This document shows, one piece after another, positions 1-64,000 of a DNA stretch of 64,000 bases. The DNA lies in IMG/VR virus record IMGVR_UViG_3300036985_009306, positions 1 to 64,000 of that record, one strand, 5' to 3'. The stretch is from a virus. The stretch's first letter is position 1. Every line of letters begins with the position of its first letter. The notes under the pieces were generated by a model that did not search any database, was not told where the DNA came from, and saw nothing but the letters and a program-made list of their open reading frames with translations. A program made the position numbers and the translations under genes.

Positions 1-1
1 A

Positions 2-769
2 ACATCTGGATATAGTGGAGTTGGAACTTCTGGCTATAGTGGAGTTGGGACTTCAGGTTATAGTGGAATAGATGGAACTTCTGGTTATAGTGGAGTATCT
101 GGCTATTCAGGCTATAGTGGAACTTCAGGCTATAGTGGAACTTCAGGCTATAGTGGAGTTGGAACTTCTGGATATTCTGGAATAAGTGGATATTCTGGCT
201 ATAGTGGAATTTCAGGCTATTCTGGTTATTCTGGGATTTCAGGATATTCAGGAAAATCAGGTTATAGTGGAATAGGAACTTCAGGTTATTCTGGAGTATC
301 TGGATATTCTGGCTATAGTGGAATTTCAGGCTATTCTGGTTATTCTGGGATTTCAGGATATTCAGGAAAATCAGGTTATAGTGGTGTTGGAACTTCTGGA
401 TATAGTGGAGTAGGAGCATCAGGTTATTCCGGAATATCTGGTTATTTTGTTACTAGAGCTGTTGGTACGACAACAGCTTCTGCTCCAGCACCAGATGCTG
501 ATACTACAGATGTTTACTACTTATCTGCTCAAGCAGGTACTGCTACTTTTGGAGTACCAGGGGGATCTCCTGCTGACGGTCAGAAACTGCTAATCAGGGT
601 CTATGATAACGGTGGAGCCAGAACACTTGCATGGAATGCTATTTATGTGGTTTTAACAGGAGTAACACTACCTATAATTACGACTGTAGGTAAATGGACC
701 TATGTTGGATGTATCTATTGTACAGCAGCATCAGCCTGGCACGTTGTTGCCGCAGGAGTTTCATCATAA
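2..769 (+). CDS. 5'-truncated fibre-like protein: ~148 aa of (Gly-X-Ser)n repeats plus a C-terminal phage fibre domain
   Basis: Not in the ORF track; translated by hand in frame +2: TSGYSGVGTSGYSG...SGYFVTRAVG...GSPADGQKLLIRVYDNGGARTLAWNAIY...WHVVAAGVSS*. The TAA at 767-769 overlaps the next ATG (TAATG). Confidence 0.85.
   Translation, partial: TSGYSGVGTSGYSGVGTSGYSGIDGTSGYSGVSGYSGYSGTSGYSGTSGYSGVGTSGYSGISGYSGYSGISGYSGYSGISGYSGKSGYSGIGTSGYSGVSGYSGYSGISGYSGYSGISGYSGKSGYSGVGTSGYSGVGASGYSGISGYFVTRAVGTTTASAPAPDADTTDVYYLSAQAGTATFGVPGGSPADGQKLLIRVYDNGGARTLAWNAIYVVLTGVTLPIITTVGKWTYVGCIYCTAASAWHVVAAGVSS
187..384 (+). repeat. Identical 84-bp direct repeat (187-270 and 301-384) within the G-X-S coding repeats
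   Basis: tggatattctggctatagtggaatttcagg...aaaatcaggttatagtgg occurs twice, offset 114. There is also an 18-bp tandem unit near 119-157. Confidence 0.9.
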
Positions 770-1464
770 TGTCAGCAACTGCAATCACTGTAGGAAACAC
801 AGCAACCAGTGCAGCCTTAACTGCTGCAACAGGCACGTCAAGTACCCTTGCACTTGATAACAATAAAGATACTGTCATTGTTGCTGTATCAATAAGAGAC
901 ACTCGTACTGCAGCTACAGCTACTGCAACTTATGGTGATGATGCAATGACTGTTGACATCACAAGACTAAGAACAGATGGTGACTCGACAGCAGACTTAA
1001 GAGTTTATGTTTTCAGAAAAACACAAGCAAAAACAGGCGCAAATAATATTGTAGTAACTTTAAGTACAGCAGCAGATTATTGGGCTATTTTTGGTATAGC
1101 AGTTGACAGGTTGACTGCTGTTGGTCAGCCTAATGCTTCTGGAGGAGCAGATGCAGATAATACTGAAGCAATACCCCCTTCTTGTGCATTAACTACAACT
1201 ATAAAAGATACAATAGTGTGTGATTGTGTTTATACTAAAGCAGGTACGTCTTTAACTGCCGGTGTAATTGGACAGACTATCGTTGGTCAAGTGCTGACCA
1301 ATGGAGGGTCAGATAGAGCACTGATGGGTTATACAATACTAGCGGTCAAAGGTCTTTGTACTGACACATATACAGCTTCTGTCAATGATGATTGGTGCAT
1401 GGTCGCTGCTGCAGAGAAATCAACTAAGTCATCAGAATTTTTTCAAATGTTTAACAGGATGTAA
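769..1464 (+). CDS. Ala/Thr-rich beta-sandwich virion/fibre-associated protein
   Basis: Start reassigned to ATG 769 (MSATAITVGN), coupled to the upstream stop. Beta-strand-rich; ends in SEFFQMFNRM. Confidence 0.7.
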   Translation: MSATAITVGNTATSAALTAATGTSSTLALDNNKDTVIVAVSIRDTRTAATATATYGDDAMTVDITRLRTDGDSTADLRVYVFRKTQAKTGANNIVVTLSTAADYWAIFGIAVDRLTAVGQPNASGGADADNTEAIPPSCALTTTIKDTIVCDCVYTKAGTSLTAGVIGQTIVGQVLTNGGSDRALMGYTILAVKGLCTDTYTASVNDDWCMVAAAEKSTKSSEFFQMFNRM

Positions 1465-1520
1465 CTATGTCTTGCAATTATTATGATAACAGCATTTTTT
1501 TTGGCGGTATGTGGTAAAAT

Positions 1521-1874
1521 ATGTATTCCTATCAAACATTATTTGTAAGTATAAATTATTCGTATAATGATGCGTCTTATACAATTCTTAGAGATAATTC
1601 AGTAACAAATGAAATTACAGTCCTTACCCTTGATTATGGAAAAAATATTATAATTTGCGAAAATCAATATAATGTTGTTTATTTTGATACAATATTTCTT
1701 TCAATAGATGATTTACAAATAAAAATTGTAAAAAATTTATATTTACATCAAAATGAAAATTTTCAATTTTCTATTCAAAAATTTGATACTTATTTATTAA
1801 TAGATGATAGAGACGAAATTATATATAATCCAAATTCAATAATTCAATTTATCACTACTGGTTACATTATTTAA
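1521..1874 (+). CDS. hypothetical protein
   Basis: 117-aa ORF, extremely AT-rich, co-oriented with its neighbours. Confidence 0.55.
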   Translation: MYSYQTLFVSINYSYNDASYTILRDNSVTNEITVLTLDYGKNIIICENQYNVVYFDTIFLSIDDLQIKIVKNLYLHQNENFQFSIQKFDTYLLIDDRDEIIYNPNSIIQFITTGYII

Positions 1875-1888
1875 ATAAGGAGTAAAAT

Positions 1889-2497
1889 ATGACAAAAGTT
1901 CAATTATTAACAGCTTTAGCAAATGCCCCATTCAATTATATTGGAATCGGCACCCCTGTAAATCCTAATAGTGAAGGTCCGATAAATGGTATTACCAAAT
2001 ATATTGTTAGTGTATTTGAAACAGGTAAATCTCAGCAAAATCAGCAACCTACCGGATATAGAAAAAATGTAGTTTTTTATGTTTACAATGAAAGTCTTGG
2101 TGATGAGGCGGCTTATTTTGAACAAATTGAACCTGTAAATACAAGCAATACCGATCCATCTTTTTCATCTTCTTCTTATGCAAATATTGCAAAACTTTAT
2201 AGAACCACATCTTTACAAGATAGAGTCATGGCCGCGATTATGACACAATGTTCGGTTGTATTTCAAGAATTACCTAGTACAACTGACCATGCCAATAGAA
2301 TGCTTCTTGTCGCGTTGACAAATAAAGATATAAAAAATGTTACTATGAAATTTATGACAGCAATCGCTTTAAATGCAACAATACAAACTAGTGGAAATAC
2401 TGTAGCCGATTCTGTTATTACCTCCATTGTTTCCGGAGCCTGGAATTCATATGCTGATCTTCAAGCGTCAAATTATACACAAATGGCAAATTCTTAA
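1889..2497 (+). CDS. hypothetical protein
   Basis: 202-aa ORF with SD AAGGAG upstream. Confidence 0.8.
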   Translation: MTKVQLLTALANAPFNYIGIGTPVNPNSEGPINGITKYIVSVFETGKSQQNQQPTGYRKNVVFYVYNESLGDEAAYFEQIEPVNTSNTDPSFSSSSYANIAKLYRTTSLQDRVMAAIMTQCSVVFQELPSTTDHANRMLLVALTNKDIKNVTMKFMTAIALNATIQTSGNTVADSVITSIVSGAWNSYADLQASNYTQMANS

Positions 2498-2509
2498 ATA
2501 GGGTTCGCA

Positions 2510-2820
2510 ATGGACAAAAATTCTCATTTAAAATCAATATAACAGAAACAGAGGTTACAGTAGACGATAGAAATCCAATAAGATACGACAGAGTAGTAAA
2601 AATTCAATTTATGACTACAGGACAAATATTTGATATAGCACCAGGGGATTTTACTAGTGCTGCAGCAGCCAGTGCTACAAAAGCTGAAATTGAAAGGACG
2701 ACCAATAAAACTGTTAAATACGTATTTGCATTTAGAACGGGAAAAGATTCTATGATTTCTGACGATTATTTAATTGATAGTAGGTTAGAACCTGTACTTG
2801 TAGACAAAGAGGGAGATTAA
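2510..2820 (+). pseudogene. ORF apparently frameshifted in an A5 run (2516-2520); the in-frame remnant is 2611-2820
   Basis: ATG at 2510 (MDK) shifts out of frame. One extra A gives MDKKFSFKINITETEVTVDDRNPIRYDRVVKIQFMTTGQ..., continuous with the 2611 ORF. Confidence 0.5.
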
Positions 2821-2821
2821 C

Positions 2822-2953
2822 ATTACAAATGATGTAGAGGAAAGATTTCTAACTGATCCAGAAGAGCAAAAAATTAATTTAGAAGAAATTAATAGAAGAA
2901 GAGATGAAGTTCAAATGAAATTTAAGAGATTGAGATGTTTTTTCCAATTATAA
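2822..2953 (+). CDS. 43-aa ORF with a possible ATT start
   Basis: GGAG at 2812-2815, 6-nt spacer, then ATT; reads ITNDVEERFLTDPEEQKINLEEINRRRDEVQMKFKRLRCFFQL*. Confidence 0.35.
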   Translation: MTNDVEERFLTDPEEQKINLEEINRRRDEVQMKFKRLRCFFQL

Positions 2954-3049
2954 ATTTATTGTCCTAAGTTCTTCAATAAATTTCTTCATTTATCTTGTTA
3001 AAACTACTTTAAAATTAATATATAATTAGTTTTTAATAGATTGGAGTAA

Positions 3050-6000
3050 ATGAAAATGATAAAATTTTCTATTATTGTTCCTACATATAATCATCTTGAA
3101 GATTGTCTAAAACCTTGTTTAGAATCTATTGTGGCAGGTACAAATCTTGAAGAAGTTGAGATTATAGTAGTTATGAACGGTTGTGTTGATGGGACAAAAG
3201 AATATTTGTCAACATTTAGACAACCTTTAATTACTCTTGATTTTGACAAACCAATAGGTTACCCAAAAGCTATAAATGCAGGATTAAGAATTGCTAAAGG
3301 TGACTATATAATTTTATTGAATAATGATGTTCAATTTTTGAATTGGGCATATAAAGGTAGTTGGATCGATCAATTAATAGAACCATTTAAGCTCTTTCCT
3401 AATTGTGGTATAACGGGTTGTCTAAAATCATATAATGAACGAGTAGATAGAGAATTTGTGCTATTCTTTTGTGCAATGATTTCCAGACAATGTTTTAATA
3501 ATGTTGGTTATTTAAATGAAATATTTACTCCGGGTTCTGGTGAGGACATCGATTACTGCATTAGGGCAGCAAAAAAAGGATTTGTTTTTGAACAAGTTCC
3601 TTATGGAGAAGTAGGACAAGTTGTAGATAGGCGATTGATAACTTCATTTCCTATCTATCATGAAGCTGAAAAAACTGTGCATGAAATTCCAAATTGGTCT
3701 GAAATATTCCAAAGAAATCTAGATCTTGTTGCTAATCTTCATAGATTTCCTAAGATTTCTATTATCATTCCTACATACAATCATCTTGATGATTATTTAA
3801 AACCTTGTTGTGAGAGTATTATAAAGAATACTAATTTAAAAAATGTAGAGATTATTATTGTTGCAAATGGTTGTGTAGATAAAACTAGAGAGTATGTAGA
3901 GAGTTTAAGTAAACCGTTTAAACTAGTATGGTTTGAACAAGCCCTTGGATATACAAGGGCTATTAATGAGGGATTAAAAGTAGCACAAGGAGAGTATGTA
4001 GTTTTATTAAATAATGATGTTGTCTTGTTAAATCCTACATGGATAGAACTTTTATTAAAACCTTTTTTGATTTGCGATAATGTTGGGATTACAGGTCCTC
4101 TTAAGTTTACATGGCCTTGTGGACCATTGATAAAGACTGCTATTGCATTTTGGTGTTGTATGATTAGAAGATCTATAATTGATGAAATCGGATATCTTGA
4201 TGAAGATTTTTCTCCTGGAATGGGAGAGGATGGTGCTTATTGTATTGAAATGGAAGATATAGGGTATAAAATTGTTCAAGTTCCTGTTGATGATGTTAAG
4301 AAATTTGGAGAAGGACCATCAAATCAAACATTTCCGATATGGCATAAAGGTAATGGAACGTTTGCTGATCAAGAAGATAAAAAGAATGAGATCATAAATA
4401 GAAATAGTAAAATTTTAGAGAACAAATATGCTGATGCATTACAACAAAGTTATAATCATTGTGTTAATGCTTTTAGTGACACATATGCATTGTTTCCTAT
4501 TTTAAGAAAATATGCGAATAGATGTGAACATATAACCGAATTTGGAGTGAGAGATGTGTTTTCTACTTGGGCTTTTGTTGCAGCAAAACCTGTAAAAATG
4601 ATATCTTATGATATTTATACTTCTAATAATATTTATGGAGTTATTAATATTGCAAAAGGATGTGGTGTAGTAGATTATAAATTTATAGAACATAATGTTT
4701 TAACAACTGAGATAGAAGAAACTGATTTGCTTTTTATAGACACTTTGCACACATACGGTCAACTTTCTCAGGAACTGAAATTGCATGCTAATAAAGTAAG
4801 AAAATATATAATGTTTCATGACACTTTTACTTGGAGAGAAAAAGATGAAATTGAAACTACTACTGAGAAAAAAGGATTGTATACTGCAATAAAAGAGTTT
4901 TTACAAGACAATCCACAATGGCAACCAGAATTAGATATTTCTGAATCTCATGGTTTATTTGTAATGAAAAGGATTCCAACATTTTCAATTATAGTTCCTA
5001 CTTGTAATAATAAGAATGTTTTAAAAGAGTGTCTAGATCGCATTTTGTCTTATACAAATTTAATGGATAAAGAAATAATAGTTGCGGCTAATGGTTGTGA
5101 TTCTGATACATTAACTTATCTTTATTCATTAAGGAAGAAAATTTCAATTGTGAATTTTGGAGAAAAAGTAGGTCAAATTAGACCTGTCAATGAAGGTGTT
5201 AGAGTGTCTAAGGGAAAGTATATTGTTCTCATTGATGATGATTGTCTTTTATTGCCTCAAGAAAAAGATTCATGGATTAAAATGCTTTATCAGCCTTTTA
5301 TTGATCAAAATGTTGGAGTTTCAGGACCGATTGTTGCAAGTTATCCTGATTTAGGATATGCAATGCATAGTGGTTGTACTATGTATAAGAGAGAAGTATG
5401 GGAAAAAGTTAATGGTGCAGATCCTATATTTGATTATGGTTATTTATGGGATGCTGACATTAGTTATAGAATAGAAAAAGAAAATTATAAGATAGCACAT
5501 GTTGGATTTGATCATGGGTTTATGGAATTTCCATTGTATCATCCAGAGAGTCCTGCAACTACTGAAAGAAAACAAAGAGATGGTGTATTATTAAAAAGAA
5601 ATAGAGATATTTTGTATGAGAGACATGGTAAGAAAAAAGAAGAGAATGTCAAGATTTCTATTGTTATTCCAACATATAACCACTTAGATGATTGTTTGAG
5701 GCCTTGTGTAGAGAGTATCATTCAACATACTAATTTAGAAAATGTTGAAGTTTTAATTGTTGCTAATGGGTGTAAAGATGGAACAAGAGAGTACATAGAA
5801 AGTTTGGGAAAACCATTCAAATTGATTTGGGAAGATGATGGTATTGGATTTACTAAAGCTACTAATATTGGTATAAAACAAGCAAAAGGTGAATATGTAA
5901 TTTTACTTAATAATGATACTATTTTTTTAGATAAGGGACAATCTAAGAATACTTGGATAGAGATGTTAATCAAGCCATTCAAAGAAGATGACAAAGTTGG

Positions 6001-6847
6001 TATTACTGGACCATTACAACTATATGATAATTATGCAGGTTATGATGTGATGATCTTTTTTTGTGTTATGATAAGAAAAGAAGTATTTGACAAGATAGGT
6101 ATTTTAGATGAGTCATATTCTCCAGGTGGAGGAGAGGATATTGATTTTTGTGTAAGAGCTATGCAAGCAGGATATAAGCAAGTCGTTGTACCTTCTAAAC
6201 ATACAACTTTTACATTTACTAATGAGGGTTATTTTCCAATATATCACATAGGTGAGGGAACATTTTCTGATAAGGAATTTCCAGAATATGGAAAAGAGAT
6301 TATAAAACGTAACGGATTGAAGAATGCAATTCGTTACAATAAACACTTGAAATTGAATCTTGGATCTGGAGGAGTTGAGATGCCAGGTTATTTGAGTGTA
6401 GACATGAAAGATCGTAGAGCACATATAGTGAGTGATGTATTTGATTTGCAGTTACCAGATAATTCTGTAGAAGAGATACTTGCTTCTCATTTGTTAGAAC
6501 ATATATCTGTATATAGAGTAATGGATTTATTTGGTAAGTGGATTAAGATATTGAAGCCAGGTGGGAAGCTCGTGATGGAGATGCCTGACATTTTAGGTGT
6601 GTGTAGAGCACTTGTAGCAGCAACTAAAGAAGAAAGATATGGATGGTTGACTTGTATTTATGGTGCTGTTAATACAACAGACGTTGGAACACGAGAAGAC
6701 ATTACTTCTCCTCATTTGTGGGGATGGTATGATGAGCATTTATGGGACCATTTGAGCAATGCAGGATTTGTCAATATTAAGTTTATGCCTGAACAGATTC
6801 CGCATCCATTTATAAATTTTAGAGTAGAGTGTAATAAACCAATATAG
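3050..6847 (+). CDS. Multidomain glycosyltransferase/methyltransferase (GT2-GT2-MTase-GT2-GT2-MTase)
   Basis: Four GT2 starts (FSIIVPTYNH, ISIIIPTYNH, FSIIVPTCNN, ISIVIPTYNH) with LLNND/LIDDD motifs. Two MTase segments: EFGVR...LLFIDTLH...FHDT and LNLGSG...SHLLEH...LKPGG. Confidence 0.9.
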   Translation: MKMIKFSIIVPTYNHLEDCLKPCLESIVAGTNLEEVEIIVVMNGCVDGTKEYLSTFRQPLITLDFDKPIGYPKAINAGLRIAKGDYIILLNNDVQFLNWAYKGSWIDQLIEPFKLFPNCGITGCLKSYNERVDREFVLFFCAMISRQCFNNVGYLNEIFTPGSGEDIDYCIRAAKKGFVFEQVPYGEVGQVVDRRLITSFPIYHEAEKTVHEIPNWSEIFQRNLDLVANLHRFPKISIIIPTYNHLDDYLKPCCESIIKNTNLKNVEIIIVANGCVDKTREYVESLSKPFKLVWFEQALGYTRAINEGLKVAQGEYVVLLNNDVVLLNPTWIELLLKPFLICDNVGITGPLKFTWPCGPLIKTAIAFWCCMIRRSIIDEIGYLDEDFSPGMGEDGAYCIEMEDIGYKIVQVPVDDVKKFGEGPSNQTFPIWHKGNGTFADQEDKKNEIINRNSKILENKYADALQQSYNHCVNAFSDTYALFPILRKYANRCEHITEFGVRDVFSTWAFVAAKPVKMISYDIYTSNNIYGVINIAKGCGVVDYKFIEHNVLTTEIEETDLLFIDTLHTYGQLSQELKLHANKVRKYIMFHDTFTWREKDEIETTTEKKGLYTAIKEFLQDNPQWQPELDISESHGLFVMKRIPTFSIIVPTCNNKNVLKECLDRILSYTNLMDKEIIVAANGCDSDTLTYLYSLRKKISIVNFGEKVGQIRPVNEGVRVSKGKYIVLIDDDCLLLPQEKDSWIKMLYQPFIDQNVGVSGPIVASYPDLGYAMHSGCTMYKREVWEKVNGADPIFDYGYLWDADISYRIEKENYKIAHVGFDHGFMEFPLYHPESPATTERKQRDGVLLKRNRDILYERHGKKKEENVKISIVIPTYNHLDDCLRPCVESIIQHTNLENVEVLIVANGCKDGTREYIESLGKPFKLIWEDDGIGFTKATNIGIKQAKGEYVILLNNDTIFLDKGQSKNTWIEMLIKPFKEDDKVGITGPLQLYDNYAGYDVMIFFCVMIRKEVFDKIGILDESYSPGGGEDIDFCVRAMQAGYKQVVVPSKHTTFTFTNEGYFPIYHIGEGTFSDKEFPEYGKEIIKRNGLKNAIRYNKHLKLNLGSGGVEMPGYLSVDMKDRRAHIVSDVFDLQLPDNSVEEILASHLLEHISVYRVMDLFGKWIKILKPGGKLVMEMPDILGVCRALVAATKEERYGWLTCIYGAVNTTDVGTREDITSPHLWGWYDEHLWDHLSNAGFVNIKFMPEQIPHPFINFRVECNKPI

Positions 6848-6856
6848 GAGACGTAA

Positions 6857-7699
6857 ATGTTTGATTGTTGTATAATTAATGATGAATTAGATATCTTAGA
6901 ATTACGTTTCGACATTCTATTTCCTTTTGTTGAAAAATTTGTTGTAGTAGAATCAGATAAGACTCATTCTGGTAAATCAAAAGAATTAAATTTTGAGAAA
7001 AATAAAGATCGTTTTAAAAAATTCCAGTCAAAAATAATCTATATGGTGTATAAAGGTCATAATGTCATAAACAGTGCACAAGCATGGGGTAATGAAAACT
7101 TTCAACGTAATTATGTTCTTGAATCTCTTAAGATTTGTAAGCCAACTGATAATTTGTTATTTGTTAGTGATGTTGATGAGATTCCAAAACCAGAGAAATT
7201 GATTGAGGCAAAATGTGTTGCATGTAAATCAAACATGCCTGTTGCTTTTAATATGTACAATTGTATGTATTATTTTAATTTTGCGGCAGATAGTGTCTTT
7301 AGAGGACCATATTTATATAATCCATATAATGCTGAAAGTGTTCATAAATCATTTGGTAACTCTCGATATGATCCAACAACTTTTCGTTGGCATATGTGTG
7401 CTGTAGAGTTTGAAAAAGATTTTCCTATAGTTAATGATGCAGGATGGCATTTTTCAACATTAGGTGGTATAGATGCAATTAGACACAAATTAGAGTCATA
7501 TGCTCATATAGAATTTAATACACCAGAGATAAGGGCAGAAGAGCATTTGTTGAAGTGTATAGCAGAGGGAATGCCATATAATGAAGATAAGTACAAATTT
7601 AGTAGTGTGAAATCTAGATTTACTAAAAGAGAGATATCATTTTTACCAGAATATGTTCAGTATAATTTAGATAAATATAAAAATTATATTTTGTTTTAA
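6857..7699 (+). CDS. GT17-like (beta-1,4-GlcNAc transferase family) glycosyltransferase
   Basis: MFDCCIINDELDILELRF...FVVVESDKTHSG...SDVDEIP...GWHFS...KLESYAH, typical of GT17. Confidence 0.85.
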   Translation: MFDCCIINDELDILELRFDILFPFVEKFVVVESDKTHSGKSKELNFEKNKDRFKKFQSKIIYMVYKGHNVINSAQAWGNENFQRNYVLESLKICKPTDNLLFVSDVDEIPKPEKLIEAKCVACKSNMPVAFNMYNCMYYFNFAADSVFRGPYLYNPYNAESVHKSFGNSRYDPTTFRWHMCAVEFEKDFPIVNDAGWHFSTLGGIDAIRHKLESYAHIEFNTPEIRAEEHLLKCIAEGMPYNEDKYKFSSVKSRFTKREISFLPEYVQYNLDKYKNYILF

Positions 7700-7712
7700 G
7701 ATAGAAACATCT

Positions 7713-9005
7713 ATGTTCTCTTTAATAGTGAGTGTTAAAGATAAAAGAACGTTCAATTCGGTATTATTGCCTTCATTGAATTATCTTCATGAGTATTTAC
7801 GCAATCATCAACTTCCTCACATACAATTAATACCTATTTATGATGGTAATAAAAGTATAACAAAAAATTATAATAAAGGTTTAGAACAAAGTTTGTGGAA
7901 AATTAAATTTTTTATACATGAAGATGTAGATATTAAAGATACTCAAATTCCTCTATTTATAAAAGTCTATTCTTTGTTTAATCTGTTTCCAGATACTGGA
8001 TTGATTGGTTTAGTAGGTACAACAGAGAACTCTCCTGGGTTTTGGTGGAATTGTAGTAGAAACTCTATTATGGGTCATGTATTATGTTGTAATGAATATT
8101 GGAAATGGGATATTGATGAAATTTATAGAGATGTGAATGTTGTTGATGGTATGTTTATGGCAACTAATACAGATATAAAGTTCTCTGAAGACATAGATGG
8201 TTTTCATTTATATGATAGCGATTATTCAAATACAATTAGAAAAGCTGGACTTAAAGTAAAAGTTTTGACACATTTAGTAGATCATAGAGCAACATATAAA
8301 GACTTGTCAAAAGTAAATATAGATTATTTTAATAAGAAGTGGAATCTTTTTTCAAATCTTGTAGAATTAAAGAAACTTGAAGCTCAGCATAAAGAAGCTT
8401 ATGATGAAGTAATAACTCGGAATTTATATCGTATTAGAGAAGAAGATCTCGAGAATAAAGATGTTTTGGATCTTGGAGCAAATAATGGTTGTTTTACTTT
8501 ATTAGCGAAATACTATAAAGCTAAAAAAATTATTGCTGTTGAATCTAATATTGCAACTTTTGAAGTCTTGTCAAAAAACACAAAAGATTTAGATATTGTT
8601 CTTATAAATAAAGCTGCTTCTTCAAAAAGTGGTGAACGAGTAACATTGGGTAGACAATCAGATTATAGCACTATCGATGGTCGTTGTTATGTTGTTCCAA
8701 ATTCTGTAGGTGAAATAGAAACTATATCTTTAAATGATTTAGTTAAAATGTTTGATGGAAATATTGTTTTAAAAATTGATGTGGAAGGATCTGAATTTGA
8801 TATAATTGAAGGAGCATCAATTGAAACTTTAAAGAGATGTTCTACTATACTAATGGAAATTCATCAAGATATGGGAGCTGTTTTGGGCAAAACAAATATT
8901 ATTGAAGGATTAAAAACACATTTAAAAAATATTGGGTTTACAGAAGTATGGAAAAATGAAGCTTATAATGTTAATCTTGTTCGTTTTGACTTAATAGAAA
9001 ATTAA
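7713..9005 (+). CDS. GT-A (GT2-like) glycosyltransferase fused to an FkbM-family methyltransferase
   Basis: N-terminal FIHEDV, VVDGMFMAT, GFHLYDSD; C-terminal VLDLGANNG...AVES...LKIDVEGSE. Confidence 0.85.
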   Translation: MFSLIVSVKDKRTFNSVLLPSLNYLHEYLRNHQLPHIQLIPIYDGNKSITKNYNKGLEQSLWKIKFFIHEDVDIKDTQIPLFIKVYSLFNLFPDTGLIGLVGTTENSPGFWWNCSRNSIMGHVLCCNEYWKWDIDEIYRDVNVVDGMFMATNTDIKFSEDIDGFHLYDSDYSNTIRKAGLKVKVLTHLVDHRATYKDLSKVNIDYFNKKWNLFSNLVELKKLEAQHKEAYDEVITRNLYRIREEDLENKDVLDLGANNGCFTLLAKYYKAKKIIAVESNIATFEVLSKNTKDLDIVLINKAASSKSGERVTLGRQSDYSTIDGRCYVVPNSVGEIETISLNDLVKMFDGNIVLKIDVEGSEFDIIEGASIETLKRCSTILMEIHQDMGAVLGKTNIIEGLKTHLKNIGFTEVWKNEAYNVNLVRFDLIEN

Positions 9006-9008
9006 AAC

Positions 9009-11036
9009 ATGAAAATCGGATCTGTAGAAATACAATTATTTGACAAAAAAGATTCTTATAATGATGCTGCAAATAATGAACGAATGATAGAATTGCCGTT
9101 AGCTGAATGGTTTTTGAAAAAGCATAATTATTTAGAATCTATGATAGAAGTAGGTGCTGTAACACCGTATTATTTTGGGAAAGATCATCTTGTCTTTGAT
9201 CCATTTGATAAATATGAAAAATGCGTAAGGATTAAAGCTGAAGAAATTGATTATGCAAATAAAATACTTTTATCAATATCAACTGTTGAACACATATGCA
9301 AAAAATATAATAGTGGACCTATCGATTGGGAAGATGATTTAGCTTTAAAAGTTTTGTTGAAAATGATGAAGGCTAAAGAATATTTGATCACATTTCCTCG
9401 ACGTTTTAATAAATCTATAGATGATTTTGTAGAGCAAGAAAAAGAACACATAATAAAGCTTAAAAGAATAGAATCTCATGTTTGGCAAAAAGTAGAGTCT
9501 CTAGTTGATGTAGGTTTTAATCATCCGTTTTCTTGTGGTAATGGACTTTATATTGTGACTAATTGTAAAGAATTACTTGAAAGTGATTTTATGTTTGAAA
9601 GTATTAAAAGTCAACATGAATCAGTCTATAATGAAATAATTGTACAGAATCAATATAGAGTTTCAAAAGAAGATTTAGAAGAAAAGAATATTCTTGACAT
9701 TGGCGCCAATAATGGCATATTCACATTATTAGCAAAATCTTATAATGCTAACAAAATTATTGCTGTTGAATCAAATATTGATGTATTTAATTTGTTAAAA
9801 TCTAATGTCAAAGAATCTTCAGATATTTCTATCATTAATAAAGCAGTTACAGGAAAAAGTGGTAATAAAGTAAGTGTCATAAAACGTCCAGAATTTTGTA
9901 ATATAGATGGACGTTGTTATATTATGCCAGATGAGAAAGGCGACATAGAAACAATTTCATTAGATGATTTAATAAAAAAATTTGATGACAAACAAATTGT
10001 GTTGAAATTAGATGTAGAGGGTTCCGAATATGACATAATTTATGGGGCATCTTTGGAATTTTTAAAGAAGTGTTCAACAATATTAATAGAGATGCATGAT
10101 GATATGGGAGCAGTTTCAGGTAAAATAGGTCTGATTGAAAAGTTAAGAAATAATTTAAAAGAGATTGGTTTTAAAGAAACTTGGATTTATGACTATGTAA
10201 AAAATGTAAAGATTGCAAGATATGATTTTATGGTAGAAGTAACTGTAGTGATTTCAGAGTATTTGAGACCTGAACTTTTGTTACGACAGATAGAGTGTTT
10301 TCAGAAACAAACACTTAAGCCTAAGGAGATAATAGTTTGGCAGACTCAAGTAGAGGGACAAGAAGAAGCTTATAAATTAGAACATTCTTATTCTAATGTC
10401 TATATTGTTAAGACTAATCATGATTTTAAATTACCTGCAAGATTTGTCATACCTTTGTTAGCAAAAACTCCTTATGTGTGTCTTGTAGATGATGATGTAT
10501 TTCCGGGACCAAAATGGTTAGAAGAATGTAATAGAATTTTTATGAAAGACAATGTGGTGGTGTCCCCTTATGGTATAAAATATAAAAAAGAAACACAACA
10601 CGATATGAATTCTGATCAATATGGAGATAATGGAAAACATAATGAGTTACCTGTCAAAGTAGATATTGGGGGACATGGTTGGTTTTGTCCGACTAGATTC
10701 TTTTTGTGTTTTGGAATGGAATCTTGTTTGGATGAGAGAAGAGGAGACGATATTCATTTCGCTTATTGTCTTAAAAAGTATTTAAACATTGATATTATGG
10801 TTTCTCCTTATCCAGAAAATAATAAAGACATTTGGGGCAATTTGGATTCAGAAGCAGGAATGGGAGTAAAATCTCTTCATGCCAGAAAATTTGAAGATGA
10901 GAAGATATGGAAAAATTTAGACAGAAAAGGTTGGGAGTCGTCAGAATTGCAATATTTGAAAAATAATTTAAATGATTTTTGTTGTAAGAGAGAAGAAATT
11001 GTTAAAAAATATATTAAATCAGGTTGGTTATTGTAA
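9009..11036 (+). CDS. MTase-like + FkbM methyltransferase + GT-A glycosyltransferase fusion
   Basis: IEVGAV/SISTVEHI; ILDIGANNG...LKLDVEGSE; VTVVISEY...VCLVDDDVFPG. Confidence 0.8.
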   Translation: MKIGSVEIQLFDKKDSYNDAANNERMIELPLAEWFLKKHNYLESMIEVGAVTPYYFGKDHLVFDPFDKYEKCVRIKAEEIDYANKILLSISTVEHICKKYNSGPIDWEDDLALKVLLKMMKAKEYLITFPRRFNKSIDDFVEQEKEHIIKLKRIESHVWQKVESLVDVGFNHPFSCGNGLYIVTNCKELLESDFMFESIKSQHESVYNEIIVQNQYRVSKEDLEEKNILDIGANNGIFTLLAKSYNANKIIAVESNIDVFNLLKSNVKESSDISIINKAVTGKSGNKVSVIKRPEFCNIDGRCYIMPDEKGDIETISLDDLIKKFDDKQIVLKLDVEGSEYDIIYGASLEFLKKCSTILIEMHDDMGAVSGKIGLIEKLRNNLKEIGFKETWIYDYVKNVKIARYDFMVEVTVVISEYLRPELLLRQIECFQKQTLKPKEIIVWQTQVEGQEEAYKLEHSYSNVYIVKTNHDFKLPARFVIPLLAKTPYVCLVDDDVFPGPKWLEECNRIFMKDNVVVSPYGIKYKKETQHDMNSDQYGDNGKHNELPVKVDIGGHGWFCPTRFFLCFGMESCLDERRGDDIHFAYCLKKYLNIDIMVSPYPENNKDIWGNLDSEAGMGVKSLHARKFEDEKIWKNLDRKGWESSELQYLKNNLNDFCCKREEIVKKYIKSGWLL

Positions 11037-11046
11037 AGGATTAATT

Positions 11047-12744
11047 ATGGATGAGAATCAAGAAAAATTAGAGAAAATGTTGAAGTCTGTTTTAGTAGAA
11101 CAAACAAAACAAATGACACAAGATATGGAAAATCAAGAACAACCAACTAATGTTGATGTTACTTGTGTAGTTTGTACTAAAGATAGATATTTTTCAACAT
11201 TGCCTTGTTGTTTGATGGCAATAGCTCAACAAACTTATAAACCTAAGACTCTTATTATTTTTGATGATAGTAATGAGTTTAAGCCAGTAGGAAATGTTGA
11301 ACCTATTTATAGGACAATATTCGATTATCTTTTGATCCAAGGTATATATTGGTATCATGAACCAGGTAGAAAAATGGGTCAAGTGTATAGCCATATTAAA
11401 TCATTACAACTAGCAAAAACTGAGTGGATTTGGAGAGTTGATGATGATGAAGTACCAGAAAAAGATGTGCTTGAAAAATTAATTCGTAATATAAGAAATG
11501 ATGTAGGAGCGATTGCAGGATTAGTTTTACCTGCAGGAAGTGCTGCTCCTATGCCAAGAATTGTTCAAAACAAAATTGAGGACATTTATTTAGGGTTTAA
11601 TGAACAGTGGTATTTGCATCTAGATGGAGCAAGACCAAAAGAAGTTGATCATTTATATAGTTCTTTTCTTTATAGAAAGTCTATTGCAAAGTATAACACA
11701 GATTTGTCTGTTGTTTGTCATAGAGAAGAGACACTGCTTACATTCGAGATGAGATTAAAAGGGTTTAAAAATATAATCGATCCTTCAGCAAGAACATGGC
11801 ATTTTAGAAATCCTTCAGGAGGAATTCGATCTCATGATGATGTGAGCTATTTTTCACATGATGAACGAGTATTTTCAAACAAGTTAAATGAATGGGGAGT
11901 AAAACCAACAGATTTTTCTCATGTAGTTTTAGATAATGGTATAGGTGACCATTATATTTTCAAATCTATTTTACATGAATATTTTGAGAAAAACAAAAAC
12001 AAAAAAAATATTTTTTATGTGTGTTTTCCAGAGGTATTTGAGGATGTTCCTAATATAACTTTATGCTCTATTATGGAAGCAAAGATACTTTTTGGAGAAT
12101 CATTAAATTCATTTAATACATATAAGTTAATGTGGGATTGTAATTGGAAACAACACATATTAAAAGCTTTTAGAGAAGTATATCATCTTGAAGAAATAGA
12201 AAGAAAACAAGTTATAGAATCCGGGAAAGGTAATACAATAGTCTTAAGTCCATATAGTCAAAGTACTGATAATCCTAAAAGTTATCCTTTTTGGAAAGAG
12301 TTAGTTCCATTATTAAAGACATTGGGGTATAAGATTATACAGATAGGTAAAAAAGGTGAGGAAGAGTTACAGCAAGTTGATGAAATTAGTTTTAATCGAA
12401 CTTTTAAAGAGATAGAGGAATTGATAAGGAATTGTAGATTTTGGATTTCTGTTGATAATTTTTTGCAACATCTTTGTAATAATATGGAGAAAGTTATTAG
12501 AGGTGTTGTGATATTTTCAGAGTCTGATCCTGAGTTATTTGGTTATTCATATAATAAGAATATTTTAAAGTCAAGAAAATTTCTTAGATCTCAACAATTT
12601 GGGGAATGGTATGATATAGTGGATAAATTAGATGAGAATCAAAAGCCTATAAAAGTTAGAGTTGTTCAAAAGCAACATTTAGAGTATTTTAATAGACCAG
12701 AAGAAATTTTTGTAGAGATTAAGAAGTTTTTAAATGAAAAATAG
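11047..12744 (+). CDS. GT2 + GT9-like glycosyltransferase fusion
   Basis: Start reassigned to ATG 11047 (MDENQ). VTCVVCTKDRY, WRVDDDEVP; C-terminal KSYPFWKEL...IIQIG...ISVDNFLQHL. Confidence 0.8.
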   Translation: MDENQEKLEKMLKSVLVEQTKQMTQDMENQEQPTNVDVTCVVCTKDRYFSTLPCCLMAIAQQTYKPKTLIIFDDSNEFKPVGNVEPIYRTIFDYLLIQGIYWYHEPGRKMGQVYSHIKSLQLAKTEWIWRVDDDEVPEKDVLEKLIRNIRNDVGAIAGLVLPAGSAAPMPRIVQNKIEDIYLGFNEQWYLHLDGARPKEVDHLYSSFLYRKSIAKYNTDLSVVCHREETLLTFEMRLKGFKNIIDPSARTWHFRNPSGGIRSHDDVSYFSHDERVFSNKLNEWGVKPTDFSHVVLDNGIGDHYIFKSILHEYFEKNKNKKNIFYVCFPEVFEDVPNITLCSIMEAKILFGESLNSFNTYKLMWDCNWKQHILKAFREVYHLEEIERKQVIESGKGNTIVLSPYSQSTDNPKSYPFWKELVPLLKTLGYKIIQIGKKGEEELQQVDEISFNRTFKEIEELIRNCRFWISVDNFLQHLCNNMEKVIRGVVIFSESDPELFGYSYNKNILKSRKFLRSQQFGEWYDIVDKLDENQKPIKVRVVQKQHLEYFNRPEEIFVEIKKFLNEK

Positions 12745-12814
12745 AATAGATAGACCGAAATAAGGCACTATTCCTTCAAATAACAACAAACAATTTTAAA
12801 AGAAGGAGAAGTGT

Positions 12815-13636
12815 ATGGAGTATCGTCCGCATTTAAAAAATAGTGCTGATGATTTTTTTGCTGCATCAAGTTTGGGTAACACTGTTGTTGGAGTTCTTTT
12901 TGAAAAAACTGGTCTTGAAATTAAAACAGCAATTTCTACTCGACTTAATTTGATTGTCAAAAAGATTTCTGATTACTCTTCTATTGCGTCAAAAATAGAA
13001 AATTTTATTGATGAAAAGAGAGAGATTCTTAAGAACTATGATTCATTTTATCAAAGCAGGAGAGATGAAAGAGAAGCTTTATTGATCCCATATCGTAGAA
13101 GTATTGAAGAAGTTATTAAAAAGTGTAAAGATGTTACTTTTTCATTTGATAGAGAGAGTTACAAGCAAATTTCTTCTAAAGCTTTGACATTTGAAGATGG
13201 GTTTGATGAAGCTGAAGTACATTTCAAAGAGGTTGATGAGTTTTTAAAGATGGAAGAAGATATTGTGAAAGCAGTTCTTGAAGCATCTAGTTCTGGTTTC
13301 TCAGGCTTATCTGGGTATTCTGGTTTATCTGGAACATCTGGGTATTCTGGCATAGGTGGATTTTCTGGAAGTGAATCGGGTGAAAAAGAGAATCTTGAAG
13401 AGATCGTTCATAATTATTCGCCTACATTAGAAGATGAAGCTTATTCAAAGATGTGTACAATGAGGAGCATTCTTATAAAATATTTTGAGAAACTTGAAAT
13501 GATAAAACGTGTTATTAAAAAGCTTGAACTTGAGCATAGAAGATTAGATTTGATTATGAAGAATATTGTAGATGATAGAAGTTACAAACTTGACTTGATC
13601 AAACTCTCTGCTCTTGGTTTTGAAGATTTTCAATAA
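12815..13636 (+). CDS. Helical/coiled-coil hypothetical protein with an internal G-X-S repeat insert
   Basis: SD AAGGAG; SGFSGLSGYSGLSGTSGYSG segment within an otherwise E/K/L-rich sequence. Confidence 0.85.
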   Translation: MEYRPHLKNSADDFFAASSLGNTVVGVLFEKTGLEIKTAISTRLNLIVKKISDYSSIASKIENFIDEKREILKNYDSFYQSRRDEREALLIPYRRSIEEVIKKCKDVTFSFDRESYKQISSKALTFEDGFDEAEVHFKEVDEFLKMEEDIVKAVLEASSSGFSGLSGYSGLSGTSGYSGIGGFSGSESGEKENLEEIVHNYSPTLEDEAYSKMCTMRSILIKYFEKLEMIKRVIKKLELEHRRLDLIMKNIVDDRSYKLDLIKLSALGFEDFQ

Positions 13637-13657
13637 GGAGAATGGATAAAAACAAGG

Positions 13658-14053
13658 ATGTTTTTCTCTAATTTAACTATGGCTGAATTTGAAGTTTTTG
13701 TGAATGATAAAAATTTAACTTTAGATAAAATGTGTAGTGTATTTTTTGAAATAGAAAGCAAAAGAGAAATACCTGTTAGAATAGATATAATAGAATAAGA
13801 TTTAGAAAATTTAAGAAGACATGAAAATTTTAGAGATATGTTTGTTCAAGTTACAAGTACAGAAATATTAAGAACAGGTCTTATAGGATCTTTTTTGGGT
13901 GCACAAGTTTGTCTAAGTAGAGACTTACAAACAACTTTGACAAGTGACCATGAAAATATATACAAATTAACGTATAGAAAGAAAGAAACGATACCAGAAG
14001 TAAAACCTTCTTATAATGTAAAACTAAAATTTATAGCCAGGAGTATCCAATGA
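13658..14053 (+). pseudogene. Interrupted ORF resembling a fragment of an HK97-type major capsid protein
   Basis: Same frame from ATG 13658 through an internal TAA (13796-13798) into the 13838 ORF: FFEIESKREIPVRIDIIE*DLENLRRH...TEILRTGLIGSFLGAQVCLSRDL. Confidence 0.45.
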
Positions 14054-14733
14054 ATAATAAAAAGACTTTTGTAGAAAAACTTAATGGTTGTGGAGAAATC
14101 AAGTATGAATTGTCTGAAGTACATAGTCGAATAATTGGAAAGATTAAAGATGTTTATGAGTTAGTATTTAAGAGAGAGAAGAGAGATTTTCTCATGCTTA
14201 AAAATATGATGTTTTTCAAAGCAGGCATAGAAAATCCTGATTCAAGACCGAGACTTCATGAACAATTGGATAAATTTATTAGTCTTATAAATCACTATGA
14301 TTTTCTTGGAAACAATGAAATTTCTAATTATCTTAAAGAACAAGGTATAGAAATAAAAGTAATTGCTCCACAAATAGAAGATGGTCCTGTAAATGTGATA
14401 AAAGAAGACACAAAGAAGTTTGAGAAATCTTGGGAATTTTCAATGGTAGGAGAAACAGCTCCTGCAACAAAGAAAGAAGTTCTTAATATGATTTTGGATA
14501 GAGCTTTAGATGTTCAAAAGGTAATAGAAGATAAAAAAGAAAAGATTGATAATGACGCAGAAGATGTAGAAGCAGAGTGTCTAGTTAAGAAACCATTTTT
14601 TATGAAGGCTGTGTCCATAAAAGTAACAGAGCTAAAGAAAAAGTCCGTTGATAATGAATTGAAGAAAATTGAAGACGATATTGTTAGTAATCAAGAAGTA
14701 GTGGATGTTTTTGACAGCAATCCTAAAGTTTAA
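14050..14733 (+). CDS. Hypothetical charged helical protein (weak resemblance to DsbA/GapR-type dsDNA-binding proteins)
   Basis: 227-aa ORF with ATGA overlap; the family resemblance is tentative. Confidence 0.7.
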   Translation: MNNKKTFVEKLNGCGEIKYELSEVHSRIIGKIKDVYELVFKREKRDFLMLKNMMFFKAGIENPDSRPRLHEQLDKFISLINHYDFLGNNEISNYLKEQGIEIKVIAPQIEDGPVNVIKEDTKKFEKSWEFSMVGETAPATKKEVLNMILDRALDVQKVIEDKKEKIDNDAEDVEAECLVKKPFFMKAVSIKVTELKKKSVDNELKKIEDDIVSNQEVVDVFDSNPKV

Positions 14734-14819
14734 CTAGAGCCATTCTCGAGTTCATCTAGTTAATTCTTTTTGTTCATCAATAGTTTCCCCATATAAATTT
14801 TTGTTGTAATTTCTAGTTA

Positions 14820-14838
14820 TTCTACTGTTTTTATACAG
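14820..14838 (+). promoter_or_regulatory. Degenerate copy of the recurring intergenic motif (putative promoter)
   Basis: ttctactgtttttatacag, 15/19 identical to the 15961 copy; ~50 nt before ATG 14891. Confidence 0.35.
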
Positions 14839-14890
14839 TTGAGTTATTTACAAAGGCAAAATTCTCAAAACAATAAAATAGGATCAAATT

Positions 14891-15439
14891 ATGTCTCAAC
14901 TTAAGAGTCTCTCATTTGAATCTATGCTTTGTTCAATAGTAGTTCCTCAATATAAAAGAGCAGCACAGCATTTGGCTGAGATGGTTTTTGTTGGTGCTAC
15001 TCTCACAACAGAAGAACTCAAGAACATGATCAATCATCTTCTTGACTTGTTAAATGATGAACACAAAAAAATACCTTTTAAAGAAGAAAATAATGATCCT
15101 CTTACATTAAAAGATAAACTTCCTTCAAACTTCTTTGGATACGATTTTAGCAGAGCAAAAAATATGACTGATGTTTTTGAAACTATACATAAATTGATAG
15201 ATACTACAGCAAAATTTAATGATAAAAAAATGCAATATCTTATTAAATCTTTGAAGAATATGCTTAAACCAAATTTGAAAAATATTGGTTTTGAAGTTGC
15301 AAAAAATAAAGTGCTTTCTATATTGCGTTCTTTATTTCATCTTGTAGATGAAATGCCAGAAGATATTGAACTTAAAAAGACTGTTAGCCCTCAGGAATTA
15401 AAAGAAATGCAAGATAGTGGAGTCATACCCAAACGTTAA
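14891..15439 (+). CDS. hypothetical helical protein
   Basis: 182-aa ORF. Confidence 0.75.
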   Translation: MSQLKSLSFESMLCSIVVPQYKRAAQHLAEMVFVGATLTTEELKNMINHLLDLLNDEHKKIPFKEENNDPLTLKDKLPSNFFGYDFSRAKNMTDVFETIHKLIDTTAKFNDKKMQYLIKSLKNMLKPNLKNIGFEVAKNKVLSILRSLFHLVDEMPEDIELKKTVSPQELKEMQDSGVIPKR

Positions 15440-15446
15440 GAAAAAG

Positions 15447-15857
15447 TTAATTTTCAACTCTTTCTAATATTTCGACATCAAACTTAGTTAGAGATTCAGA
15501 GAAAAACTTATTAAGAAGCTCAAAAAATGGATCATCTTTGAAATCTGAACAATCAACAAAGAATATGTTGTCTTCTAAAAGTTCAGGATAATCGGCTAAT
15601 TCTTCAAAATGCAAAGATGGACAGTTTAAAACTAGAATTGGTAAAGTTTGGTCAATAGAATAAGCTTTTTTAATAAAATCTAAAACATTCATTCCTCTAG
15701 TTTCAAATATAATTCCAAGTTTTTCAACATCGCCTTTTTTAATTGATTCGAGAACTTCTTCACAATTTGAATTTCCTATAACAATAGAGTCACTTTCTTT
15801 GGATATTTTATTTGCAAAACCAACAAAATTGGGATGAGTAATCAAAATGTTTTTCAT
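15447..15857 (-). CDS. Hypothetical protein, possible degenerate receiver (REC)-like domain
   Basis: Alpha/beta alternation (MKNILIT...EEVLESIKK...GMNVLDFIKK...LPILVL); no Asp at the expected phospho-site; SD AAAGGAA upstream on the - strand. Confidence 0.65.
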   Translation of the reverse strand: MKNILITHPNFVGFANKISKESDSIVIGNSNCEEVLESIKKGDVEKLGIIFETRGMNVLDFIKKAYSIDQTLPILVLNCPSLHFEELADYPELLEDNIFFVDCSDFKDDPFFELLNKFFSESLTKFDVEILERVEN

Positions 15858-15960
15858 AATTCAGTTCCTTTGTTTTAATATATCACAAAAAATTGTGTGT
15901 TTGCCAATTTTGTTTTGTTAGTTTTCGTTATCGTTTGTGATCTAGATATCTGCCAATTGT

Positions 15961-15981
15961 TTTTCTATAGTTTTTATTAAG
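15961..15981 (+). promoter_or_regulatory. Recurring motif TTTTCTATA[G/C]TTTTTATTAAG (putative phage promoter)
   Basis: 20/21 identical to 28817-28837; lies in a divergent intergenic region, 78 nt before ATG 16059. Confidence 0.55.
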
Positions 15982-16058
15982 GATAGAATATTAAACTTTA
16001 ATTTTATTCAACAAAAATTAATGTAGAGGAAATTTATAAAAATTAATTGGAGGTTATT

Positions 16059-16292
16059 ATGCAAGTAAAAACAAGTGATCTTTATTTTGCGGCTTTTTTA
16101 CAATGTCTTGGTTGTAAAATTGTTAAGACTGACAAGCAAGCTTCAAAATTTACTTTCATATTTGAAGATTCCGAAAATATGGAGAATATGAAAGAAAGTT
16201 ATTTTAATGAAGGTGTCGAAAGTTCTATCCCAGCTTTGAAATATGCAAACACGATTCGCTCTCTAAAAACACTTTTATACGTTCATAATTGA
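16059..16292 (+). CDS. DUF5659-like small protein
   Basis: GGAGG SD before ATG 16059; TSDLYFAAFL...FTFIF...ANTIRSLKTLLY pattern. Confidence 0.7.
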   Translation: MQVKTSDLYFAAFLQCLGCKIVKTDKQASKFTFIFEDSENMENMKESYFNEGVESSIPALKYANTIRSLKTLLYVHN

Positions 16293-16327
16293 AGTTCAGA
16301 ACATATTTTGAAATTTCATAATTAAAA

Positions 16328-17296
16328 ATGTCTTCATTTAATTTTAGCATTTCTATTTTAACTCCAAGTTATTTGTTTTCTATTCCTCTTGTGAATGGAG
16401 GAACATACAATTTTACTGTAGACTGGGGTGACAGTAATCCATCAGACATAATAACTACATATGATGGAGGAACACATACATACTCTATACCTGGAACTTA
16501 TATTATAAGTATGTCAGGTACTTGTACTCAATTTGATTTTTTAAATGGCTTCTATGGACCTCTTAACTCTTCGTTAGTTAGACAAGTTTTAAGTTTTGAA
16601 GACATGGGATTCACAATCTTATCATTTGGCGGTTGTACTAATTTAGTCTCTATTGCAGACAATATGTCTGTTTTGACTAACTTGAACACAGCAGAGAATA
16701 TGTTTAGCGGATGTTATTCGTTGTTGACTATTTTTGGTTCTATGTTTAGTGGAAGTGCGGGAATAACAAGTTTTAAAAATACATTTGCAAATTGCACAAA
16801 TATTTTTATCCAACAAGATTTACCAAGTGAAATATTTTCTAATAATACTGCTGTAACAGATTTTACTACAACATTCTTAAATTGTGTTTCTCTTAAATCT
16901 GTTCCTACAGATCTTTTTACGAACAATTTATTAGCAACAACATTTCAATCTACATTTCAGGGTTCAGGAATAGTTTCTCTATCTACAGCAGGAGTATTTC
17001 AACAAAATAGTCTGGTGATAAATTTTTCTTCAACATTTGCTAGTTGTAAAGATTTGCAATTAAATCAAGTTATATTTTGTCAAGAAAATCAAAAAGATTT
17101 AAGATTTATAAATAAATCAGTTAATTTTAGTTCTTGTTTTTATGAATGTTTTTTAGATGAAAATTCTCATGGAACATCTCCTGATCTTTGGAATTATAAT
17201 TTTGGTACAGAAACACCTATAAAAACAAATTGCTATTTTAGTGTAAAATACGAAAGTTTAACTAATTCTTCGGATATTCCCAAAGATTGGTTGTAA
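16328..17296 (+). CDS. PKD-like + BspA/DUF285-like leucine-rich-repeat surface protein
   Basis: FTVDWGD...HTYSIPGTYII; repeats of FxxTFxNCxxLxxxPxxxFxNN; C-terminus IPKDW. Confidence 0.75.
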   Translation: MSSFNFSISILTPSYLFSIPLVNGGTYNFTVDWGDSNPSDIITTYDGGTHTYSIPGTYIISMSGTCTQFDFLNGFYGPLNSSLVRQVLSFEDMGFTILSFGGCTNLVSIADNMSVLTNLNTAENMFSGCYSLLTIFGSMFSGSAGITSFKNTFANCTNIFIQQDLPSEIFSNNTAVTDFTTTFLNCVSLKSVPTDLFTNNLLATTFQSTFQGSGIVSLSTAGVFQQNSLVINFSSTFASCKDLQLNQVIFCQENQKDLRFINKSVNFSSCFYECFLDENSHGTSPDLWNYNFGTETPIKTNCYFSVKYESLTNSSDIPKDWL

Positions 17297-17299
17297 AAA

Positions 17300-17704
17300 A
17301 TGAGACAAAAATCAGAAGCAATAGAATTTTTCTTAAAAGAAATGCAAGCTGAATTATGTGATATGTCACAAGTATCACAACAGAGTCAAGACCCAAAAGA
17401 ACAAAATGAGCCAGTTGGAGTTCCACAATCAATAGCAGAGTCATGTGAACCCTGTAAGGGTTTTTCTTTTTCAGAGTTAAAGAAAAATGCTCGTATCATT
17501 GTCATGTTGACTGCTTCAAATTTGACATCAATGTATAAAAGTCAAGGAAGAAATGTTATTGTTGATGATGCAAAATTTATAGAATTTAGTTTGGGAGGTA
17601 GTGAGTTAATAGGACAATTTAAAATGTCTTATTTAGATGGTGAAAATAGGTTTGAAAGTATGGCTTTTGTTGCATGGAATGGTACAAAATTAAGAATATT
17701 TTGA
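17300..17704 (+). CDS. hypothetical protein
   Basis: 134-aa ORF directly after the previous stop. Confidence 0.75.
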   Translation: MRQKSEAIEFFLKEMQAELCDMSQVSQQSQDPKEQNEPVGVPQSIAESCEPCKGFSFSELKKNARIIVMLTASNLTSMYKSQGRNVIVDDAKFIEFSLGGSELIGQFKMSYLDGENRFESMAFVAWNGTKLRIF

Positions 17705-17819
17705 TATGAGTATGGAAAAATTTAATAAAAGAAATTTTGTCATCTAAAGAAACAATTTTTAGAGTTTTCATTAATAAAGTTTATTTTCCAAGAGAAACTT
17801 GGCCCGAACTTCATGATGA

Positions 17820-18020
17820 ATGAGACTCATAAAAATAAAAGCAACTTCAAGAACAGAAGCAGCAAAAAAAGCTTGGGAACTAAAAAGTAAAGATTGGTTG
17901 AAGAAAATGAATCCCAAAGTTACATCGATAAGAAGAATTTCTTTAAATGTTAATGATCCAAATTCTCCTGGTAACATAGCCGCAAGTAGATTACCTCCCA
18001 TAGAAGTTTATAGAGATTAA
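17820..18020 (+). CDS. small basic hypothetical protein
   Basis: 66 aa, K/R-rich. Confidence 0.55.
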   Translation: MRLIKIKATSRTEAAKKAWELKSKDWLKKMNPKVTSIRRISLNVNDPNSPGNIAASRLPPIEVYRD

Positions 18021-18480
18021 TCTAGAGTTAGACGACATAGGCTCGAGTTCATTAAGATACTTACATGTATAGAAACCTAAAGCACTTTAACAAATTCATT
18101 AGACATATACTAGAGTAATTTTTGTTTTACAATTTAAACCGGTGAGCGCGCGTTTCATTGACTTTTAACTTTTCTAAAGTTAATTAGATGTACTAAAAAA
18201 TTGCAAGCATTCCTTTGCGCGTAGGCGCTCGAACGCGCAAGTCTCATGTAATTTTCTGTTTTCATCAAATTTAGTTTCATTTTTTTAACTAGAGTGAAGG
18301 CTCATTAAATTTTTTTTATTCAATTGCTTGCGAAATGAGTATAATATGTAGGGGTTGTGAAAAAGTATTAGCGCTTAGATTATCATATAAAATATATAGT
18401 TATTTTATATTTCTTTTTACAAGATAACTTAAAATTAAATTTAGAAAGCTCAGGAGAAATCGTGAGCTTTTTTGTTATAT
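18021..18480. other. Non-coding region with GC-rich complementary segments (candidate structured RNA or origin)
   Basis: No ORF. Hairpin ttgcgcgt-N10-acgcgcaa at 18215-18240; CTAGAGT three times; ends at a terminator. Confidence 0.45.
18445..18476 (+). terminator. Rho-independent terminator
   Basis: aaagctca-N10-tgagcttt followed by ttt. Confidence 0.7.
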
Positions 18481-18630
18481 AAGTCAAAAGATGTGAGATA
18501 GCAACAGTTAAAATAAGTTAATTTGACAGGAGATTTTATATATAAAAGAATTAGTGAAAAAATGAATAAAATGTTGATGTATGAGAAAGCATATCAAGAA
18601 CTTGTTCAAAAGTGATATAAAAAGACAAAA

Positions 18631-19020
18631 ATGTTGAAGTTTGAATTTATTTTTAATAATAAAGTTTTAAAGAAAGTTAGTCAAACACAAAAAGAGGTTG
18701 ACGAAGGGATTGATAATGGAAATAGTTCTAGTGTCAATCTTGATTTTAGACAACAATTTTTAGGGATTCCAAAATCAACTGTAGGAATAGCAAGAATACA
18801 AGTATTTTTACAAACTGATCAAAATTGTAGAGTGACTATTGAGCAAGGAGATACATGTACACCTCCTTGGCAGCATATACAATCTTCAGAAGTAAAATGT
18901 ACATTTAACATTGTTCAACAAGTAATTGCATCTTATTACAGAGTTACAGTTACTAATTTATCTATTAGACAGACAACATATTTTGAATTGCGAACATTTC
19001 TTTGTCCTGTTTATTGGTAA
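18631..19020 (+). CDS. hypothetical beta-rich protein
   Basis: 129-aa ORF. Confidence 0.65.
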   Translation: MLKFEFIFNNKVLKKVSQTQKEVDEGIDNGNSSSVNLDFRQQFLGIPKSTVGIARIQVFLQTDQNCRVTIEQGDTCTPPWQHIQSSEVKCTFNIVQQVIASYYRVTVTNLSIRQTTYFELRTFLCPVYW

Positions 19021-19061
19021 AAACCAATAATGCTAATAAAAAAGAATAAAGAGAGGTAAGT

Positions 19062-19259
19062 ATGCGTGTAATTAAAATTTCTACTTGTTGTGATTGTCCG
19101 TTTTTTAAATATTCTGGTTATACGAGTATTTGTGGTCATAGAAAAATATTTGATATGGAGGTGCGTATGTCTGAAATACACAAAGATTGCCCTCTCGATA
19201 CTCCAGAAACTGCAGGATTTGTGGAAACGAGTGCACAGAACTCAACAACTAAAAGCTGA
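19062..19259 (+). CDS. small Cys-rich (Zn-binding) protein
   Basis: SD GAGG; CCDCPFF...CGH...HKDCPL. Confidence 0.7.
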   Translation: MRVIKISTCCDCPFFKYSGYTSICGHRKIFDMEVRMSEIHKDCPLDTPETAGFVETSAQNSTTKS

Positions 19260-19296
19260 AATTCTCGCAATTCTCAATATTTGCCTGAACCATTTT

Positions 19297-19839
19297 ATGA
19301 AAAAATACAACAAATTTAATTTTATAGCAGGAGACAAACAAACAACATCTGTTGAGAACAGATCTGATTGTGGATTTTGTAGAGGTTTTAAAAGAAGTTT
19401 TAAGTTTATATTTGCTTCTGGGACATTTCCGTTTCAAAATTTAGTTCAAGATAGACAGGAAAACGCAGGTAATTATACAGAAGGATTACAAAGAGCATCA
19501 AGTACAGGTGGTAGAATAGTTAAGTCAGAAATCAATGAAAGTGTGATTAGACAACTTAAGGATATGATATCTATAGTAAAAAAGACTGAAGAATTATTAT
19601 ATTTGAAGATGAACAAATCTACAAATAATAAGTTCAGGATATATTATTGCTATGAAGCAAGTTATCCTCCGAGACAGTTGACAAAGGAAGATAAAGAAGC
19701 AGGAAAAATTATAGGTAGTATAATGGGCATCAAAATTGTTCAAGATGAATCTATGGAGAATGATTTTGTATTACCTGTAGTAAGATCTACTACTGTAAAA
19801 TCTAAATTTGCAAAAGTTTTTTCAAATTCTGTTATTTAA
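19297..19839 (+). CDS. hypothetical protein
   Basis: The tracked 19090 start overlaps the previous gene; ATG 19297 is more plausible. Confidence 0.55.
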   Translation: MKKYNKFNFIAGDKQTTSVENRSDCGFCRGFKRSFKFIFASGTFPFQNLVQDRQENAGNYTEGLQRASSTGGRIVKSEINESVIRQLKDMISIVKKTEELLYLKMNKSTNNKFRIYYCYEASYPPRQLTKEDKEAGKIIGSIMGIKIVQDESMENDFVLPVVRSTTVKSKFAKVFSNSVI

Positions 19840-19915
19840 TAGAACCATTAAAAATGACAAAAATTGAAAGACATAAAGATTAGTTTAACAATTCACTACT
19901 ATTAAAGGAGAAAAA

Positions 19916-20185
19916 GTGCTTTACAAAAAAATTGTTATCGAGACAAATGGAACGTCTATGGGCACTAAAGTTTCTATTGATGGGAAACAAGTTGGTTTTG
20001 TTCAACATATAGACTTTTCTGCAGATGTTAATGAAATTTTTGCTCATATAAATGTTCATGTAACAAGGATGGTTAATGGACATATGAAAACGAAAAAAAT
20101 AAAAGTAAGAGATCCTAAGACTCAGAAATTTGTGGAAAAAGAAGAAGTTGAATTTGAACCCTTAATGTTAGAGAGACAACAGTAA
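19916..20185 (+). CDS. hypothetical beta-rich protein
   Basis: SD AAGGAG with a GTG start. Confidence 0.75.
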   Translation: MLYKKIVIETNGTSMGTKVSIDGKQVGFVQHIDFSADVNEIFAHINVHVTRMVNGHMKTKKIKVRDPKTQKFVEKEEVEFEPLMLERQQ

Positions 20186-20365
20186 ATGGCACTTCCAATA
20201 AAAGAAACTCCTATTCTTAAGGGAAAAGATGCTAAAAAGTTTATCAGGAGTATGATAAGCAATGAATCTTATAAAACTAATTTTGGATATTCTAAACAGG
20301 CTTATGAACGAGCAAGACGAATCTACGAAGAAATCAGAAGGAAACATCCAGACTGGGTCACCTGA
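20186..20365 (+). CDS. 59-aa protein with an MALPIKETPILKGKDAKKF N-terminus (antitoxin-like small-protein family, tentative)
   Basis: Translated by hand; the ATG directly follows the upstream TAA; below the ORF-track cutoff. Confidence 0.7.
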   Translation: MALPIKETPILKGKDAKKFIRSMISNESYKTNFGYSKQAYERARRIYEEIRRKHPDWVT

Positions 20366-20384
20366 TTTGAAAAAGGAGACTGAT

Positions 20385-20927
20385 ATGCCGCCTGAAATTT
20401 ATACTAGAGATTACCAATTAAATTCAGTTTTTACTTTAGGTAAATTGTGTATAACAGAACATAGAGATTTTATTGACATCAATTTTGAAGAGTCTAAAAA
20501 GTATTTAGATAATCTTAAACGTGTATGTAATGAACTTTTAGTACCTATAAGTGTATTGTTAGGTGAAGTTCCATATATTACTTCTGGATTTCGTTGTGAT
20601 GCTTTAAATAAGTCTGTAGGTGGAACTATTACATCTCAGCATTCTTATGGAGAAGCAGTAGATACTGTTTATGTAAAGCATAATTTAAAAGAAGTGTTTA
20701 ACAAGATTGCATTTGAGTCAAGCATACAATATTCTCAGATAATATTTGAATTTGGGACATGGATACATATTGCTGTTATTGATGAGGTTTTGTATCCTGG
20801 TAAGAAGTTGCAGAAGTTGATAGCAAGTAGACAAAATAGCAAAGTTGTTTATACGCCCGTATTTAATTGTCAAGAATTTTCAAGAAATAGAGAGACCTAC
20901 AGAGAAAATAGTAAAGGAAGAAGATGA
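20385..20927 (+). CDS. Peptidase M15A family (Zn D-Ala-D-Ala/L,D-peptidase; candidate endolysin)
   Basis: ITSGFRC...N..VGG...SQHSYGEAVD...WIHI; start reassigned to ATG 20385 behind AAGGAG. Confidence 0.85.
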   Translation: MPPEIYTRDYQLNSVFTLGKLCITEHRDFIDINFEESKKYLDNLKRVCNELLVPISVLLGEVPYITSGFRCDALNKSVGGTITSQHSYGEAVDTVYVKHNLKEVFNKIAFESSIQYSQIIFEFGTWIHIAVIDEVLYPGKKLQKLIASRQNSKVVYTPVFNCQEFSRNRETYRENSKGRR

Positions 20928-21324
20928 AGCTCAATTTAGCAAACAAAGAGAATTGGTAAAAGCAATTTGTTTAGCTAAAGATGAGTTGAGAATGTGTTTG
21001 AAAGCTGAATCAGATTTTTATTGTATGAGTACTGAATATGAAACCAAGTTTGGTAGAGTCGATTTAGTTGCACAAGATAAAGAAACAATATACCCTATAG
21101 AAGTGAAAAAGAGTGTTGCAGATCATTCTGTTATAGGGCTGATTGATAAATACATAATACATTTCAAATTGGGTCTTATAAACAGAATGTATAGATATGT
21201 AGTGGGAGTAGTTATAGCAAATGGTTTTGATGAATATTCTTTGCAAGAACTTCATAGATTTGGAGCTGTTGCAATAAAATATAAATTTAAGGGTGACAAT
21301 AATATAGAATTGACAAGAGTATGA
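20845..21324 (+). CDS. NucS/EndoMS C-terminal-like PD-(D/E)xK nuclease domain protein
   Basis: EYETKFGRVDLVAQD...IEVKK..AD..VIG...KY...GVVIA; start uncertain (TTG, 83-nt overlap with the upstream gene). Confidence 0.65.
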   Translation: MFIRPYLIVKNFQEIERPTEKIVKEEDEAQFSKQRELVKAICLAKDELRMCLKAESDFYCMSTEYETKFGRVDLVAQDKETIYPIEVKKSVADHSVIGLIDKYIIHFKLGLINRMYRYVVGVVIANGFDEYSLQELHRFGAVAIKYKFKGDNNIELTRV

Positions 21325-21776
21325 AATTTAAACGAGCATTATGTTTGACCTATGATGATAATGTAATATTTTTACCGAAAATAAGATTTTTAAAAAATGG
21401 GTTGGATGTATTATTTCGTGAAGATGTTCATGATATATTTAATGAAAATGAAGTTGAAAAAATAATTTTTTCAAGTCCTTTAAGAAATGGAGATAAAATT
21501 TATATGCAACTTAAATTCAAATTCATACTAGATGGTAATGTTCCTGTTATTACTGAAGAAGAAAACAAAAGAAAACATGAAGAAAAATTAAAGGAGTTAA
21601 AGTATAAAATTAGTAAAATGTCCAATGATGAGTGGATTTCGTTTTTGCATCAAGAATGTTTAAAAAGAGATGTGAGAATTTTTTTTCAAGATCGAAGTGA
21701 AAGCGGATGGAGTGGTGTAAGTGGATATCGAGGTGCAAGTGGGTTTAGAGGTGTAAGTGATCCTCAAGAACCATGA
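21321..21776 (+). CDS. Hypothetical protein with a C-terminal G-X-S/R repeat tail
   Basis: ATGA overlap; ends SGWSGVSGYRGASGFRGVSDPQEP. Confidence 0.75.
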   Translation: MKFKRALCLTYDDNVIFLPKIRFLKNGLDVLFREDVHDIFNENEVEKIIFSSPLRNGDKIYMQLKFKFILDGNVPVITEEENKRKHEEKLKELKYKISKMSNDEWISFLHQECLKRDVRIFFQDRSESGWSGVSGYRGASGFRGVSDPQEP

Positions 21777-21966
21777 GACATTATCTGAGAATATAGCAAT
21801 GATGATGCAACAAATTAAGTCACCAAAACCATCAAATGTGGTTGTCATTTTTGGTGAGTTTGGAGATTATGAAATAAAATATGAAAATGGTTTTATAAAA
21901 GTGTATTTTGTTGGGAAAGAGATATTTGACTCAAAACCAATAATTGAAGACTTAATAAAAGAATAA
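21757..21966 (+). CDS. small hypothetical protein
   Basis: 69-aa ORF; start uncertain. Confidence 0.5.
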   Translation: MILKNHETLSENIAMMMQQIKSPKPSNVVVIFGEFGDYEIKYENGFIKVYFVGKEIFDSKPIIEDLIKE

Positions 21967-22005
21967 AATTTAATTCATTTTTTATATAATTAAGAAGGAT
22001 TTAAT

Positions 22006-22425
22006 ATGATTAGAATGAGATGCAAAAACGCAAATTGGCTTGAAGAGGGTAAAGATCCCGAGTTGTCCACAGGGCATTTTTATAGTTGTCAAGATGAAAT
22101 TATTGTTGATGGACATGAGTCTGATGGACCATATGTGTCACTTATAGGTAATTCTGGACATGTTATACAACGTCCAAAACGTGTTTTTGAAGTTGCAACT
22201 GATAAAGAGATAGGACTTTATAATAAGTTCAAAGTTGAAAGAACTGATGGAGGAAGTGATCCAGGAAACAAGCATGAGAATTGTAAGTATTTTGTTTTAG
22301 ATTTAACACATGATAAACATATAACTCCTGCTTTAGCAGCATATGCTGAAAGTTGTAAGGAAGAGTTTCCTGTTCTTTCTAAAGATTTGAAAAAGATTGT
22401 TGAAGATAATGAAAAAAGAAAATGA
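22006..22425 (+). CDS. conserved-type phage hypothetical protein
   Basis: C-terminal KHENCKYFVLDLTHD...ALAAYA..C...P.L..DL pattern, recalled from other phage proteins; SD AAGG. Confidence 0.75.
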   Translation: MIRMRCKNANWLEEGKDPELSTGHFYSCQDEIIVDGHESDGPYVSLIGNSGHVIQRPKRVFEVATDKEIGLYNKFKVERTDGGSDPGNKHENCKYFVLDLTHDKHITPALAAYAESCKEEFPVLSKDLKKIVEDNEKRK

Positions 22426-22633
22426 GAGTCTACGAAGTTTTGATTGGTTTGAAAAACTTAAAAAAGCTGATGTTGTTTGTTCACAGTGTAATGACTCTTT
22501 AAATTATTCTAAGACTGGAAGTTGGAGATTTACTGGTGAACATTGGGAACACAAATGTGAAAACTTAAAATCTTCTCAATCTGGCCATTTTATTGGTGTT
22601 CCAAGAAAACAACTTCAAAAAGACAAATCTTAG
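22409..22633 (+). CDS. small Cys/His protein
   Basis: CSQC...WRFTGEHWEHKC...GHF. Confidence 0.6.
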   Translation: MKKENESLRSFDWFEKLKKADVVCSQCNDSLNYSKTGSWRFTGEHWEHKCENLKSSQSGHFIGVPRKQLQKDKS

Positions 22634-22673
22634 TAACTCATTACCAATTTTTTTCTATTGTTTTTATTGCTTC

Positions 22674-22919
22674 ATGAATTCCATGAAATTGTCAAAATTG
22701 GTGCAAGACATTGCAGACGAAATCGAGATGCATTGGGAAGGTCCGACTGAATTCAAAGGAGAAGTACCCGAGTGGGATGGGCCTTCTGGTATGTCTTGGT
22801 GTCAAGATAAGAAGAAATATGTTCATCCTGAAAAATGTGATTGTCCTGAGTGTCAAGCTATAACACAGGTAGATATTAAACCAGAAAGATATTTGCATCC
22901 GACTGATATTTCTTGGTAG
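22674..22919 (+). CDS. Cys-rich paralogue 1 (WxGPxG..WC...P...CPEC...RY)
   Basis: Start reassigned to ATG 22674 or 22683; motif shared with the next two genes. Confidence 0.75.
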   Translation: MNSMKLSKLVQDIADEIEMHWEGPTEFKGEVPEWDGPSGMSWCQDKKKYVHPEKCDCPECQAITQVDIKPERYLHPTDISW

Positions 22920-22927
22920 AGGTTTAA

Positions 22928-23143
22928 ATGAAAAATATAAAAAAGATAGCAGATGAAATTGAAGATAAAAATAAAGAGAAAGATTGGTTTGGGCCAACTG
23001 GAGAATGCTGGTGTGAAAAGTTAAAGAAGATGATTGATCCTTCGACATGTCCCAAAGGATGCCCTGAATGTGAACCAATAAGATCACAAGAAACAAAACA
23101 GTTTAGATATCTACACTTGCATGATGATTTTAAGTCCTATTAA
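22928..23143 (+). CDS. Cys-rich paralogue 2
   Basis: WFGPTGECWC...DP...CPEC...FRY; SD GAGG. Confidence 0.8.
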   Translation: MKNIKKIADEIEDKNKEKDWFGPTGECWCEKLKKMIDPSTCPKGCPECEPIRSQETKQFRYLHLHDDFKSY

Positions 23144-23145
23144 AT

Positions 23146-23346
23146 ATGAAAATTTCAAAAGTTGTAGATGAAATACTTGATTCTTGGTTTGGTCCAAATG
23201 GTGAAGTATGGTGTAAAGAAGAAAATAAATTTGTAGATCCAGACACACACACAAAAAATTGTCCAGAATGTAAAGCATTAGGACCGCATGAAGACAGACC
23301 TTTCAGATATGTTCCACAAGATGATTATAAGGAGATTAATCCATGA
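23146..23346 (+). CDS. Cys-rich paralogue 3
   Basis: WFGPNGEVWC...DP...CPEC...FRY. Confidence 0.8.
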   Translation: MKISKVVDEILDSWFGPNGEVWCKEENKFVDPDTHTKNCPECKALGPHEDRPFRYVPQDDYKEINP

Positions 23347-23693
23347 GATTTTTTCAACTTGGTGAAACTGCAGATTCTAAATTCATTTTTTTGGATTCTA
23401 CGCAACAGCCAGTAGATGTGACAAGTCCTCAATACACTATTGTGTATTATGATGGTGCAACAGAAGTACCTGTTGTTGCATTGTCCACTTTAACTCATGT
23501 GACAGGAAAAACAGGAGAATACGTTTGTTCTTGGACAATTCCTACTACAATTCCTATAAATGAGACATATTTTGTGATTGCAACTGGTGTACGTCCTGAT
23601 CATACTAATGCCAAACAAGAAGATTTCTATAGAGTTCTTTCTAAAGATTTCTTTGGAGGCATAGGAATGACAGTCAAATTCACTAAGTCATAG
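23343..23693 (+). CDS. Ig-like (BppU-N-like) virion domain protein
   Basis: G.Y...W.IP signature (TGEYVCSWTIP) shared with the 23924 and 26105 products. Confidence 0.65.
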   Translation: MRFFQLGETADSKFIFLDSTQQPVDVTSPQYTIVYYDGATEVPVVALSTLTHVTGKTGEYVCSWTIPTTIPINETYFVIATGVRPDHTNAKQEDFYRVLSKDFFGGIGMTVKFTKS

Positions 23694-23716
23694 TACGAAT
23701 TTATTATAATTTTTAT

Positions 23717-23754
23717 AAAAAAAAGCTTACGAATGCTCTTTGTAAGCTTTTTTT
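23717..23754. terminator. bidirectional Rho-independent terminator
   Basis: aaaaaaagcttac-N11-gtaagcttttttt, a perfect 13-bp inverted repeat. Confidence 0.8.
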
Positions 23755-23769
23755 GTTGAAGAAAATATT

Positions 23770-23922
23770 ATGTACGTATTTAATGTGTATAATGAAAAAG
23801 AAAAATGTGACAATTGTGGTAAACCACCTGTCGAGATGATAGTTTTTATAGAAGACGGTCATAACGAAAAGTATTGCATGGAATGTTTTTCAAAGAAGAA
23901 ATTTCCTGAACCTGAGGTCTAA
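23770..23922 (+). CDS. 50-aa C4 zinc-finger protein
   Basis: Translated by hand: MYVFNVYNEKEKCDNCGKPP...KYCMECFSKKKFPEPEV*. Confidence 0.65.
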   Translation: MYVFNVYNEKEKCDNCGKPPVEMIVFIEDGHNEKYCMECFSKKKFPEPEV

Positions 23923-23923
23923 A

Positions 23924-24514
23924 ATGTCTGCTACAATATATAAAGGTCAAATTCTTACTAAAAATGACTTAAAAGTTTTCATTCTTGATGAAAATGGCAA
24001 CTACATGAACCCATTTTCAATAATTTACACTATTTATAGATGCAAAACATTTTCACAAAGCAATGTACCAGTTAATAATTACTGGGATAATATTTGGCGA
24101 ACACAATATATGAGATATTTGAATGGTCCACCAGATATAACATTTCCCCCTGCAGATTTTCCTCTTTCTCCTGGTAATACTATTCCTGTAACATATCAAG
24201 CAATTAATCCCAATAATACTACAAGTAATCAAGAATGTGGAGAAGAACCTGTTCTAGAAACTATAGATTCTCAACCTATCATTTTTGGAATAGGTAAATT
24301 TTTTGCGGCATGGAAAATTGCAAATGATTTGGATATCGGAACTTATAGAATCAAATGGCATATAAGAAAATTAACTGATTCTCCAATTTATGAAGAAATA
24401 GAAAAATTCAATGTCATTAATAGAATAGATCAATATAACTATTCACTCATGAATGGTGCTAATGGCAGACTTCCAAATGATGAATATGGAAATGAGAATT
24501 TATGGGCAGGATAA
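23924..24514 (+). CDS. Ig-like virion protein paralogous to the adaptor N-terminus, with a P/N/Q-rich insert
   Basis: KGQILTKNDLKVF vs KQGQTLTKDDLNVY in 26105; GIGKFFAAWKI...GTYRIKW. Confidence 0.7.
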   Translation: MSATIYKGQILTKNDLKVFILDENGNYMNPFSIIYTIYRCKTFSQSNVPVNNYWDNIWRTQYMRYLNGPPDITFPPADFPLSPGNTIPVTYQAINPNNTTSNQECGEEPVLETIDSQPIIFGIGKFFAAWKIANDLDIGTYRIKWHIRKLTDSPIYEEIEKFNVINRIDQYNYSLMNGANGRLPNDEYGNENLWAG

Positions 24515-25334
24515 TAATATTATATTTACGTTTATCACATAGGAGCAAAAATGCATAAACATTCTAATAACTGTCAGATGTGCAAAATTTATTCAAGCAT
24601 TGAAACTTTGAAATTGTCACCAAAACAAAGAGCTGAGTTAGAACAAATAGATATAGAGAATAATAAGAGAGTTGACACGACAGAACAGAAAGAAATTAAA
24701 AAGAAGTATGATAAAGTAGTTAGAGATATGAAAGAATGGGCTAAAACAACAGGACTTGAATTTAGACACAACGTACCGTTGCCTGGCATTCTTCCTGAGT
24801 TTGTAGTAAAAAATATTATGTTTGACACTCCTGAAAATGAAAAAATCTTGAAGAATTTTATACCAGAGCAATTGAATGAATATGAGTATTTTGATGCAAG
24901 TATGCAAAGAAGTGAAGAAAAGACTTTGGAGCTTATACGAAAACTGACAGATGCAAGACCTATTAGCAAGAAACTTAAACCCGTTTTACAAGAAATTTTC
25001 AAAGATGCAACTATAAGAGTACCAACTGGTGTTTTATCAAATAATATAATAGAAATTAAGACACCTGGTAGATTTAAACTTTTTAGGATTTTTATAAAAG
25101 GTCATCCTCAATATAGAAACGGAATTGATATTTTACCACAAGTTGAAGAAATTATACAAACATTAAATGGATAGAGAAAATCAAAAAAGAAGAATGGTGC
25201 TGGGCAGGATAATAATATTATATTTACGTTTATCACATATGCATTTTTGCTCCTAAACATTCTAATAACTGTCAGATGTGCAAAATTTATTCAAGCATTG
25301 AAACTTTGAAATTGTCACCAAAACAAAGAGCTGA
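24503..25334 (+). repeat. 134-bp direct repeat (24503-24636 and 25201-25334); the second copy has an 18-bp inversion covering RBS+ATG
   Basis: taggagcaaaaatgcata (24540-24557) is replaced by its exact reverse complement tatgcatttttgctccta (25238-25255); the flanks are identical. Confidence 0.9.
24551..25174 (+). CDS. hypothetical protein with N-terminal HxxxCxxC
   Basis: SD AGGAG; 207 aa. Confidence 0.8.
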   Translation: MHKHSNNCQMCKIYSSIETLKLSPKQRAELEQIDIENNKRVDTTEQKEIKKKYDKVVRDMKEWAKTTGLEFRHNVPLPGILPEFVVKNIMFDTPENEKILKNFIPEQLNEYEYFDASMQRSEEKTLELIRKLTDARPISKKLKPVLQEIFKDATIRVPTGVLSNNIIEIKTPGRFKLFRIFIKGHPQYRNGIDILPQVEEIIQTLNG

Positions 25335-25352
25335 TAAAAAAGGAGCAAAACA

Positions 25353-25496
25353 ATGTCAAATATGATTGAATGTCACAACTGTAAAAAACTTATTTCTGTA
25401 GAATGGGATGTTTGGACAAAATGTCCATTTTGTGGGGAAGGCCAGACTTGGCGTCATTCTCTCACTCCTGAAGAGATAATAGAACAGCGGAAATGA
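25353..25496 (+). CDS. 47-aa zinc-ribbon protein
   Basis: Translated by hand: MSNMIECHNCKK...KCPFCGEG...; SD AGGAG at 25341. Confidence 0.7.
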   Translation: MSNMIECHNCKKLISVEWDVWTKCPFCGEGQTWRHSLTPEEIIEQRK

Positions 25497-25632
25497 AGAA
25501 AAAGAAGATGAATGAAAAAAACTATCATAGAGTATAAAAAAAGTTGCAATTGAGATTTTAGCAATGTCTGATAAAATCAAATAATTGGTTACTCAAAGAA
25601 TATTGAATGATAATGAAAGTTAAGGAGATGAA

Positions 25633-26094
25633 ATGAACATTCAAGAAATTTCTAAAGAAATAAGAAAGATAGCTCAAGAAATTATAGCAGAATCAAAATA
25701 TAAAGTGAGTGACATTGTAGTTCTTAAAGAAGATATGAAGGGTTATAAAGATAAAATTTTAGCTAAAAAGGGTGACAAAGTTAAAATTGTACATGTTTAT
25801 GAGGGTAAAAAATTTCATGATTATGAAGTAGAGGCATTAAAAAATAAAGAAGTTTTCAATGTTAATCATGACGAAGTATTCTCTGAAGAAACAAGGTATA
25901 AAGTCAATGATGAAGTCATTCTAAGAGAAAACATAGAAGGTACTGAAGATTATACTTTGGCAATAAAAGGTGACAAAGCAAAAATTTTAAAAGTTTATCC
26001 CGAAGATGAAGCTAAAAAATTAGGTTATGATTATGAAATAAAAACTTTATCAAATTCACAAATATTTGATGTAGAACATTCAAGTCTTAAATAA
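25633..26094 (+). CDS. Protein with a helical leader and two tandem SH3-like beta-barrel repeats
   Basis: KYKVSDIVVLKEDM...AKKGDKVKIVHVY vs RYKVNDEVILRENI...AIKGDKAKILKVY. Confidence 0.8.
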   Translation: MNIQEISKEIRKIAQEIIAESKYKVSDIVVLKEDMKGYKDKILAKKGDKVKIVHVYEGKKFHDYEVEALKNKEVFNVNHDEVFSEETRYKVNDEVILRENIEGTEDYTLAIKGDKAKILKVYPEDEAKKLGYDYEIKTLSNSQIFDVEHSSLK

Positions 26095-26104
26095 GGAAAG
26101 AATT

Positions 26105-27004
26105 ATGGCATCATTAAAACAGGGTCAAACACTAACAAAAGACGATCTTAATGTATATTTTTATGTTGGTGGAAGTCTATCTGATCCTTATTGGGTTACT
26201 TTTACTCTTTTTGACTCTACTTCAGGAAGTGATGTTGTTATAGGTTTGCCAGAAAGGATACCTATTAAATTTGGTGCAGGCAGTTATTTTGCACCTTGGA
26301 CTATACCTAACGATGAACCAATGGGATTGCATAAAATTAGATGGAAATATAAAGATTCAACTACTTCTATAGAAAAACAAGATTTTGAAGAGTTCCAGAT
26401 AATTCCTTTATGTGCAGGAACAGGCTTAGTCTATCCTGTAGAAATTATGTATCTAATCCAACACCTTAGAAACAAATTGAGAGACAACAATCCAGATAAG
26501 AATTATCATTTTTCTCCTCCGACATCTGAAGCTGGAATAGCAGGATTCACGTTAACTAGAGGATTCCGCTGGGATGACGATTCTCTTTATATGCATTTAG
26601 TTCAAGCTTGTAATTATATAAACTTGATACCACCAGACACAGCTTATTCTTTAGAAACTATTCCCGGACCTTGGCAACCATTAGTATTATTGCAAGCAAT
26701 GAGCTATGCTTTATATGATTTAGCAATTCTCTGGATGAATGAAGAATTTACCTACAATCTAAATGGCATTTCTTTAGACATTATGAGAAGCGATAAGTAC
26801 ATGGGTGCGGCACAAACGATCCAGGGACAGGTCGATACACAACTAACAGATGCAAAACGGCGTCTACATTACATGGTCGGGCTAAGGCAAAGTAGGTACA
26901 CCATGACGTACGGGGGGTTCTTTGGGCCTTGGACCAGCGGTAGAATGTCAATTAAGAAATGGGTGCTCGGTTTTGGAACTCAAACTGGTAAGGGTTTTAA
27001 CTAA
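26105..27004 (+). CDS. Putative head-to-tail adaptor (neck) protein with an N-terminal Ig-like domain
   Basis: Helical C-terminal domain (LRNKLRD...WDDDSL...NYIN...NGISLDI.RSDKY) resembling phage adaptors; genomic context. Confidence 0.55.
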   Translation: MASLKQGQTLTKDDLNVYFYVGGSLSDPYWVTFTLFDSTSGSDVVIGLPERIPIKFGAGSYFAPWTIPNDEPMGLHKIRWKYKDSTTSIEKQDFEEFQIIPLCAGTGLVYPVEIMYLIQHLRNKLRDNNPDKNYHFSPPTSEAGIAGFTLTRGFRWDDDSLYMHLVQACNYINLIPPDTAYSLETIPGPWQPLVLLQAMSYALYDLAILWMNEEFTYNLNGISLDIMRSDKYMGAAQTIQGQVDTQLTDAKRRLHYMVGLRQSRYTMTYGGFFGPWTSGRMSIKKWVLGFGTQTGKGFN

Positions 27005-27047
27005 ACTTCCTTATTAAGTTGATTTACAAGCAATAATTTATCAAAAA

Positions 27048-27078
27048 TTATTTGTAAACTTTTTAAATTTACAAATAA
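27048..27078. repeat. AT-rich inverted repeat between convergent genes (possible terminator)
   Basis: ttatttgtaaa-N9-tttacaaataa. Confidence 0.5.
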
Positions 27079-27111
27079 TAAAAACTTAAATTAAATGTAA
27101 ACAATGAGTAT

Positions 27112-27720
27112 TTAATTTTTTTGTATTAAAGGCATTACTTTTTCATCAAGTTCTTTGAAGCAAATTTCTTTATTTTCTATAAAATGTCTTGACACTGGGG
27201 TGACTATTAAGGGCTTTATACCAAGCTTCTCATAAATTGACAATTTCCCGTCCCAATCTATGTCATCTTCTCTTGCTAATCCATCAATTTCAACATACAT
27301 ATCATAATCAGGTAAATAGTAATCTGATGCCCTATATGTAGGTTTTAACCTTGGGTGAGCAATATGTTTAATTTTTCTTTCAGTTAACCATTCATCAAAA
27401 TCCATTTCATTCAATGATTGAAATCTATGACCATCTGAACATTTTCCCTGGTATCCATATTTGTGTCTATTATCATCTAATTGTTTAGGATGACCGCAGT
27501 TATAACAATTAATTGCATTCCAAAATCTATGTTTTGTTGCCTGATATTCTTCTCCACATGTTCTACAAATTTTCATATATTTACCATCTTTAAAACAAGA
27601 TTGCATAAATTCTTTCATTTTTGGTCTACAATCTTTGCAAACAATGTTTCTGTCTTTGGGTTCATCATTGGTTGTGTATTTTTTGCAAATCTGACAATAA
27701 TCTTGTTTCATTCTGTTCAT
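27112..27720 (-). CDS. Zn-ribbon + PD-(D/E)xK (DUF559/Vsr-like) endonuclease, homing-endonuclease-like
   Basis: Several CxxC pairs, then FQSLNE..FDEWL...YRASDYYLP....VEIDG...K..IY. Confidence 0.7.
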   Translation of the reverse strand: MNRMKQDYCQICKKYTTNDEPKDRNIVCKDCRPKMKEFMQSCFKDGKYMKICRTCGEEYQATKHRFWNAINCYNCGHPKQLDDNRHKYGYQGKCSDGHRFQSLNEMDFDEWLTERKIKHIAHPRLKPTYRASDYYLPDYDMYVEIDGLAREDDIDWDGKLSIYEKLGIKPLIVTPVSRHFIENKEICFKELDEKVMPLIQKN

Positions 27721-27725
27721 TTCTT

Positions 27726-28352
27726 TTAACTTTTTGTCTTTTCGTAATTGTTTTTCTTTGCTCTACATTCTTCACAATAAACTATAGTTGCTTTAGGTTT
27801 CGTCGTCATAACTACTTTACCACAGTTTGGTTCTGGGCATTTACGTGGCCAAGAAAATTTTCTATGTTCATTAAAATATTTTTCATATCTTTCTTTTCTT
27901 CTTGCTTGAATACAATCAGGACAGAAAAAAGCTTTATAAGAAATTTCTTTACCTATTTCTTTATACTCTTTGCATCTTCCACAAAGTCTATATGTTTTGT
28001 CAAAATATTCTTCACAATTTATTGCTTCTGTACATTCATCACAAATGAATTTTCTAAAGTTAAAGTTTTCACTTCTTTTAAAAGTACTGTCACATTTTTC
28101 ACAAGTAGTGAAATACTCATTAGATTCATCTGTGCATTTTTGACATATATGTTTTTTTATCTTTTTGTCTGTTAAAAACTCATTACAACAATATTGACAT
28201 AGATCTTTCTTTTTGTTATTGCTTATATCTTCTCGACTAAATTGTTTTTTGTCGACACAGTCATTACAAATTCTTGAATCACTAATAAATAAGTTTGAAT
28301 CTAGACTTCTAGAACAATATTTACAAGTTCTAACATCAATTTTTTTATTCAT
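27726..28352 (-). CDS. multi-CxxC zinc-binding repeat protein
   Basis: About ten CxxC motifs in 208 aa. Confidence 0.75.
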   Translation of the reverse strand: MNKKIDVRTCKYCSRSLDSNLFISDSRICNDCVDKKQFSREDISNNKKKDLCQYCCNEFLTDKKIKKHICQKCTDESNEYFTTCEKCDSTFKRSENFNFRKFICDECTEAINCEEYFDKTYRLCGRCKEYKEIGKEISYKAFFCPDCIQARRKERYEKYFNEHRKFSWPRKCPEPNCGKVVMTTKPKATIVYCEECRAKKNNYEKTKS

Positions 28353-28702
28353 ATTGATCGTAGAACACTTCTGACAAGTTTTAATTTTTTCGACATAAAA
28401 ATAGGATTTCCTTTATTGTTTTTTATTATATCACGAATATATGATTTTGAATATTGATATTGTTTTGTTCTTTCTGAATAACGTACGACATGTCTAAAAT
28501 CTTTATTTTTAGAGCTAATTGGATTTTGATTAAGATCTGCACACTCTGAATGAAACATTTCTATTGAAAACTCATTGTCTGTCCAAAATAAAATTTCTAC
28601 AGAAACCGAATCTGGACCACAATCAATTTTATCTATAAGATAGTTTTCAAGCCGTTTGATTATAGTGTTAATTTTCTTAAACAGATGTGTTTTGATAAAC
28701 AT
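28349..28702 (-). CDS. hypothetical protein
   Basis: 117 aa; SD GAGG on the - strand; ATGA-type overlap with the 27726 gene. Confidence 0.7.
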   Translation of the reverse strand: MFIKTHLFKKINTIIKRLENYLIDKIDCGPDSVSVEILFWTDNEFSIEMFHSECADLNQNPISSKNKDFRHVVRYSERTKQYQYSKSYIRDIIKNNKGNPIFMSKKLKLVRSVLRSI

Positions 28703-28816
28703 ATTATCCTCTTTTAAAAGATAAAATAATTACTGTTAGAAAAGATATCGAAAATATGCTTATTAAATGCCAAGACAAAGTCTATAGTATTGAGAAGTTA
28801 TCTCTTAGATATAGAC

Positions 28817-28837
28817 TTTTCTATACTTTTTATTAAG
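28817..28837 (+). promoter_or_regulatory. recurring motif copy (putative phage promoter)
   Basis: ttttctatactttttattaag, in a divergent intergenic region. Confidence 0.55.
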
Positions 28838-28880
28838 ATGATCATATTAGTCATCATATAAGATAATAGCTAAGCAAATT

Positions 28881-29159
28881 TTGTCAAAAGAGAGTCTTGG
28901 GAAGAAGTTTAAAGAAGCAATTGAAGAGTATACAGGCAAAAAAGTAAAAAGAATTGAATTTATTGAAGATCCAAAAGTTGATGGAACATATGCTATTCGT
29001 TCAGACAAAAAAGAAGAATGGTTAATAGTTCATTATAAACCAATATGGACAGCAGAAGAAGCATCTCATCATCTTGAAGAATCTGAATTTACTAAATGGC
29101 CACCAGTTTCTGGTGAGTTACAATTTTTATGTAAGGAATTTAAATCAAGTGCAATATGA
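28881..29159 (+). CDS. Hypothetical protein; the start may lie ~18-30 nt upstream
   Basis: The frame stays open upstream as YKIIAKQILSKE. Confidence 0.6.
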   Translation: MSKESLGKKFKEAIEEYTGKKVKRIEFIEDPKVDGTYAIRSDKKEEWLIVHYKPIWTAEEASHHLEESEFTKWPPVSGELQFLCKEFKSSAI

Positions 29160-29312
29160 TGCTGCTGACATTGTTTTGCAGATAGAAAAAAGAAAATAAA
29201 ATTATGTGATCTGTTATACTTGCCGTCGCCACCTGTGATAGAGTTTTTATGGTCGGAGATACAACCGAATTAACAGCAGCAGAGCGCCGAGGATTAAACG
29301 ATTATAGAAAGA

Positions 29313-29789
29313 ATGAAAATGAAACCAACGATGCAGACACTGTTTTTTGACAAAGATGGGACTGGAAATTGTTTCGAGGCTTGTCTTGCCTCGATTTTTG
29401 AAATTGATTTAGTTGGCGTTCCAATGTTCCATGACAAAGATTGGTTTCCGCGATTTTACGAATGGTTAGTTTCAAAAGGTTTTGAATATCACGGTACGAT
29501 CAAGCCGTCCAATGTTTCGATGTACAGCAAGGGTGTAGATGGGTATTTTATAGTAGCTGGAGAATCTCCACGCGGAAAACATATTCGCGGCGGACATGCA
29601 GTTGTTTATAAAAACGGAGTGTTAGTGCATGATCCGCACCCTTCTGGTGCAGGAGTTGCAAGTATTAAATATGGTATGGCAATAGAAAAAGATCAAGATG
29701 CGTGCTCCGAAACAGCGGAAACGGGCGAATATCTTACAACAGCAAATGGTGTTAAGTATCATTCAATTAATGAAAATTATCCCAATTGA
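29313..29789 (+). CDS. papain-fold (C39-like) peptidase-domain protein
   Basis: GNCFEACLASI (Cys), GGHAVV (His), VHDP (Asp). Confidence 0.65.
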   Translation: MKMKPTMQTLFFDKDGTGNCFEACLASIFEIDLVGVPMFHDKDWFPRFYEWLVSKGFEYHGTIKPSNVSMYSKGVDGYFIVAGESPRGKHIRGGHAVVYKNGVLVHDPHPSGAGVASIKYGMAIEKDQDACSETAETGEYLTTANGVKYHSINENYPN

Positions 29790-29837
29790 ACATAGAAACT
29801 TCAAGAAAGATATTTCAAGAAAGTTATTAAAAAGATA

Positions 29838-29888
29838 ATGATAGAGAAACTGGCCGAAGAAGTAGAAATGCTTTCTAAAGAAGAATAA
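29838..29888 (+). CDS. 16-aa micro-ORF made only of the leader-like motif
   Basis: MIEKLAEEVEMLSKEE*; TAATG coupling; ends 3 nt before the neck gene. Confidence 0.3.
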   Translation: MIEKLAEEVEMLSKEE

Positions 29889-29891
29889 ATA

Positions 29892-32657
29892 ATGACATAC
29901 GTAAAACCTGTCTATCAAAATAGAGTTCCTCTCCCTAATTCTGTTAATATCAATATTGATTCACATATATTTTTTAGAGTTGCTGATCTTAATGGGTTGA
30001 ATTTGAGCACTTTTAATGTTGTAATTAATAGTGCAAATGTAATTTTGAATGGTGTATTTCAATCAGGATTTACAGGGTCTATTTCTCAAGATGATAATAT
30101 ACCCACAGGTATTAATGTAGAAATAATTCCTAATGTTGCATTTAGTTACAGTCAAATTATCGACATTTCTTCTGCTATCTATAACAAGATTTCGGCTGTT
30201 GCAACTGATTCATATTCTTTCACAACAGAACAAAATCCTGATATAAGTGAGCCCATTGTTGTTGCAACTCCACATGGAGCAACTTATAATTCTCATCAGA
30301 GTGTTTCTCTAAATTCAACAGATGGTGCTGCTGTTATTTATTATACTTTGGATGGTAGTATACCTACCTCTTCATCTCTTGTGTATTCTACACCTATAGC
30401 TATCATTCTAGAAGGAAATACAACTCTTAAATTTATAGCAATAGATCCATCTAATATTACATCAAGAGTGATAACAGAAGTTTATACAATAGATACTATG
30501 GCACCTGTTTCAAGTGCTTTACCAGTAGGAGGAAGTTTTTTTGAATCTCAAAGTATAGTATTGTCTGTCAATGATGCTGAAGCAATGATTTATTATACAA
30601 CAGATGGTTCTATTCCTACATTATCTTCTACTGTTTATACAGTACCTATAGTACTTGTAGATAATCAAGTTACAGTTATTAAGTTTTTTGCAATAGATAA
30701 TGCAGGAAATCAAGAAAATTATCATACAGAGACATATTCTGTTGAGATATCAAAGAATAATTATATACCTTCAAATGTATTTGTGACATGTCCTTTTAAT
30801 AGGAATGAGATGTATATCCGATGGGATGATATGCATGCAATTTATGATACAATTGTTGGCTATAATATTTATAGAGCTGATGTAGAAACAGGACCATATA
30901 CAAAATTAAATGATGATCTTATTGCTGTTACTCAGTATTTGGATAAAACTCTTGATATTGAAGTGGTCAGTGAAGATGTAAGTGATCAATTTAGAAGAAT
31001 TGTAAATATAAGTAGACAAGTCAATGATGATTTTTATGATGGATTTGAGTTTAATAAAACAAAATGGAAAGAACATGATTCTGGGCAACTTTTGTTTCAG
31101 AATCAGGGTGCTTGGTTTAAGGATGCTGTTGGTTTAGAGCAATCATCAAAGTTAGAATCTATTTTTAAGTTAAAGGGAAATTTTGATATCAATGTTTCAT
31201 TTTATTTAGCTGTGTGGAATGTTCTTTCAGGTACTGGGTCTCAATCTTGTCAATTTGTTGTTAAGAAAAATGATCATGATTATGTAGAAATTTCTCGTAG
31301 TATGTCACATGTTTTTGATGTTTATGCAAGTCAACAATACATAAATGGAAATCCAGAACTTCCTTTGACAGTAACTACTTCTGATGTAAAGGGAATATTT
31401 AGAATAACAAGAGTAAATGATATAGTTACAACTTATTATTATGATAGAGGTACAAATGTATTTGTACAATTGGGGGCTTATGATGGTTATGTAGAAGATC
31501 TTTATGTAGAGATAAGAGGAAAGTCAGCTAATAACAATCATGTAGAGATGCAATTTACTGATTTTACTGTTGTTTCAGGTAATCCAATAATAATAGAGCC
31601 TCTAAATCCAAGAAAAGAATATGTCATTTATTTGTCAAAAAGACCTGTAGTGGATAATACAGGTTTAAATAACCCAACAGATGATTCATCAAATGTTTCT
31701 GTAACTATTGATGGAGAACAAGCTTATGTACGACTTTTGCAGGGCATTGAAGGACTAATTCAATTAGAAACAGAGGAAGTCTATGATGAGATAAAAGGTC
31801 AATGGTTTAAGCCTCCAGTACCTAATGAATTTTCTACTGTATTGGTTACATATAAGATACCTAAACAAACAACAAACATACATTTACGGAAGAATTACTT
31901 TTATAAAGTTGCTTGTGTTACACCAGAAGATGAGACAGATATTGATCTTGTAGTTCCTGAGAATCTTAAACCAGAAAAGATGTCTTATATTTATGAAGAG
32001 GCTGTGAGAAGAAATTCATGGTTGTTAGATCAAGCAGGAGAGAGAACACTTCTTTATATTAAGAAGAAAGCCGGAAAAACATGTCATTGTGTCTATAGAG
32101 ATTTAAAAGAAAGAACTCATAGAAGACCTGATCAGGATTGTGAGACATGTTTTGGATCTGGATTTGATGGAGGATTTGATGGGCCTTTTCCAATAAGAAT
32201 TGGGCCTTTGACTACAGAGCAAAGAATACAGCAAACTGATAGAGGTTTGAAGTTGATGTATCAAATTGAAACTTGGATGGGACCAGCACCTGTAGTTTCA
32301 CAGAGGGACATGATTGTTAGAAGAAATGGAGATAGATGTTTAGTTGGTCCCATAACGCCTGTAGAGGGTCCAGGTGGAGTGATGACCCAACAACATTTTG
32401 TAATAGAAATTCTTGATAATACAGATATTAGATATAAATTTGGTGTTCTTCCTCTTCCAGACAAGTATCATTCCATAGGGATTAATAAGAATTCGACTTA
32501 TGTATTAGACGGAAAAGATCTTAATGTTTCAAAGATTGATAGTCCTAAAGAAAGAGAAGAACTTTTTACAAGTGAAGATAAGGTTTCTCATGAGAATGAG
32601 AATGTCGATCATATAGTTAAGGGAAGATCGATATCGTTTGAAAATATAAATTTTTAG
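29892..32657 (+). CDS. Neck/head-closure protein with N-terminal Ig, 2x FN3-associated (CHB_HEX_C-like), FN3 and lectin-like domains
   Basis: IYYTLDGSIPT / IYYTTDGSIPT repeats; YIRWD...GYNIYRA; C-terminal CHC...PDQDCETCFGSGFDGGF Zn motif resembling myovirus neck proteins. Confidence 0.65.
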   Translation: MTYVKPVYQNRVPLPNSVNINIDSHIFFRVADLNGLNLSTFNVVINSANVILNGVFQSGFTGSISQDDNIPTGINVEIIPNVAFSYSQIIDISSAIYNKISAVATDSYSFTTEQNPDISEPIVVATPHGATYNSHQSVSLNSTDGAAVIYYTLDGSIPTSSSLVYSTPIAIILEGNTTLKFIAIDPSNITSRVITEVYTIDTMAPVSSALPVGGSFFESQSIVLSVNDAEAMIYYTTDGSIPTLSSTVYTVPIVLVDNQVTVIKFFAIDNAGNQENYHTETYSVEISKNNYIPSNVFVTCPFNRNEMYIRWDDMHAIYDTIVGYNIYRADVETGPYTKLNDDLIAVTQYLDKTLDIEVVSEDVSDQFRRIVNISRQVNDDFYDGFEFNKTKWKEHDSGQLLFQNQGAWFKDAVGLEQSSKLESIFKLKGNFDINVSFYLAVWNVLSGTGSQSCQFVVKKNDHDYVEISRSMSHVFDVYASQQYINGNPELPLTVTTSDVKGIFRITRVNDIVTTYYYDRGTNVFVQLGAYDGYVEDLYVEIRGKSANNNHVEMQFTDFTVVSGNPIIIEPLNPRKEYVIYLSKRPVVDNTGLNNPTDDSSNVSVTIDGEQAYVRLLQGIEGLIQLETEEVYDEIKGQWFKPPVPNEFSTVLVTYKIPKQTTNIHLRKNYFYKVACVTPEDETDIDLVVPENLKPEKMSYIYEEAVRRNSWLLDQAGERTLLYIKKKAGKTCHCVYRDLKERTHRRPDQDCETCFGSGFDGGFDGPFPIRIGPLTTEQRIQQTDRGLKLMYQIETWMGPAPVVSQRDMIVRRNGDRCLVGPITPVEGPGGVMTQQHFVIEILDNTDIRYKFGVLPLPDKYHSIGINKNSTYVLDGKDLNVSKIDSPKEREELFTSEDKVSHENENVDHIVKGRSISFENINF

Positions 32658-32814
32658 TTATGATTCCTAAAATATTACATCAAATATGGGTTGTGAAAAA
32701 CAGATATCTGATTATTATATAGATATAAACAAACTTGGTTAAATTTGCATCCAGAATGGGAATAGTTAGTTTGAATCAGACATTGATGAATCAATTGTTA
32801 AAAACTTGATGAAG

Positions 32815-32835
32815 TTTTACACAGTTTTTATTAAG
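32815..32835 (+). promoter_or_regulatory. recurring motif copy (putative phage promoter)
   Basis: ttttacacagtttttattaag, 66 nt before ATG 32901. Confidence 0.45.
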
Positions 32836-32900
32836 TGGTAAGATTATAGCGTGTCATCAAGTGTGTCTCAAAGTATAGTAAATTTTATTAAGGAGAAAAA

Positions 32901-33629
32901 ATGCATATACTTTCTCAACCTAAATCACAGTATGTTAGAGATGGAGCTGCTTTGCAGTTGTTCATTAATATTGGAGGGGGTTCTGGTTCTTATACTTATC
33001 AATGGAAAATTAATGCTGTAGATATTCTGAACGCAACAGCAAATGTTTATGTTATAGAAAATTTTTCAATTCAAAATGTAGGAACATATACAGTTGTTGT
33101 GACAGATACTGTAACATCAGATACAGTTACAAGTTCTGCTGCAGTAATGCAATTAGCGCTTCCATTTTCATCAGAACAAAGTAATCTTATTAATTTTGAC
33201 AATCTTTCTGCTTCTAAGAGTAATTCTACAATAACTATACCAATGTCAAGTAGTTTGAATAACGACATGATTGCTCTTACAAATCAAAGAAGAGCAAATT
33301 TGAAAGCAAATGTTGAAAAACCTTTATTGGAAGCTGCAAAACAACCCATAACAGGTCCTGAGAAAATTAATGGAGGTGCATATTTTGATCCTCAGAGTGT
33401 TTTCCCTACATCTACTTTTAAACAAACTTTAAGACCTGTTTTTGCTCATGCTGTAGATTCTGCAAGCAAATTGAGTGATCCATTAGATTTGGCAACACAA
33501 GATAACTATGTTTATAAAGTTGATGAAGTAAATTATCAAAAATGTTATTATACTGATAATACTTGGAGAGATTCTAAGGGAAGAATTAACTTGTTTGAGA
33601 AACCGTATACTCGTATTTCATTGAGGTAA
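32901..33629 (+). CDS. Ig (I-set-like) domain virion protein
   Basis: ILSQPKSQYV...YTYQWK...GTYTVVVTD. Confidence 0.75.
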   Translation: MHILSQPKSQYVRDGAALQLFINIGGGSGSYTYQWKINAVDILNATANVYVIENFSIQNVGTYTVVVTDTVTSDTVTSSAAVMQLALPFSSEQSNLINFDNLSASKSNSTITIPMSSSLNNDMIALTNQRRANLKANVEKPLLEAAKQPITGPEKINGGAYFDPQSVFPTSTFKQTLRPVFAHAVDSASKLSDPLDLATQDNYVYKVDEVNYQKCYYTDNTWRDSKGRINLFEKPYTRISLR

Positions 33630-33630
33630 T

Positions 33631-33975
33631 ATGCAAAATCTTGTTATTGCCCCTACAGCTACATATAAGCGCTCAGGTACTAGATTAACAGTTGATGATA
33701 TTATAAAAGATTCACCTGATGCTGTAAGAATAAATCAAGTATTGAACAAGCCGGGTTTTTATCCAACAATACCTGCTGGTGGTGCTGTAAAAAATAGCAG
33801 AGGGGTTGGCACAAAACAGTATTTTGACATGAGACAAGTTCATAGTTTAAATAATTATAATAGAACTAAGGCTCTTCAGGTATTTGATTTAGATTATTTA
33901 TATGATGTGAGACCAATGTACAATATTTCATTGCCAGACATGAAGTTAAGAAAAAAAGATTTGGGTCAGATTTAA
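33631..33975 (+). CDS. hypothetical protein
   Basis: 114-aa ORF coupled to the upstream gene. Confidence 0.7.
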   Translation: MQNLVIAPTATYKRSGTRLTVDDIIKDSPDAVRINQVLNKPGFYPTIPAGGAVKNSRGVGTKQYFDMRQVHSLNNYNRTKALQVFDLDYLYDVRPMYNISLPDMKLRKKDLGQI

Positions 33976-34091
33976 AATTAAAAGAGATTAAGTTTTTATG
34001 TTCCTCAGATTATTTCTACATGTGTTCTTCTTATACAATTTTTTAGATATATACTTCTTGAATAATATATAAATACAAGAACAAATTATGG

Positions 34092-35150
34092 ATGAATATG
34101 AAAATTACAGTAAGCATTCCATTTTATGCACAAGATAGTGGTGGAATAATGAGACAAACAACTTTAGCCAAAAAGCTTAATAAATTGTGGACTGTAGAAG
34201 TTCCTAAATATTTAACTACAAGTGGTGGTGTCAATCAAATGTATGATGTAGCATGCAATTTGAAAAAGAAATATGATGTTCATTTGAGAATTCAAACTTT
34301 GAACCCAAAGTTAGATTATTCAAAAATAGATTTTGAAGTACCATATAGTGTAGGGCTGACAGATTCTACATTTCCTGAGTCTGACATTGTAATAACTTAT
34401 TCAGACAATCCTTATACAGATATTTTAACCAGTCTTCCTCAGGTAAAAAAAGTTTTGATTTATATGTTAAGTTATGGTATGTGTCTTGAACGAGAAAGGA
34501 AAAATGTTTTAAATCCTAAAGTTACTGTAATGAGCAGCACTATTAGAACTCAGAGATTAATTGAAAAAGAGGGTGTTAAATGTCATTATGTAGGTTTTGG
34601 ATTAGACATGAATTTTTTTTATGAAAATCCATCTATTAAAAGAGAGAGATATGCAGCTCTTTTATATCATTATTCACTTGATAAACAGTATGAGTTGGGA
34701 GTAAAAGTATGTGATAATTTGTACGAGCAAAATTTAATTAATGGAACTATTACTTTTGGAACATCAAAAGAGTATACAAATTTTAAACATCCAAAGTTGT
34801 TAATTAAGAATTATCTTGATGCAACACATGAACAAGTGAGAGAAGTTTTTAACAAATGTAGTGTTTTTGTTATGCCTTCAAGAACTGAAGGATTAAATTT
34901 GACACCAATAGAGTCAACTCTATGTGGTTGTCCAGCTGTTATTTGTGATGGTGCAATAGGTGATGTGTTTCTTGATGGTAAAACATGTCTTATTGCAGAA
35001 AAAGATAATTTTTCAGATATTTTAGAGAAGACAAAAGAATTGTTATCTAATTCGACTTATTCTGTTGTTTTTAAAAATAATATTCAATCTTTATTATCAA
35101 AATTTACTTGGGGAAATACAATTTCTAATATAGAAAGAGTTTTAAAATGA
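34092..35150 (+). CDS. GT4 (GT-B fold) glycosyltransferase
   Basis: SGGVNQ; VFVMPSRTEGLNLTPIESTLCG (EX7E motif). Confidence 0.85.
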   Translation: MNMKITVSIPFYAQDSGGIMRQTTLAKKLNKLWTVEVPKYLTTSGGVNQMYDVACNLKKKYDVHLRIQTLNPKLDYSKIDFEVPYSVGLTDSTFPESDIVITYSDNPYTDILTSLPQVKKVLIYMLSYGMCLERERKNVLNPKVTVMSSTIRTQRLIEKEGVKCHYVGFGLDMNFFYENPSIKRERYAALLYHYSLDKQYELGVKVCDNLYEQNLINGTITFGTSKEYTNFKHPKLLIKNYLDATHEQVREVFNKCSVFVMPSRTEGLNLTPIESTLCGCPAVICDGAIGDVFLDGKTCLIAEKDNFSDILEKTKELLSNSTYSVVFKNNIQSLLSKFTWGNTISNIERVLK

Positions 35151-36568
35151 TAGATTTTATAGATATAGGGTGCGGTACAGGGGGTTCAATAGAGTGGGCT
35201 AAAACTAAATTTGGTGGTTCTACTCATCTTGGTATAGATAATAGAGAGAAAGAAGTTAAGGAAGCTACAAAAAATGGGTATAATGTTACACTTGCTGATA
35301 TTACAAGTGAAGATGTAGTTTTGCCACAATGTCGATATATTACAATGTTGCACGTTCTTGAGCATTTGAAGAATGAGGAAGATGTTGAAAAAGTAATTAA
35401 AAAAGCTGTCAATGCTGCAAGTGAATTTGTTATTATAAGATCGCCTTCTTTTGATTCCATAGAATATCTACAATTATTAGGTTTTAGACTTACTTGGACA
35501 AATTGGATCGGTCATCCAACAGCAGTGACAACAGACATGTTAAAAATGATTACAGATAAATTAGGATTTAAAGCAGAAACAGGACATTTGATGCCTGTAT
35601 TAAATTCTGTTTCAAATGAAATAGTTCCTATTTCTTCTCCAGTAGATACTATTGTTTATGATCCTTCTGTTCTGGAAGCAAAAAAGTTTGTTGAATTTGT
35701 TGATGTCTATAGAGAAGTTTATTATATCATAAATATAGGAACATCATTTTTAAAACAAATTAAAGAATCACTTAATAATTCATCTTCAGAGTATTATTTA
35801 GCTCCAAAAACAACATATTTATCTGCAGAATATTATATTGATTTGATAAAAAACAACATACCATTTTCTTTTGCAAGATATGGTGATGGTGAACTGATAA
35901 TAATGTTTAATTATAAATCAGTCATAGGTAGAGACATAGGAGATATGATAAAGTCTATAGAACCTATGAAACAAATTTTTAGAAATCATTATGATTATTT
36001 TCATTGTAAATTAAATTGTACATTTCATACACATTCATTAAAATGTTTCGGGGTTGATATAGACGAAGTATGCAAGTTTATGATTGAGACTTGTCCAGAT
36101 ATGCCATTTTATGATGGTGAAATTTGGCAAGGGCTTTCTTTTAGTGGAAAAATAGAACAATTAACAAGAGAATTAAATTTATATACACCGGTATTCATAG
36201 GCGGTAAACATTTATCTAACATTCAGTATCTTAATGGAATAACTAATATGGAATTAATTACAGTACATGATAGAAAAGCATGGGATGATTTTGAAAATAT
36301 TAAACAACAGATACGACAAAAGATAGAATCTGGTAGAAGAATGTTTTGTTTTTCTATGGGATATGCAGGAAAAATAATGATCGATGAACTTTATTCAGAA
36401 ACTAGAGGCAAATGTTTTATGATAGATTTTGGAAGTTTATGGGATCCATATTGTGGTGTTCTTTCACGAAATGGAATGAGAAATGTTGGGTTTCAAAAAT
36501 TTCAATCTTTTACTAAATATAAATTACCATTATCTGTTTCACTTGAAGATTATTTTAGTAGAACATAA
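35147..36568 (+). CDS. SAM methyltransferase + GT-D (DUF1792)-like glycosyltransferase fusion
   Basis: IDIGCGTGG...HVLEH; FSFARYGDGE...IDFGSLWD. Confidence 0.75.
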   Translation: MIDFIDIGCGTGGSIEWAKTKFGGSTHLGIDNREKEVKEATKNGYNVTLADITSEDVVLPQCRYITMLHVLEHLKNEEDVEKVIKKAVNAASEFVIIRSPSFDSIEYLQLLGFRLTWTNWIGHPTAVTTDMLKMITDKLGFKAETGHLMPVLNSVSNEIVPISSPVDTIVYDPSVLEAKKFVEFVDVYREVYYIINIGTSFLKQIKESLNNSSSEYYLAPKTTYLSAEYYIDLIKNNIPFSFARYGDGELIIMFNYKSVIGRDIGDMIKSIEPMKQIFRNHYDYFHCKLNCTFHTHSLKCFGVDIDEVCKFMIETCPDMPFYDGEIWQGLSFSGKIEQLTRELNLYTPVFIGGKHLSNIQYLNGITNMELITVHDRKAWDDFENIKQQIRQKIESGRRMFCFSMGYAGKIMIDELYSETRGKCFMIDFGSLWDPYCGVLSRNGMRNVGFQKFQSFTKYKLPLSVSLEDYFSRT

Positions 36569-36583
36569 AAGGAAAAAAAGTAA

Positions 36584-37210
36584 ATGGCGAATGGAGTTTA
36601 TAAAATAACAGAAGATTTTGAAGAAGCATTATCTAAATATACTTGTTCTCCTTATGTAGTTGTGCTTGATAATATGAGTAATGCTTTATTTCTTTCATTG
36701 TATTATGAGAATATAAGAGGAAAAACCATAACTATTCCTAATAGAACTTATCCATCTGTTCCTTGTGAAATTATACATGCAGGAGGGAAAGTTAATTTTA
36801 GACATGTAGAAGGAAAAACTTTAAAAGGAGCATATTCATTGGAAGGGTCTAAAACTTGGGATAGTGCATTAAGATTCACATACAATATGTACATTCCAAA
36901 AACATTTATGTGTATAAGTTTTACAGGTCCTTATAAACATTTGAAACTTAGCAAGGGAGGTGCAATATTGACTGATGATTATATTGCATATTTATGGTTT
37001 AAAAGAGCTAGATATTCTGGCAGAAGAGAATGTTCATACCATGATGATAACTTAGATATGTTAGGATGGAACTTTTATATGATGCCTGAATTAGCTGCAA
37101 GAGGGTTGTTATTAATGAATCAGTTTTACTTAGGTGAAACACCTAAAGTTAATGAAGATCTTGAATTGCCATATCCAGATTTGTCTAAATTTGTTATCTA
37201 TCAACAATAG
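36584..37210 (+). CDS. short DegT/DnrJ/EryC1/StrS PLP-dependent sugar aminotransferase
   Basis: FEEAL...NALFLSL...TYPSVP...WDSA...SFTGPYKHL...GGAILTDD...GWNFYM. Confidence 0.8.
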   Translation: MANGVYKITEDFEEALSKYTCSPYVVVLDNMSNALFLSLYYENIRGKTITIPNRTYPSVPCEIIHAGGKVNFRHVEGKTLKGAYSLEGSKTWDSALRFTYNMYIPKTFMCISFTGPYKHLKLSKGGAILTDDYIAYLWFKRARYSGRRECSYHDDNLDMLGWNFYMMPELAARGLLLMNQFYLGETPKVNEDLELPYPDLSKFVIYQQ

Positions 37211-37213
37211 CAT

Positions 37214-38488
37214 ATGAAAAATGTTTTAGTATTTCCTTGTGGTTCTGAAATTGGACTTGAAGTAAATCGTGCATTAACTAATTCAACACATTTTACTTTA
37301 TTTGGAGGAAATAGTGTCAATGATCACGGAAAATATGTTTATAGAAATTATATTGCAGATCTTCCTGACATTGAAGAAAAAAATTTTATAGAAGAAATTA
37401 ACAGAGTTATAGATGAATTCAAGATTGATTTTATTATACCTTCTCATGATTCTGTAATCTTAAAAATGGCTCAAAACCAACAAAATATCAAAGCAACAAT
37501 AATTACGTCATGTGTAGAAACATGTGAAGTTTGTAGATCAAAAGCAAAGACTTATAAATTATTTGAAAAAAATATTGAAACACCCAAAGTTTATTCTTTA
37601 AAAGAAGAAATCAAATTTCCTGTTTTTTTAAAACCTGATGTGGGACAAGGAACAAAAGGGACATATAAAGCAAATAAAAAAGAAGAAATAGATTTTTATT
37701 TAAAGAAAGATTCTACATTACTTATATTAGAATATTTATCTGGGAAAGAATATACAGTTGATTGTTTTACTAATAAAAATGGAAGATTATTATTTGCTAC
37801 TGGAAGAGAAAGAATAAGAATTAATAATGGTATAAGTGTAAATTCTAAAGAATTATTTGATAATAGGTTTCAAGAAATTGCAACAATTATAAATAATACA
37901 TTGTCTTTTCAAGGTTCTTGGTTTTATCAAGTTAAAGAAAGATCTACTGATGAGCTTGTTTTAATGGAAATTGCTCCCAGAATTGCTGGAACATCTGCAT
38001 TATTTAGAGTAAAAGGAGTCAATTTTGTACAATTAAGTTTGTTTGATAAGATGGGTGTTGATGTAAGTATTTTATGCAATAATTTTGATGCTGAAATAGA
38101 TCGTGCTTTATTTTCAAGATTTTCTTCAAATGTTTGTTATGATTATGTGTATATAGATTTTGATGATACGATTATTGTAAATAATTTAGTGAATACTGAC
38201 ATTATGAAATTTCTTTATCAATCTAAAAATAATGGGAAAAAAATAGTTTTACTTTCAAAGCATAAACAAGACATCAAACAGAGTCTAAGTAATTTTTCAA
38301 TCAGTGATTTATTATTTGATGAAATAATCATTTTGAAGGATGATGAGAATAAATATGAACATATTACTGAATTAAGCTCTATATTCATTGATGATTCATT
38401 TTCTGAAAGAAAAACAATATACGACAAATTTCATATACCAGTTTTTGGATTAGATAGTATTGAATTTTTATTGCTTTGGAAAGTTTGA
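37214..38488 (+). CDS. ATP-grasp ligase fused to a C-terminal HAD-like domain
   Basis: FPVFLKPDVGQG, EYLSGKEYTVD, EIAPRIAG; C-terminal YIDFDDT. Confidence 0.8.
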   Translation: MKNVLVFPCGSEIGLEVNRALTNSTHFTLFGGNSVNDHGKYVYRNYIADLPDIEEKNFIEEINRVIDEFKIDFIIPSHDSVILKMAQNQQNIKATIITSCVETCEVCRSKAKTYKLFEKNIETPKVYSLKEEIKFPVFLKPDVGQGTKGTYKANKKEEIDFYLKKDSTLLILEYLSGKEYTVDCFTNKNGRLLFATGRERIRINNGISVNSKELFDNRFQEIATIINNTLSFQGSWFYQVKERSTDELVLMEIAPRIAGTSALFRVKGVNFVQLSLFDKMGVDVSILCNNFDAEIDRALFSRFSSNVCYDYVYIDFDDTIIVNNLVNTDIMKFLYQSKNNGKKIVLLSKHKQDIKQSLSNFSISDLLFDEIIILKDDENKYEHITELSSIFIDDSFSERKTIYDKFHIPVFGLDSIEFLLLWKV

Positions 38489-38493
38489 TTTAA

Positions 38494-39489
38494 ATGCAAG
38501 ATAAAAAACAAAAAAAATTCTATAAAGAATTGAGCAATATTGTACCTGTAAATCCTAAATCAATAAATTTAGAGTTAACTAATAACTGTAATTTAAGATG
38601 TATTTTTTGTCTTAATTCTTTGCATAACTTCAGAAAAAAAGGATTCATGAGTGATGAAATTTTTTACAAATTAATTAATGAAGCATCTGAGGATACAACT
38701 ATAATTATATGTGGAATAGGAGAACCAACTTTACATAATAAGTTTGATGAATATGTTACAAAATTATCTGATAAATTTAAAAACATATTTTTAGTTACCA
38801 ATGGTCACTTTGAGAACAAAAGAATAAGAACAATATTGAACTCAAATATAACAAAAGTGACTTTTTCATTAGATTTTTTTGATAAAGATGCTTATTGTTC
38901 TAATAAAAATGGCAAAATTGATAAGGTGATAAAAAATATTGAATCTTTGTTAAAATTGCGGGGTTCAAGGAACATGCCGATTTTGCAGATAAATATGTTA
39001 ATGGAAAAAGGAAAAGAAAAACAAATCAAAGATTGTTTATTGTATTTTAATGCTATTTTGGGAAAAGATGATTTTGTTTATAGCAGAAATGTTAAATCAC
39101 TTTCTGAACAAATAAAAGTTGAAACAATTGATAATTATGAAGATTGGTTAAGTCTTGAGAAAATTAAAAAGATAATTTCTAAAGATGTCAATACAGATAA
39201 GTATTTTGTAGAAAATTGGTGTAATTTTTTAGGTTTAGAAGAACCATTATCATCTAGGCAAGTATGTAGACATCCTTTTATTTATGCTATGGTATTATAT
39301 GACGGAAGAGTTGTTTTTTGTTGTATTGATTTTAATGCAAAGATGATAGCGGGTGATTTAAAGTTTGAAAGTTTGCAAGAAATATGGAATGGGAAAAAAT
39401 ATAATAATTTTAGATCGGATATGATTAATTTTAGATTTGATGCTCACCCATTATGTATAAATTGTACCGAATGGTATAAACAAAAATAA
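38494..39489 (+). CDS. radical SAM enzyme with a SPASM/twitch domain
   Basis: LELTNNCNLRCIFC; GEPTLH; CRHPF...DGRVVFCC...IWNG...CINC. Confidence 0.9.
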   Translation: MQDKKQKKFYKELSNIVPVNPKSINLELTNNCNLRCIFCLNSLHNFRKKGFMSDEIFYKLINEASEDTTIIICGIGEPTLHNKFDEYVTKLSDKFKNIFLVTNGHFENKRIRTILNSNITKVTFSLDFFDKDAYCSNKNGKIDKVIKNIESLLKLRGSRNMPILQINMLMEKGKEKQIKDCLLYFNAILGKDDFVYSRNVKSLSEQIKVETIDNYEDWLSLEKIKKIISKDVNTDKYFVENWCNFLGLEEPLSSRQVCRHPFIYAMVLYDGRVVFCCIDFNAKMIAGDLKFESLQEIWNGKKYNNFRSDMINFRFDAHPLCINCTEWYKQK

Positions 39490-39509
39490 TTATAACAGAA
39501 GGAATAAAA

Positions 39510-40256
39510 ATGCTTTGTGATGAGAAAAAATTTCTTGATAGTATGTATTCTACTTATAGACTTAAAATGTCTTCACAAAATAGGATAATTAGAGAATTAG
39601 TAATAAAAAACATCATGCCATATATTGAGATTGATAAGTTTGTAGGTTTGCAATTGGGATGTGCAGATGGATATGAGACTAAATTACTTGCTAAATTATT
39701 GAAACAATTAGATGTTCTTGAGGGTTCAACAAAATTTATTAATGATGTCCGAAAAAAAAATATATCAAAAGTTGATTTAATTTATTCATTATTTGAAGAA
39801 TTTCAAACACCAAAAGATAAAAAATATGATATTGTTTTTGCAACATTTGTGCTTGAACATGTTTTTGATCCAACTTTGTTGTTAAAAAAAATAAGAAATG
39901 TTCTTAATGAAAATGGTCTGCTTTATATTGTTGTTCCAAATGCTAGAGCATTATCACGACAATTGGCTCTTCATATGGGAATTTTAAAAAATTTATATGA
40001 GTTAACTCCAAATGATTTAGGACATGGACACAGACGTGTTTTTGATCGTAATTCTCTGAATAAATTATTAGAATCATGTAATTTTCAGACAATTGCTCAA
40101 AGTGGAATTATGTTAAAAATACTAGCTGATTTTCAAATGGATAAGCTTATTGATTCTAATATTCTTAAATCTGAACATATAAATGGGTTATATTCTCTTG
40201 GTTTAGAGCATCCTGATCTTTGTGGTGCAATTTACAGTATTTGTAAAAATGTTTGA
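39510..40256 (+). CDS. class I SAM-dependent methyltransferase
   Basis: LQLGCADG; FVLEHV; IVVPNA. Confidence 0.85.
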   Translation: MLCDEKKFLDSMYSTYRLKMSSQNRIIRELVIKNIMPYIEIDKFVGLQLGCADGYETKLLAKLLKQLDVLEGSTKFINDVRKKNISKVDLIYSLFEEFQTPKDKKYDIVFATFVLEHVFDPTLLLKKIRNVLNENGLLYIVVPNARALSRQLALHMGILKNLYELTPNDLGHGHRRVFDRNSLNKLLESCNFQTIAQSGIMLKILADFQMDKLIDSNILKSEHINGLYSLGLEHPDLCGAIYSICKNV

Positions 40257-40291
40257 ACTTTTTAAATTTTCTTGTCATGAGAGAAAAGCAA

Positions 40292-41179
40292 ATGATAACA
40301 TTTAGTAATTTAGGAGCTTTTGGAAGATTAGGTAATCAATTGTTTCAATATGCGATATTATTATCAGTTGGTGCAGAAAATGATTATGAAGTAAAAATAC
40401 CGAAACTTGATGATAAAGAATGGCATGGACAAAAGTGTTTATTAAAAAATTTTAATATCAAAGCAAAGACATTAGATTGTAATGACGTAATAAAATATTT
40501 TTATAATGAATTAGAACGTTCAAAAGGTCTATATGATCCAACAGTAGGTCTATATGATCCAACAGTTTTTAATGTCCCTGACAATTCAGATTTATTTGGA
40601 TATTTTGGTGATTATCGATATTTAAAAAAACATGAAGATTTGATAATAAATGAGATGTCCCTTAAAGAGAATATTTTAGAAAAAAATAGAAAAAGGTTTT
40701 TTGAAATAAAACAAAAATATGCTGATTGTTTAATAATTTCACTTCATATAAGACGTGGTGATACTGCTTTAGATATGTATAGTAAAAAAGAAACTCTTGA
40801 AATACTTGACATTAATTCTCCTTGGCAAATATATTTCTCTAATGCAAGGAAGATGTTTGACAATAAAAAATGTAAATTTTTAGTTTTTACAGGAGGATCA
40901 CATTCTAACAATAATGAGCTTGATTATATATGGTGCAAGAGAAATTTGAAAGGTGATGAATTTATTTATTGTGATGATAATATTGATAATCCGATAGATG
41001 ATTTTGCTATGATGTACCTTTGTGACGCACATATTTTATCTGCATCATCAACATTAAGTTGGTGGGTTGGGTTTTTAGACAAAAAAAATGATAAGATTAC
41101 TATTGCACCTGAAAAATATTGGTTTTTAACAAAAGCAATGCATGAAGGATTTTATCCTGATAATTTTATTTTAGTATAA
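40292..41179 (+). CDS. GT11 alpha-1,2-fucosyltransferase-like
   Basis: GRLGNQLFQYA, SLHIRRGD, STLSWW; start reassigned to ATG 40292. Confidence 0.88.
   Translation: MITFSNLGAFGRLGNQLFQYAILLSVGAENDYEVKIPKLDDKEWHGQKCLLKNFNIKAKTLDCNDVIKYFYNELERSKGLYDPTVGLYDPTVFNVPDNSDLFGYFGDYRYLKKHEDLIINEMSLKENILEKNRKRFFEIKQKYADCLIISLHIRRGDTALDMYSKKETLEILDINSPWQIYFSNARKMFDNKKCKFLVFTGGSHSNNNELDYIWCKRNLKGDEFIYCDDNIDNPIDDFAMMYLCDAHILSASSTLSWWVGFLDKKNDKITIAPEKYWFLTKAMHEGFYPDNFILV
40525..40566 (+). repeat. perfect 21-bp tandem duplication (GLYDPTV x2)
   Basis: aggtctatatgatccaacagt occurs twice in tandem. Confidence 0.9.
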
Positions 41180-41182
41180 ATT

Positions 41183-41854
41183 ATGAAATTAGAAGACATA
41201 AGAATACATTGTATAGGAGATAGTCATGTTTCAGTTTTTACAGGAAAAGATACAATAAGCAAAGGTTGGCCTTGTCCACAAGATTCAATACAATATTTTC
41301 ATACTTATTGGCTTGGACCAGTATTAGCATATAATCTTTATTCTGTTGGACATCAATCAAGGTTGAATTTGTTTAATGTTTTAGAAAGTATTTCTAAAAG
41401 TGATTATGTGATGCTTTGTGCAGGAGAAATTGATTGTAGGATGCATTTGATTAGACAAAAAGAATTACAAAACAAATCATTAGAAGAAATTGTACAAGAA
41501 TGTGTATGTAGATATTTTCAAGTGATTTTAGAAATAAAAAATATGGGATTTAAAGTGATAATATGGGGAGTACCAGGTACAGCAAATATTGATTGTTTTG
41601 AATTAAAAGATAAAAATACTTTTCCTCATTATGGCACGTATAAGGAAAGAAATCAGGCTACAAAAATTTTTAATAACAAAATAGAATATTTATGTAAATT
41701 AAATGATGTTTTATTTTTATCTATTTTTGATGATCTAATTGATGACAATGGAAAAACTAAAATAACAGAATATTATATGGATGAGTTTCATGTAAGTCAG
41801 AAAGTAATGCCTTTGATAATTAGTAAACTTAAAAATGTTTTAAACAAAGAATGA
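41183..41854 (+). CDS. SGNH/GDSL hydrolase-fold protein (possible acyl transfer or removal on glycan)
   Basis: IGDSH, GEIDCR, DEFH motifs. Confidence 0.75.
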   Translation: MKLEDIRIHCIGDSHVSVFTGKDTISKGWPCPQDSIQYFHTYWLGPVLAYNLYSVGHQSRLNLFNVLESISKSDYVMLCAGEIDCRMHLIRQKELQNKSLEEIVQECVCRYFQVILEIKNMGFKVIIWGVPGTANIDCFELKDKNTFPHYGTYKERNQATKIFNNKIEYLCKLNDVLFLSIFDDLIDDNGKTKITEYYMDEFHVSQKVMPLIISKLKNVLNKE

Positions 41855-42564
41855 GATGTTTTATGAATAAAGAACAATATGAAAATCAATTTATACTTTT
41901 TAAAGAGAAATCTAAATTGGATGAAAGATTTGTTGTTGAAGAAACAAATAAATACATGATATTGAATGAAGACACTTACAAGTGTTCATATGATCAACAT
42001 TACATATATCATACTGCTTGGGCTGCACGTAGAATTTGTGAAAATAAACCCAAAAAACATGTAGATATTTCATCTTCTATTTATTTTTCAACTATTGTTT
42101 CTGCTTTTGTACCTGTAGATTTTTTTGATTATCGTCCTGTTGAACTTGATTTAGAAAACTACAATTCTGGAAAAGCTGATTTGACATGTTTACCTCATTC
42201 TGATAATAGTATACAGTCTTTATCTTGTATGCATGTTTTAGAGCATATTGGTTTAGGAAGATATGGAGATGCAATAGATCCTTTAGGAGATATTGTTGCT
42301 GCAAATGAATTAAAAAGAGTATTGGCTCCTGGAGGAATTCTTTATATGGTTTTACCAGTAGCATCAATAAATAAGATATGTTTTAATGCTCATAGAATTT
42401 ATTCTTTTAAAAGCGTACTTTCTCTTTTTAATGGATTGGTTTTAAAAAGTAATACTTTACTTTCATTATTTTCTAATAAAAGTGCTTTTATAAAAAATGC
42501 TTCAGAAAATGACTATAACCAACAAACTTATGGTTGTGGTTGTTTTGAGTTTCAAAAAATATAG
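41851..42564 (+). CDS. DUF268-like SAM methyltransferase
   Basis: HYIYHTAWA, HVDISS, SLSCMHVLEHIGLGRYGD.IDP.GD, FNAHRIY. Confidence 0.8.
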   Translation: MRCFMNKEQYENQFILFKEKSKLDERFVVEETNKYMILNEDTYKCSYDQHYIYHTAWAARRICENKPKKHVDISSSIYFSTIVSAFVPVDFFDYRPVELDLENYNSGKADLTCLPHSDNSIQSLSCMHVLEHIGLGRYGDAIDPLGDIVAANELKRVLAPGGILYMVLPVASINKICFNAHRIYSFKSVLSLFNGLVLKSNTLLSLFSNKSAFIKNASENDYNQQTYGCGCFEFQKI

Positions 42565-42575
42565 AAAAATTTGTT

Positions 42576-43085
42576 ATGCCTGCAACTATAGAAACTTATT
42601 GTATAGCATATGAATTTTCAACTAAATCCACTTTTCTTGAATTGGGTGGATTTTTAGGTGATGGAATATTGAAAGCACTTAATGTAGGTTTTAAAAATGT
42701 GATTTCTGTAGAATTATCAGAAGATTTATGTATGTTTTTAAAAAAAAGGTTTGTAAGTGATAAAAAAGTTATGATTGTACAAGGGGATGTTGAAAATGTA
42801 TTACCCGACATAATTAAAGACTTGAATGAACCATGTGCTATTATGTTAGATGCGCATTATAGTGGAAATGGTACAGTACGAGGTATTCATGATGACCCCA
42901 TAATTGAAGAACTTAGCATAATTGGTAGTAGTAAATTTAAAAATCATGTTTTAATGATAGATGATATGAGACTTCTTAATGATGAACAAATAAGAAAAAA
43001 AGTGCTTGAAATAAATCAAAATTATACTTTTATGTATGCTGAAGGTCACGTGAAAGATGATGTTCTCATCTGTTACATGAAATAA
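42576..43085 (+). CDS. small SAM methyltransferase-like protein
   Basis: FLELGGFLGDG, LDAHYSG, IDD.R. Confidence 0.75.
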   Translation: MPATIETYCIAYEFSTKSTFLELGGFLGDGILKALNVGFKNVISVELSEDLCMFLKKRFVSDKKVMIVQGDVENVLPDIIKDLNEPCAIMLDAHYSGNGTVRGIHDDPIIEELSIIGSSKFKNHVLMIDDMRLLNDEQIRKKVLEINQNYTFMYAEGHVKDDVLICYMK

Positions 43086-43089
43086 TAAA

Positions 43090-46000
43090 ATGAATATATC
43101 TATTGTAATCCCAGTTCATAATCAATGTCAATTGTTGCAAAATTGCATAAACTCTATTTTTGAAAAAACAAATACTGAGTTTCAAATTATTATTGTAAAT
43201 GATGGTTCTGATGAACAAACAACGAAATTTTGTCATCAACTTTATGAAACAAAGAAAATCAAGAAACTAGTTCATAATCCTGTTGCAAAAGGATTTAGTG
43301 AAAGTTGCAATCAAGGAATTGTTGCAAGTCAAGATTCTGATTATATTTGTCTTTTAAATTCTGACACAAAAATAGTCACAAAAAATTGGTTAGAAAAAGT
43401 GATTTTATGTGGAGAAAGTGATGAAAAAATAGGATGTCTTGGAGTATTATCTAATTGTGCAACTTGGCAATCTATAGGTAAAAACTTTGTCAAAGAAAGT
43501 GAAATACAAAAATATGGTGATTTGATCGTTTCTCTTTCAGAAAATCAATATCCCAGAACTAATTTGATTAATGGATTTTGTTTTTTTATTAAAACTAATG
43601 TTCAAAAACAAGTTGGACTTTTAGATGTTCAAGTTTTCCCTCATTATGGAAGTGAAGATGATTTTGCTTTAAGAATTAGACAAAAAGGATATGAGCTGGC
43701 AATTGTTGATAATGTCTATGTCTATCACTATTCTAATCAGTCTTATAAAGAAAAAAGAGAAAAAATAATGCATTATTCTTTGCCCAATTTATTAAAGAAA
43801 TGGGGAAACAAAAGAATAGTTCAAGATACAAATGTGTCAAATAATTCATTAAATTATTTAAAAAAGAAAATCAATGAATATTTTTCTTCTATGTCTTGTG
43901 ACATTATTATTGTTGTTCATAATGCTTTATCATATCTTAAAAAATGTATAGAAAGTATTCAAAAATACACTGATTATGAGCATAATATCTTTATTGTAGA
44001 TAATAACTCAAATGAAGAAACTAAATCTTATTTAAAAAGTCTTAAACATGTTCAAATTATTTCAAATAAGAAAAACTATGGTTTTGGTTATTCTAACAAT
44101 CAAGCAATAAGAAAATCAAAATCTAAATATGTATGTTTTTTAAACAGTGATACGATAGTTACGAAGAACTGGTTGACAAATTTGATTGAGTGTTTAGAAA
44201 AAAATAATGCAGGAATTGTAGGTCCAATTTCAAATGAAGTATCATCTGAACTACAAAAGGTAGATTATCTTTATGATGATAATGATGAAAATATTCAAGA
44301 TTTTGCAGAAAAAAGATACTTACAATATAAAGACAAAGTTGCAGAGTATAACAGACTTATTGGCTTTTGCATGGTCATGAAGAGAGAAGTCTTACAGAAG
44401 ACAGGATGTTTTGATGATAGATATAGATTTAATTTTGAAGATGATGATTTATGTTTAAGAACTGTAGAACAGGGATATAGACTTTATTGTTCATTTGGTG
44501 TATTTATATATCATTATGCAGGACAATCATTTAAAGAAAAATCAATAAACGTAGACTATAATAATATGCTTGAAACTAGTAGAGACTTATACAAAAAGAA
44601 ATGGTATGAAACTCAAAAAATAAAGTTTATTAATGAAAAAAAAGATAATATTTCAATAATCTATCTTTTAGAGTCAAATTCACCAAGTGGTGGAGTTAAA
44701 GTTGTTTTTGAACATGCAAATAGACTTAAAGATAGAGGTTATAATGTAAAGATATATTGTAGAAGAAATGAAACAGGAACAAATTGGTTTGATTTATATA
44801 CACCTATTGTCTATTTTTCTGAACCTCAAGAAGTTCCTCATTGTGACATTGCAATAGGTACCTATTTTACTACACTTCCTATTCTCCAAAAGATTAATAG
44901 TTCTATTAAAATTCATCTTTGTCAAGGATATGAAGCTTCTCTTTATGACAAAGTCAAAGAAAAAATGTTAATTTCTACTATACAAGATAATTATAAAAGT
45001 ATTAAAGAAAAAATAGTAGTCTCTAAATGGTTAAAAGAAATAATTGATAAAGAATACAAAATAGATTCTTATTATGTACCAAATGGTCTTGATCAATATG
45101 TGTTTTCATTTTCAAAACATCAAAGAAATAGAACACCGAGAATTCTTATTGTAGGAAATTATGGGCTTCAAATTAAAGGAGTAGCAATAGCTTTAAAAGC
45201 TGCAGAAGAATATTTAAAAGCTCATTCTCGTAATGAACCAATAATGCATCGTCAAGTTTATACAGCAATAAAAATTGTTAATAAAAAAGTTCAAGGAACG
45301 ATTGTAAGACTTGCATCTGAAAAAACTCAATTTGATGATAAATGTGAATTTCATGATATGTCAAAGATGACACAAGATGAGATTGCTAAAGTTTATGAAT
45401 CTTGTGATGTAACTCTTTGTGCCTCTTATAAAGTTGAAGGTTTTAGTTTACCACCTTTAGAATCTATGGCTAGTGGAACTCCTGTAATAACAACAGACTG
45501 TGGGGGTATAAATGATTATGCAATAAATAATGAAAATTCAATTATTGTACCTCCTGGTGATGTAAAAGCATTACAACAAGGTCTTGAGATGGTATTATCT
45601 AATAACGAGTTGTATTCTCGTTTGGTAGAGAATGGTTTAAAAACAGCCAATGAATATCCATGGTATAAACAAATAGATATACTTGAGGGATTTCTGCATA
45701 GGCTCTATTATAAACAAATTGCTCTGAGTAGAGAACAGCTGTCTGTATGTATGATTGTAAAGAATGAGCAATTGTGTTTAGCAAATTGTTTGGAATCTAT
45801 TAAGGGTCTTGCAAACGAAATAATAATTGTAGATACTGGTTCTACGGATGACACTATAAGAATAGCTAAAAGTTTTGGAGCAAAAATTTTTCATTTTGAG
45901 TGGATTGATGATTTCTCTGCTGCTAGAAATTTTGCTCTAGAAAAAGTGACTCAGTCTTGGACTTTTATTCTGGATGCTGATGAAGTAATAAGTCCAGTAG

Positions 46001-46962
46001 ATATATCAAAAATAAGAAATTTATTGAAACAAAATAAAGCTTATAGTTTTGTTTCTAGAAATTATGTTAATTCTACAAATATTGAAGATGTAGTTTGTTG
46101 TAAAGGTGAATACAAAAATGAAGAGAAAGATTTTGTTGGATGGTGTAGATCAGGTAAAGTTAGATTATTTCCTACGACAAAAGGTGCAAAGTTTAATGGG
46201 CAAATACATGAGCTAGTAGAAGATTCATTAGAAGAATTAAATATTAAAATTGAGATGTGTGATATTCCAGTTCATCATTATGGTTATCTTAAACAAAATA
46301 AAGAAAAAGGTGAGATATATTTAAAGTTGGGGAAGAATAAAGCAAAAGTTGGCGATAAGAAAGCACTTTATGAATTAGCATCGCAATATATGGCACTTAA
46401 TAATTATGATGAATCACTTGTTGTTTGGAGAAGATTGTTGTCAATAGAACCTAAAAATTATGATTATTTGTCACATATAGGAACTGTATTTAACTTGTTA
46501 AATGATTATGATCAAGCAGAGAAATATTTTCTTAAGTCTATTTCTATATGTCAATCTGAATATGCTTTTAAGCATTTAGCGATTTGTTATTCAAAATTAG
46601 ATAGATATAATGATGCATATTTAACGTTTAAAAAGATTGTTTATAAGACTGATGATTTGAAAACAATGGCAGATTTTGCATATTGTTGTAATACATTAAA
46701 GAAATATGACGAAGCGATTTCTATTTTAGAAAAATGTTTGAAAATTAATAGAGAAATAACTGTGTCTTGGGGGCTGTTAGAATCAGCTTATAATGAGAAG
46801 GGAATAGAGTTTGCAAGTGCAAATAACCTTAATCAAGCATTGGTGATGTTCAAAAAAGCTTTAGATTTAGATTGTAGATTTGAAGCAGCTCAAACAAATC
46901 TAAATGTGGTCAATAAACTTTTAAGTACTGGGTCATTTTCTAAAAGTTTTATCAAAGTTTAA
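43090..46962 (+). CDS. Multidomain glycosyltransferase GT2-GT2-GT4-GT2-TPR
   Basis: ISIVIPVHN; CDIIIVVHN; VEGFSLPPLESMASG; LSVCMIVKNE...VDTGSTD...DFSAARNFAL...LDADE; C-terminal TPR helices. Confidence 0.9.
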   Translation: MNISIVIPVHNQCQLLQNCINSIFEKTNTEFQIIIVNDGSDEQTTKFCHQLYETKKIKKLVHNPVAKGFSESCNQGIVASQDSDYICLLNSDTKIVTKNWLEKVILCGESDEKIGCLGVLSNCATWQSIGKNFVKESEIQKYGDLIVSLSENQYPRTNLINGFCFFIKTNVQKQVGLLDVQVFPHYGSEDDFALRIRQKGYELAIVDNVYVYHYSNQSYKEKREKIMHYSLPNLLKKWGNKRIVQDTNVSNNSLNYLKKKINEYFSSMSCDIIIVVHNALSYLKKCIESIQKYTDYEHNIFIVDNNSNEETKSYLKSLKHVQIISNKKNYGFGYSNNQAIRKSKSKYVCFLNSDTIVTKNWLTNLIECLEKNNAGIVGPISNEVSSELQKVDYLYDDNDENIQDFAEKRYLQYKDKVAEYNRLIGFCMVMKREVLQKTGCFDDRYRFNFEDDDLCLRTVEQGYRLYCSFGVFIYHYAGQSFKEKSINVDYNNMLETSRDLYKKKWYETQKIKFINEKKDNISIIYLLESNSPSGGVKVVFEHANRLKDRGYNVKIYCRRNETGTNWFDLYTPIVYFSEPQEVPHCDIAIGTYFTTLPILQKINSSIKIHLCQGYEASLYDKVKEKMLISTIQDNYKSIKEKIVVSKWLKEIIDKEYKIDSYYVPNGLDQYVFSFSKHQRNRTPRILIVGNYGLQIKGVAIALKAAEEYLKAHSRNEPIMHRQVYTAIKIVNKKVQGTIVRLASEKTQFDDKCEFHDMSKMTQDEIAKVYESCDVTLCASYKVEGFSLPPLESMASGTPVITTDCGGINDYAINNENSIIVPPGDVKALQQGLEMVLSNNELYSRLVENGLKTANEYPWYKQIDILEGFLHRLYYKQIALSREQLSVCMIVKNEQLCLANCLESIKGLANEIIIVDTGSTDDTIRIAKSFGAKIFHFEWIDDFSAARNFALEKVTQSWTFILDADEVISPVDISKIRNLLKQNKAYSFVSRNYVNSTNIEDVVCCKGEYKNEEKDFVGWCRSGKVRLFPTTKGAKFNGQIHELVEDSLEELNIKIEMCDIPVHHYGYLKQNKEKGEIYLKLGKNKAKVGDKKALYELASQYMALNNYDESLVVWRRLLSIEPKNYDYLSHIGTVFNLLNDYDQAEKYFLKSISICQSEYAFKHLAICYSKLDRYNDAYLTFKKIVYKTDDLKTMADFAYCCNTLKKYDEAISILEKCLKINREITVSWGLLESAYNEKGIEFASANNLNQALVMFKKALDLDCRFEAAQTNLNVVNKLLSTGSFSKSFIKV

Positions 46963-46967
46963 AGAAT

Positions 46968-47348
46968 GTGAGACAAATACCCAAAAATATAAAAGGAAGA
47001 GTAAAAAATTTTTTTGATACATATTTAAAGAGTTTAGCTATTTCAGGAGATGAGAATATTAAAACTGAATTAGCAAAACGAGGCCAAGAAGCCGAAGTTG
47101 AACATTCTATAGGAAAAAATGAAATAGTTTTTACTGTAAAACCAAAGATAGAGAAACTAGAGACAAAAAAGGTTCCAAAAAAGGAAGCTGCAAAGTTTAA
47201 AAAGGTATTAGGTCCTGTACCATTAGAAATGTTAAATCAAGAAATGAGTGATCAAGAGATTTCTGAAGTAGCTGTCGACGAAGCTATGCAGATTACTCAG
47301 GATGATTCATTTAATAAATTTAATGAATTAATAGAAAAAATGTATTAA
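46968..47348 (+). CDS. hypothetical protein (possibly extended by a frameshift)
   Basis: 126 aa, GTG start; the alternative frame stays open from the A6 run at 47335 to TAG 47458. Confidence 0.65.
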   Translation: MRQIPKNIKGRVKNFFDTYLKSLAISGDENIKTELAKRGQEAEVEHSIGKNEIVFTVKPKIEKLETKKVPKKEAAKFKKVLGPVPLEMLNQEMSDQEISEVAVDEAMQITQDDSFNKFNELIEKMY

Positions 47349-47447
47349 TTAAAAGTTATGTGCATTTGGGTAAGGAAAAAAATGAAAAATTTTCAACAAA
47401 CTTTGATGAGAACAATGTGGAAACCTCAAAAAAGATCTGGTATAAGT

Positions 47448-47981
47448 ATGGTAATTAGAGGAAAAATTCTAAATGTAGTTCAATTAATAGACATAAATAG
47501 AACAGTACAATGTGGACAGGAAATAAGTCTTGATGAGTTTGAAGTTAACAGATCAAGAGACTTACAGAATGCTATTAAAAGAGATTGGGTGGAAGTAATA
47601 TTTGATAAATATAAACAAATAGAAAATAGACATGGAACTGAAGATGTTGTTGGTATTGCAAAAAAAATGGCTCAATCAATGGCTGAAGAGATGATAAAGA
47701 ATAGTCCTTTGGTAAAAGAGATAGCAAAAGAAGTTGCAAAAGAAATGTTGTCGGGAATACAAGATAGCTTAAAAGCGCATCCTCAACAAATTGTAATTCA
47801 ACAGGTAGGAGAAAAGAAGATAGATCTTAAGGATTCTGATAACGTTTTTGTAGAATTTAAAGATGAAGAAGTTGGAATGACTTCAAATATAAAAGAGATA
47901 GGAAAAGTTGAGATACAGAAAGATGATCTTACGAGTTCATTAGAGAAAATGAAGAAATTTAGACAAAATCAAAAAGGGTAA
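47448..47981 (+). CDS. hypothetical protein with a helical C-terminal half
   Basis: Start reassigned to ATG 47448 (MVIRGK). Confidence 0.7.
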   Translation: MVIRGKILNVVQLIDINRTVQCGQEISLDEFEVNRSRDLQNAIKRDWVEVIFDKYKQIENRHGTEDVVGIAKKMAQSMAEEMIKNSPLVKEIAKEVAKEMLSGIQDSLKAHPQQIVIQQVGEKKIDLKDSDNVFVEFKDEEVGMTSNIKEIGKVEIQKDDLTSSLEKMKKFRQNQKG

Positions 47982-47982
47982 T

Positions 47983-48180
47983 ATGGACACAGAAAAGTTA
48001 GTTTTTGAAATAATTGCTACAGGTCCTTCAAAGTCTCAAAAAGGTGATGTGGTTCAATATTTGCTTGAACAAGGTTTTTTTGATGATGACAAGTCAATGG
48101 CAGATTCACTGAAGAAGAGAGACAAGCTACCAGGTGGAAATCCAATAGATGTAAAGAAAGAATTTGATAGACAAAATTAA
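47983..48180 (+). CDS. small hypothetical protein
   Basis: 65 aa, directly after the previous stop. Confidence 0.65.
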   Translation: MDTEKLVFEIIATGPSKSQKGDVVQYLLEQGFFDDDKSMADSLKKRDKLPGGNPIDVKKEFDRQN

Positions 48181-48201
48181 ATTAATGAAAGGAAAAAATT
48201 C

Positions 48202-49266
48202 ATGAATATTAATGTAGATGAAAACAAAACAGATTTAAGTGAGCAATTGATTTCAAGAAAAAAATCTGAGATCAAAAGACAACCCGGAGTAGGGTTAGAT
48301 TGTGGTACAATGTTTACTGTTAGTGCAAGTTATTATAATGGTAATACATCATTCGCAAGTGAAAGAAATGCATTTTTTGATATTGAAAATAGTTCAATTT
48401 CAAAAAGTATGTTATCAAAATTAAAAGCAAATTTTGTAGAATCATCTGATAAAAAAAGTTTGTATGTTATTGGTAATGAAGCTCTATTTATTGCAGACTT
48501 TTTTAACAAGGATTGCAGACGTCCTTTTTCAAAAGGCGTTCTTTCAACTAGAGAAACAGAAGCTATTTTTATTATAAAGATGATTTTAAAAAATTTGGTT
48601 AGAGAACCAGTTGTTGAAAACGAAAAACTATTCTTTTCTGTTCCAGCTGATCCTATAGATGCTGATTTTAATAATATCTATCATCAAAACATTATAAAGT
48701 CGTTTTTGATGTCTTTTGGGTATAACCCTCAACCAATGAATGAAGCATTTGCAATTATATGGTCAGAATTAGAAGATGAGAAATATTCTGGGATGGCTTT
48801 GTCATTTGGTGCAGGTAGTGTAAATATTGCTCTTTCTCTTTATGGAATATCAAATAGTAATCAACAATTTTGTCTTGCAAGGTCAGGAGATTATATAGAT
48901 TCGAATGCAGCGCAAGCATTGGGTGTTAAAACATCTAGAATAACAACAATAAAGGAAGCAGGTTTAGATCTTTTGAATCCTAAGAATAGAGAAGAAACAG
49001 CAATAAAAATTTATTATGAAAATTTAATATCATATACTTGTAATGCAATAGAAAAAAAATTTAATAATACACAAGATGTACCTAATTTTAAAGAACCTAT
49101 ATCTATTGTAATTAGTGGTGGAACATCAAAAGCAAACAATTTTGATAAGTTGTTTGAACAAGAAATAAAGAGTAAGAGTTTGCCATTTTCTATAAAGCAA
49201 GTAAAAAAGGCTTCAGATCCTTTGAATGTTGTTGCTAAAGGTTGTTTATTGAATGCATTGGAATGA
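48202..49266 (+). CDS. actin-like ATPase (ParM/MreB/MamK superfamily)
   Basis: Phosphate-1 VGLDCGT, PMNEA, phosphate-2 variant LSFGAGSVN, adenosine motif IVISGGTS. Confidence 0.85.
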   Translation: MNINVDENKTDLSEQLISRKKSEIKRQPGVGLDCGTMFTVSASYYNGNTSFASERNAFFDIENSSISKSMLSKLKANFVESSDKKSLYVIGNEALFIADFFNKDCRRPFSKGVLSTRETEAIFIIKMILKNLVREPVVENEKLFFSVPADPIDADFNNIYHQNIIKSFLMSFGYNPQPMNEAFAIIWSELEDEKYSGMALSFGAGSVNIALSLYGISNSNQQFCLARSGDYIDSNAAQALGVKTSRITTIKEAGLDLLNPKNREETAIKIYYENLISYTCNAIEKKFNNTQDVPNFKEPISIVISGGTSKANNFDKLFEQEIKSKSLPFSIKQVKKASDPLNVVAKGCLLNALE

Positions 49267-49269
49267 TTT

Positions 49270-49581
49270 GTGAATATTCAAGAATTTAAAAAAATTTTAG
49301 AAAGTGAGTTGTCCAAAGACAACAAGCTTATTGCAGGAAGATTTTTTGGTAAAGATATAGATAAGAGAATTAATAATAATTTAAAATGGAAAACTACACT
49401 TGAAAAAGGATATGGATTAGTCATTGTTTGGGTTAAAAAATTTTTTATGGAGCTTTGTCTTAATGATATTAAAAAAATAGATGATAATCTTTATTTAGAA
49501 AATAAGTTTGTTGATTTTAATGAAGACAACTTAAAAAAATGTTTTGTTAATTGGTTCAATAGTGAGGGTAAGCTAATTTAG
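49270..49581 (+). CDS. hypothetical protein
   Basis: 103 aa, GTG start. Confidence 0.6.
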   Translation: MNIQEFKKILESELSKDNKLIAGRFFGKDIDKRINNNLKWKTTLEKGYGLVIVWVKKFFMELCLNDIKKIDDNLYLENKFVDFNEDNLKKCFVNWFNSEGKLI

Positions 49582-49642
49582 ATTTTTCACTTTAAAGATG
49601 ATATCACAAAATTTGTTAAGATGACTTAAAAAGGAGAATATC

Positions 49643-49996
49643 ATGAAAAAAGAGATTTTGGCTGATCTATCTAAAGTTGTAAAAGAGACTATAACCTTAG
49701 ATCAACCTATGTCAGAAGATTTGAGCATACTTGCAAGACATTTGGCATCTGCTCTTTCTGATGAAGAATTGGATGAAATGACTGAAAAGAGTGCAACTTT
49801 AGAAAAAGATGCAAAACTTATTAATGAAGGTGACACTGTAGTATGTGTAGATAATTTTAGCCCTCTATACAAGGGCCGTCGGTATATTGTTTCAGATGCA
49901 AGTATTCCTGGTTTTTTGGTAGTGCGTGAAGAAGACGGGTCAGATGTGGGCATTTTTGCCGTAAATAGATTTTCTCTTGATTGGTCTGGATATTAA
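49643..49996 (+). CDS. Hypothetical protein with a C-terminal SH3-like barrel
   Basis: SD AAGGAG; INEGDTVVCVDNF...Y.V...V. Confidence 0.75.
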   Translation: MKKEILADLSKVVKETITLDQPMSEDLSILARHLASALSDEELDEMTEKSATLEKDAKLINEGDTVVCVDNFSPLYKGRRYIVSDASIPGFLVVREEDGSDVGIFAVNRFSLDWSGY

Positions 49997-50031
49997 GTAA
50001 TTTATGCAAAATATTATAGATCAAGAATTTA

Positions 50032-50241
50032 ATGAAGACAATTTTTACAAATCTTAAATTTGAACAATTCAATTGCAGGATAATCATGTCAGAAAAACAA
50101 TTAAAAACATATAAACCTGGTGAAATTATTTTTATTAGAGACAAAGGTGATTTTGAAATAATCAAAGATTTGGGTTCAAAATTAATGATAAGACGGAAAG
50201 ACAGTTGTGTCAAAATAATATTAAATAAAGACAGAATTTAA
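50032..50241 (+). CDS. small hypothetical protein
   Basis: 69 aa. Confidence 0.5.
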   Translation: MKTIFTNLKFEQFNCRIIMSEKQLKTYKPGEIIFIRDKGDFEIIKDLGSKLMIRRKDSCVKIILNKDRI

Positions 50242-50319
50242 ATGTCGCTTTGTCCAGTTTGCAATAAAGAGTGTATTCGTGTTAGTAATCATTTGACTAT
50301 GTCAAGAGATGAAGCCTAA
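50242..50319 (+). CDS. 25-aa truncated C2H2-like zinc finger ORF
   Basis: MSLCPVCNKECIRVSNHLTMSRDEA*. Confidence 0.35.
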   Translation: MSLCPVCNKECIRVSNHLTMSRDEA

Positions 50320-50330
50320 GGGAGGTCTAT

Positions 50331-51554
50331 ATCTATTTTATTGTTTCAAACGGGCTCAAGAAGAGGCTTGTTTTAATCTTTCAGGATATTTTGTCTAAAC
50401 ATCCTATTTTTGAGAAAGCAAAAGTTTATACTAAGTTTCCAACAGATGAACGTCCTAAGTATGCAATAATAATTCGTTCATCTTCAGGAATGGCTCAAAA
50501 GTTAAGTCTTGACAACTTTATTGCTACTCATAGAGGATTTTGTGCTCTAGCAAATCTTAAGGATGTTCCAGGAAATTCAATCGAATGGGTGCGAGATGAT
50601 CAGAGTAACCTGGATAACCTTTCGGCCCCAGGTTACTATATAGTAAAAATAACTGGTCACGATCCATCTACTAATTTATTCCAATTTACAATAGATCCCT
50701 ATCTTATAATTAATGATGAACCATTGTCTATCCAAACAATAAGTGGTAAAGATGGAGGAATTCTAAAAAATTTACCTGTTAATCCTAATTCTGAGTTTGT
50801 GTTTTCAGAAAGTAATAGATTCCAGTTCAAAAGAGATATAGAATATACAATTGATTATACTACAGGTCAAATTTTGTTTAACGATCTTGTAACTGATTTT
50901 ACACCAATTGTTGTTGATTATCAATCACTTTGTCCTCAAATGGGACCATTTACTACAGAATATTATAAACTTCATAACGATGCTCTTCCGGGTGTGATTC
51001 TAGCTTTTGGTGACAGACTTAAAGTAAATGATGAACAAGTTGTTGTTGTCACAAAAGAAGACAAAGATATTGCTAAAGTTTTTGGTGGACGTTGGGTAAT
51101 GGATTTTGAAATCATTGGGTTAGCACAGGACCCTGATCAACAAGAAAGACTTGTAGATTATGTAGTAACATCATTGTGGGCGGAATATCAGGATGCTTTG
51201 ACAAATGAAGGAATTGTAATTAGAGATTTTACTCTTTCAGGAGAAGCTGAGGATTTAGAAGTAGAAATACCTGAAGAATATAATTTTACTGGTGGTATAA
51301 GTTTTTCAATGGAAGCTGATTGGGAAGTTTATGTGCCAACTATTTCTGAAGTTCGTAGAATTAATGTTTCTTATGGTAAAGAAAGTTTTAAAGAGGAATT
51401 AGATTATCCGACGGAAGTCAAATATGAAGAGACGCAATTTGATGAAAGAATGTTAAATTCCGGTCATCAATTAGGATTACAAGTAGTACCCTCTCTTGAT
51501 GCATATATTGTACATCCAAGTCCATTTCCGAGAGTTTCTCCAAGAAAATACTAA
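50331..51554 (+). CDS. Putative tail completion/terminator-like protein, probable ATC start
   Basis: GGAGG at 50321-50325, 5-nt spacer, in-frame ATC 50331 (xYFIVSNGLKKRLVLIFQDILSKHP); KFPTDERPKYAIIIR; position before the tail genes. Confidence 0.55.
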   Translation: MYFIVSNGLKKRLVLIFQDILSKHPIFEKAKVYTKFPTDERPKYAIIIRSSSGMAQKLSLDNFIATHRGFCALANLKDVPGNSIEWVRDDQSNLDNLSAPGYYIVKITGHDPSTNLFQFTIDPYLIINDEPLSIQTISGKDGGILKNLPVNPNSEFVFSESNRFQFKRDIEYTIDYTTGQILFNDLVTDFTPIVVDYQSLCPQMGPFTTEYYKLHNDALPGVILAFGDRLKVNDEQVVVVTKEDKDIAKVFGGRWVMDFEIIGLAQDPDQQERLVDYVVTSLWAEYQDALTNEGIVIRDFTLSGEAEDLEVEIPEEYNFTGGISFSMEADWEVYVPTISEVRRINVSYGKESFKEELDYPTEVKYEETQFDERMLNSGHQLGLQVVPSLDAYIVHPSPFPRVSPRKY

Positions 51555-51581
51555 GTTTTTTAAAGCCTTTATTAAAAACAT

Positions 51582-51608
51582 CTCTTTAATAAAATTTTTA
51601 TTAAAGAG
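51582..51608. promoter_or_regulatory. 27-bp near-perfect palindrome upstream of the tail fibre gene
   Basis: ctctttaataaaa-t-ttttattaaagag. Confidence 0.5.
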
Positions 51609-51628
51609 TTTTTAAAAAAGGAAATCCT

Positions 51629-54600
51629 ATGTCTGTACCATTTAAAGGAAGTTATTCTATTGATAGTTTTGATGCTTCAAAAAGATACAGAATGCAATTT
51701 CAAAAAGCAACACCTCTTTCAGACAATGAATTGCTAGATATAGGAGAAGTTTCTAATTCTTTTGTGCAAGAACTTGTTGCTGTTAACTTTTCTCGTGGTT
51801 CATCTCCTAATGATGGATTTAAAGTCATAGAGTCATCTTTTTCAAATGTTAATAATTTTACTATTAAGGGTGGAGATGCAACTGTTAATGGTGCAGGAAT
51901 TCTTTTTGTAGATGGTTATATATTATTTCTTAAAAGTGACATTGAATATACAGCACAACAGTTGACCAGTTCATCAACTTCTATGACAATAGGAGTTGGA
52001 ACTCAATCTCCAATTGTTGGACCCGGATTGCCTTTACTATCAGGTCAACAAATAGTTATTAGCACTTATGACAAAAATAATACAATGTCAGGTACTATTA
52101 CTTCTTATGATACAGGTACAGGAGAAATAGTAGCTAATATTACATCAATAACAGGTGCAGGAGCATATTCTGCTTGGACAATTTCTTCTCCTTCTCTTCT
52201 TGTTTTAGATTCATATACATCAACTTTGATTTCTGGTCTTACAACTCCTGGATCTAGTCGTACAGATTATGTTTATGTTGATTTTTATTTTGCGGAAGTT
52301 TCTGCTGATACTCAACATGTTTCTGAGTATGTTGATCCTTCTCTTATTGTTGCTGATGTAGGAAGAATTACTGCAAATAGAATTAGACAAGTACAAGATA
52401 TTAAAGTAGCAGAAGGTGTTGCAATGCCTACAGATGATTATGATAGTGCAGGAATTTTTCATAGATATGTCAAAATTGCTACAATAAGTCGTCTTGCAGG
52501 AAACAATCAAATTACAAGTGCAATGATTCAAGATGAGAGAACTTTTGTCAATTCTAATGCATGGTTTAGTGAATACATACAATTGATGCCAGATGGAACG
52601 GTAAATATAGGCGACAATACTCACAGAATTACTACAATTTATATGGCATCATCAATTGATTATGATACTGATTTAGCTTTTATTCATAGTAGTTCTGAAA
52701 AAATGAGATTGTCAATTGGAGGTAATCTTGGTATTGGGACAACAACTCCAGGAAGTCTTTTACAAATAAATGGTGGAGCTGCTATCGGATTTTCATCATC
52801 AACTTCTGCGCCATCAAATGGTCTTACTGTTAGAGGAAGAGTGGGAATAGGGACATTGGTCCCTGGTGCAAATTTAGAAATTGCAGCAACAACTTTACCT
52901 GAAGTTTTGTTTACTCCTACATCTGGTGATTCAGTTATAGATACAACAACAGGAAATCTTTTAATTAAAAGTGCAGGAACTACACAATTGAATGTTAGTT
53001 CTACAGGAGTTACAATTCCTGGTGATTTAACTGTTAATGGTATAACTGAAGTAATTAATACACATACAACAACTTCAGATAAGATGTTGATAAGTCAAAG
53101 CACAGATAATGTAGCATTGGGGGTAGAACAAACTGGTAGTGGTAATTCAGCAATAGTGATGACAATTAATAATGCTGGAAGTGGTCCAGCATTGACAATT
53201 ATAGGTACGGGTACCGGATCAAGTGGACGTGTAGGTATTGGAACAATAAGTCCACTAAGTAACTTGCATGTTGATGGCTTGAGTACTGTTGCATTAACTC
53301 TTGGTTGGGGTGATGGATTATCATCAAGTAGGAGTTTACATGGAGTTATAGAAACCAATACAGGCGACATCATAGGATCAATGCTGAAAGTGCAAGCTTG
53401 GGCAAGTAATTCTGGAAATACTGTTGGCACACTTGAATGTGCTAAAATAGATTTGTATAAAGACACTCAAGGAGGTAATGGGTACAATACAAGTATCAGA
53501 TTTCATACAAAAACTGGCACAGGGGATACTCTTGCAGAACAAATGAGAATTACTTGTGATGGTAATGTTGGTATAGGGACAATAAATCCTGGTGCTCGTC
53601 TAGAATTATCTACTCCATCGACATCAATTCCGACTTTAATAATTAGTCGTGCATCTGGACAGTCAAGTATAAAATCAGTTGCAAGTGAAGATTTGATTTT
53701 AGAATCAGGTGGAAGTTCACATTCAGTAAAGCTAAATTATTATAGTACTGATAATGTTTTGCTATGTGAAGGTGGTGGCAAAGTTGGTATTAATGCATCA
53801 AGTCCAGGAAGTTCTTTACAAGTTGGAAGTGGTGGGACAACAGAAAGGGTAATAATAAGCTCTCAACGTAGTACTCATAGTCAATTGCAGATAGGAAATC
53901 CAGCATCCAATGCTGAAGCAAGTATAAATTTTAATTCAGGAGTTACTGCATTTGGTGATTCTCCGACATCTGTAAATGGAACGACAAATATATGGGGGAT
54001 AGGAGCTGGTGCTTATGGAGTTGGAGGTAATAAATTTGGAATTGGAAATGAAGCATTTGGTGATTCAATTTTGACTATTCAATCTAATGGTTGTGTAGGT
54101 GTTGGAACTACAGGTCCACTTCAAAAATTGCATATTAGTGGTACATCATTATTTGAGGGCAATATACGCTCAGGTGCTAATTCTGCATTATCTTCAGGTA
54201 GTCCAACTGACCCGGCAATTACAGTGGGCGGTTATACGCATGCGGGAATATATTTTGAAAATTCAGGAGTGGGATTAGGTTCTGGAGCTGGAAATTATTT
54301 ATTTTTGAATTCATCTGGCGGCGTTGGCATCGGAATAGCACCAGCAGCAGATGTTAATTCATTATATATATGTAATAGATTATGTGTAGGAACATCTACA
54401 TCATCATCAATGGGACTTACTGTAAATACTTCAACAAGTGATCCTGCAGGAACCGCTGCAATTGCAAATTTTGCATCTACATTAGGAAATTTTTATATAT
54501 TTGTACAGTCAGGAAATGTCACACAGATGCAATCTTCTGGTGGTATGCAAGTAATAAGTCCAAGTATTAATTTGCCTGGTACATCTATTGGTTATTTTCC

Positions 54601-55531
54601 AAGTTATGTCACACCTCCTAATTATGGACTTGCTGTTAGTGGAAGAGTGGGAATTGGAACAAATATTCCAGATTCAGAATTAGAAGTTGTAGGTAATATA
54701 CATGCTACTGCGTCAGGTTACCTTCATACTGAAGGTGGAGTTAATTGTGACGGAAATCTAAATGTTTATTCAAGTGCAGGAATTTCTGGAAGTTTACATG
54801 TAGAAGATAATTCATCATTTGACGCTATTTTGGGTGCAGGTTCTTTGGTTGTTTGTGCTCCATCTCCATCACCACAACCTACGCCTACTCAGCTTCTCCA
54901 TGTTTATGGAGGATCTTCTCTAGGAATTGGACTGACATTAGAAAATACTTATGGGGGTAATCCTGGGAAAATTACTATTGAAGCTCTTGGTGGCTTGCAG
55001 ATAATTGATGATAATGCATCTACAACAAGATTGACAATAGATAATTCAGGAAATCTTGGTGTTGGTGCATTAAGTTATGCAGGACCCTTTTCAAATGTGG
55101 GTATAATAAAAGCTAATACTTTAGGTGCACTTTCAACGTCAGGTAGTCCAACGACAGATTTGACTGATTGGAGTGCAAGTTCAAGTCCAGTAGGATTTGA
55201 TTCAGTTAGTATAAAGTCTGTTTGGTATAAGATTGTTGATGGTATGTGTCATCTGTTTTACTATATTTATGGTCCAGGTGATGCTTCAGGACTTTTTAGT
55301 TTTACTTTACCAATCGAATTAAATTCATCAATTGCTGCTGCGATGGGGGGAAGCTATTATCAAACAATACCAGCTGTAGTTGATAATGCTCAACAGTCAA
55401 CACCTGGATTGATGAATGTGGGAACTGGGGTATCACATACTACAGCAAATTTGTATAAAAATTGTGCACTTGGTGGTTGGTCTAGTAATGTGGCAAAAGG
55501 TGCAAATGGATATATTTGTTATCCAGTCTAA
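51629..55531 (+). CDS. long tail fibre protein
   Basis: N-terminal FDASKRY..FQKATPLSD.E (DUF6519/DUF4815-like); about nine G.VGIGT..P...L.V repeats; C-terminal receptor-binding-type tip; adjacent to the sheath. Confidence 0.8.
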   Translation: MSVPFKGSYSIDSFDASKRYRMQFQKATPLSDNELLDIGEVSNSFVQELVAVNFSRGSSPNDGFKVIESSFSNVNNFTIKGGDATVNGAGILFVDGYILFLKSDIEYTAQQLTSSSTSMTIGVGTQSPIVGPGLPLLSGQQIVISTYDKNNTMSGTITSYDTGTGEIVANITSITGAGAYSAWTISSPSLLVLDSYTSTLISGLTTPGSSRTDYVYVDFYFAEVSADTQHVSEYVDPSLIVADVGRITANRIRQVQDIKVAEGVAMPTDDYDSAGIFHRYVKIATISRLAGNNQITSAMIQDERTFVNSNAWFSEYIQLMPDGTVNIGDNTHRITTIYMASSIDYDTDLAFIHSSSEKMRLSIGGNLGIGTTTPGSLLQINGGAAIGFSSSTSAPSNGLTVRGRVGIGTLVPGANLEIAATTLPEVLFTPTSGDSVIDTTTGNLLIKSAGTTQLNVSSTGVTIPGDLTVNGITEVINTHTTTSDKMLISQSTDNVALGVEQTGSGNSAIVMTINNAGSGPALTIIGTGTGSSGRVGIGTISPLSNLHVDGLSTVALTLGWGDGLSSSRSLHGVIETNTGDIIGSMLKVQAWASNSGNTVGTLECAKIDLYKDTQGGNGYNTSIRFHTKTGTGDTLAEQMRITCDGNVGIGTINPGARLELSTPSTSIPTLIISRASGQSSIKSVASEDLILESGGSSHSVKLNYYSTDNVLLCEGGGKVGINASSPGSSLQVGSGGTTERVIISSQRSTHSQLQIGNPASNAEASINFNSGVTAFGDSPTSVNGTTNIWGIGAGAYGVGGNKFGIGNEAFGDSILTIQSNGCVGVGTTGPLQKLHISGTSLFEGNIRSGANSALSSGSPTDPAITVGGYTHAGIYFENSGVGLGSGAGNYLFLNSSGGVGIGIAPAADVNSLYICNRLCVGTSTSSSMGLTVNTSTSDPAGTAAIANFASTLGNFYIFVQSGNVTQMQSSGGMQVISPSINLPGTSIGYFPSYVTPPNYGLAVSGRVGIGTNIPDSELEVVGNIHATASGYLHTEGGVNCDGNLNVYSSAGISGSLHVEDNSSFDAILGAGSLVVCAPSPSPQPTPTQLLHVYGGSSLGIGLTLENTYGGNPGKITIEALGGLQIIDDNASTTRLTIDNSGNLGVGALSYAGPFSNVGIIKANTLGALSTSGSPTTDLTDWSASSSPVGFDSVSIKSVWYKIVDGMCHLFYYIYGPGDASGLFSFTLPIELNSSIAAAMGGSYYQTIPAVVDNAQQSTPGLMNVGTGVSHTTANLYKNCALGGWSSNVAKGANGYICYPV

Positions 55532-55562
55532 CATATTAATTAATAATTAATTAGGAGGTTTT

Positions 55563-55844
55563 ATGTCTGATGAAAAAGAAGTACAAGTAACAGATCAAAA
55601 AGAACAACCAAAAGCTGAACAGATTAATATAGATGTTGGAACAGCTTTTAATCTCAAACTTCAAGAGTTTGACAAGAAAATTGCTGAAGCAGAACATGCT
55701 GTTGCAACTTTGAAAAAAGATAAAGCAGCTTATATTTATGATCAGAATGTACAACAGATAGTTTTTAATCATAAAGAACAGATGCTAAAAAACCAGATAG
55801 AACAAGAAACAAAGAAAAAACTTGCTGAACAACAAGCAAGGTGA
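55563..55844 (+). CDS. small coiled-coil protein (possible fibre chaperone)
   Basis: SD AGGAGG; heptad pattern. Confidence 0.75.
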   Translation: MSDEKEVQVTDQKEQPKAEQINIDVGTAFNLKLQEFDKKIAEAEHAVATLKKDKAAYIYDQNVQQIVFNHKEQMLKNQIEQETKKKLAEQQAR

Positions 55845-56188
55845 ATATGCATATAAAACCCATAGTTAGTTATGTTGCACATAATCTAATTTCATTGATT
55901 CCTCAACTAAATGTTCCAATTGTAAGGAAAAAAGAATCAAAAGATAATTATAGGAATTGGATCAATAAAGTTGAATTGACGGATTATGTTGATGCTCTTT
56001 ATAAACCTCCGGCATCGGATTGCTACATTTATATAAAATGCAAATGTGGTGTTGAGTATGAATATACAAATAAACAAACTGTTCCAGACAAGAATGTTAT
56101 TTGCAAGTGCGGCAGAAAAGTTGTTGAGTATGGAATCTTTGATAATAATGAAAAAATTGATAAGAATAATTTAGCAATGATTTTATAA
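55841..56188 (+). CDS. hypothetical protein with two CKCG motifs
   Basis: CKCGVEY and CKCGRKV. Confidence 0.7.
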   Translation: MNMHIKPIVSYVAHNLISLIPQLNVPIVRKKESKDNYRNWINKVELTDYVDALYKPPASDCYIYIKCKCGVEYEYTNKQTVPDKNVICKCGRKVVEYGIFDNNEKIDKNNLAMIL

Positions 56189-56357
56189 ATAATAGCAACA
56201 GATGATTCTCTGTAATGTTTTCTCTAGATAAAAACAAAAATGACAAAAATAGAAAAGATTAGAAATCAAAAAAGACTATTTTAGACTAAATGAAATCTAG
56301 AATTAATTTATTTGCTAGTTAAAAGAAATTTATTAACATTTTTCATAGGAGTAAAAA

Positions 56358-59087
56358 ATGGGACCCTTCGTTGGATATAGCCCTCCTGCAACATACACGC
56401 AATCATCGTTACAGTCGGGTATAGCAGGAATTCTAGCAAATTTGCGTATTCCTGCACTTATAGGAACTGCTGATGAAATACAGCAAGTCAATGGTTATGA
56501 ACTTTTTAGAGGTTCAAGTGCCACACAAGACAACAAAAAAGTAGGGGAAGATTTATCTGCTCAGGCTGATGGTACGAATAGAATGTTTCAAGTTATAAAT
56601 TACCCTATTGTTGTAGGTGATGGTCTTGGAAGAGTTACAACTAATACTAATGATGTGGAAGTCATTGTCAACAGTGTAAAAGTAATTGTTGCAAAAGTTG
56701 ACGGATTAAATGGAAAAATATATCTTGCATTAGCTCCTCATCTTCATGATGTTGTAACTGTAACTTATTTTTATAAGAAAACAGACACAAGAATTGTTGA
56801 TGAAGATCTCAGTGATCAGATTGATGGAACAACTACAACATTTTTCACTCATCACTTGCCCATTGTTGATGGTACAAATGCAGGAAGACCTACAACAACA
56901 ATTGAAAATATTGTTGTTAAGATAAATGGAGCAATAGTAACTAATGATGTTTCCCATCTTGATGGTCTGAATGGAAACTTCACAATGTCTTCTCCTCCTA
57001 CTATAGGTCAAATTATCAAAGTCACATATTATTTCAATATGTGGGCTAATACTTATGATGATCTTCCTTATCCAGGTGAAACTCAGATGATTAGAGTTGG
57101 TGTTTCTCCTGAGACATCCAATTTCATTGAGAATATTGACTATATAATTATAGGTGATCAAATTAACTGGGGAACTGGTTACAAATTGGTCCCTGTAGTT
57201 CATACTACTGGTAGTGAATTTTTTGAAGACCAGATTGTTGGAACTTTGATTGATGATAGAATCTATAATGAAGATGTTTCAAGTCAATTTGTGACATCCG
57301 GTGTGACTTCATTGTCTGTTTTGCATCTACCTATTGTAGATGGTACTGGAAATGATATTATCACATATGATCCATCACACGTTATAGTAACAATTGGTGG
57401 TCCGTATGTACCGTCAGGAACATATACAGAACTTGATGTAAATAGAGTTGATGGAGAGACAGGAATAGTTTATTTGCAAACTGCTCCTGCAGCTCACAGC
57501 CAGATATTTGTTACATACTGGTATTCAAGAGTTACTGATGACACATATGCATTAGAAGTAGTGGTACCAGGTGTGACAGGAGTTGGAACATATACAATAA
57601 CATCAACTTATACAGGAGCTGAGATAGGAAATGCAACTCCTGATACAGTTTGGAATAGTTCACATTCAGCAGTGACTCCTACTTGGTTGTCGGGCCCTAT
57701 GGTTTCTAGAGGTCATACTATTGATGAAACAGTAACTTTGACTTTTACATCAAGTACTCAGTTTACTGTGACATCAACTGTAGTAGGAGGTTCAAGTGGA
57801 GTAGGTGTTACAGGAACAACCTATATTGATTCAACAACACAACTCATTTTTACTTTAAAACCGGATAGTTATGTTATTGCTAATTCACTTAAGATAGATA
57901 TAGTAGAAAATGCTACATTTTTGACAAGTGTTATACCTATATTAAGTGTAGGAGGAATGCAGTTAACTGTTAATAACACAACAGATATTACTACAGGTGA
58001 CATAACTGATATGATTGTGTTTGATAAGTCGGGTGAACAACCTAATGTTGGTGATAACTATTATGTGTCTTATTTTTATGAAAAGACAGATTATGAATGT
58101 GCTTTTTATAGCAAGTTTACTGACATTACAAACAATTTTGGTAATCTTGGTGCTTCGAATAATCTAGTTTTGGCTTCTTATCTGATGTTCTTGAATGGGG
58201 CACCTGCTCTTATTCTTTGTCAGGCTAAGAAAGCTTCAGGAAGTGAACTTGCACCTGATCAGACATATTTTGATATTTTGACAAGGCTTCAAAATGATGT
58301 TAATGGCATTAATCCTGATGTGATTGTACCTCTTACAACATCACAGGCGGTTATTAATGCAGTTTCAATTCATTGTTCAACCATGTCTTCAAAGAGAAAT
58401 AGAAGAGAGAGAATTGGTTTCTTTGGATATGCAGTTGGAACTGAACCAATGGATGCTGCAAGTTATGCTCAGACTCTTTATAATCAGAGAATGATTGGTC
58501 TTTATCCTGATGGTGCTGTCGTAGAATTAGTAGCATCGGATGGCACGGTGAATGACAATGTGATTGATGGTTCTTTCTTAGCTGCAGCTCTTGCTGGTTT
58601 GAATGTTAATCCAGTATATGATGTGGCTACTCCGATGACTAAAAAGACGCTTATTGGGTTTACTCAACTTGTACGCTCTCTGGATGAATCAACTATGGAC
58701 ATGGTTGCTACAAGAGGTCTGACTCTTATCCAGAATATTCGGTCCTCATTTGTAGTTAGACATGCTTTGACAACAAACATGGATTCTACTCTTACAAGAG
58801 AAGTGATGGTGATTACAATTATAGATTTCATTCAAGAGCAAAGTCGCATCGTCATTGATCCTTTTATTGGTCGTAAGATGACACCTAATATGCCAGGTCA
58901 GATTTCTGCTACTCTTGGCTCAATGTTGGCTTCAGCAAAAGATTCTCAGATTATTACAGATTATAAAGGGATAGCATCTGTAAGAGATCCAAGACAGCCT
59001 GATCTGATTAATGTGACAGCATTCTTTATTCCTATGTTTGGTTTAAATTGGGTTTCAGTTTCATACCAAGTACAAGTAAGTTTTTAA
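56358..59087 (+). CDS. contractile tail sheath protein with three inserted repeat domains
   Basis: N-terminal GYSPPATYTQS; C-terminal sheath core HC..MSS...RRER.G, DGSFLAAALAG, RHALTT...TRE, FIP.FGLNW. Confidence 0.9.
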   Translation: MGPFVGYSPPATYTQSSLQSGIAGILANLRIPALIGTADEIQQVNGYELFRGSSATQDNKKVGEDLSAQADGTNRMFQVINYPIVVGDGLGRVTTNTNDVEVIVNSVKVIVAKVDGLNGKIYLALAPHLHDVVTVTYFYKKTDTRIVDEDLSDQIDGTTTTFFTHHLPIVDGTNAGRPTTTIENIVVKINGAIVTNDVSHLDGLNGNFTMSSPPTIGQIIKVTYYFNMWANTYDDLPYPGETQMIRVGVSPETSNFIENIDYIIIGDQINWGTGYKLVPVVHTTGSEFFEDQIVGTLIDDRIYNEDVSSQFVTSGVTSLSVLHLPIVDGTGNDIITYDPSHVIVTIGGPYVPSGTYTELDVNRVDGETGIVYLQTAPAAHSQIFVTYWYSRVTDDTYALEVVVPGVTGVGTYTITSTYTGAEIGNATPDTVWNSSHSAVTPTWLSGPMVSRGHTIDETVTLTFTSSTQFTVTSTVVGGSSGVGVTGTTYIDSTTQLIFTLKPDSYVIANSLKIDIVENATFLTSVIPILSVGGMQLTVNNTTDITTGDITDMIVFDKSGEQPNVGDNYYVSYFYEKTDYECAFYSKFTDITNNFGNLGASNNLVLASYLMFLNGAPALILCQAKKASGSELAPDQTYFDILTRLQNDVNGINPDVIVPLTTSQAVINAVSIHCSTMSSKRNRRERIGFFGYAVGTEPMDAASYAQTLYNQRMIGLYPDGAVVELVASDGTVNDNVIDGSFLAAALAGLNVNPVYDVATPMTKKTLIGFTQLVRSLDESTMDMVATRGLTLIQNIRSSFVVRHALTTNMDSTLTREVMVITIIDFIQEQSRIVIDPFIGRKMTPNMPGQISATLGSMLASAKDSQIITDYKGIASVRDPRQPDLINVTAFFIPMFGLNWVSVSYQVQVSF

Positions 59088-59100
59088 TTTTTAACAACTT

Positions 59101-59134
59101 AGAGCAAGTGCTCTTATAAAGCACTTGCTCTTTT
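59101..59134 (+). terminator. strong hairpin between the sheath and tube genes
   Basis: agagcaagtgct-N7-agcacttgctct followed by ttt. Confidence 0.6.
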
Positions 59135-59179
59135 GTAAACAAAAAAATATGAAGCAACATTTACAAAGGAGAAAAATCC

Positions 59180-59788
59180 ATGGCTCAGGCATATGTCTAT
59201 CGTGAGGGCGTATCCCCAAATACTCGTCTTCTTAATCCTCAAAGAGTGCGAGTGTTTAGCACTGATGCAGAGGATGGTTATCAGCAAATAGGTCTTATTC
59301 AGACTTGGAATCCGTCTGATACAAGAGCTGTTGAAGCAGTACGTGGAATTGGTTTTGGTGACCAGATTGCAGAACTTGCTGTTGGTGTCACAGATCTTAC
59401 TGCTACAGCAACAGTTATGATGATGTACTTGAGAGATATTCAACAGTTGTTCGGTTACAAAGCAGGTAGTTCAGGATTTGTTCGTTCATTAAAACACCAT
59501 CAGTGGCCGTTTGATGTTTATGAGACAATTCTGATCCCTGATTATATTTCAGGTCAAGCAAAGGGTGGTGCAACTGTTGATAGTGGCAGTATTGTTGTAA
59601 AAACTTGGTACGAAGGTTGCTGGATGTCAGATTTTGCAAAAACATTTGACATTGGTGCTACTTCGGTTACTCAAGATATGACATGTCAGATATCTGATGT
59701 TTATGGTGGAGATAGTAGAACAACAGATACATCAGATTTCTATGCAAGCAATCAGAATTCTATGAGAGGTGCTGGTACTGCTGTATAA
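59180..59788 (+). CDS. tail tube protein
   Basis: Follows the sheath; QIGLIQTWNPSDTR....VRGIGFGD.IAEL, WYEGCWMSD. Confidence 0.85.
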   Translation: MAQAYVYREGVSPNTRLLNPQRVRVFSTDAEDGYQQIGLIQTWNPSDTRAVEAVRGIGFGDQIAELAVGVTDLTATATVMMMYLRDIQQLFGYKAGSSGFVRSLKHHQWPFDVYETILIPDYISGQAKGGATVDSGSIVVKTWYEGCWMSDFAKTFDIGATSVTQDMTCQISDVYGGDSRTTDTSDFYASNQNSMRGAGTAV

Positions 59789-59794
59789 TTTGTG

Positions 59795-59830
59795 AAGGGA
59801 GTAATTAAACTAAGGTTTTACTCCCTTTTT
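59795..59830 (+). terminator. Rho-independent terminator after the tube gene
   Basis: aagggagtaa-N13-ttactccctt followed by ttt. Confidence 0.75.
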
Positions 59831-59932
59831 CTTCAACTGCATTCTACGCAATACTCATTGACTATGCTTGCAGTCATAGGAGAGCGTTGTTAAATCTTAT
59901 TTTCTCATTTTAATTTTTGGAGTTAATGCTAA

Positions 59933-61336
59933 ATGTCTTCTACTAGAGTTGTCAACAAAAATGATTTAGAGATTCTTTCAAGTTTAGTTTTTGACTCATA
60001 TATCTCTAAAGAATTAGAATTTCAGGGATATTATTTTGTGATTAGAACTTTGACTCCAGAAGAAAGAGAAGACATTTCTAGAAAACACAAACATCTCTCA
60101 GAAAAACATAACATTTATTTGGTTTTAGAGATTCTTTCTAACTCAATCATGTTCATAAATGGGTATGAATTCAAAAAAGATCAACATGCATTTTTATTGA
60201 ACAGATTGAATTCAAGATTGATTTTACTTCTTTATAAGTTTTATCAAAAATTAGATGAAGAAACAATAGAATCTTCAAAATTTATTGATTATTATATTGA
60301 AACTAGAGAATCAAGAAATCTATGGACTATTTTTAAGAGATGTAGTAGAATAACAGAGCCTTTTTCTATTAGAAAAATTAATCAATATAGATATTATTGG
60401 ATAGTGATGAATAGTTTTAAAGATTCATTTGAAGAAGAGAAGAAGGCATGGTCTAAAGTAGAGTATATGACTAATTCTATTTGCGCATTTACTAATCCAA
60501 AAGCATTTAGAAAGTCAAGAGGACAAATGGGAATTGTAGATCAATTAGAGAGAAATGAAGATAAATCAAAACAACTTATTGTAGAACAATTAGAAGGTGG
60601 TACAAGTGAAGTTAGAGATAATGACATTTTTTCGACATTAGAAAGATTACCAGGTGAAGAGAGAGATGAACATGAAGCACGTTTGAATATAATGATGGAG
60701 AAAACTTTAAAAGGTGAGTTAGTTGATGATTATGACAGAATAGTTAGACAGGATGAGATTAAGTTGTTTAAGAAGTATTTAAGAGATGAAAGAAAGAAAA
60801 TTTTAGTAAACAGAGAAATATTAAAGCAAAAAGGTGAAGAATTTGATAATTCTGAAGTTTTAACTAACTCAACAAGTAGAAGTAAAAAAATTGAAGAAGA
60901 TAAAAAGAAGGGTTTCTTTTATGAGGATTATAGTTATTTAGAGATTGTAAACATGAAGGATTTTAAAGCAATACCTAAGAAAGAGAAAGAAGTTGCTTTT
61001 GATGAAGTTATGCTTGAGCCAATAGACATTAAGAAAGAGGTAGAGAATTTTTTAAAATGTTTATCGAAACCATCTAGTGTTAATGAGAATGTTCAGGAAC
61101 CTGTTACTATGGTTGATAAAAAAGATGAAACTACGCAATTAGAGTCTGACTCGAGTGGAATTTTGAGGACACCAGCAGAGAGAGCATCTAAAATGAATGT
61201 TGATGTAAAAGGTGTGGATTTGATGAAACAGAGACAGAATAAAGTTGATAGAATTAATAGTACAATGAACCAAAGACGACAAACAATAGAACCTGAAGAG
61301 GGACTTGATGTTATAAAGTTTGGAGATATTAAATAA
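59933..61336 (+). CDS. Tail assembly chaperone-like protein with a long C-terminal extension
   Basis: N-terminal ~110 aa paralogous to 61592 (RTLTPEE...EILSNSIMFING...LLYKFYQKL.EE); lies between tube and TMP. Confidence 0.6.
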   Translation: MSSTRVVNKNDLEILSSLVFDSYISKELEFQGYYFVIRTLTPEEREDISRKHKHLSEKHNIYLVLEILSNSIMFINGYEFKKDQHAFLLNRLNSRLILLLYKFYQKLDEETIESSKFIDYYIETRESRNLWTIFKRCSRITEPFSIRKINQYRYYWIVMNSFKDSFEEEKKAWSKVEYMTNSICAFTNPKAFRKSRGQMGIVDQLERNEDKSKQLIVEQLEGGTSEVRDNDIFSTLERLPGEERDEHEARLNIMMEKTLKGELVDDYDRIVRQDEIKLFKKYLRDERKKILVNREILKQKGEEFDNSEVLTNSTSRSKKIEEDKKKGFFYEDYSYLEIVNMKDFKAIPKKEKEVAFDEVMLEPIDIKKEVENFLKCLSKPSSVNENVQEPVTMVDKKDETTQLESDSSGILRTPAERASKMNVDVKGVDLMKQRQNKVDRINSTMNQRRQTIEPEEGLDVIKFGDIK

Positions 61337-61355
61337 ATATTAAAAAGGAGAGGAT

Positions 61356-61574
61356 ATGGAAGAAGACAAGTTTATTGTGAAAGCAAAGGAATTGAGAGAG
61401 AAGCTTGGAGAGAAGAAAAAACAAGAAACTGAGCAGCAGACAAAGCAAAGAATGAAAAGTGTTTTAAGCAGTAGGGATAAAGCGATGAGACAGATTTGGG
61501 ATTATCAAGATGTTACAGGTATGCCGACACCACAGGAAACTGAGAAAAATTTTTTAGAGAATGAAATGAGTTAA
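61356..61574 (+). CDS. small charged hypothetical protein
   Basis: SD AAGGAG; 72 aa. Confidence 0.7.
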   Translation: MEEDKFIVKAKELREKLGEKKKQETEQQTKQRMKSVLSSRDKAMRQIWDYQDVTGMPTPQETEKNFLENEMS

Positions 61575-61591
61575 AATTAAAGGAGAAAATT

Positions 61592-61996
61592 ATGGATGCA
61601 TTCGAATCATTGACAGAACTTGCTAAATTGGGTAAGATGACTAGAGAAGTTGAGATGGGTGAAATGAAGATTTTGTTGAGCACATTAGATGTTAAAGATG
61701 AGGGTGATGTGTTTATTTCATGTTCAGATTTGACAGGTAATGCATATTTTTATAAATTGAAGTGTGAAACATTGAAATATGCTATTAGGGCTGTAAATGG
61801 ACAGAGATTAGATGGTTATGAGAGTTTAAAAAATGGCGACGAGAGAGATAAGTTAAGAAAAGAGACATTGGAGAAGTTAGAAAAGATTTTGGGCACATGG
61901 GATCAGAATGTTATATCATTTTTGTATAAGAGGTGGGTTGATCTTTCAGAAGAATCTGAAGATCAACTTAAGTCAAAGGGAATAGTTGTTGAATAA
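61592..61996 (+). CDS. tail assembly chaperone-like protein
   Basis: STLDVKDE...ETLKYAIRAVNG...FLYKRWVDLSEE; immediately before the TMP. Confidence 0.6.
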   Translation: MDAFESLTELAKLGKMTREVEMGEMKILLSTLDVKDEGDVFISCSDLTGNAYFYKLKCETLKYAIRAVNGQRLDGYESLKNGDERDKLRKETLEKLEKILGTWDQNVISFLYKRWVDLSEESEDQLKSKGIVVE

Positions 61997-62007
61997 TTGA
62001 GGTAAAC

Positions 62008-64000
62008 ATGGCCACTACTTCTAAGGAATATGTAAGTAAGCTTCAAATTCAGTCTAATATTGAAGAGGCTTTGGAGAATTTCCAGAAGCTATATATTAAG
62101 TTTTCTGAGATGCCTAAAGCTGTTGAGGGTTTTAATAAAGCTCTCAAGAAGAGTGAGGGATTGGAAAAAGTTTATTATGACATGATGACAGCTATACATA
62201 AGACTACTAAGAGAGTGTCTGAGTTGTCAAAAGTGGTGGCATTGCCTAAAAAACAGTTAGAGGGTATTTCAGATGTTGTGACTATGCTTGAAAGTGCTAT
62301 GAAGGGTTTTTCTGCTAAGGATTTTCTTGATCCTACTGTGATAAAAGATGCTAAGAATACTTTAGATGGAGCTGTTTTGAGTTTGAAAGAGCTTGAAGCT
62401 ACTAATCAAAAAGCTGTTGATAATTTTGATAAGCAAAGTATGCTTCTTAAAGATATTTCAAAACTTGAAGGAGTGATTGAAAGTAATTCAGATAGATATA
62501 GAGATTCAACAAGAGCTGTTTTAGGTACATATGGGAGCATTGTAGGTAAAGTAAAGACAATTAAGGATATGTTGAAGGAAGCTGAAACTGAAGGGCTTAG
62601 TGCAAGATCTATAGAGACTATAGAGAAAAAAATAAGAGAAGTTAAAAAAGATACTATTGGTCTTAATAATCTGACTGAAAATTATTCCAGAAAACTTGCT
62701 GATGTAGATAAATTTTTGAAAGATTCAGCTACTGTTGCAAAGGATTTTACTAATGAAACAGCAAAGGCAAATTTTGATAATGTCGTAAAACGGGCAGAAG
62801 AATTAAAAAGAAAATTAGAGGATTTAAAAAAGACAGGCGTAAAAGAAAGTTTTGAAGGATCAGAAGAAGAATTAAAAAAGATAAATGAAGATGCTAATAA
62901 AACAGTAGATTTCATGCTACAAATAAAGAAATTAGAGGATCAATCTGTTGCAGGTATGGTGAAAAAAGCAAAACTTGAACATGAAGCAAATAAAGCCTAC
63001 ATAAAGCAAACGATGAAGAGAGGTGGAATTGGCGGTGTTGTTGATACTTTTTCAGCGGTCAAAAAAGCTATACCTACTGCCGCAGTGGCAAAGTTTGGTG
63101 AAACTGGTGTAGTTGCTATGAAGGGGATTACTACAGCTGCAACATCTTTAATGTCTATGTTTGCACCTTTAGCTATGTTTGGTGGTGTGTTAGCTGCTGT
63201 TAGTGGTATGTTTGAATTGGAAAAAAAGGTTAAAGCTGCAAGAAAACAGATGTTTATGATGGCAGCCGATTCTAATTTAGCAGGTAAAGGGATAGCTGAA
63301 GTGGATTCTACTGTAGGTGATATGTCAAAGAGATTAGATAGTTTTAATTTAGTAGGGTTGGGAATAAATTTTGAAAAGGCAACAGAAGCAGCACAAGGTT
63401 TTGTGAGGGAGGGTTTTAAAGCACAAGATGTTGTAAATGATTTGACAAGTTCAACAGGTGGCATGTTTGCTGAAGCTGTTTCTTTGGGTATGAGTATAGA
63501 AGAATTGACTGGGAGAGCAGGAGAATTGAGAAAGCAGTTTGGATTAAGTCTTAGTGGAATAGATGATGCTTTTGAGACATTGAGAAAAAGTGCAAAGAAT
63601 GCAGGAATTAACATTTCTATATTTTTTGATAAGGTTATTAATGCAGCTACTGGTTTAGCTTTGTGGGGTAAAAAAGTAGGTGATGTGAGTGTAGTTTATT
63701 CGAAACTTTTTAAAGCAATGAAGTTGCCAGAAGCAATAGGAACTGAGCTTGCTGCAAAAATGGTTAAAAGTTTTAGTGATATGTCGACAGAGATGCAGAT
63801 AGTTACATATCAGCAGGGTGGTGGAGCAAAAAGATACAAAAAACAATCAGAAGAACGTCTGGCATTAATTGATGCTGAAATTGATGCAGCAAGAAAGCAG
63901 AAAGATTTTGCAAAAGCTGATCAATTAGAAATGGAAAAAAGTCAGTATAAAGAACAAGAAAAAAAGGGCGGAAAAGATCTATCTGCTCAGATGCAACGTT
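62008..64000 (+). CDS. tape measure protein (3'-truncated by the window end)
   Basis: Not in the ORF track; ATG 62008 with GAGG SD, open as far as translated and apparently to the window end; helical, with an Ala/Gly-rich hydrophobic segment; position after the tube and chaperones. Confidence 0.8.
   Translation, partial: MATTSKEYVSKLQIQSNIEEALENFQKLYIKFSEMPKAVEGFNKALKKSEGLEKVYYDMMTAIHKTTKRVSELSKVVALPKKQLEGISDVVTMLESAMKGFSAKDFLDPTVIKDAKNTLDGAVLSLKELEATNQKAVDNFDKQSMLLKDISKLEGVIESNSDRYRDSTRAVLGTYGSIVGKVKTIKDMLKEAETEGLSARSIETIEKKIREVKKDTIGLNNLTENYSRKLADVDKFLKDSATVAKDFTNETAKANFDNVVKRAEELKRKLEDLKKTGVKESFEGSEEELKKINEDANKTVDFMLQIKKLEDQSVAGMVKKAKLEHEANKAYIKQTMKRGGIGGVVDTFSAVKKAIPTAAVAKFGETGVVAMKGITTAATSLMSMFAPLAMFGGVLAAVSGMFELEKKVKAARKQMFMMAADSNLAGKGIAEVDSTVGDMSKRLDSFNLVGLGINFEKATEAAQGFVREGFKAQDVVNDLTSSTGGMFAEAVSLGMSIEELTGRAGELRKQFGLSLSGIDDAFETLRKSAKNAGINISIFFDKVINAATGLALWGKKVGDVSVVYSKLFKAMKLPEAIGTELAAKMVKSFSDMSTEMQIVTYQQGGGAKRYKKQSEERLALIDAEIDAARKQKDFAKADQLEMEKSQYKEQEKKGGKDLSAQMQR

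Follow-up and report, generated by a model that had tools for sequence, protein, structure and literature searches.

About 12% of the 192-kb genome of an uncultured phage, estimated to be 97% complete, is devoted to two glycan clusters, and we consider it rather probable that the soluble enzymes of both work in the cytoplasm, where they would build methylated oligosaccharides directly on virion proteins of the phage itself as particles are assembled. The unusual aspect in this phage is the scale of the system. Both clusters lie in the window analysed here (the first 64,000 nucleotides of IMG/VR record IMGVR_UViG_3300036985_009306), where open reading frames and domain searches confirmed cluster 1 at 3050-12744 and cluster 2 at 34092-46962. 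Large-scale self-glycosylation of the virion had been proposed in the initial annotation. The proposal gained from a link between cluster 1 and a type of fibre, from a module resembling GmaR and SunS and from the missing prerequisites of rival explanations; it lost through the absence of an inner block of cluster 2 from relatives, an argument from gene orientation that proved void, and a HAD domain that was not found in the clusters. The relevant features of the window are:

2-769, plus strand: C-terminal part of a proline-free Gly-Tyr-Ser (Gly-X-Ser) collagen-like fibre, truncated by the contig start
3050-6847, plus strand: 1265-aa enzyme, GT2-GT2-(weak CmcI-like methyltransferase)-GT2-GT2 (D4)-class I methyltransferase (Pfam domains)
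6857-7699, plus strand: GT17-family glycosyltransferase (PF04724, 112 bits)
7713-9005, plus strand: GT-A domain (Glyco_tranf_2_5) fused to an FkbM-family methyltransferase (TIGR01444, 69 bits, cut-off 37.7)
9009-11036, plus strand: N-terminal domain, FkbM methyltransferase and GT2 (domain searches)
10972-12744, plus strand: GT2 (aa 63-404) fused to a GT9-like C-terminal half (aa ~420-590; profile searches)
12815-13636, plus strand: 273-aa helical protein directly after cluster 1, with a 27-aa SG[YFL]SG tract (nt 13295-13375)
21705-21767, plus strand: short Gly-X-Ser tract, the third in the genome, C-terminal in ORF 21321-21776 (six-frame scan)
29892-32657, plus strand: 921-aa conserved protein with two CHB_HEX_C/Fn3_assoc domains, a backbone gene adjoining the insertion site
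32901-33975, plus strand: two small genes, for an Ig-like 242-aa protein and a 114-aa protein (PHROG Ig/Hoc-like matches)
34092-35150, plus strand: GT4 glycosyltransferase of the conserved cluster-2 core, with homologues (59-62% identical) at the same site in the related jumbo phages G001 and G002
35147-36568, plus strand: class I methyltransferase fused to a probable GT-D-fold domain (Pfam, structure matches)
36584-43085, plus strand: inner block of cluster 2, in this phage only; GC drops to 25-26%
43090-46962, plus strand: 1290-aa enzyme, GT2-GT2-GT4-GT2 (GmaR/SunS-like)-TPR (domain and PDB profile searches)
46968-47348, plus strand: 126-aa protein, found among the relatives examined only alongside the cluster-2 core
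48202-59087, plus strand: conserved downstream backbone with a volactin-like actin, a 387-aa protein, a fibre-like 1300-aa protein and the tail sheath

Approximately 16 glycosyltransferase (GT) domains had been read from motifs, and Pfam, PDB profile searches and ESM Atlas structures bear this number out: 14 domains across both clusters exceed the Pfam cut-offs and two more are probable. Nine of the firm domains are PF00535 GT2 domains (four in 3050-6847, one each in 9009-11036 and 10972-12744, three in 43090-46962), and all GT2 matches of the 192-kb genome are confined to the two clusters. The remaining firm domains are GT17 (6857-7699), Glyco_tranf_2_5 (7713-9005), GT11 (40253-41179) and two GT4 domains (34092-35150 and aa 680-851 of the 43090-46962 enzyme); the genome has ten GT-bearing genes. 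The probable domains are the GT9-like half of 10972-12744 (Pfam 21.5 bits against a cut-off of 22; WaaC at 6e-6 in the PDB profile search) and the GT-D-like part of 35147-36568 (Pfam E 0.006; ESM Atlas structure matches at TM 0.57-0.66), and GT-D-like genes also occur in the clusters of G001 and G002. Methyltransferase domains had been put at about nine, of which six were found firmly (the C-terminus of the 3050 ORF, two FkbM domains, 35147, 39510 and a DUF268 domain in 41851) and two weakly (the CmcI-like stretch in the 3050 ORF, and 42576). Five of these, four firm ones and the weak CmcI-like one, are fused to GTs in the 3050, 7713, 9009 and 35147 proteins, an arrangement that suits sugar methylation, as in A064R of PBCV-1 (PMC9614988). 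None of the cluster enzymes has a transmembrane segment; all are soluble. No polytopic protein of the Wzx, Wzy, ABC or PGT type was found in the phage genome.

The case for virion proteins as acceptors begins with the fibre gene upstream of cluster 1. In translation, 2-769 has a repeat region of GYS/GIS/GTS triplets (~148 aa) and, after it, a globular end; it matches PHROG tail-fibre families and is the candidate acceptor for cluster 1. Translating the 192-kb genome in six frames yields only three GxS tracts, and two of them flank cluster 1, the second being that of the 12815-13636 protein, which may also serve as an acceptor. In a survey of IMG/VR, a GT2 was present in 37 of 119 GYS-repeat loci as against 3 of 115 control loci with generic collagen repeats (Fisher p 1.3e-9), orthologues of the 10972 GT2 in 32/119 against 0/115 (p 5e-11), and orthologues of 3050-D4 (39-54% identity) in 22/119 against 0/115, counts that rest on neighbourhood and are inflated by kinship, with only 6-11 deep lineages behind them (clustering of the orthologues gives 11 groups at 70% identity and 6 groups at 60%). 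A small GT9C-like gene was found in 29 GYS loci. Together these genes make up a three-part cassette, consisting of a GT2-methyltransferase fusion as its first gene, a GT2 and a GT9 C-terminal half, which in most cassette-bearing loci stands directly downstream of the GYS fibre gene on the same strand. The D4-methyltransferase end of the 3050 enzyme corresponds to the first part and 10972-12744 to the second and third; by sequence comparison, the central enzymes of cluster 1 have their orthologues in this cassette, which stands behind GYS collagen-like fibre genes in many unrelated viral contigs.

Other enzymes of cluster 1 also recur beside such fibres. The related phage G003 pairs homologues of the 3050 (61% identical), 7713 and 10972 enzymes with two giant SGYSG fibres, and in another locus a GT17 domain is fused into a large enzyme adjoining a 1671-aa GYS fibre (L049). 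The N-terminal 200 aa of 9009-11036 gave no family in the domain search. There are also loci that depart from the pattern: G008 (62.5 kb, 77% complete) encodes the large GT together with a 10972-like protein yet gave no GYS match, none was seen in the short contigs L024-L026, and G001, G002 and G005 carry ordinary Gly-X-Y fibres, not GxS fibres, beside different GT2-methyltransferase genes.

Interleaving with fibre, neck and tail genes had been reported for both clusters, and its fibre and tail part stands, in the form of the 2-769 fibre, the Ig-like protein (32901), a further fibre (51629) and the sheath (56358). The shared orientation of glycan and structural genes, which had been advanced as an argument, is uninformative, because almost the whole genome is encoded on one strand. 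The conserved backbone at 48202-59087 places cluster 2 within the tail/fibre module; upstream, the 29892-32657 protein is conserved in 8/8 relatives, and its N-terminus is homologous to that of a 1947-aa GYS fibre of G003 (L020). G001 and G002 keep a smaller version of the cluster-2 core in syntenic position, inside the tail/fibre backbone, and this speaks for the virion reading; there the sites carry different accessory GT and methyltransferase genes. Cluster 2 is absent from 5/8 related loci and is hence dispensable cargo. Homologues of the 32901-33975 genes occur only in G001 and G002 (L030/L031) and are thus confined, among the relatives examined, to carriers of the core.

G001 and G002 each have a homologue of the 43090 enzyme (59-61% identical) in the corresponding position, and no close cellular homologue was found for this enzyme or for the other large ones. 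Its aa 882-1073 match GmaR (8e-26) and SunS (8e-14) in the PDB, and the enzyme matches the SunS family TIGR04195 at 1.6e-18 with 66.8 bits, below the cut-off of 350. GmaR, the flagellin O-GlcNAc transferase of Listeria (PDB 22ao; PMC9638930), and SunS, the sublancin S-glycosyltransferase (PDB 7msp), likewise consist of a GT2 followed by TPRs, whereas here the module is the terminus of a four-GT polypeptide and far below the SunS equivalog cut-off. We regard aa 882-1272 as a candidate protein-glycosylating (initiating) module.

The inner block between these core genes has no homologues at the corresponding site in G001 or G002. As annotated initially, it encodes an ATP-grasp ligase and a radical SAM enzyme, the latter of the radical SAM/SPASM type; the DegT-like protein is present in a shortened form of 208 aa that keeps the Lys motif, and the SGNH protein is only probable. 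A methyltransferase, GT11, the DUF268 methyltransferase and a small methyltransferase-like protein complete the block, which probably tailors an unusual sugar, and could make something other than a virion glycan.

Domain content, enzyme solubility, synteny and the statistical association of the cassette with GYS fibres are what the analysis establishes; glycosylation of the fibres, the order of the steps and the nature of the sugars are what we infer. Cluster 1 would be an expanded form of the widespread viral cassette, which would O-glycosylate Y-position serines of proline-free Gly-X-Ser collagen-like fibres; its targets would be the 2-769 fibre and perhaps the short tract in 12815-13636, and the extra GT2, GT17, GT-A and FkbM domains would lengthen the chain and cap it with methyl groups. 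Cluster 2 would be a second system built around a GT4 and the four-GT enzyme, in which the GmaR/SunS-like GT2-TPR end would put the first sugar on protein and the fused GT domains would extend the chain, with the co-inherited 32901, 33631 and 46968 proteins and the neighbouring fibre proteins as candidate acceptors. Donors would be host nucleotide sugars and products of phage enzymes. The idea that donors might be supplied from elsewhere in the genome gained substance outside the window, where a homologue of dTDP-glucose 4,6-dehydratase (6bi4 match at 7e-57) and a reductase-like, RmlD-like SDR are encoded at 103 kb and 185 kb. These point to a 6-deoxyhexose such as rhamnose, for which the RmlT-like, TIGR01556 and CmcI-like matches are weak hints; RmlA and RmlC are absent from the phage genome. 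At the least, the evidence suggests that part of the machinery sugar-coats serine-rich collagen-like fibres.

GTs in the host-recognition and fibre regions of phages have usually been read in another way, as remodelling host-envelope glycans (LPS O-chain, teichoic acid, S-layer or capsule), which might block superinfection or aid release, the fibre region being a mere hotspot for accessory genes. Pelagimyophages, large myoviruses with many GTs amid the tail-fibre genes of a hypervariable region, as here, are a case in point; their main family is GT8, as against GT2 with GT4, GT17 and GT11 here, and host O-chain modification was put forward by the authors as a proposal only (PMC7029224). A huge-phage survey likewise classes GTs as envelope-associated (10.64898/2026.10.24.761521), many NCBIfam near-matches of our enzymes are exopolysaccharide (EPS), teichuronic-acid and O-antigen enzymes, 3050-D4 weakly resembles the wall-teichoic-acid rhamnosyltransferase RmlT, and both clusters form part of the variable cargo of a hotspot. 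We nevertheless judge this explanation unlikely: the cluster enzymes lack transmembrane segments, the genome offers no candidate initiating phosphoglycosyltransferase, flippase, polymerase or ABC exporter, the core cassette follows one fibre type and not fibres generally (the 32/119 against 0/115 above), the GT2-TPR module is similar to enzymes that glycosylate proteins and peptides, and the large enzymes are without close cellular homologues. More improbable still is that the GTs hypermodify the phage's DNA, as happens in T-even phages and through sugar gene clusters dependent on a methyltransferase and TET. Multi-GT clusters of that kind do exist in phages and can adjoin structural genes (Pyle et al., 10.1101/2023.12.21.572611; PMC13326640), and one cassette homologue has a weak TAGT-like match below cut-off. 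Such systems, however, require a methyltransferase and a TET-like dioxygenase, or a hydroxymethylase, for the acceptor base, and no enzyme making a 5hm-pyrimidine was found in the phage genome: neither a thymidylate-synthase-like hydroxymethylase nor a C5 DNA methyltransferase was detected in the 97%-complete sequence, nor was a Tet_JBP dioxygenase, in a weak search whose control gave no match either. Known systems add mono- to trisaccharides, for which ~16 GT domains with TPR modules seem far too many, and the link to GYS fibres is left unexplained.

A division of targets, with cluster 1 acting on fibres and cluster 2 or its inner block on a host protein (flagellin or pilin, for instance), on some non-structural protein of the phage, or on a peptide or small molecule, is about as doubtful as envelope remodelling. 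Flagellin is the target of GmaR and a peptide that of SunS, SPASM radical SAM enzymes, like ATP-grasp ligases, typically act as peptide maturases, so that the pair suggests a RiPP-like product, and the inner block is missing in relatives and lower in GC. Yet the cluster-2 core is fixed within the tail/fibre backbone of three phages and travels with small virion-module proteins, the wealth of GT and methyltransferase genes in the inner block (GT11 and three methyltransferases) suits sugar tailoring, and an unsystematic look noticed no gene resembling a precursor peptide.

Glycosylation of the phage's own virion, the reading we prefer, has several precedents. Some glycosylating mycobacteriophages also encode an O-methyltransferase. 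Che8, Corndog and Myrna likewise have soluble phage GTs in the structural module that glycosylate their own virion proteins (Freeman et al. 2023, Cell Host Microbe 31:1216, as summarised in PMC12619734 and PMC10568470), but these are a few single-domain GTs directed at the C-termini of capsid and tail-tube subunits. In the present phage ~16 GT domains are found, many of them fused in 1265- and 1290-aa enzymes, and the best-supported candidate acceptor is a collagen-like Gly-X-Ser fibre. For such an acceptor the parallel is BclA, whose sugars are attached to the Y-position Thr of (GPT)n repeats. This collagen-like Gly-X-Y filament of the Bacillus anthracis exosporium bears O-linked rhamnose oligosaccharides capped by anthrose, a methylated 4-amino-4,6-dideoxy sugar (PMC6222408, PMC10050317), and may be set beside the Gly-X-Ser fibre, GT and methyltransferase genes, 4,6-dehydratase and DegT-like aminotransferase seen here; BclA is bacterial and proline-rich with Thr instead of Ser, and the parallel is functional only. 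The capsid glycans of the chlorovirus PBCV-1 and the fibril glycans of Mimivirus are also products of virus-encoded, cytoplasmic, host-independent systems, with multi-domain GT-GT-methyltransferase enzymes (A064R of PBCV-1, whose glycosylation system also includes A061L and A111/114R, comprises two Rha-transferases and a 2-O-methyltransferase), methyl-capped 6-deoxyhexoses and a nucleotide-sugar 4,6-dehydratase of their own, but they belong to eukaryotic giant viruses, in which the glycans are N-linked to the major capsid protein or to fibrils (PMC9614988). For PBCV-1, with its 331 kb, the number of putative GT genes is eight (PMC9614988), compared with the ten GT-bearing genes in 192 kb of the present phage.

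The initial annotation proposed that this phage may glycosylate its own virion. That reading is supported in part: strongly as regards a link of cluster 1 (3050-12744) with collagen-like fibres, and by analogy as regards cluster 2 (34092-46962). The window covers the initial 64 kb of the parent contig (192,143 bp, GC ~30%, 97% complete by CheckV, no end repeats), which starts within a repeat-rich fibre gene that probably accounts for the assembly break at this point. Translation of this ORF (2-769) reveals ~148 residues of GYS, GIS, GTS and GVS triplets followed by a globular end, a proline-free type of collagen repeat in which Ser fills every Y position. When the 192 kb were scanned in all six frames, only two further Gly-X-Ser (GxS) tracts were recovered: 27 aa at 13295-13375, inside the protein directly after cluster 1, and a brief stretch at 21705-21767. 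Cluster 1, which begins at 3050, shares its strand with the fibre, which stops at 769, and the second GYS tract lies beyond the cluster. This placement of virus-encoded glycosyltransferases (GTs) within or beside structural genes is as in virion glycosylation of the mycobacteriophage and chlorovirus type.

Enzymes of the two clusters and neighbouring genes (single numbers are ORF starts in the window; MT, methyltransferase)
2-769, + strand: collagen-like fibre with PHROG tail-fibre hits
3050, cluster 1: four GT2 domains followed by a class I MT at the C-terminus, 1265 aa (Pfam)
Cluster 1: GT17 (Pfam)
Cluster 1: GT-A + FkbM fusion (Pfam)
9009-11036, cluster 1: FkbM + GT2 fusion (Pfam)
10972-12744, cluster 1: GT2 + GT9-like fusion (Pfam, GT9 part borderline)
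20262: endolysin
29892: conserved 921-aa CHB_HEX_C/Fn3 protein
32901: Ig/Hoc-like protein
Cluster 2: GT4 (Pfam)
Cluster 2: MT fused to a probable GT-D domain
Cluster 2: DegT-like protein, 208 aa
Cluster 2: ATP-grasp ligase
Cluster 2: radical SAM/SPASM enzyme
Cluster 2: MT
Cluster 2: GT11
Cluster 2: probable SGNH protein
Cluster 2: DUF268 MT
Cluster 2: small MT-like protein
43090, cluster 2: 1290-aa GT2-GT2-GT4-GT2-TPR protein
48202-49266: volactin-like actin (PF25216, 245 bits), between cluster 2 and the tail genes
51629: fibre-like 1300-aa protein
56358: tail sheath

Together the clusters occupy 22.6 kb, ~12% of the genome, and contain all nine of its PF00535 hits. The ~16 GT domains counted earlier by motif reading agree almost exactly with Pfam (14 above curated cut-offs and 2 probable) and lie in ten GT-bearing genes within 192 kb; the estimate of ~9 MT domains came down to 6 firm and 2 weak. 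The ATP-grasp and radical SAM/SPASM enzymes were recovered as named, DegT appears only in a shortened form and SGNH only as a probable assignment, and no HAD domain was found in the C-terminus of the ATP-grasp ORF. Fibre and tail genes do lie between and beside the clusters, but the co-orientation originally cited is uninformative, since almost all genes of the contig are on the + strand. Capsid, portal and terminase genes were not located, and the 100-140 kb region is devoted to replication and recombination. PDB sequence searches were uninformative for 50391-51554, 29892-32657 and the full 10972 ORF, and a promoter and terminator scan of 1-20000 gave no useful difference from shuffled sequence.

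The GT9-like part of the 10972 ORF, borderline by Pfam, matches the heptosyltransferase WaaC at 6e-6 with a four-sequence profile, and comprises the C-terminal half of a GT-B fold only. Its assignment as an autotransporter heptosyltransferase of the TibC/Aah type was not supported (no TIGR04414 hit at E 0.1; TibC at E 0.24 by profile). The GT-D-like domain scores E 0.006 in Pfam, and ESM Atlas models match GT-D clusters with TM 0.57-0.66. The DegT-like ORF has its Lys-bearing motif intact but is missing ~65 residues from its interior as well as the C-terminal domain. A stretch of 65 nt (10972-11036) is shared by ORFs 9009-11036 and 10972-12744, and in a related 416-kb phage (G003) the 10972 homologue has an FkbM-like N-terminus in place of this arrangement, indicating that domain fusions are reshuffled between relatives.

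The association of such enzymes with GxS fibres was examined across IMG/VR. A scan with a degenerate GYSGxSGYSGxSGYSG DNA pattern gave at least 119 stretches, and a control scan for ten generic Gly-X-Y triplets likewise gave at least 119, of which 115 new loci were used; the 119 GYS loci cover 0.93 Mb and the control loci 1.03 Mb. The HMM used to detect GT2 domains was trained on the nine found in the window.

GT genes at GYS and control loci, among the matches listed (3050-D4, fourth GT2 domain of the 3050 enzyme)
Any GT2: 37/119 GYS loci vs 3/115 generic collagen loci, Fisher p 1.3e-9
Orthologue of the 10972 GT2 (35-46% identity): 32/119 vs 0/115, Fisher p 5e-11
Orthologue of 3050-D4 (39-54% identity): 22/119 vs 0/115
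Both orthologues: 21/119 vs 0/115
Small gene for the GT9 C-terminal half: 29/119, tallied for the GYS set alone

Most cassette loci share the order fibre, GT2-MT (~425 aa), GT2 (~325 aa) and GT9 C-half (~150 aa), all on the same strand and mostly separated by gaps of 0-400 bp. Pfam confirmed the GT2+MT fusion at these loci and matched the fibres strongly to Collagen. All three parts of the cassette have orthologues in the window, at 35-54% identity: 3050-D4 with its MT, residues 63-404 of 10972, and residues ~420-590 of 10972. Here the cassette is fused and expanded, its first part terminating the 3050 enzyme and the other two forming the 10972 ORF. The parts sit inside larger enzymes and do not directly abut, unlike those of the minimal viral cassette. 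On a 153-kb contig, a GT2-GT2-MT-MT-GT17 enzyme lies beside a 1671-aa GYS fibre. Clustering of the cassette orthologues gives 29 groups at 90% identity, 11 at 70% and 6 at 60%, and the association thus represents several deep lineages rather than 32 independent events. In our literature search, no paper connected phage fibres of the collagen-like Gly-X-Ser type with GT cassettes.

Among the relatives, G003 encodes a protein 61% identical to the 3050 enzyme, counterparts of the GT-A + FkbM fusion (7713) and of 10972, and two giant SGYSG-repeat fibres (1947 and 1679 aa) at contig ends, one of which has its N-terminal domain in common with the window's 921-aa backbone protein. In a 62.5-kb, 77% complete relative (G008), the large enzyme and a 10972-like gene occur with no GYS match, and the contig begins immediately after a truncated fibre end; short contigs carrying the large enzyme had no fibre within reach. 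As GYS repeats tend to break assemblies, such missing fibres are hard to interpret. An apparent perfect co-occurrence in five genomes was dropped, because the fibre matches in three of them (G001, G002 and G005) are ordinary Gly-X-Y collagen and not GxS; these three pair other GT2+MT genes with their Gly-X-Y fibres. SGYSG fibres span contig edges in the window (1-769) and in G003 (L020:3-5843 and L021:10988-16027). Contigs of this phage group start or end within them, the fibre gene of the window is cut short, and SGYSG fibres are probably under-represented in assemblies. In G001 and G003, each collagen-like or GYS fibre gene is followed by one for an RCC1-like beta-propeller protein (WGxNxxGQLG, ~400 aa), which may be a fibre tip or partner.

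RCC1-like repeat proteins following fibre genes (IMG/VR loci)
L016:2679-3890
L016:6630-7865
L017:1-1188
L021:9670-10887

The relatives were found through an alignment of homologues of the actin-like protein (hundreds, many on very large viral contigs), and the set comprises eight IMG/VR loci on contigs of 47-424 kb; related-locus searches with the sheath alone or 12815-13636 alone gave no match. Homologues of this volactin-like actin number at least 422 at E<=1e-10, many on 100-470 kb viral contigs and some binned as 'Nanoarchaeia', and the actin gene is syntenic in 8/8 relatives. All eight keep a backbone of 26105, 27112, 29892 ... 47358, actin, 50391, fibre and sheath. Within it, a cluster-2 core (32901-like, 33631-like, GT4, large GT-TPR enzyme and 46968-like genes) occupies the corresponding site in G001 (424 kb), G002 and the latter's near-identical twin, with differing accessory genes in these phages (GT-D-like, CmcI-like MTs, a GT32-like gene and a kinase-like gene), and is missing in the five others. 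Cluster 2 is therefore variable cargo at a fixed hotspot of the tail/fibre module, and its content diversifies like that of surface-glycan loci. The inner block, 36584-43085, is unique to this phage among the relatives compared and coincides with the lowest GC of the window (24.7-26.4% over 38001-42000 vs ~29-31% around it), which suggests a recent foreign insertion. The kinase-like ORF of G002 (L030:11738-12319; Pkinase E 7e-6, below cut-off) sits in the cluster-2 equivalent, between split halves of the large GT enzyme; it is reminiscent of kinase/MT chain terminators such as WbdD.

Across 185,579 species genomes, no cellular protein came close to the large enzyme of cluster 2; the top matches were partial, at 31-39%. 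The last GT2 domain of this enzyme (residues 882-1073) and the following TPR repeats (TPR_1, TPR_2 and TPR_12 at 1087-1272) match GmaR best (8e-26), followed by SunS (8e-14) and a related glycocin S-glycosyltransferase (2.5e-12); at 66.8 bits against a cut-off of 350 for the SunS equivalog TIGR04195, the module is a relative of that family and not a member. GmaR, the Listeria flagellin O-GlcNAc transferase, and SunS are both GT2-TPR enzymes that attach the initial sugar to their protein or peptide acceptor. By analogy, we infer that the 43090 module may initiate protein glycosylation, with the three upstream fused GT domains extending the chain.

As the initial annotation stated, the window has no genes for nucleotide-sugar synthesis, and its suggestion that donors could come from elsewhere in the genome is borne out by a dehydratase homologue and a reductase-like protein encoded outside the window.

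Sugar-related genes outside the window (contig coordinates)
103181-104083: full-length dTDP-glucose 4,6-dehydratase (RmlB) homologue (PDB 6bi4, 7e-57)
180686-181699 (L015:687-1700): second radical SAM/SPASM enzyme
185313-186371: distant RmlD-like SDR (4wpg, 1e-10)
187253-188197 (L015:7254-8198): additional class I MT with a weak NanM-like sugar O-MT hit

RmlA and RmlC are absent from the genome, leaving the dTDP-L-rhamnose pathway (RmlA-D) incomplete; the dehydratase and reductase point weakly to a 6-deoxyhexose, as do weak rhamnosyltransferase-like (TIGR01556, RmlT) and rhamnosyl-O-methyltransferase-like (CmcI) hits. In several relatives the dehydratase homologue lies inside the GT region. 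The radical SAM/SPASM enzyme and the MT are close to the RmlD-like SDR, and the genes at 180686-188197 may form a small third sugar-related group.

Phage fibre-region GT genes are usually taken to act against host surfaces or against DNA nucleases. Those of large marine myoviruses were read as modifiers of the host O-chain (PMC7029224). A lipid-linked surface polysaccharide made by these enzymes could use host components, but the membrane machinery of such a pathway is missing: a hydropathy scan found no TM-like segment in the cluster enzymes, and genome-wide there is no candidate polytopic phosphoglycosyltransferase, flippase/ABC exporter, polymerase or ligase. Glycosylation of hypermodified DNA is likewise disfavoured, since known phage DNA-glycan pathways need acceptor-base enzymes such as a thymidylate-synthase-like hydroxymethylase, a Tet_JBP dioxygenase or a C5 DNA methyltransferase (10.1101/2023.12.21.572611), and PF00303, PF12851 and PF00145 gave no hit in this 97%-complete genome, the negative for PF12851 being weak as its control search also gave no hits.

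Under virion glycosylation, soluble cytoplasmic enzymes of the core cassette would O-glycosylate the Y-position Ser of the fibre late in infection, the extra GT2, GT17 and GT-A domains would lengthen the chain, and methyl groups would cap it. A second system might start on another virion protein through the GmaR-like GT2-TPR module, with the inner block (aminotransferase-like, ATP-grasp, radical SAM, MTs and GT11) possibly supplying it with a tailored sugar. The sugars could stabilise the proline-free helix, much as sugars on Y-position Thr do in the cuticle collagen of Riftia, which is poor in proline. At a little short of an even chance, we propose a 'glyco-collagen', a proline-free Gly-X-Ser triple helix in which each Y-position Ser bears a methyl-capped, 6-deoxyhexose-containing oligosaccharide made by a dedicated, widespread viral cassette. 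Enlargement of the cassette in this phage, together with addition of the GmaR-like system, would have led to the ~16 GT domains. The virion would have a strain-variable glycan coat, comparable to an O-antigen, that would stabilise the fibres and shape host recognition or shielding.

In function, the fibre is most closely paralleled by BclA of Bacillus anthracis, whose sugars are O-linked to Thr of Gly-Pro-Thr repeats. BclA is a collagen-like filament bearing rhamnose oligosaccharides with a methylated anthrose cap (PMC6222408, PMC10050317). Giant viruses have been demonstrated to glycosylate their virions with their own GTs, and in PBCV-1 A064R an MT is fused to GT domains as in the enzymes described here (PMC9614988). 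PBCV-1 has eight putative GT genes in 331 kb against the ten of this phage in 192 kb; what stands out here is the scale, the presence of two separate systems, and the multi-transferase enzymes of 1265 and 1290 aa. To our knowledge, virion glycosylation by phage-encoded enzymes has been shown experimentally in mycobacteriophages alone. There, phage-encoded GTs glycosylate the C-termini of capsid and tail-tube proteins (Freeman 2023, summarised in PMC12619734).

If the proposal is correct, many environmental phages sugar-coat collagen-like fibres with their own enzymes, some spending a tenth of the genome on fibre glycosylation with a GT gene count that rivals or exceeds that of PBCV-1. GT-rich 'host recognition' islands would then need different annotation, and the cassette would represent a new class of protein O-glycosyltransferase with a simple repeat acceptor. 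The GYSGxSGYSG repeat is also found on contigs labelled as giant-virus MAGs (L038, L051, L055, L076, L079, L100 and L113), and fibres of this kind may extend beyond phages.
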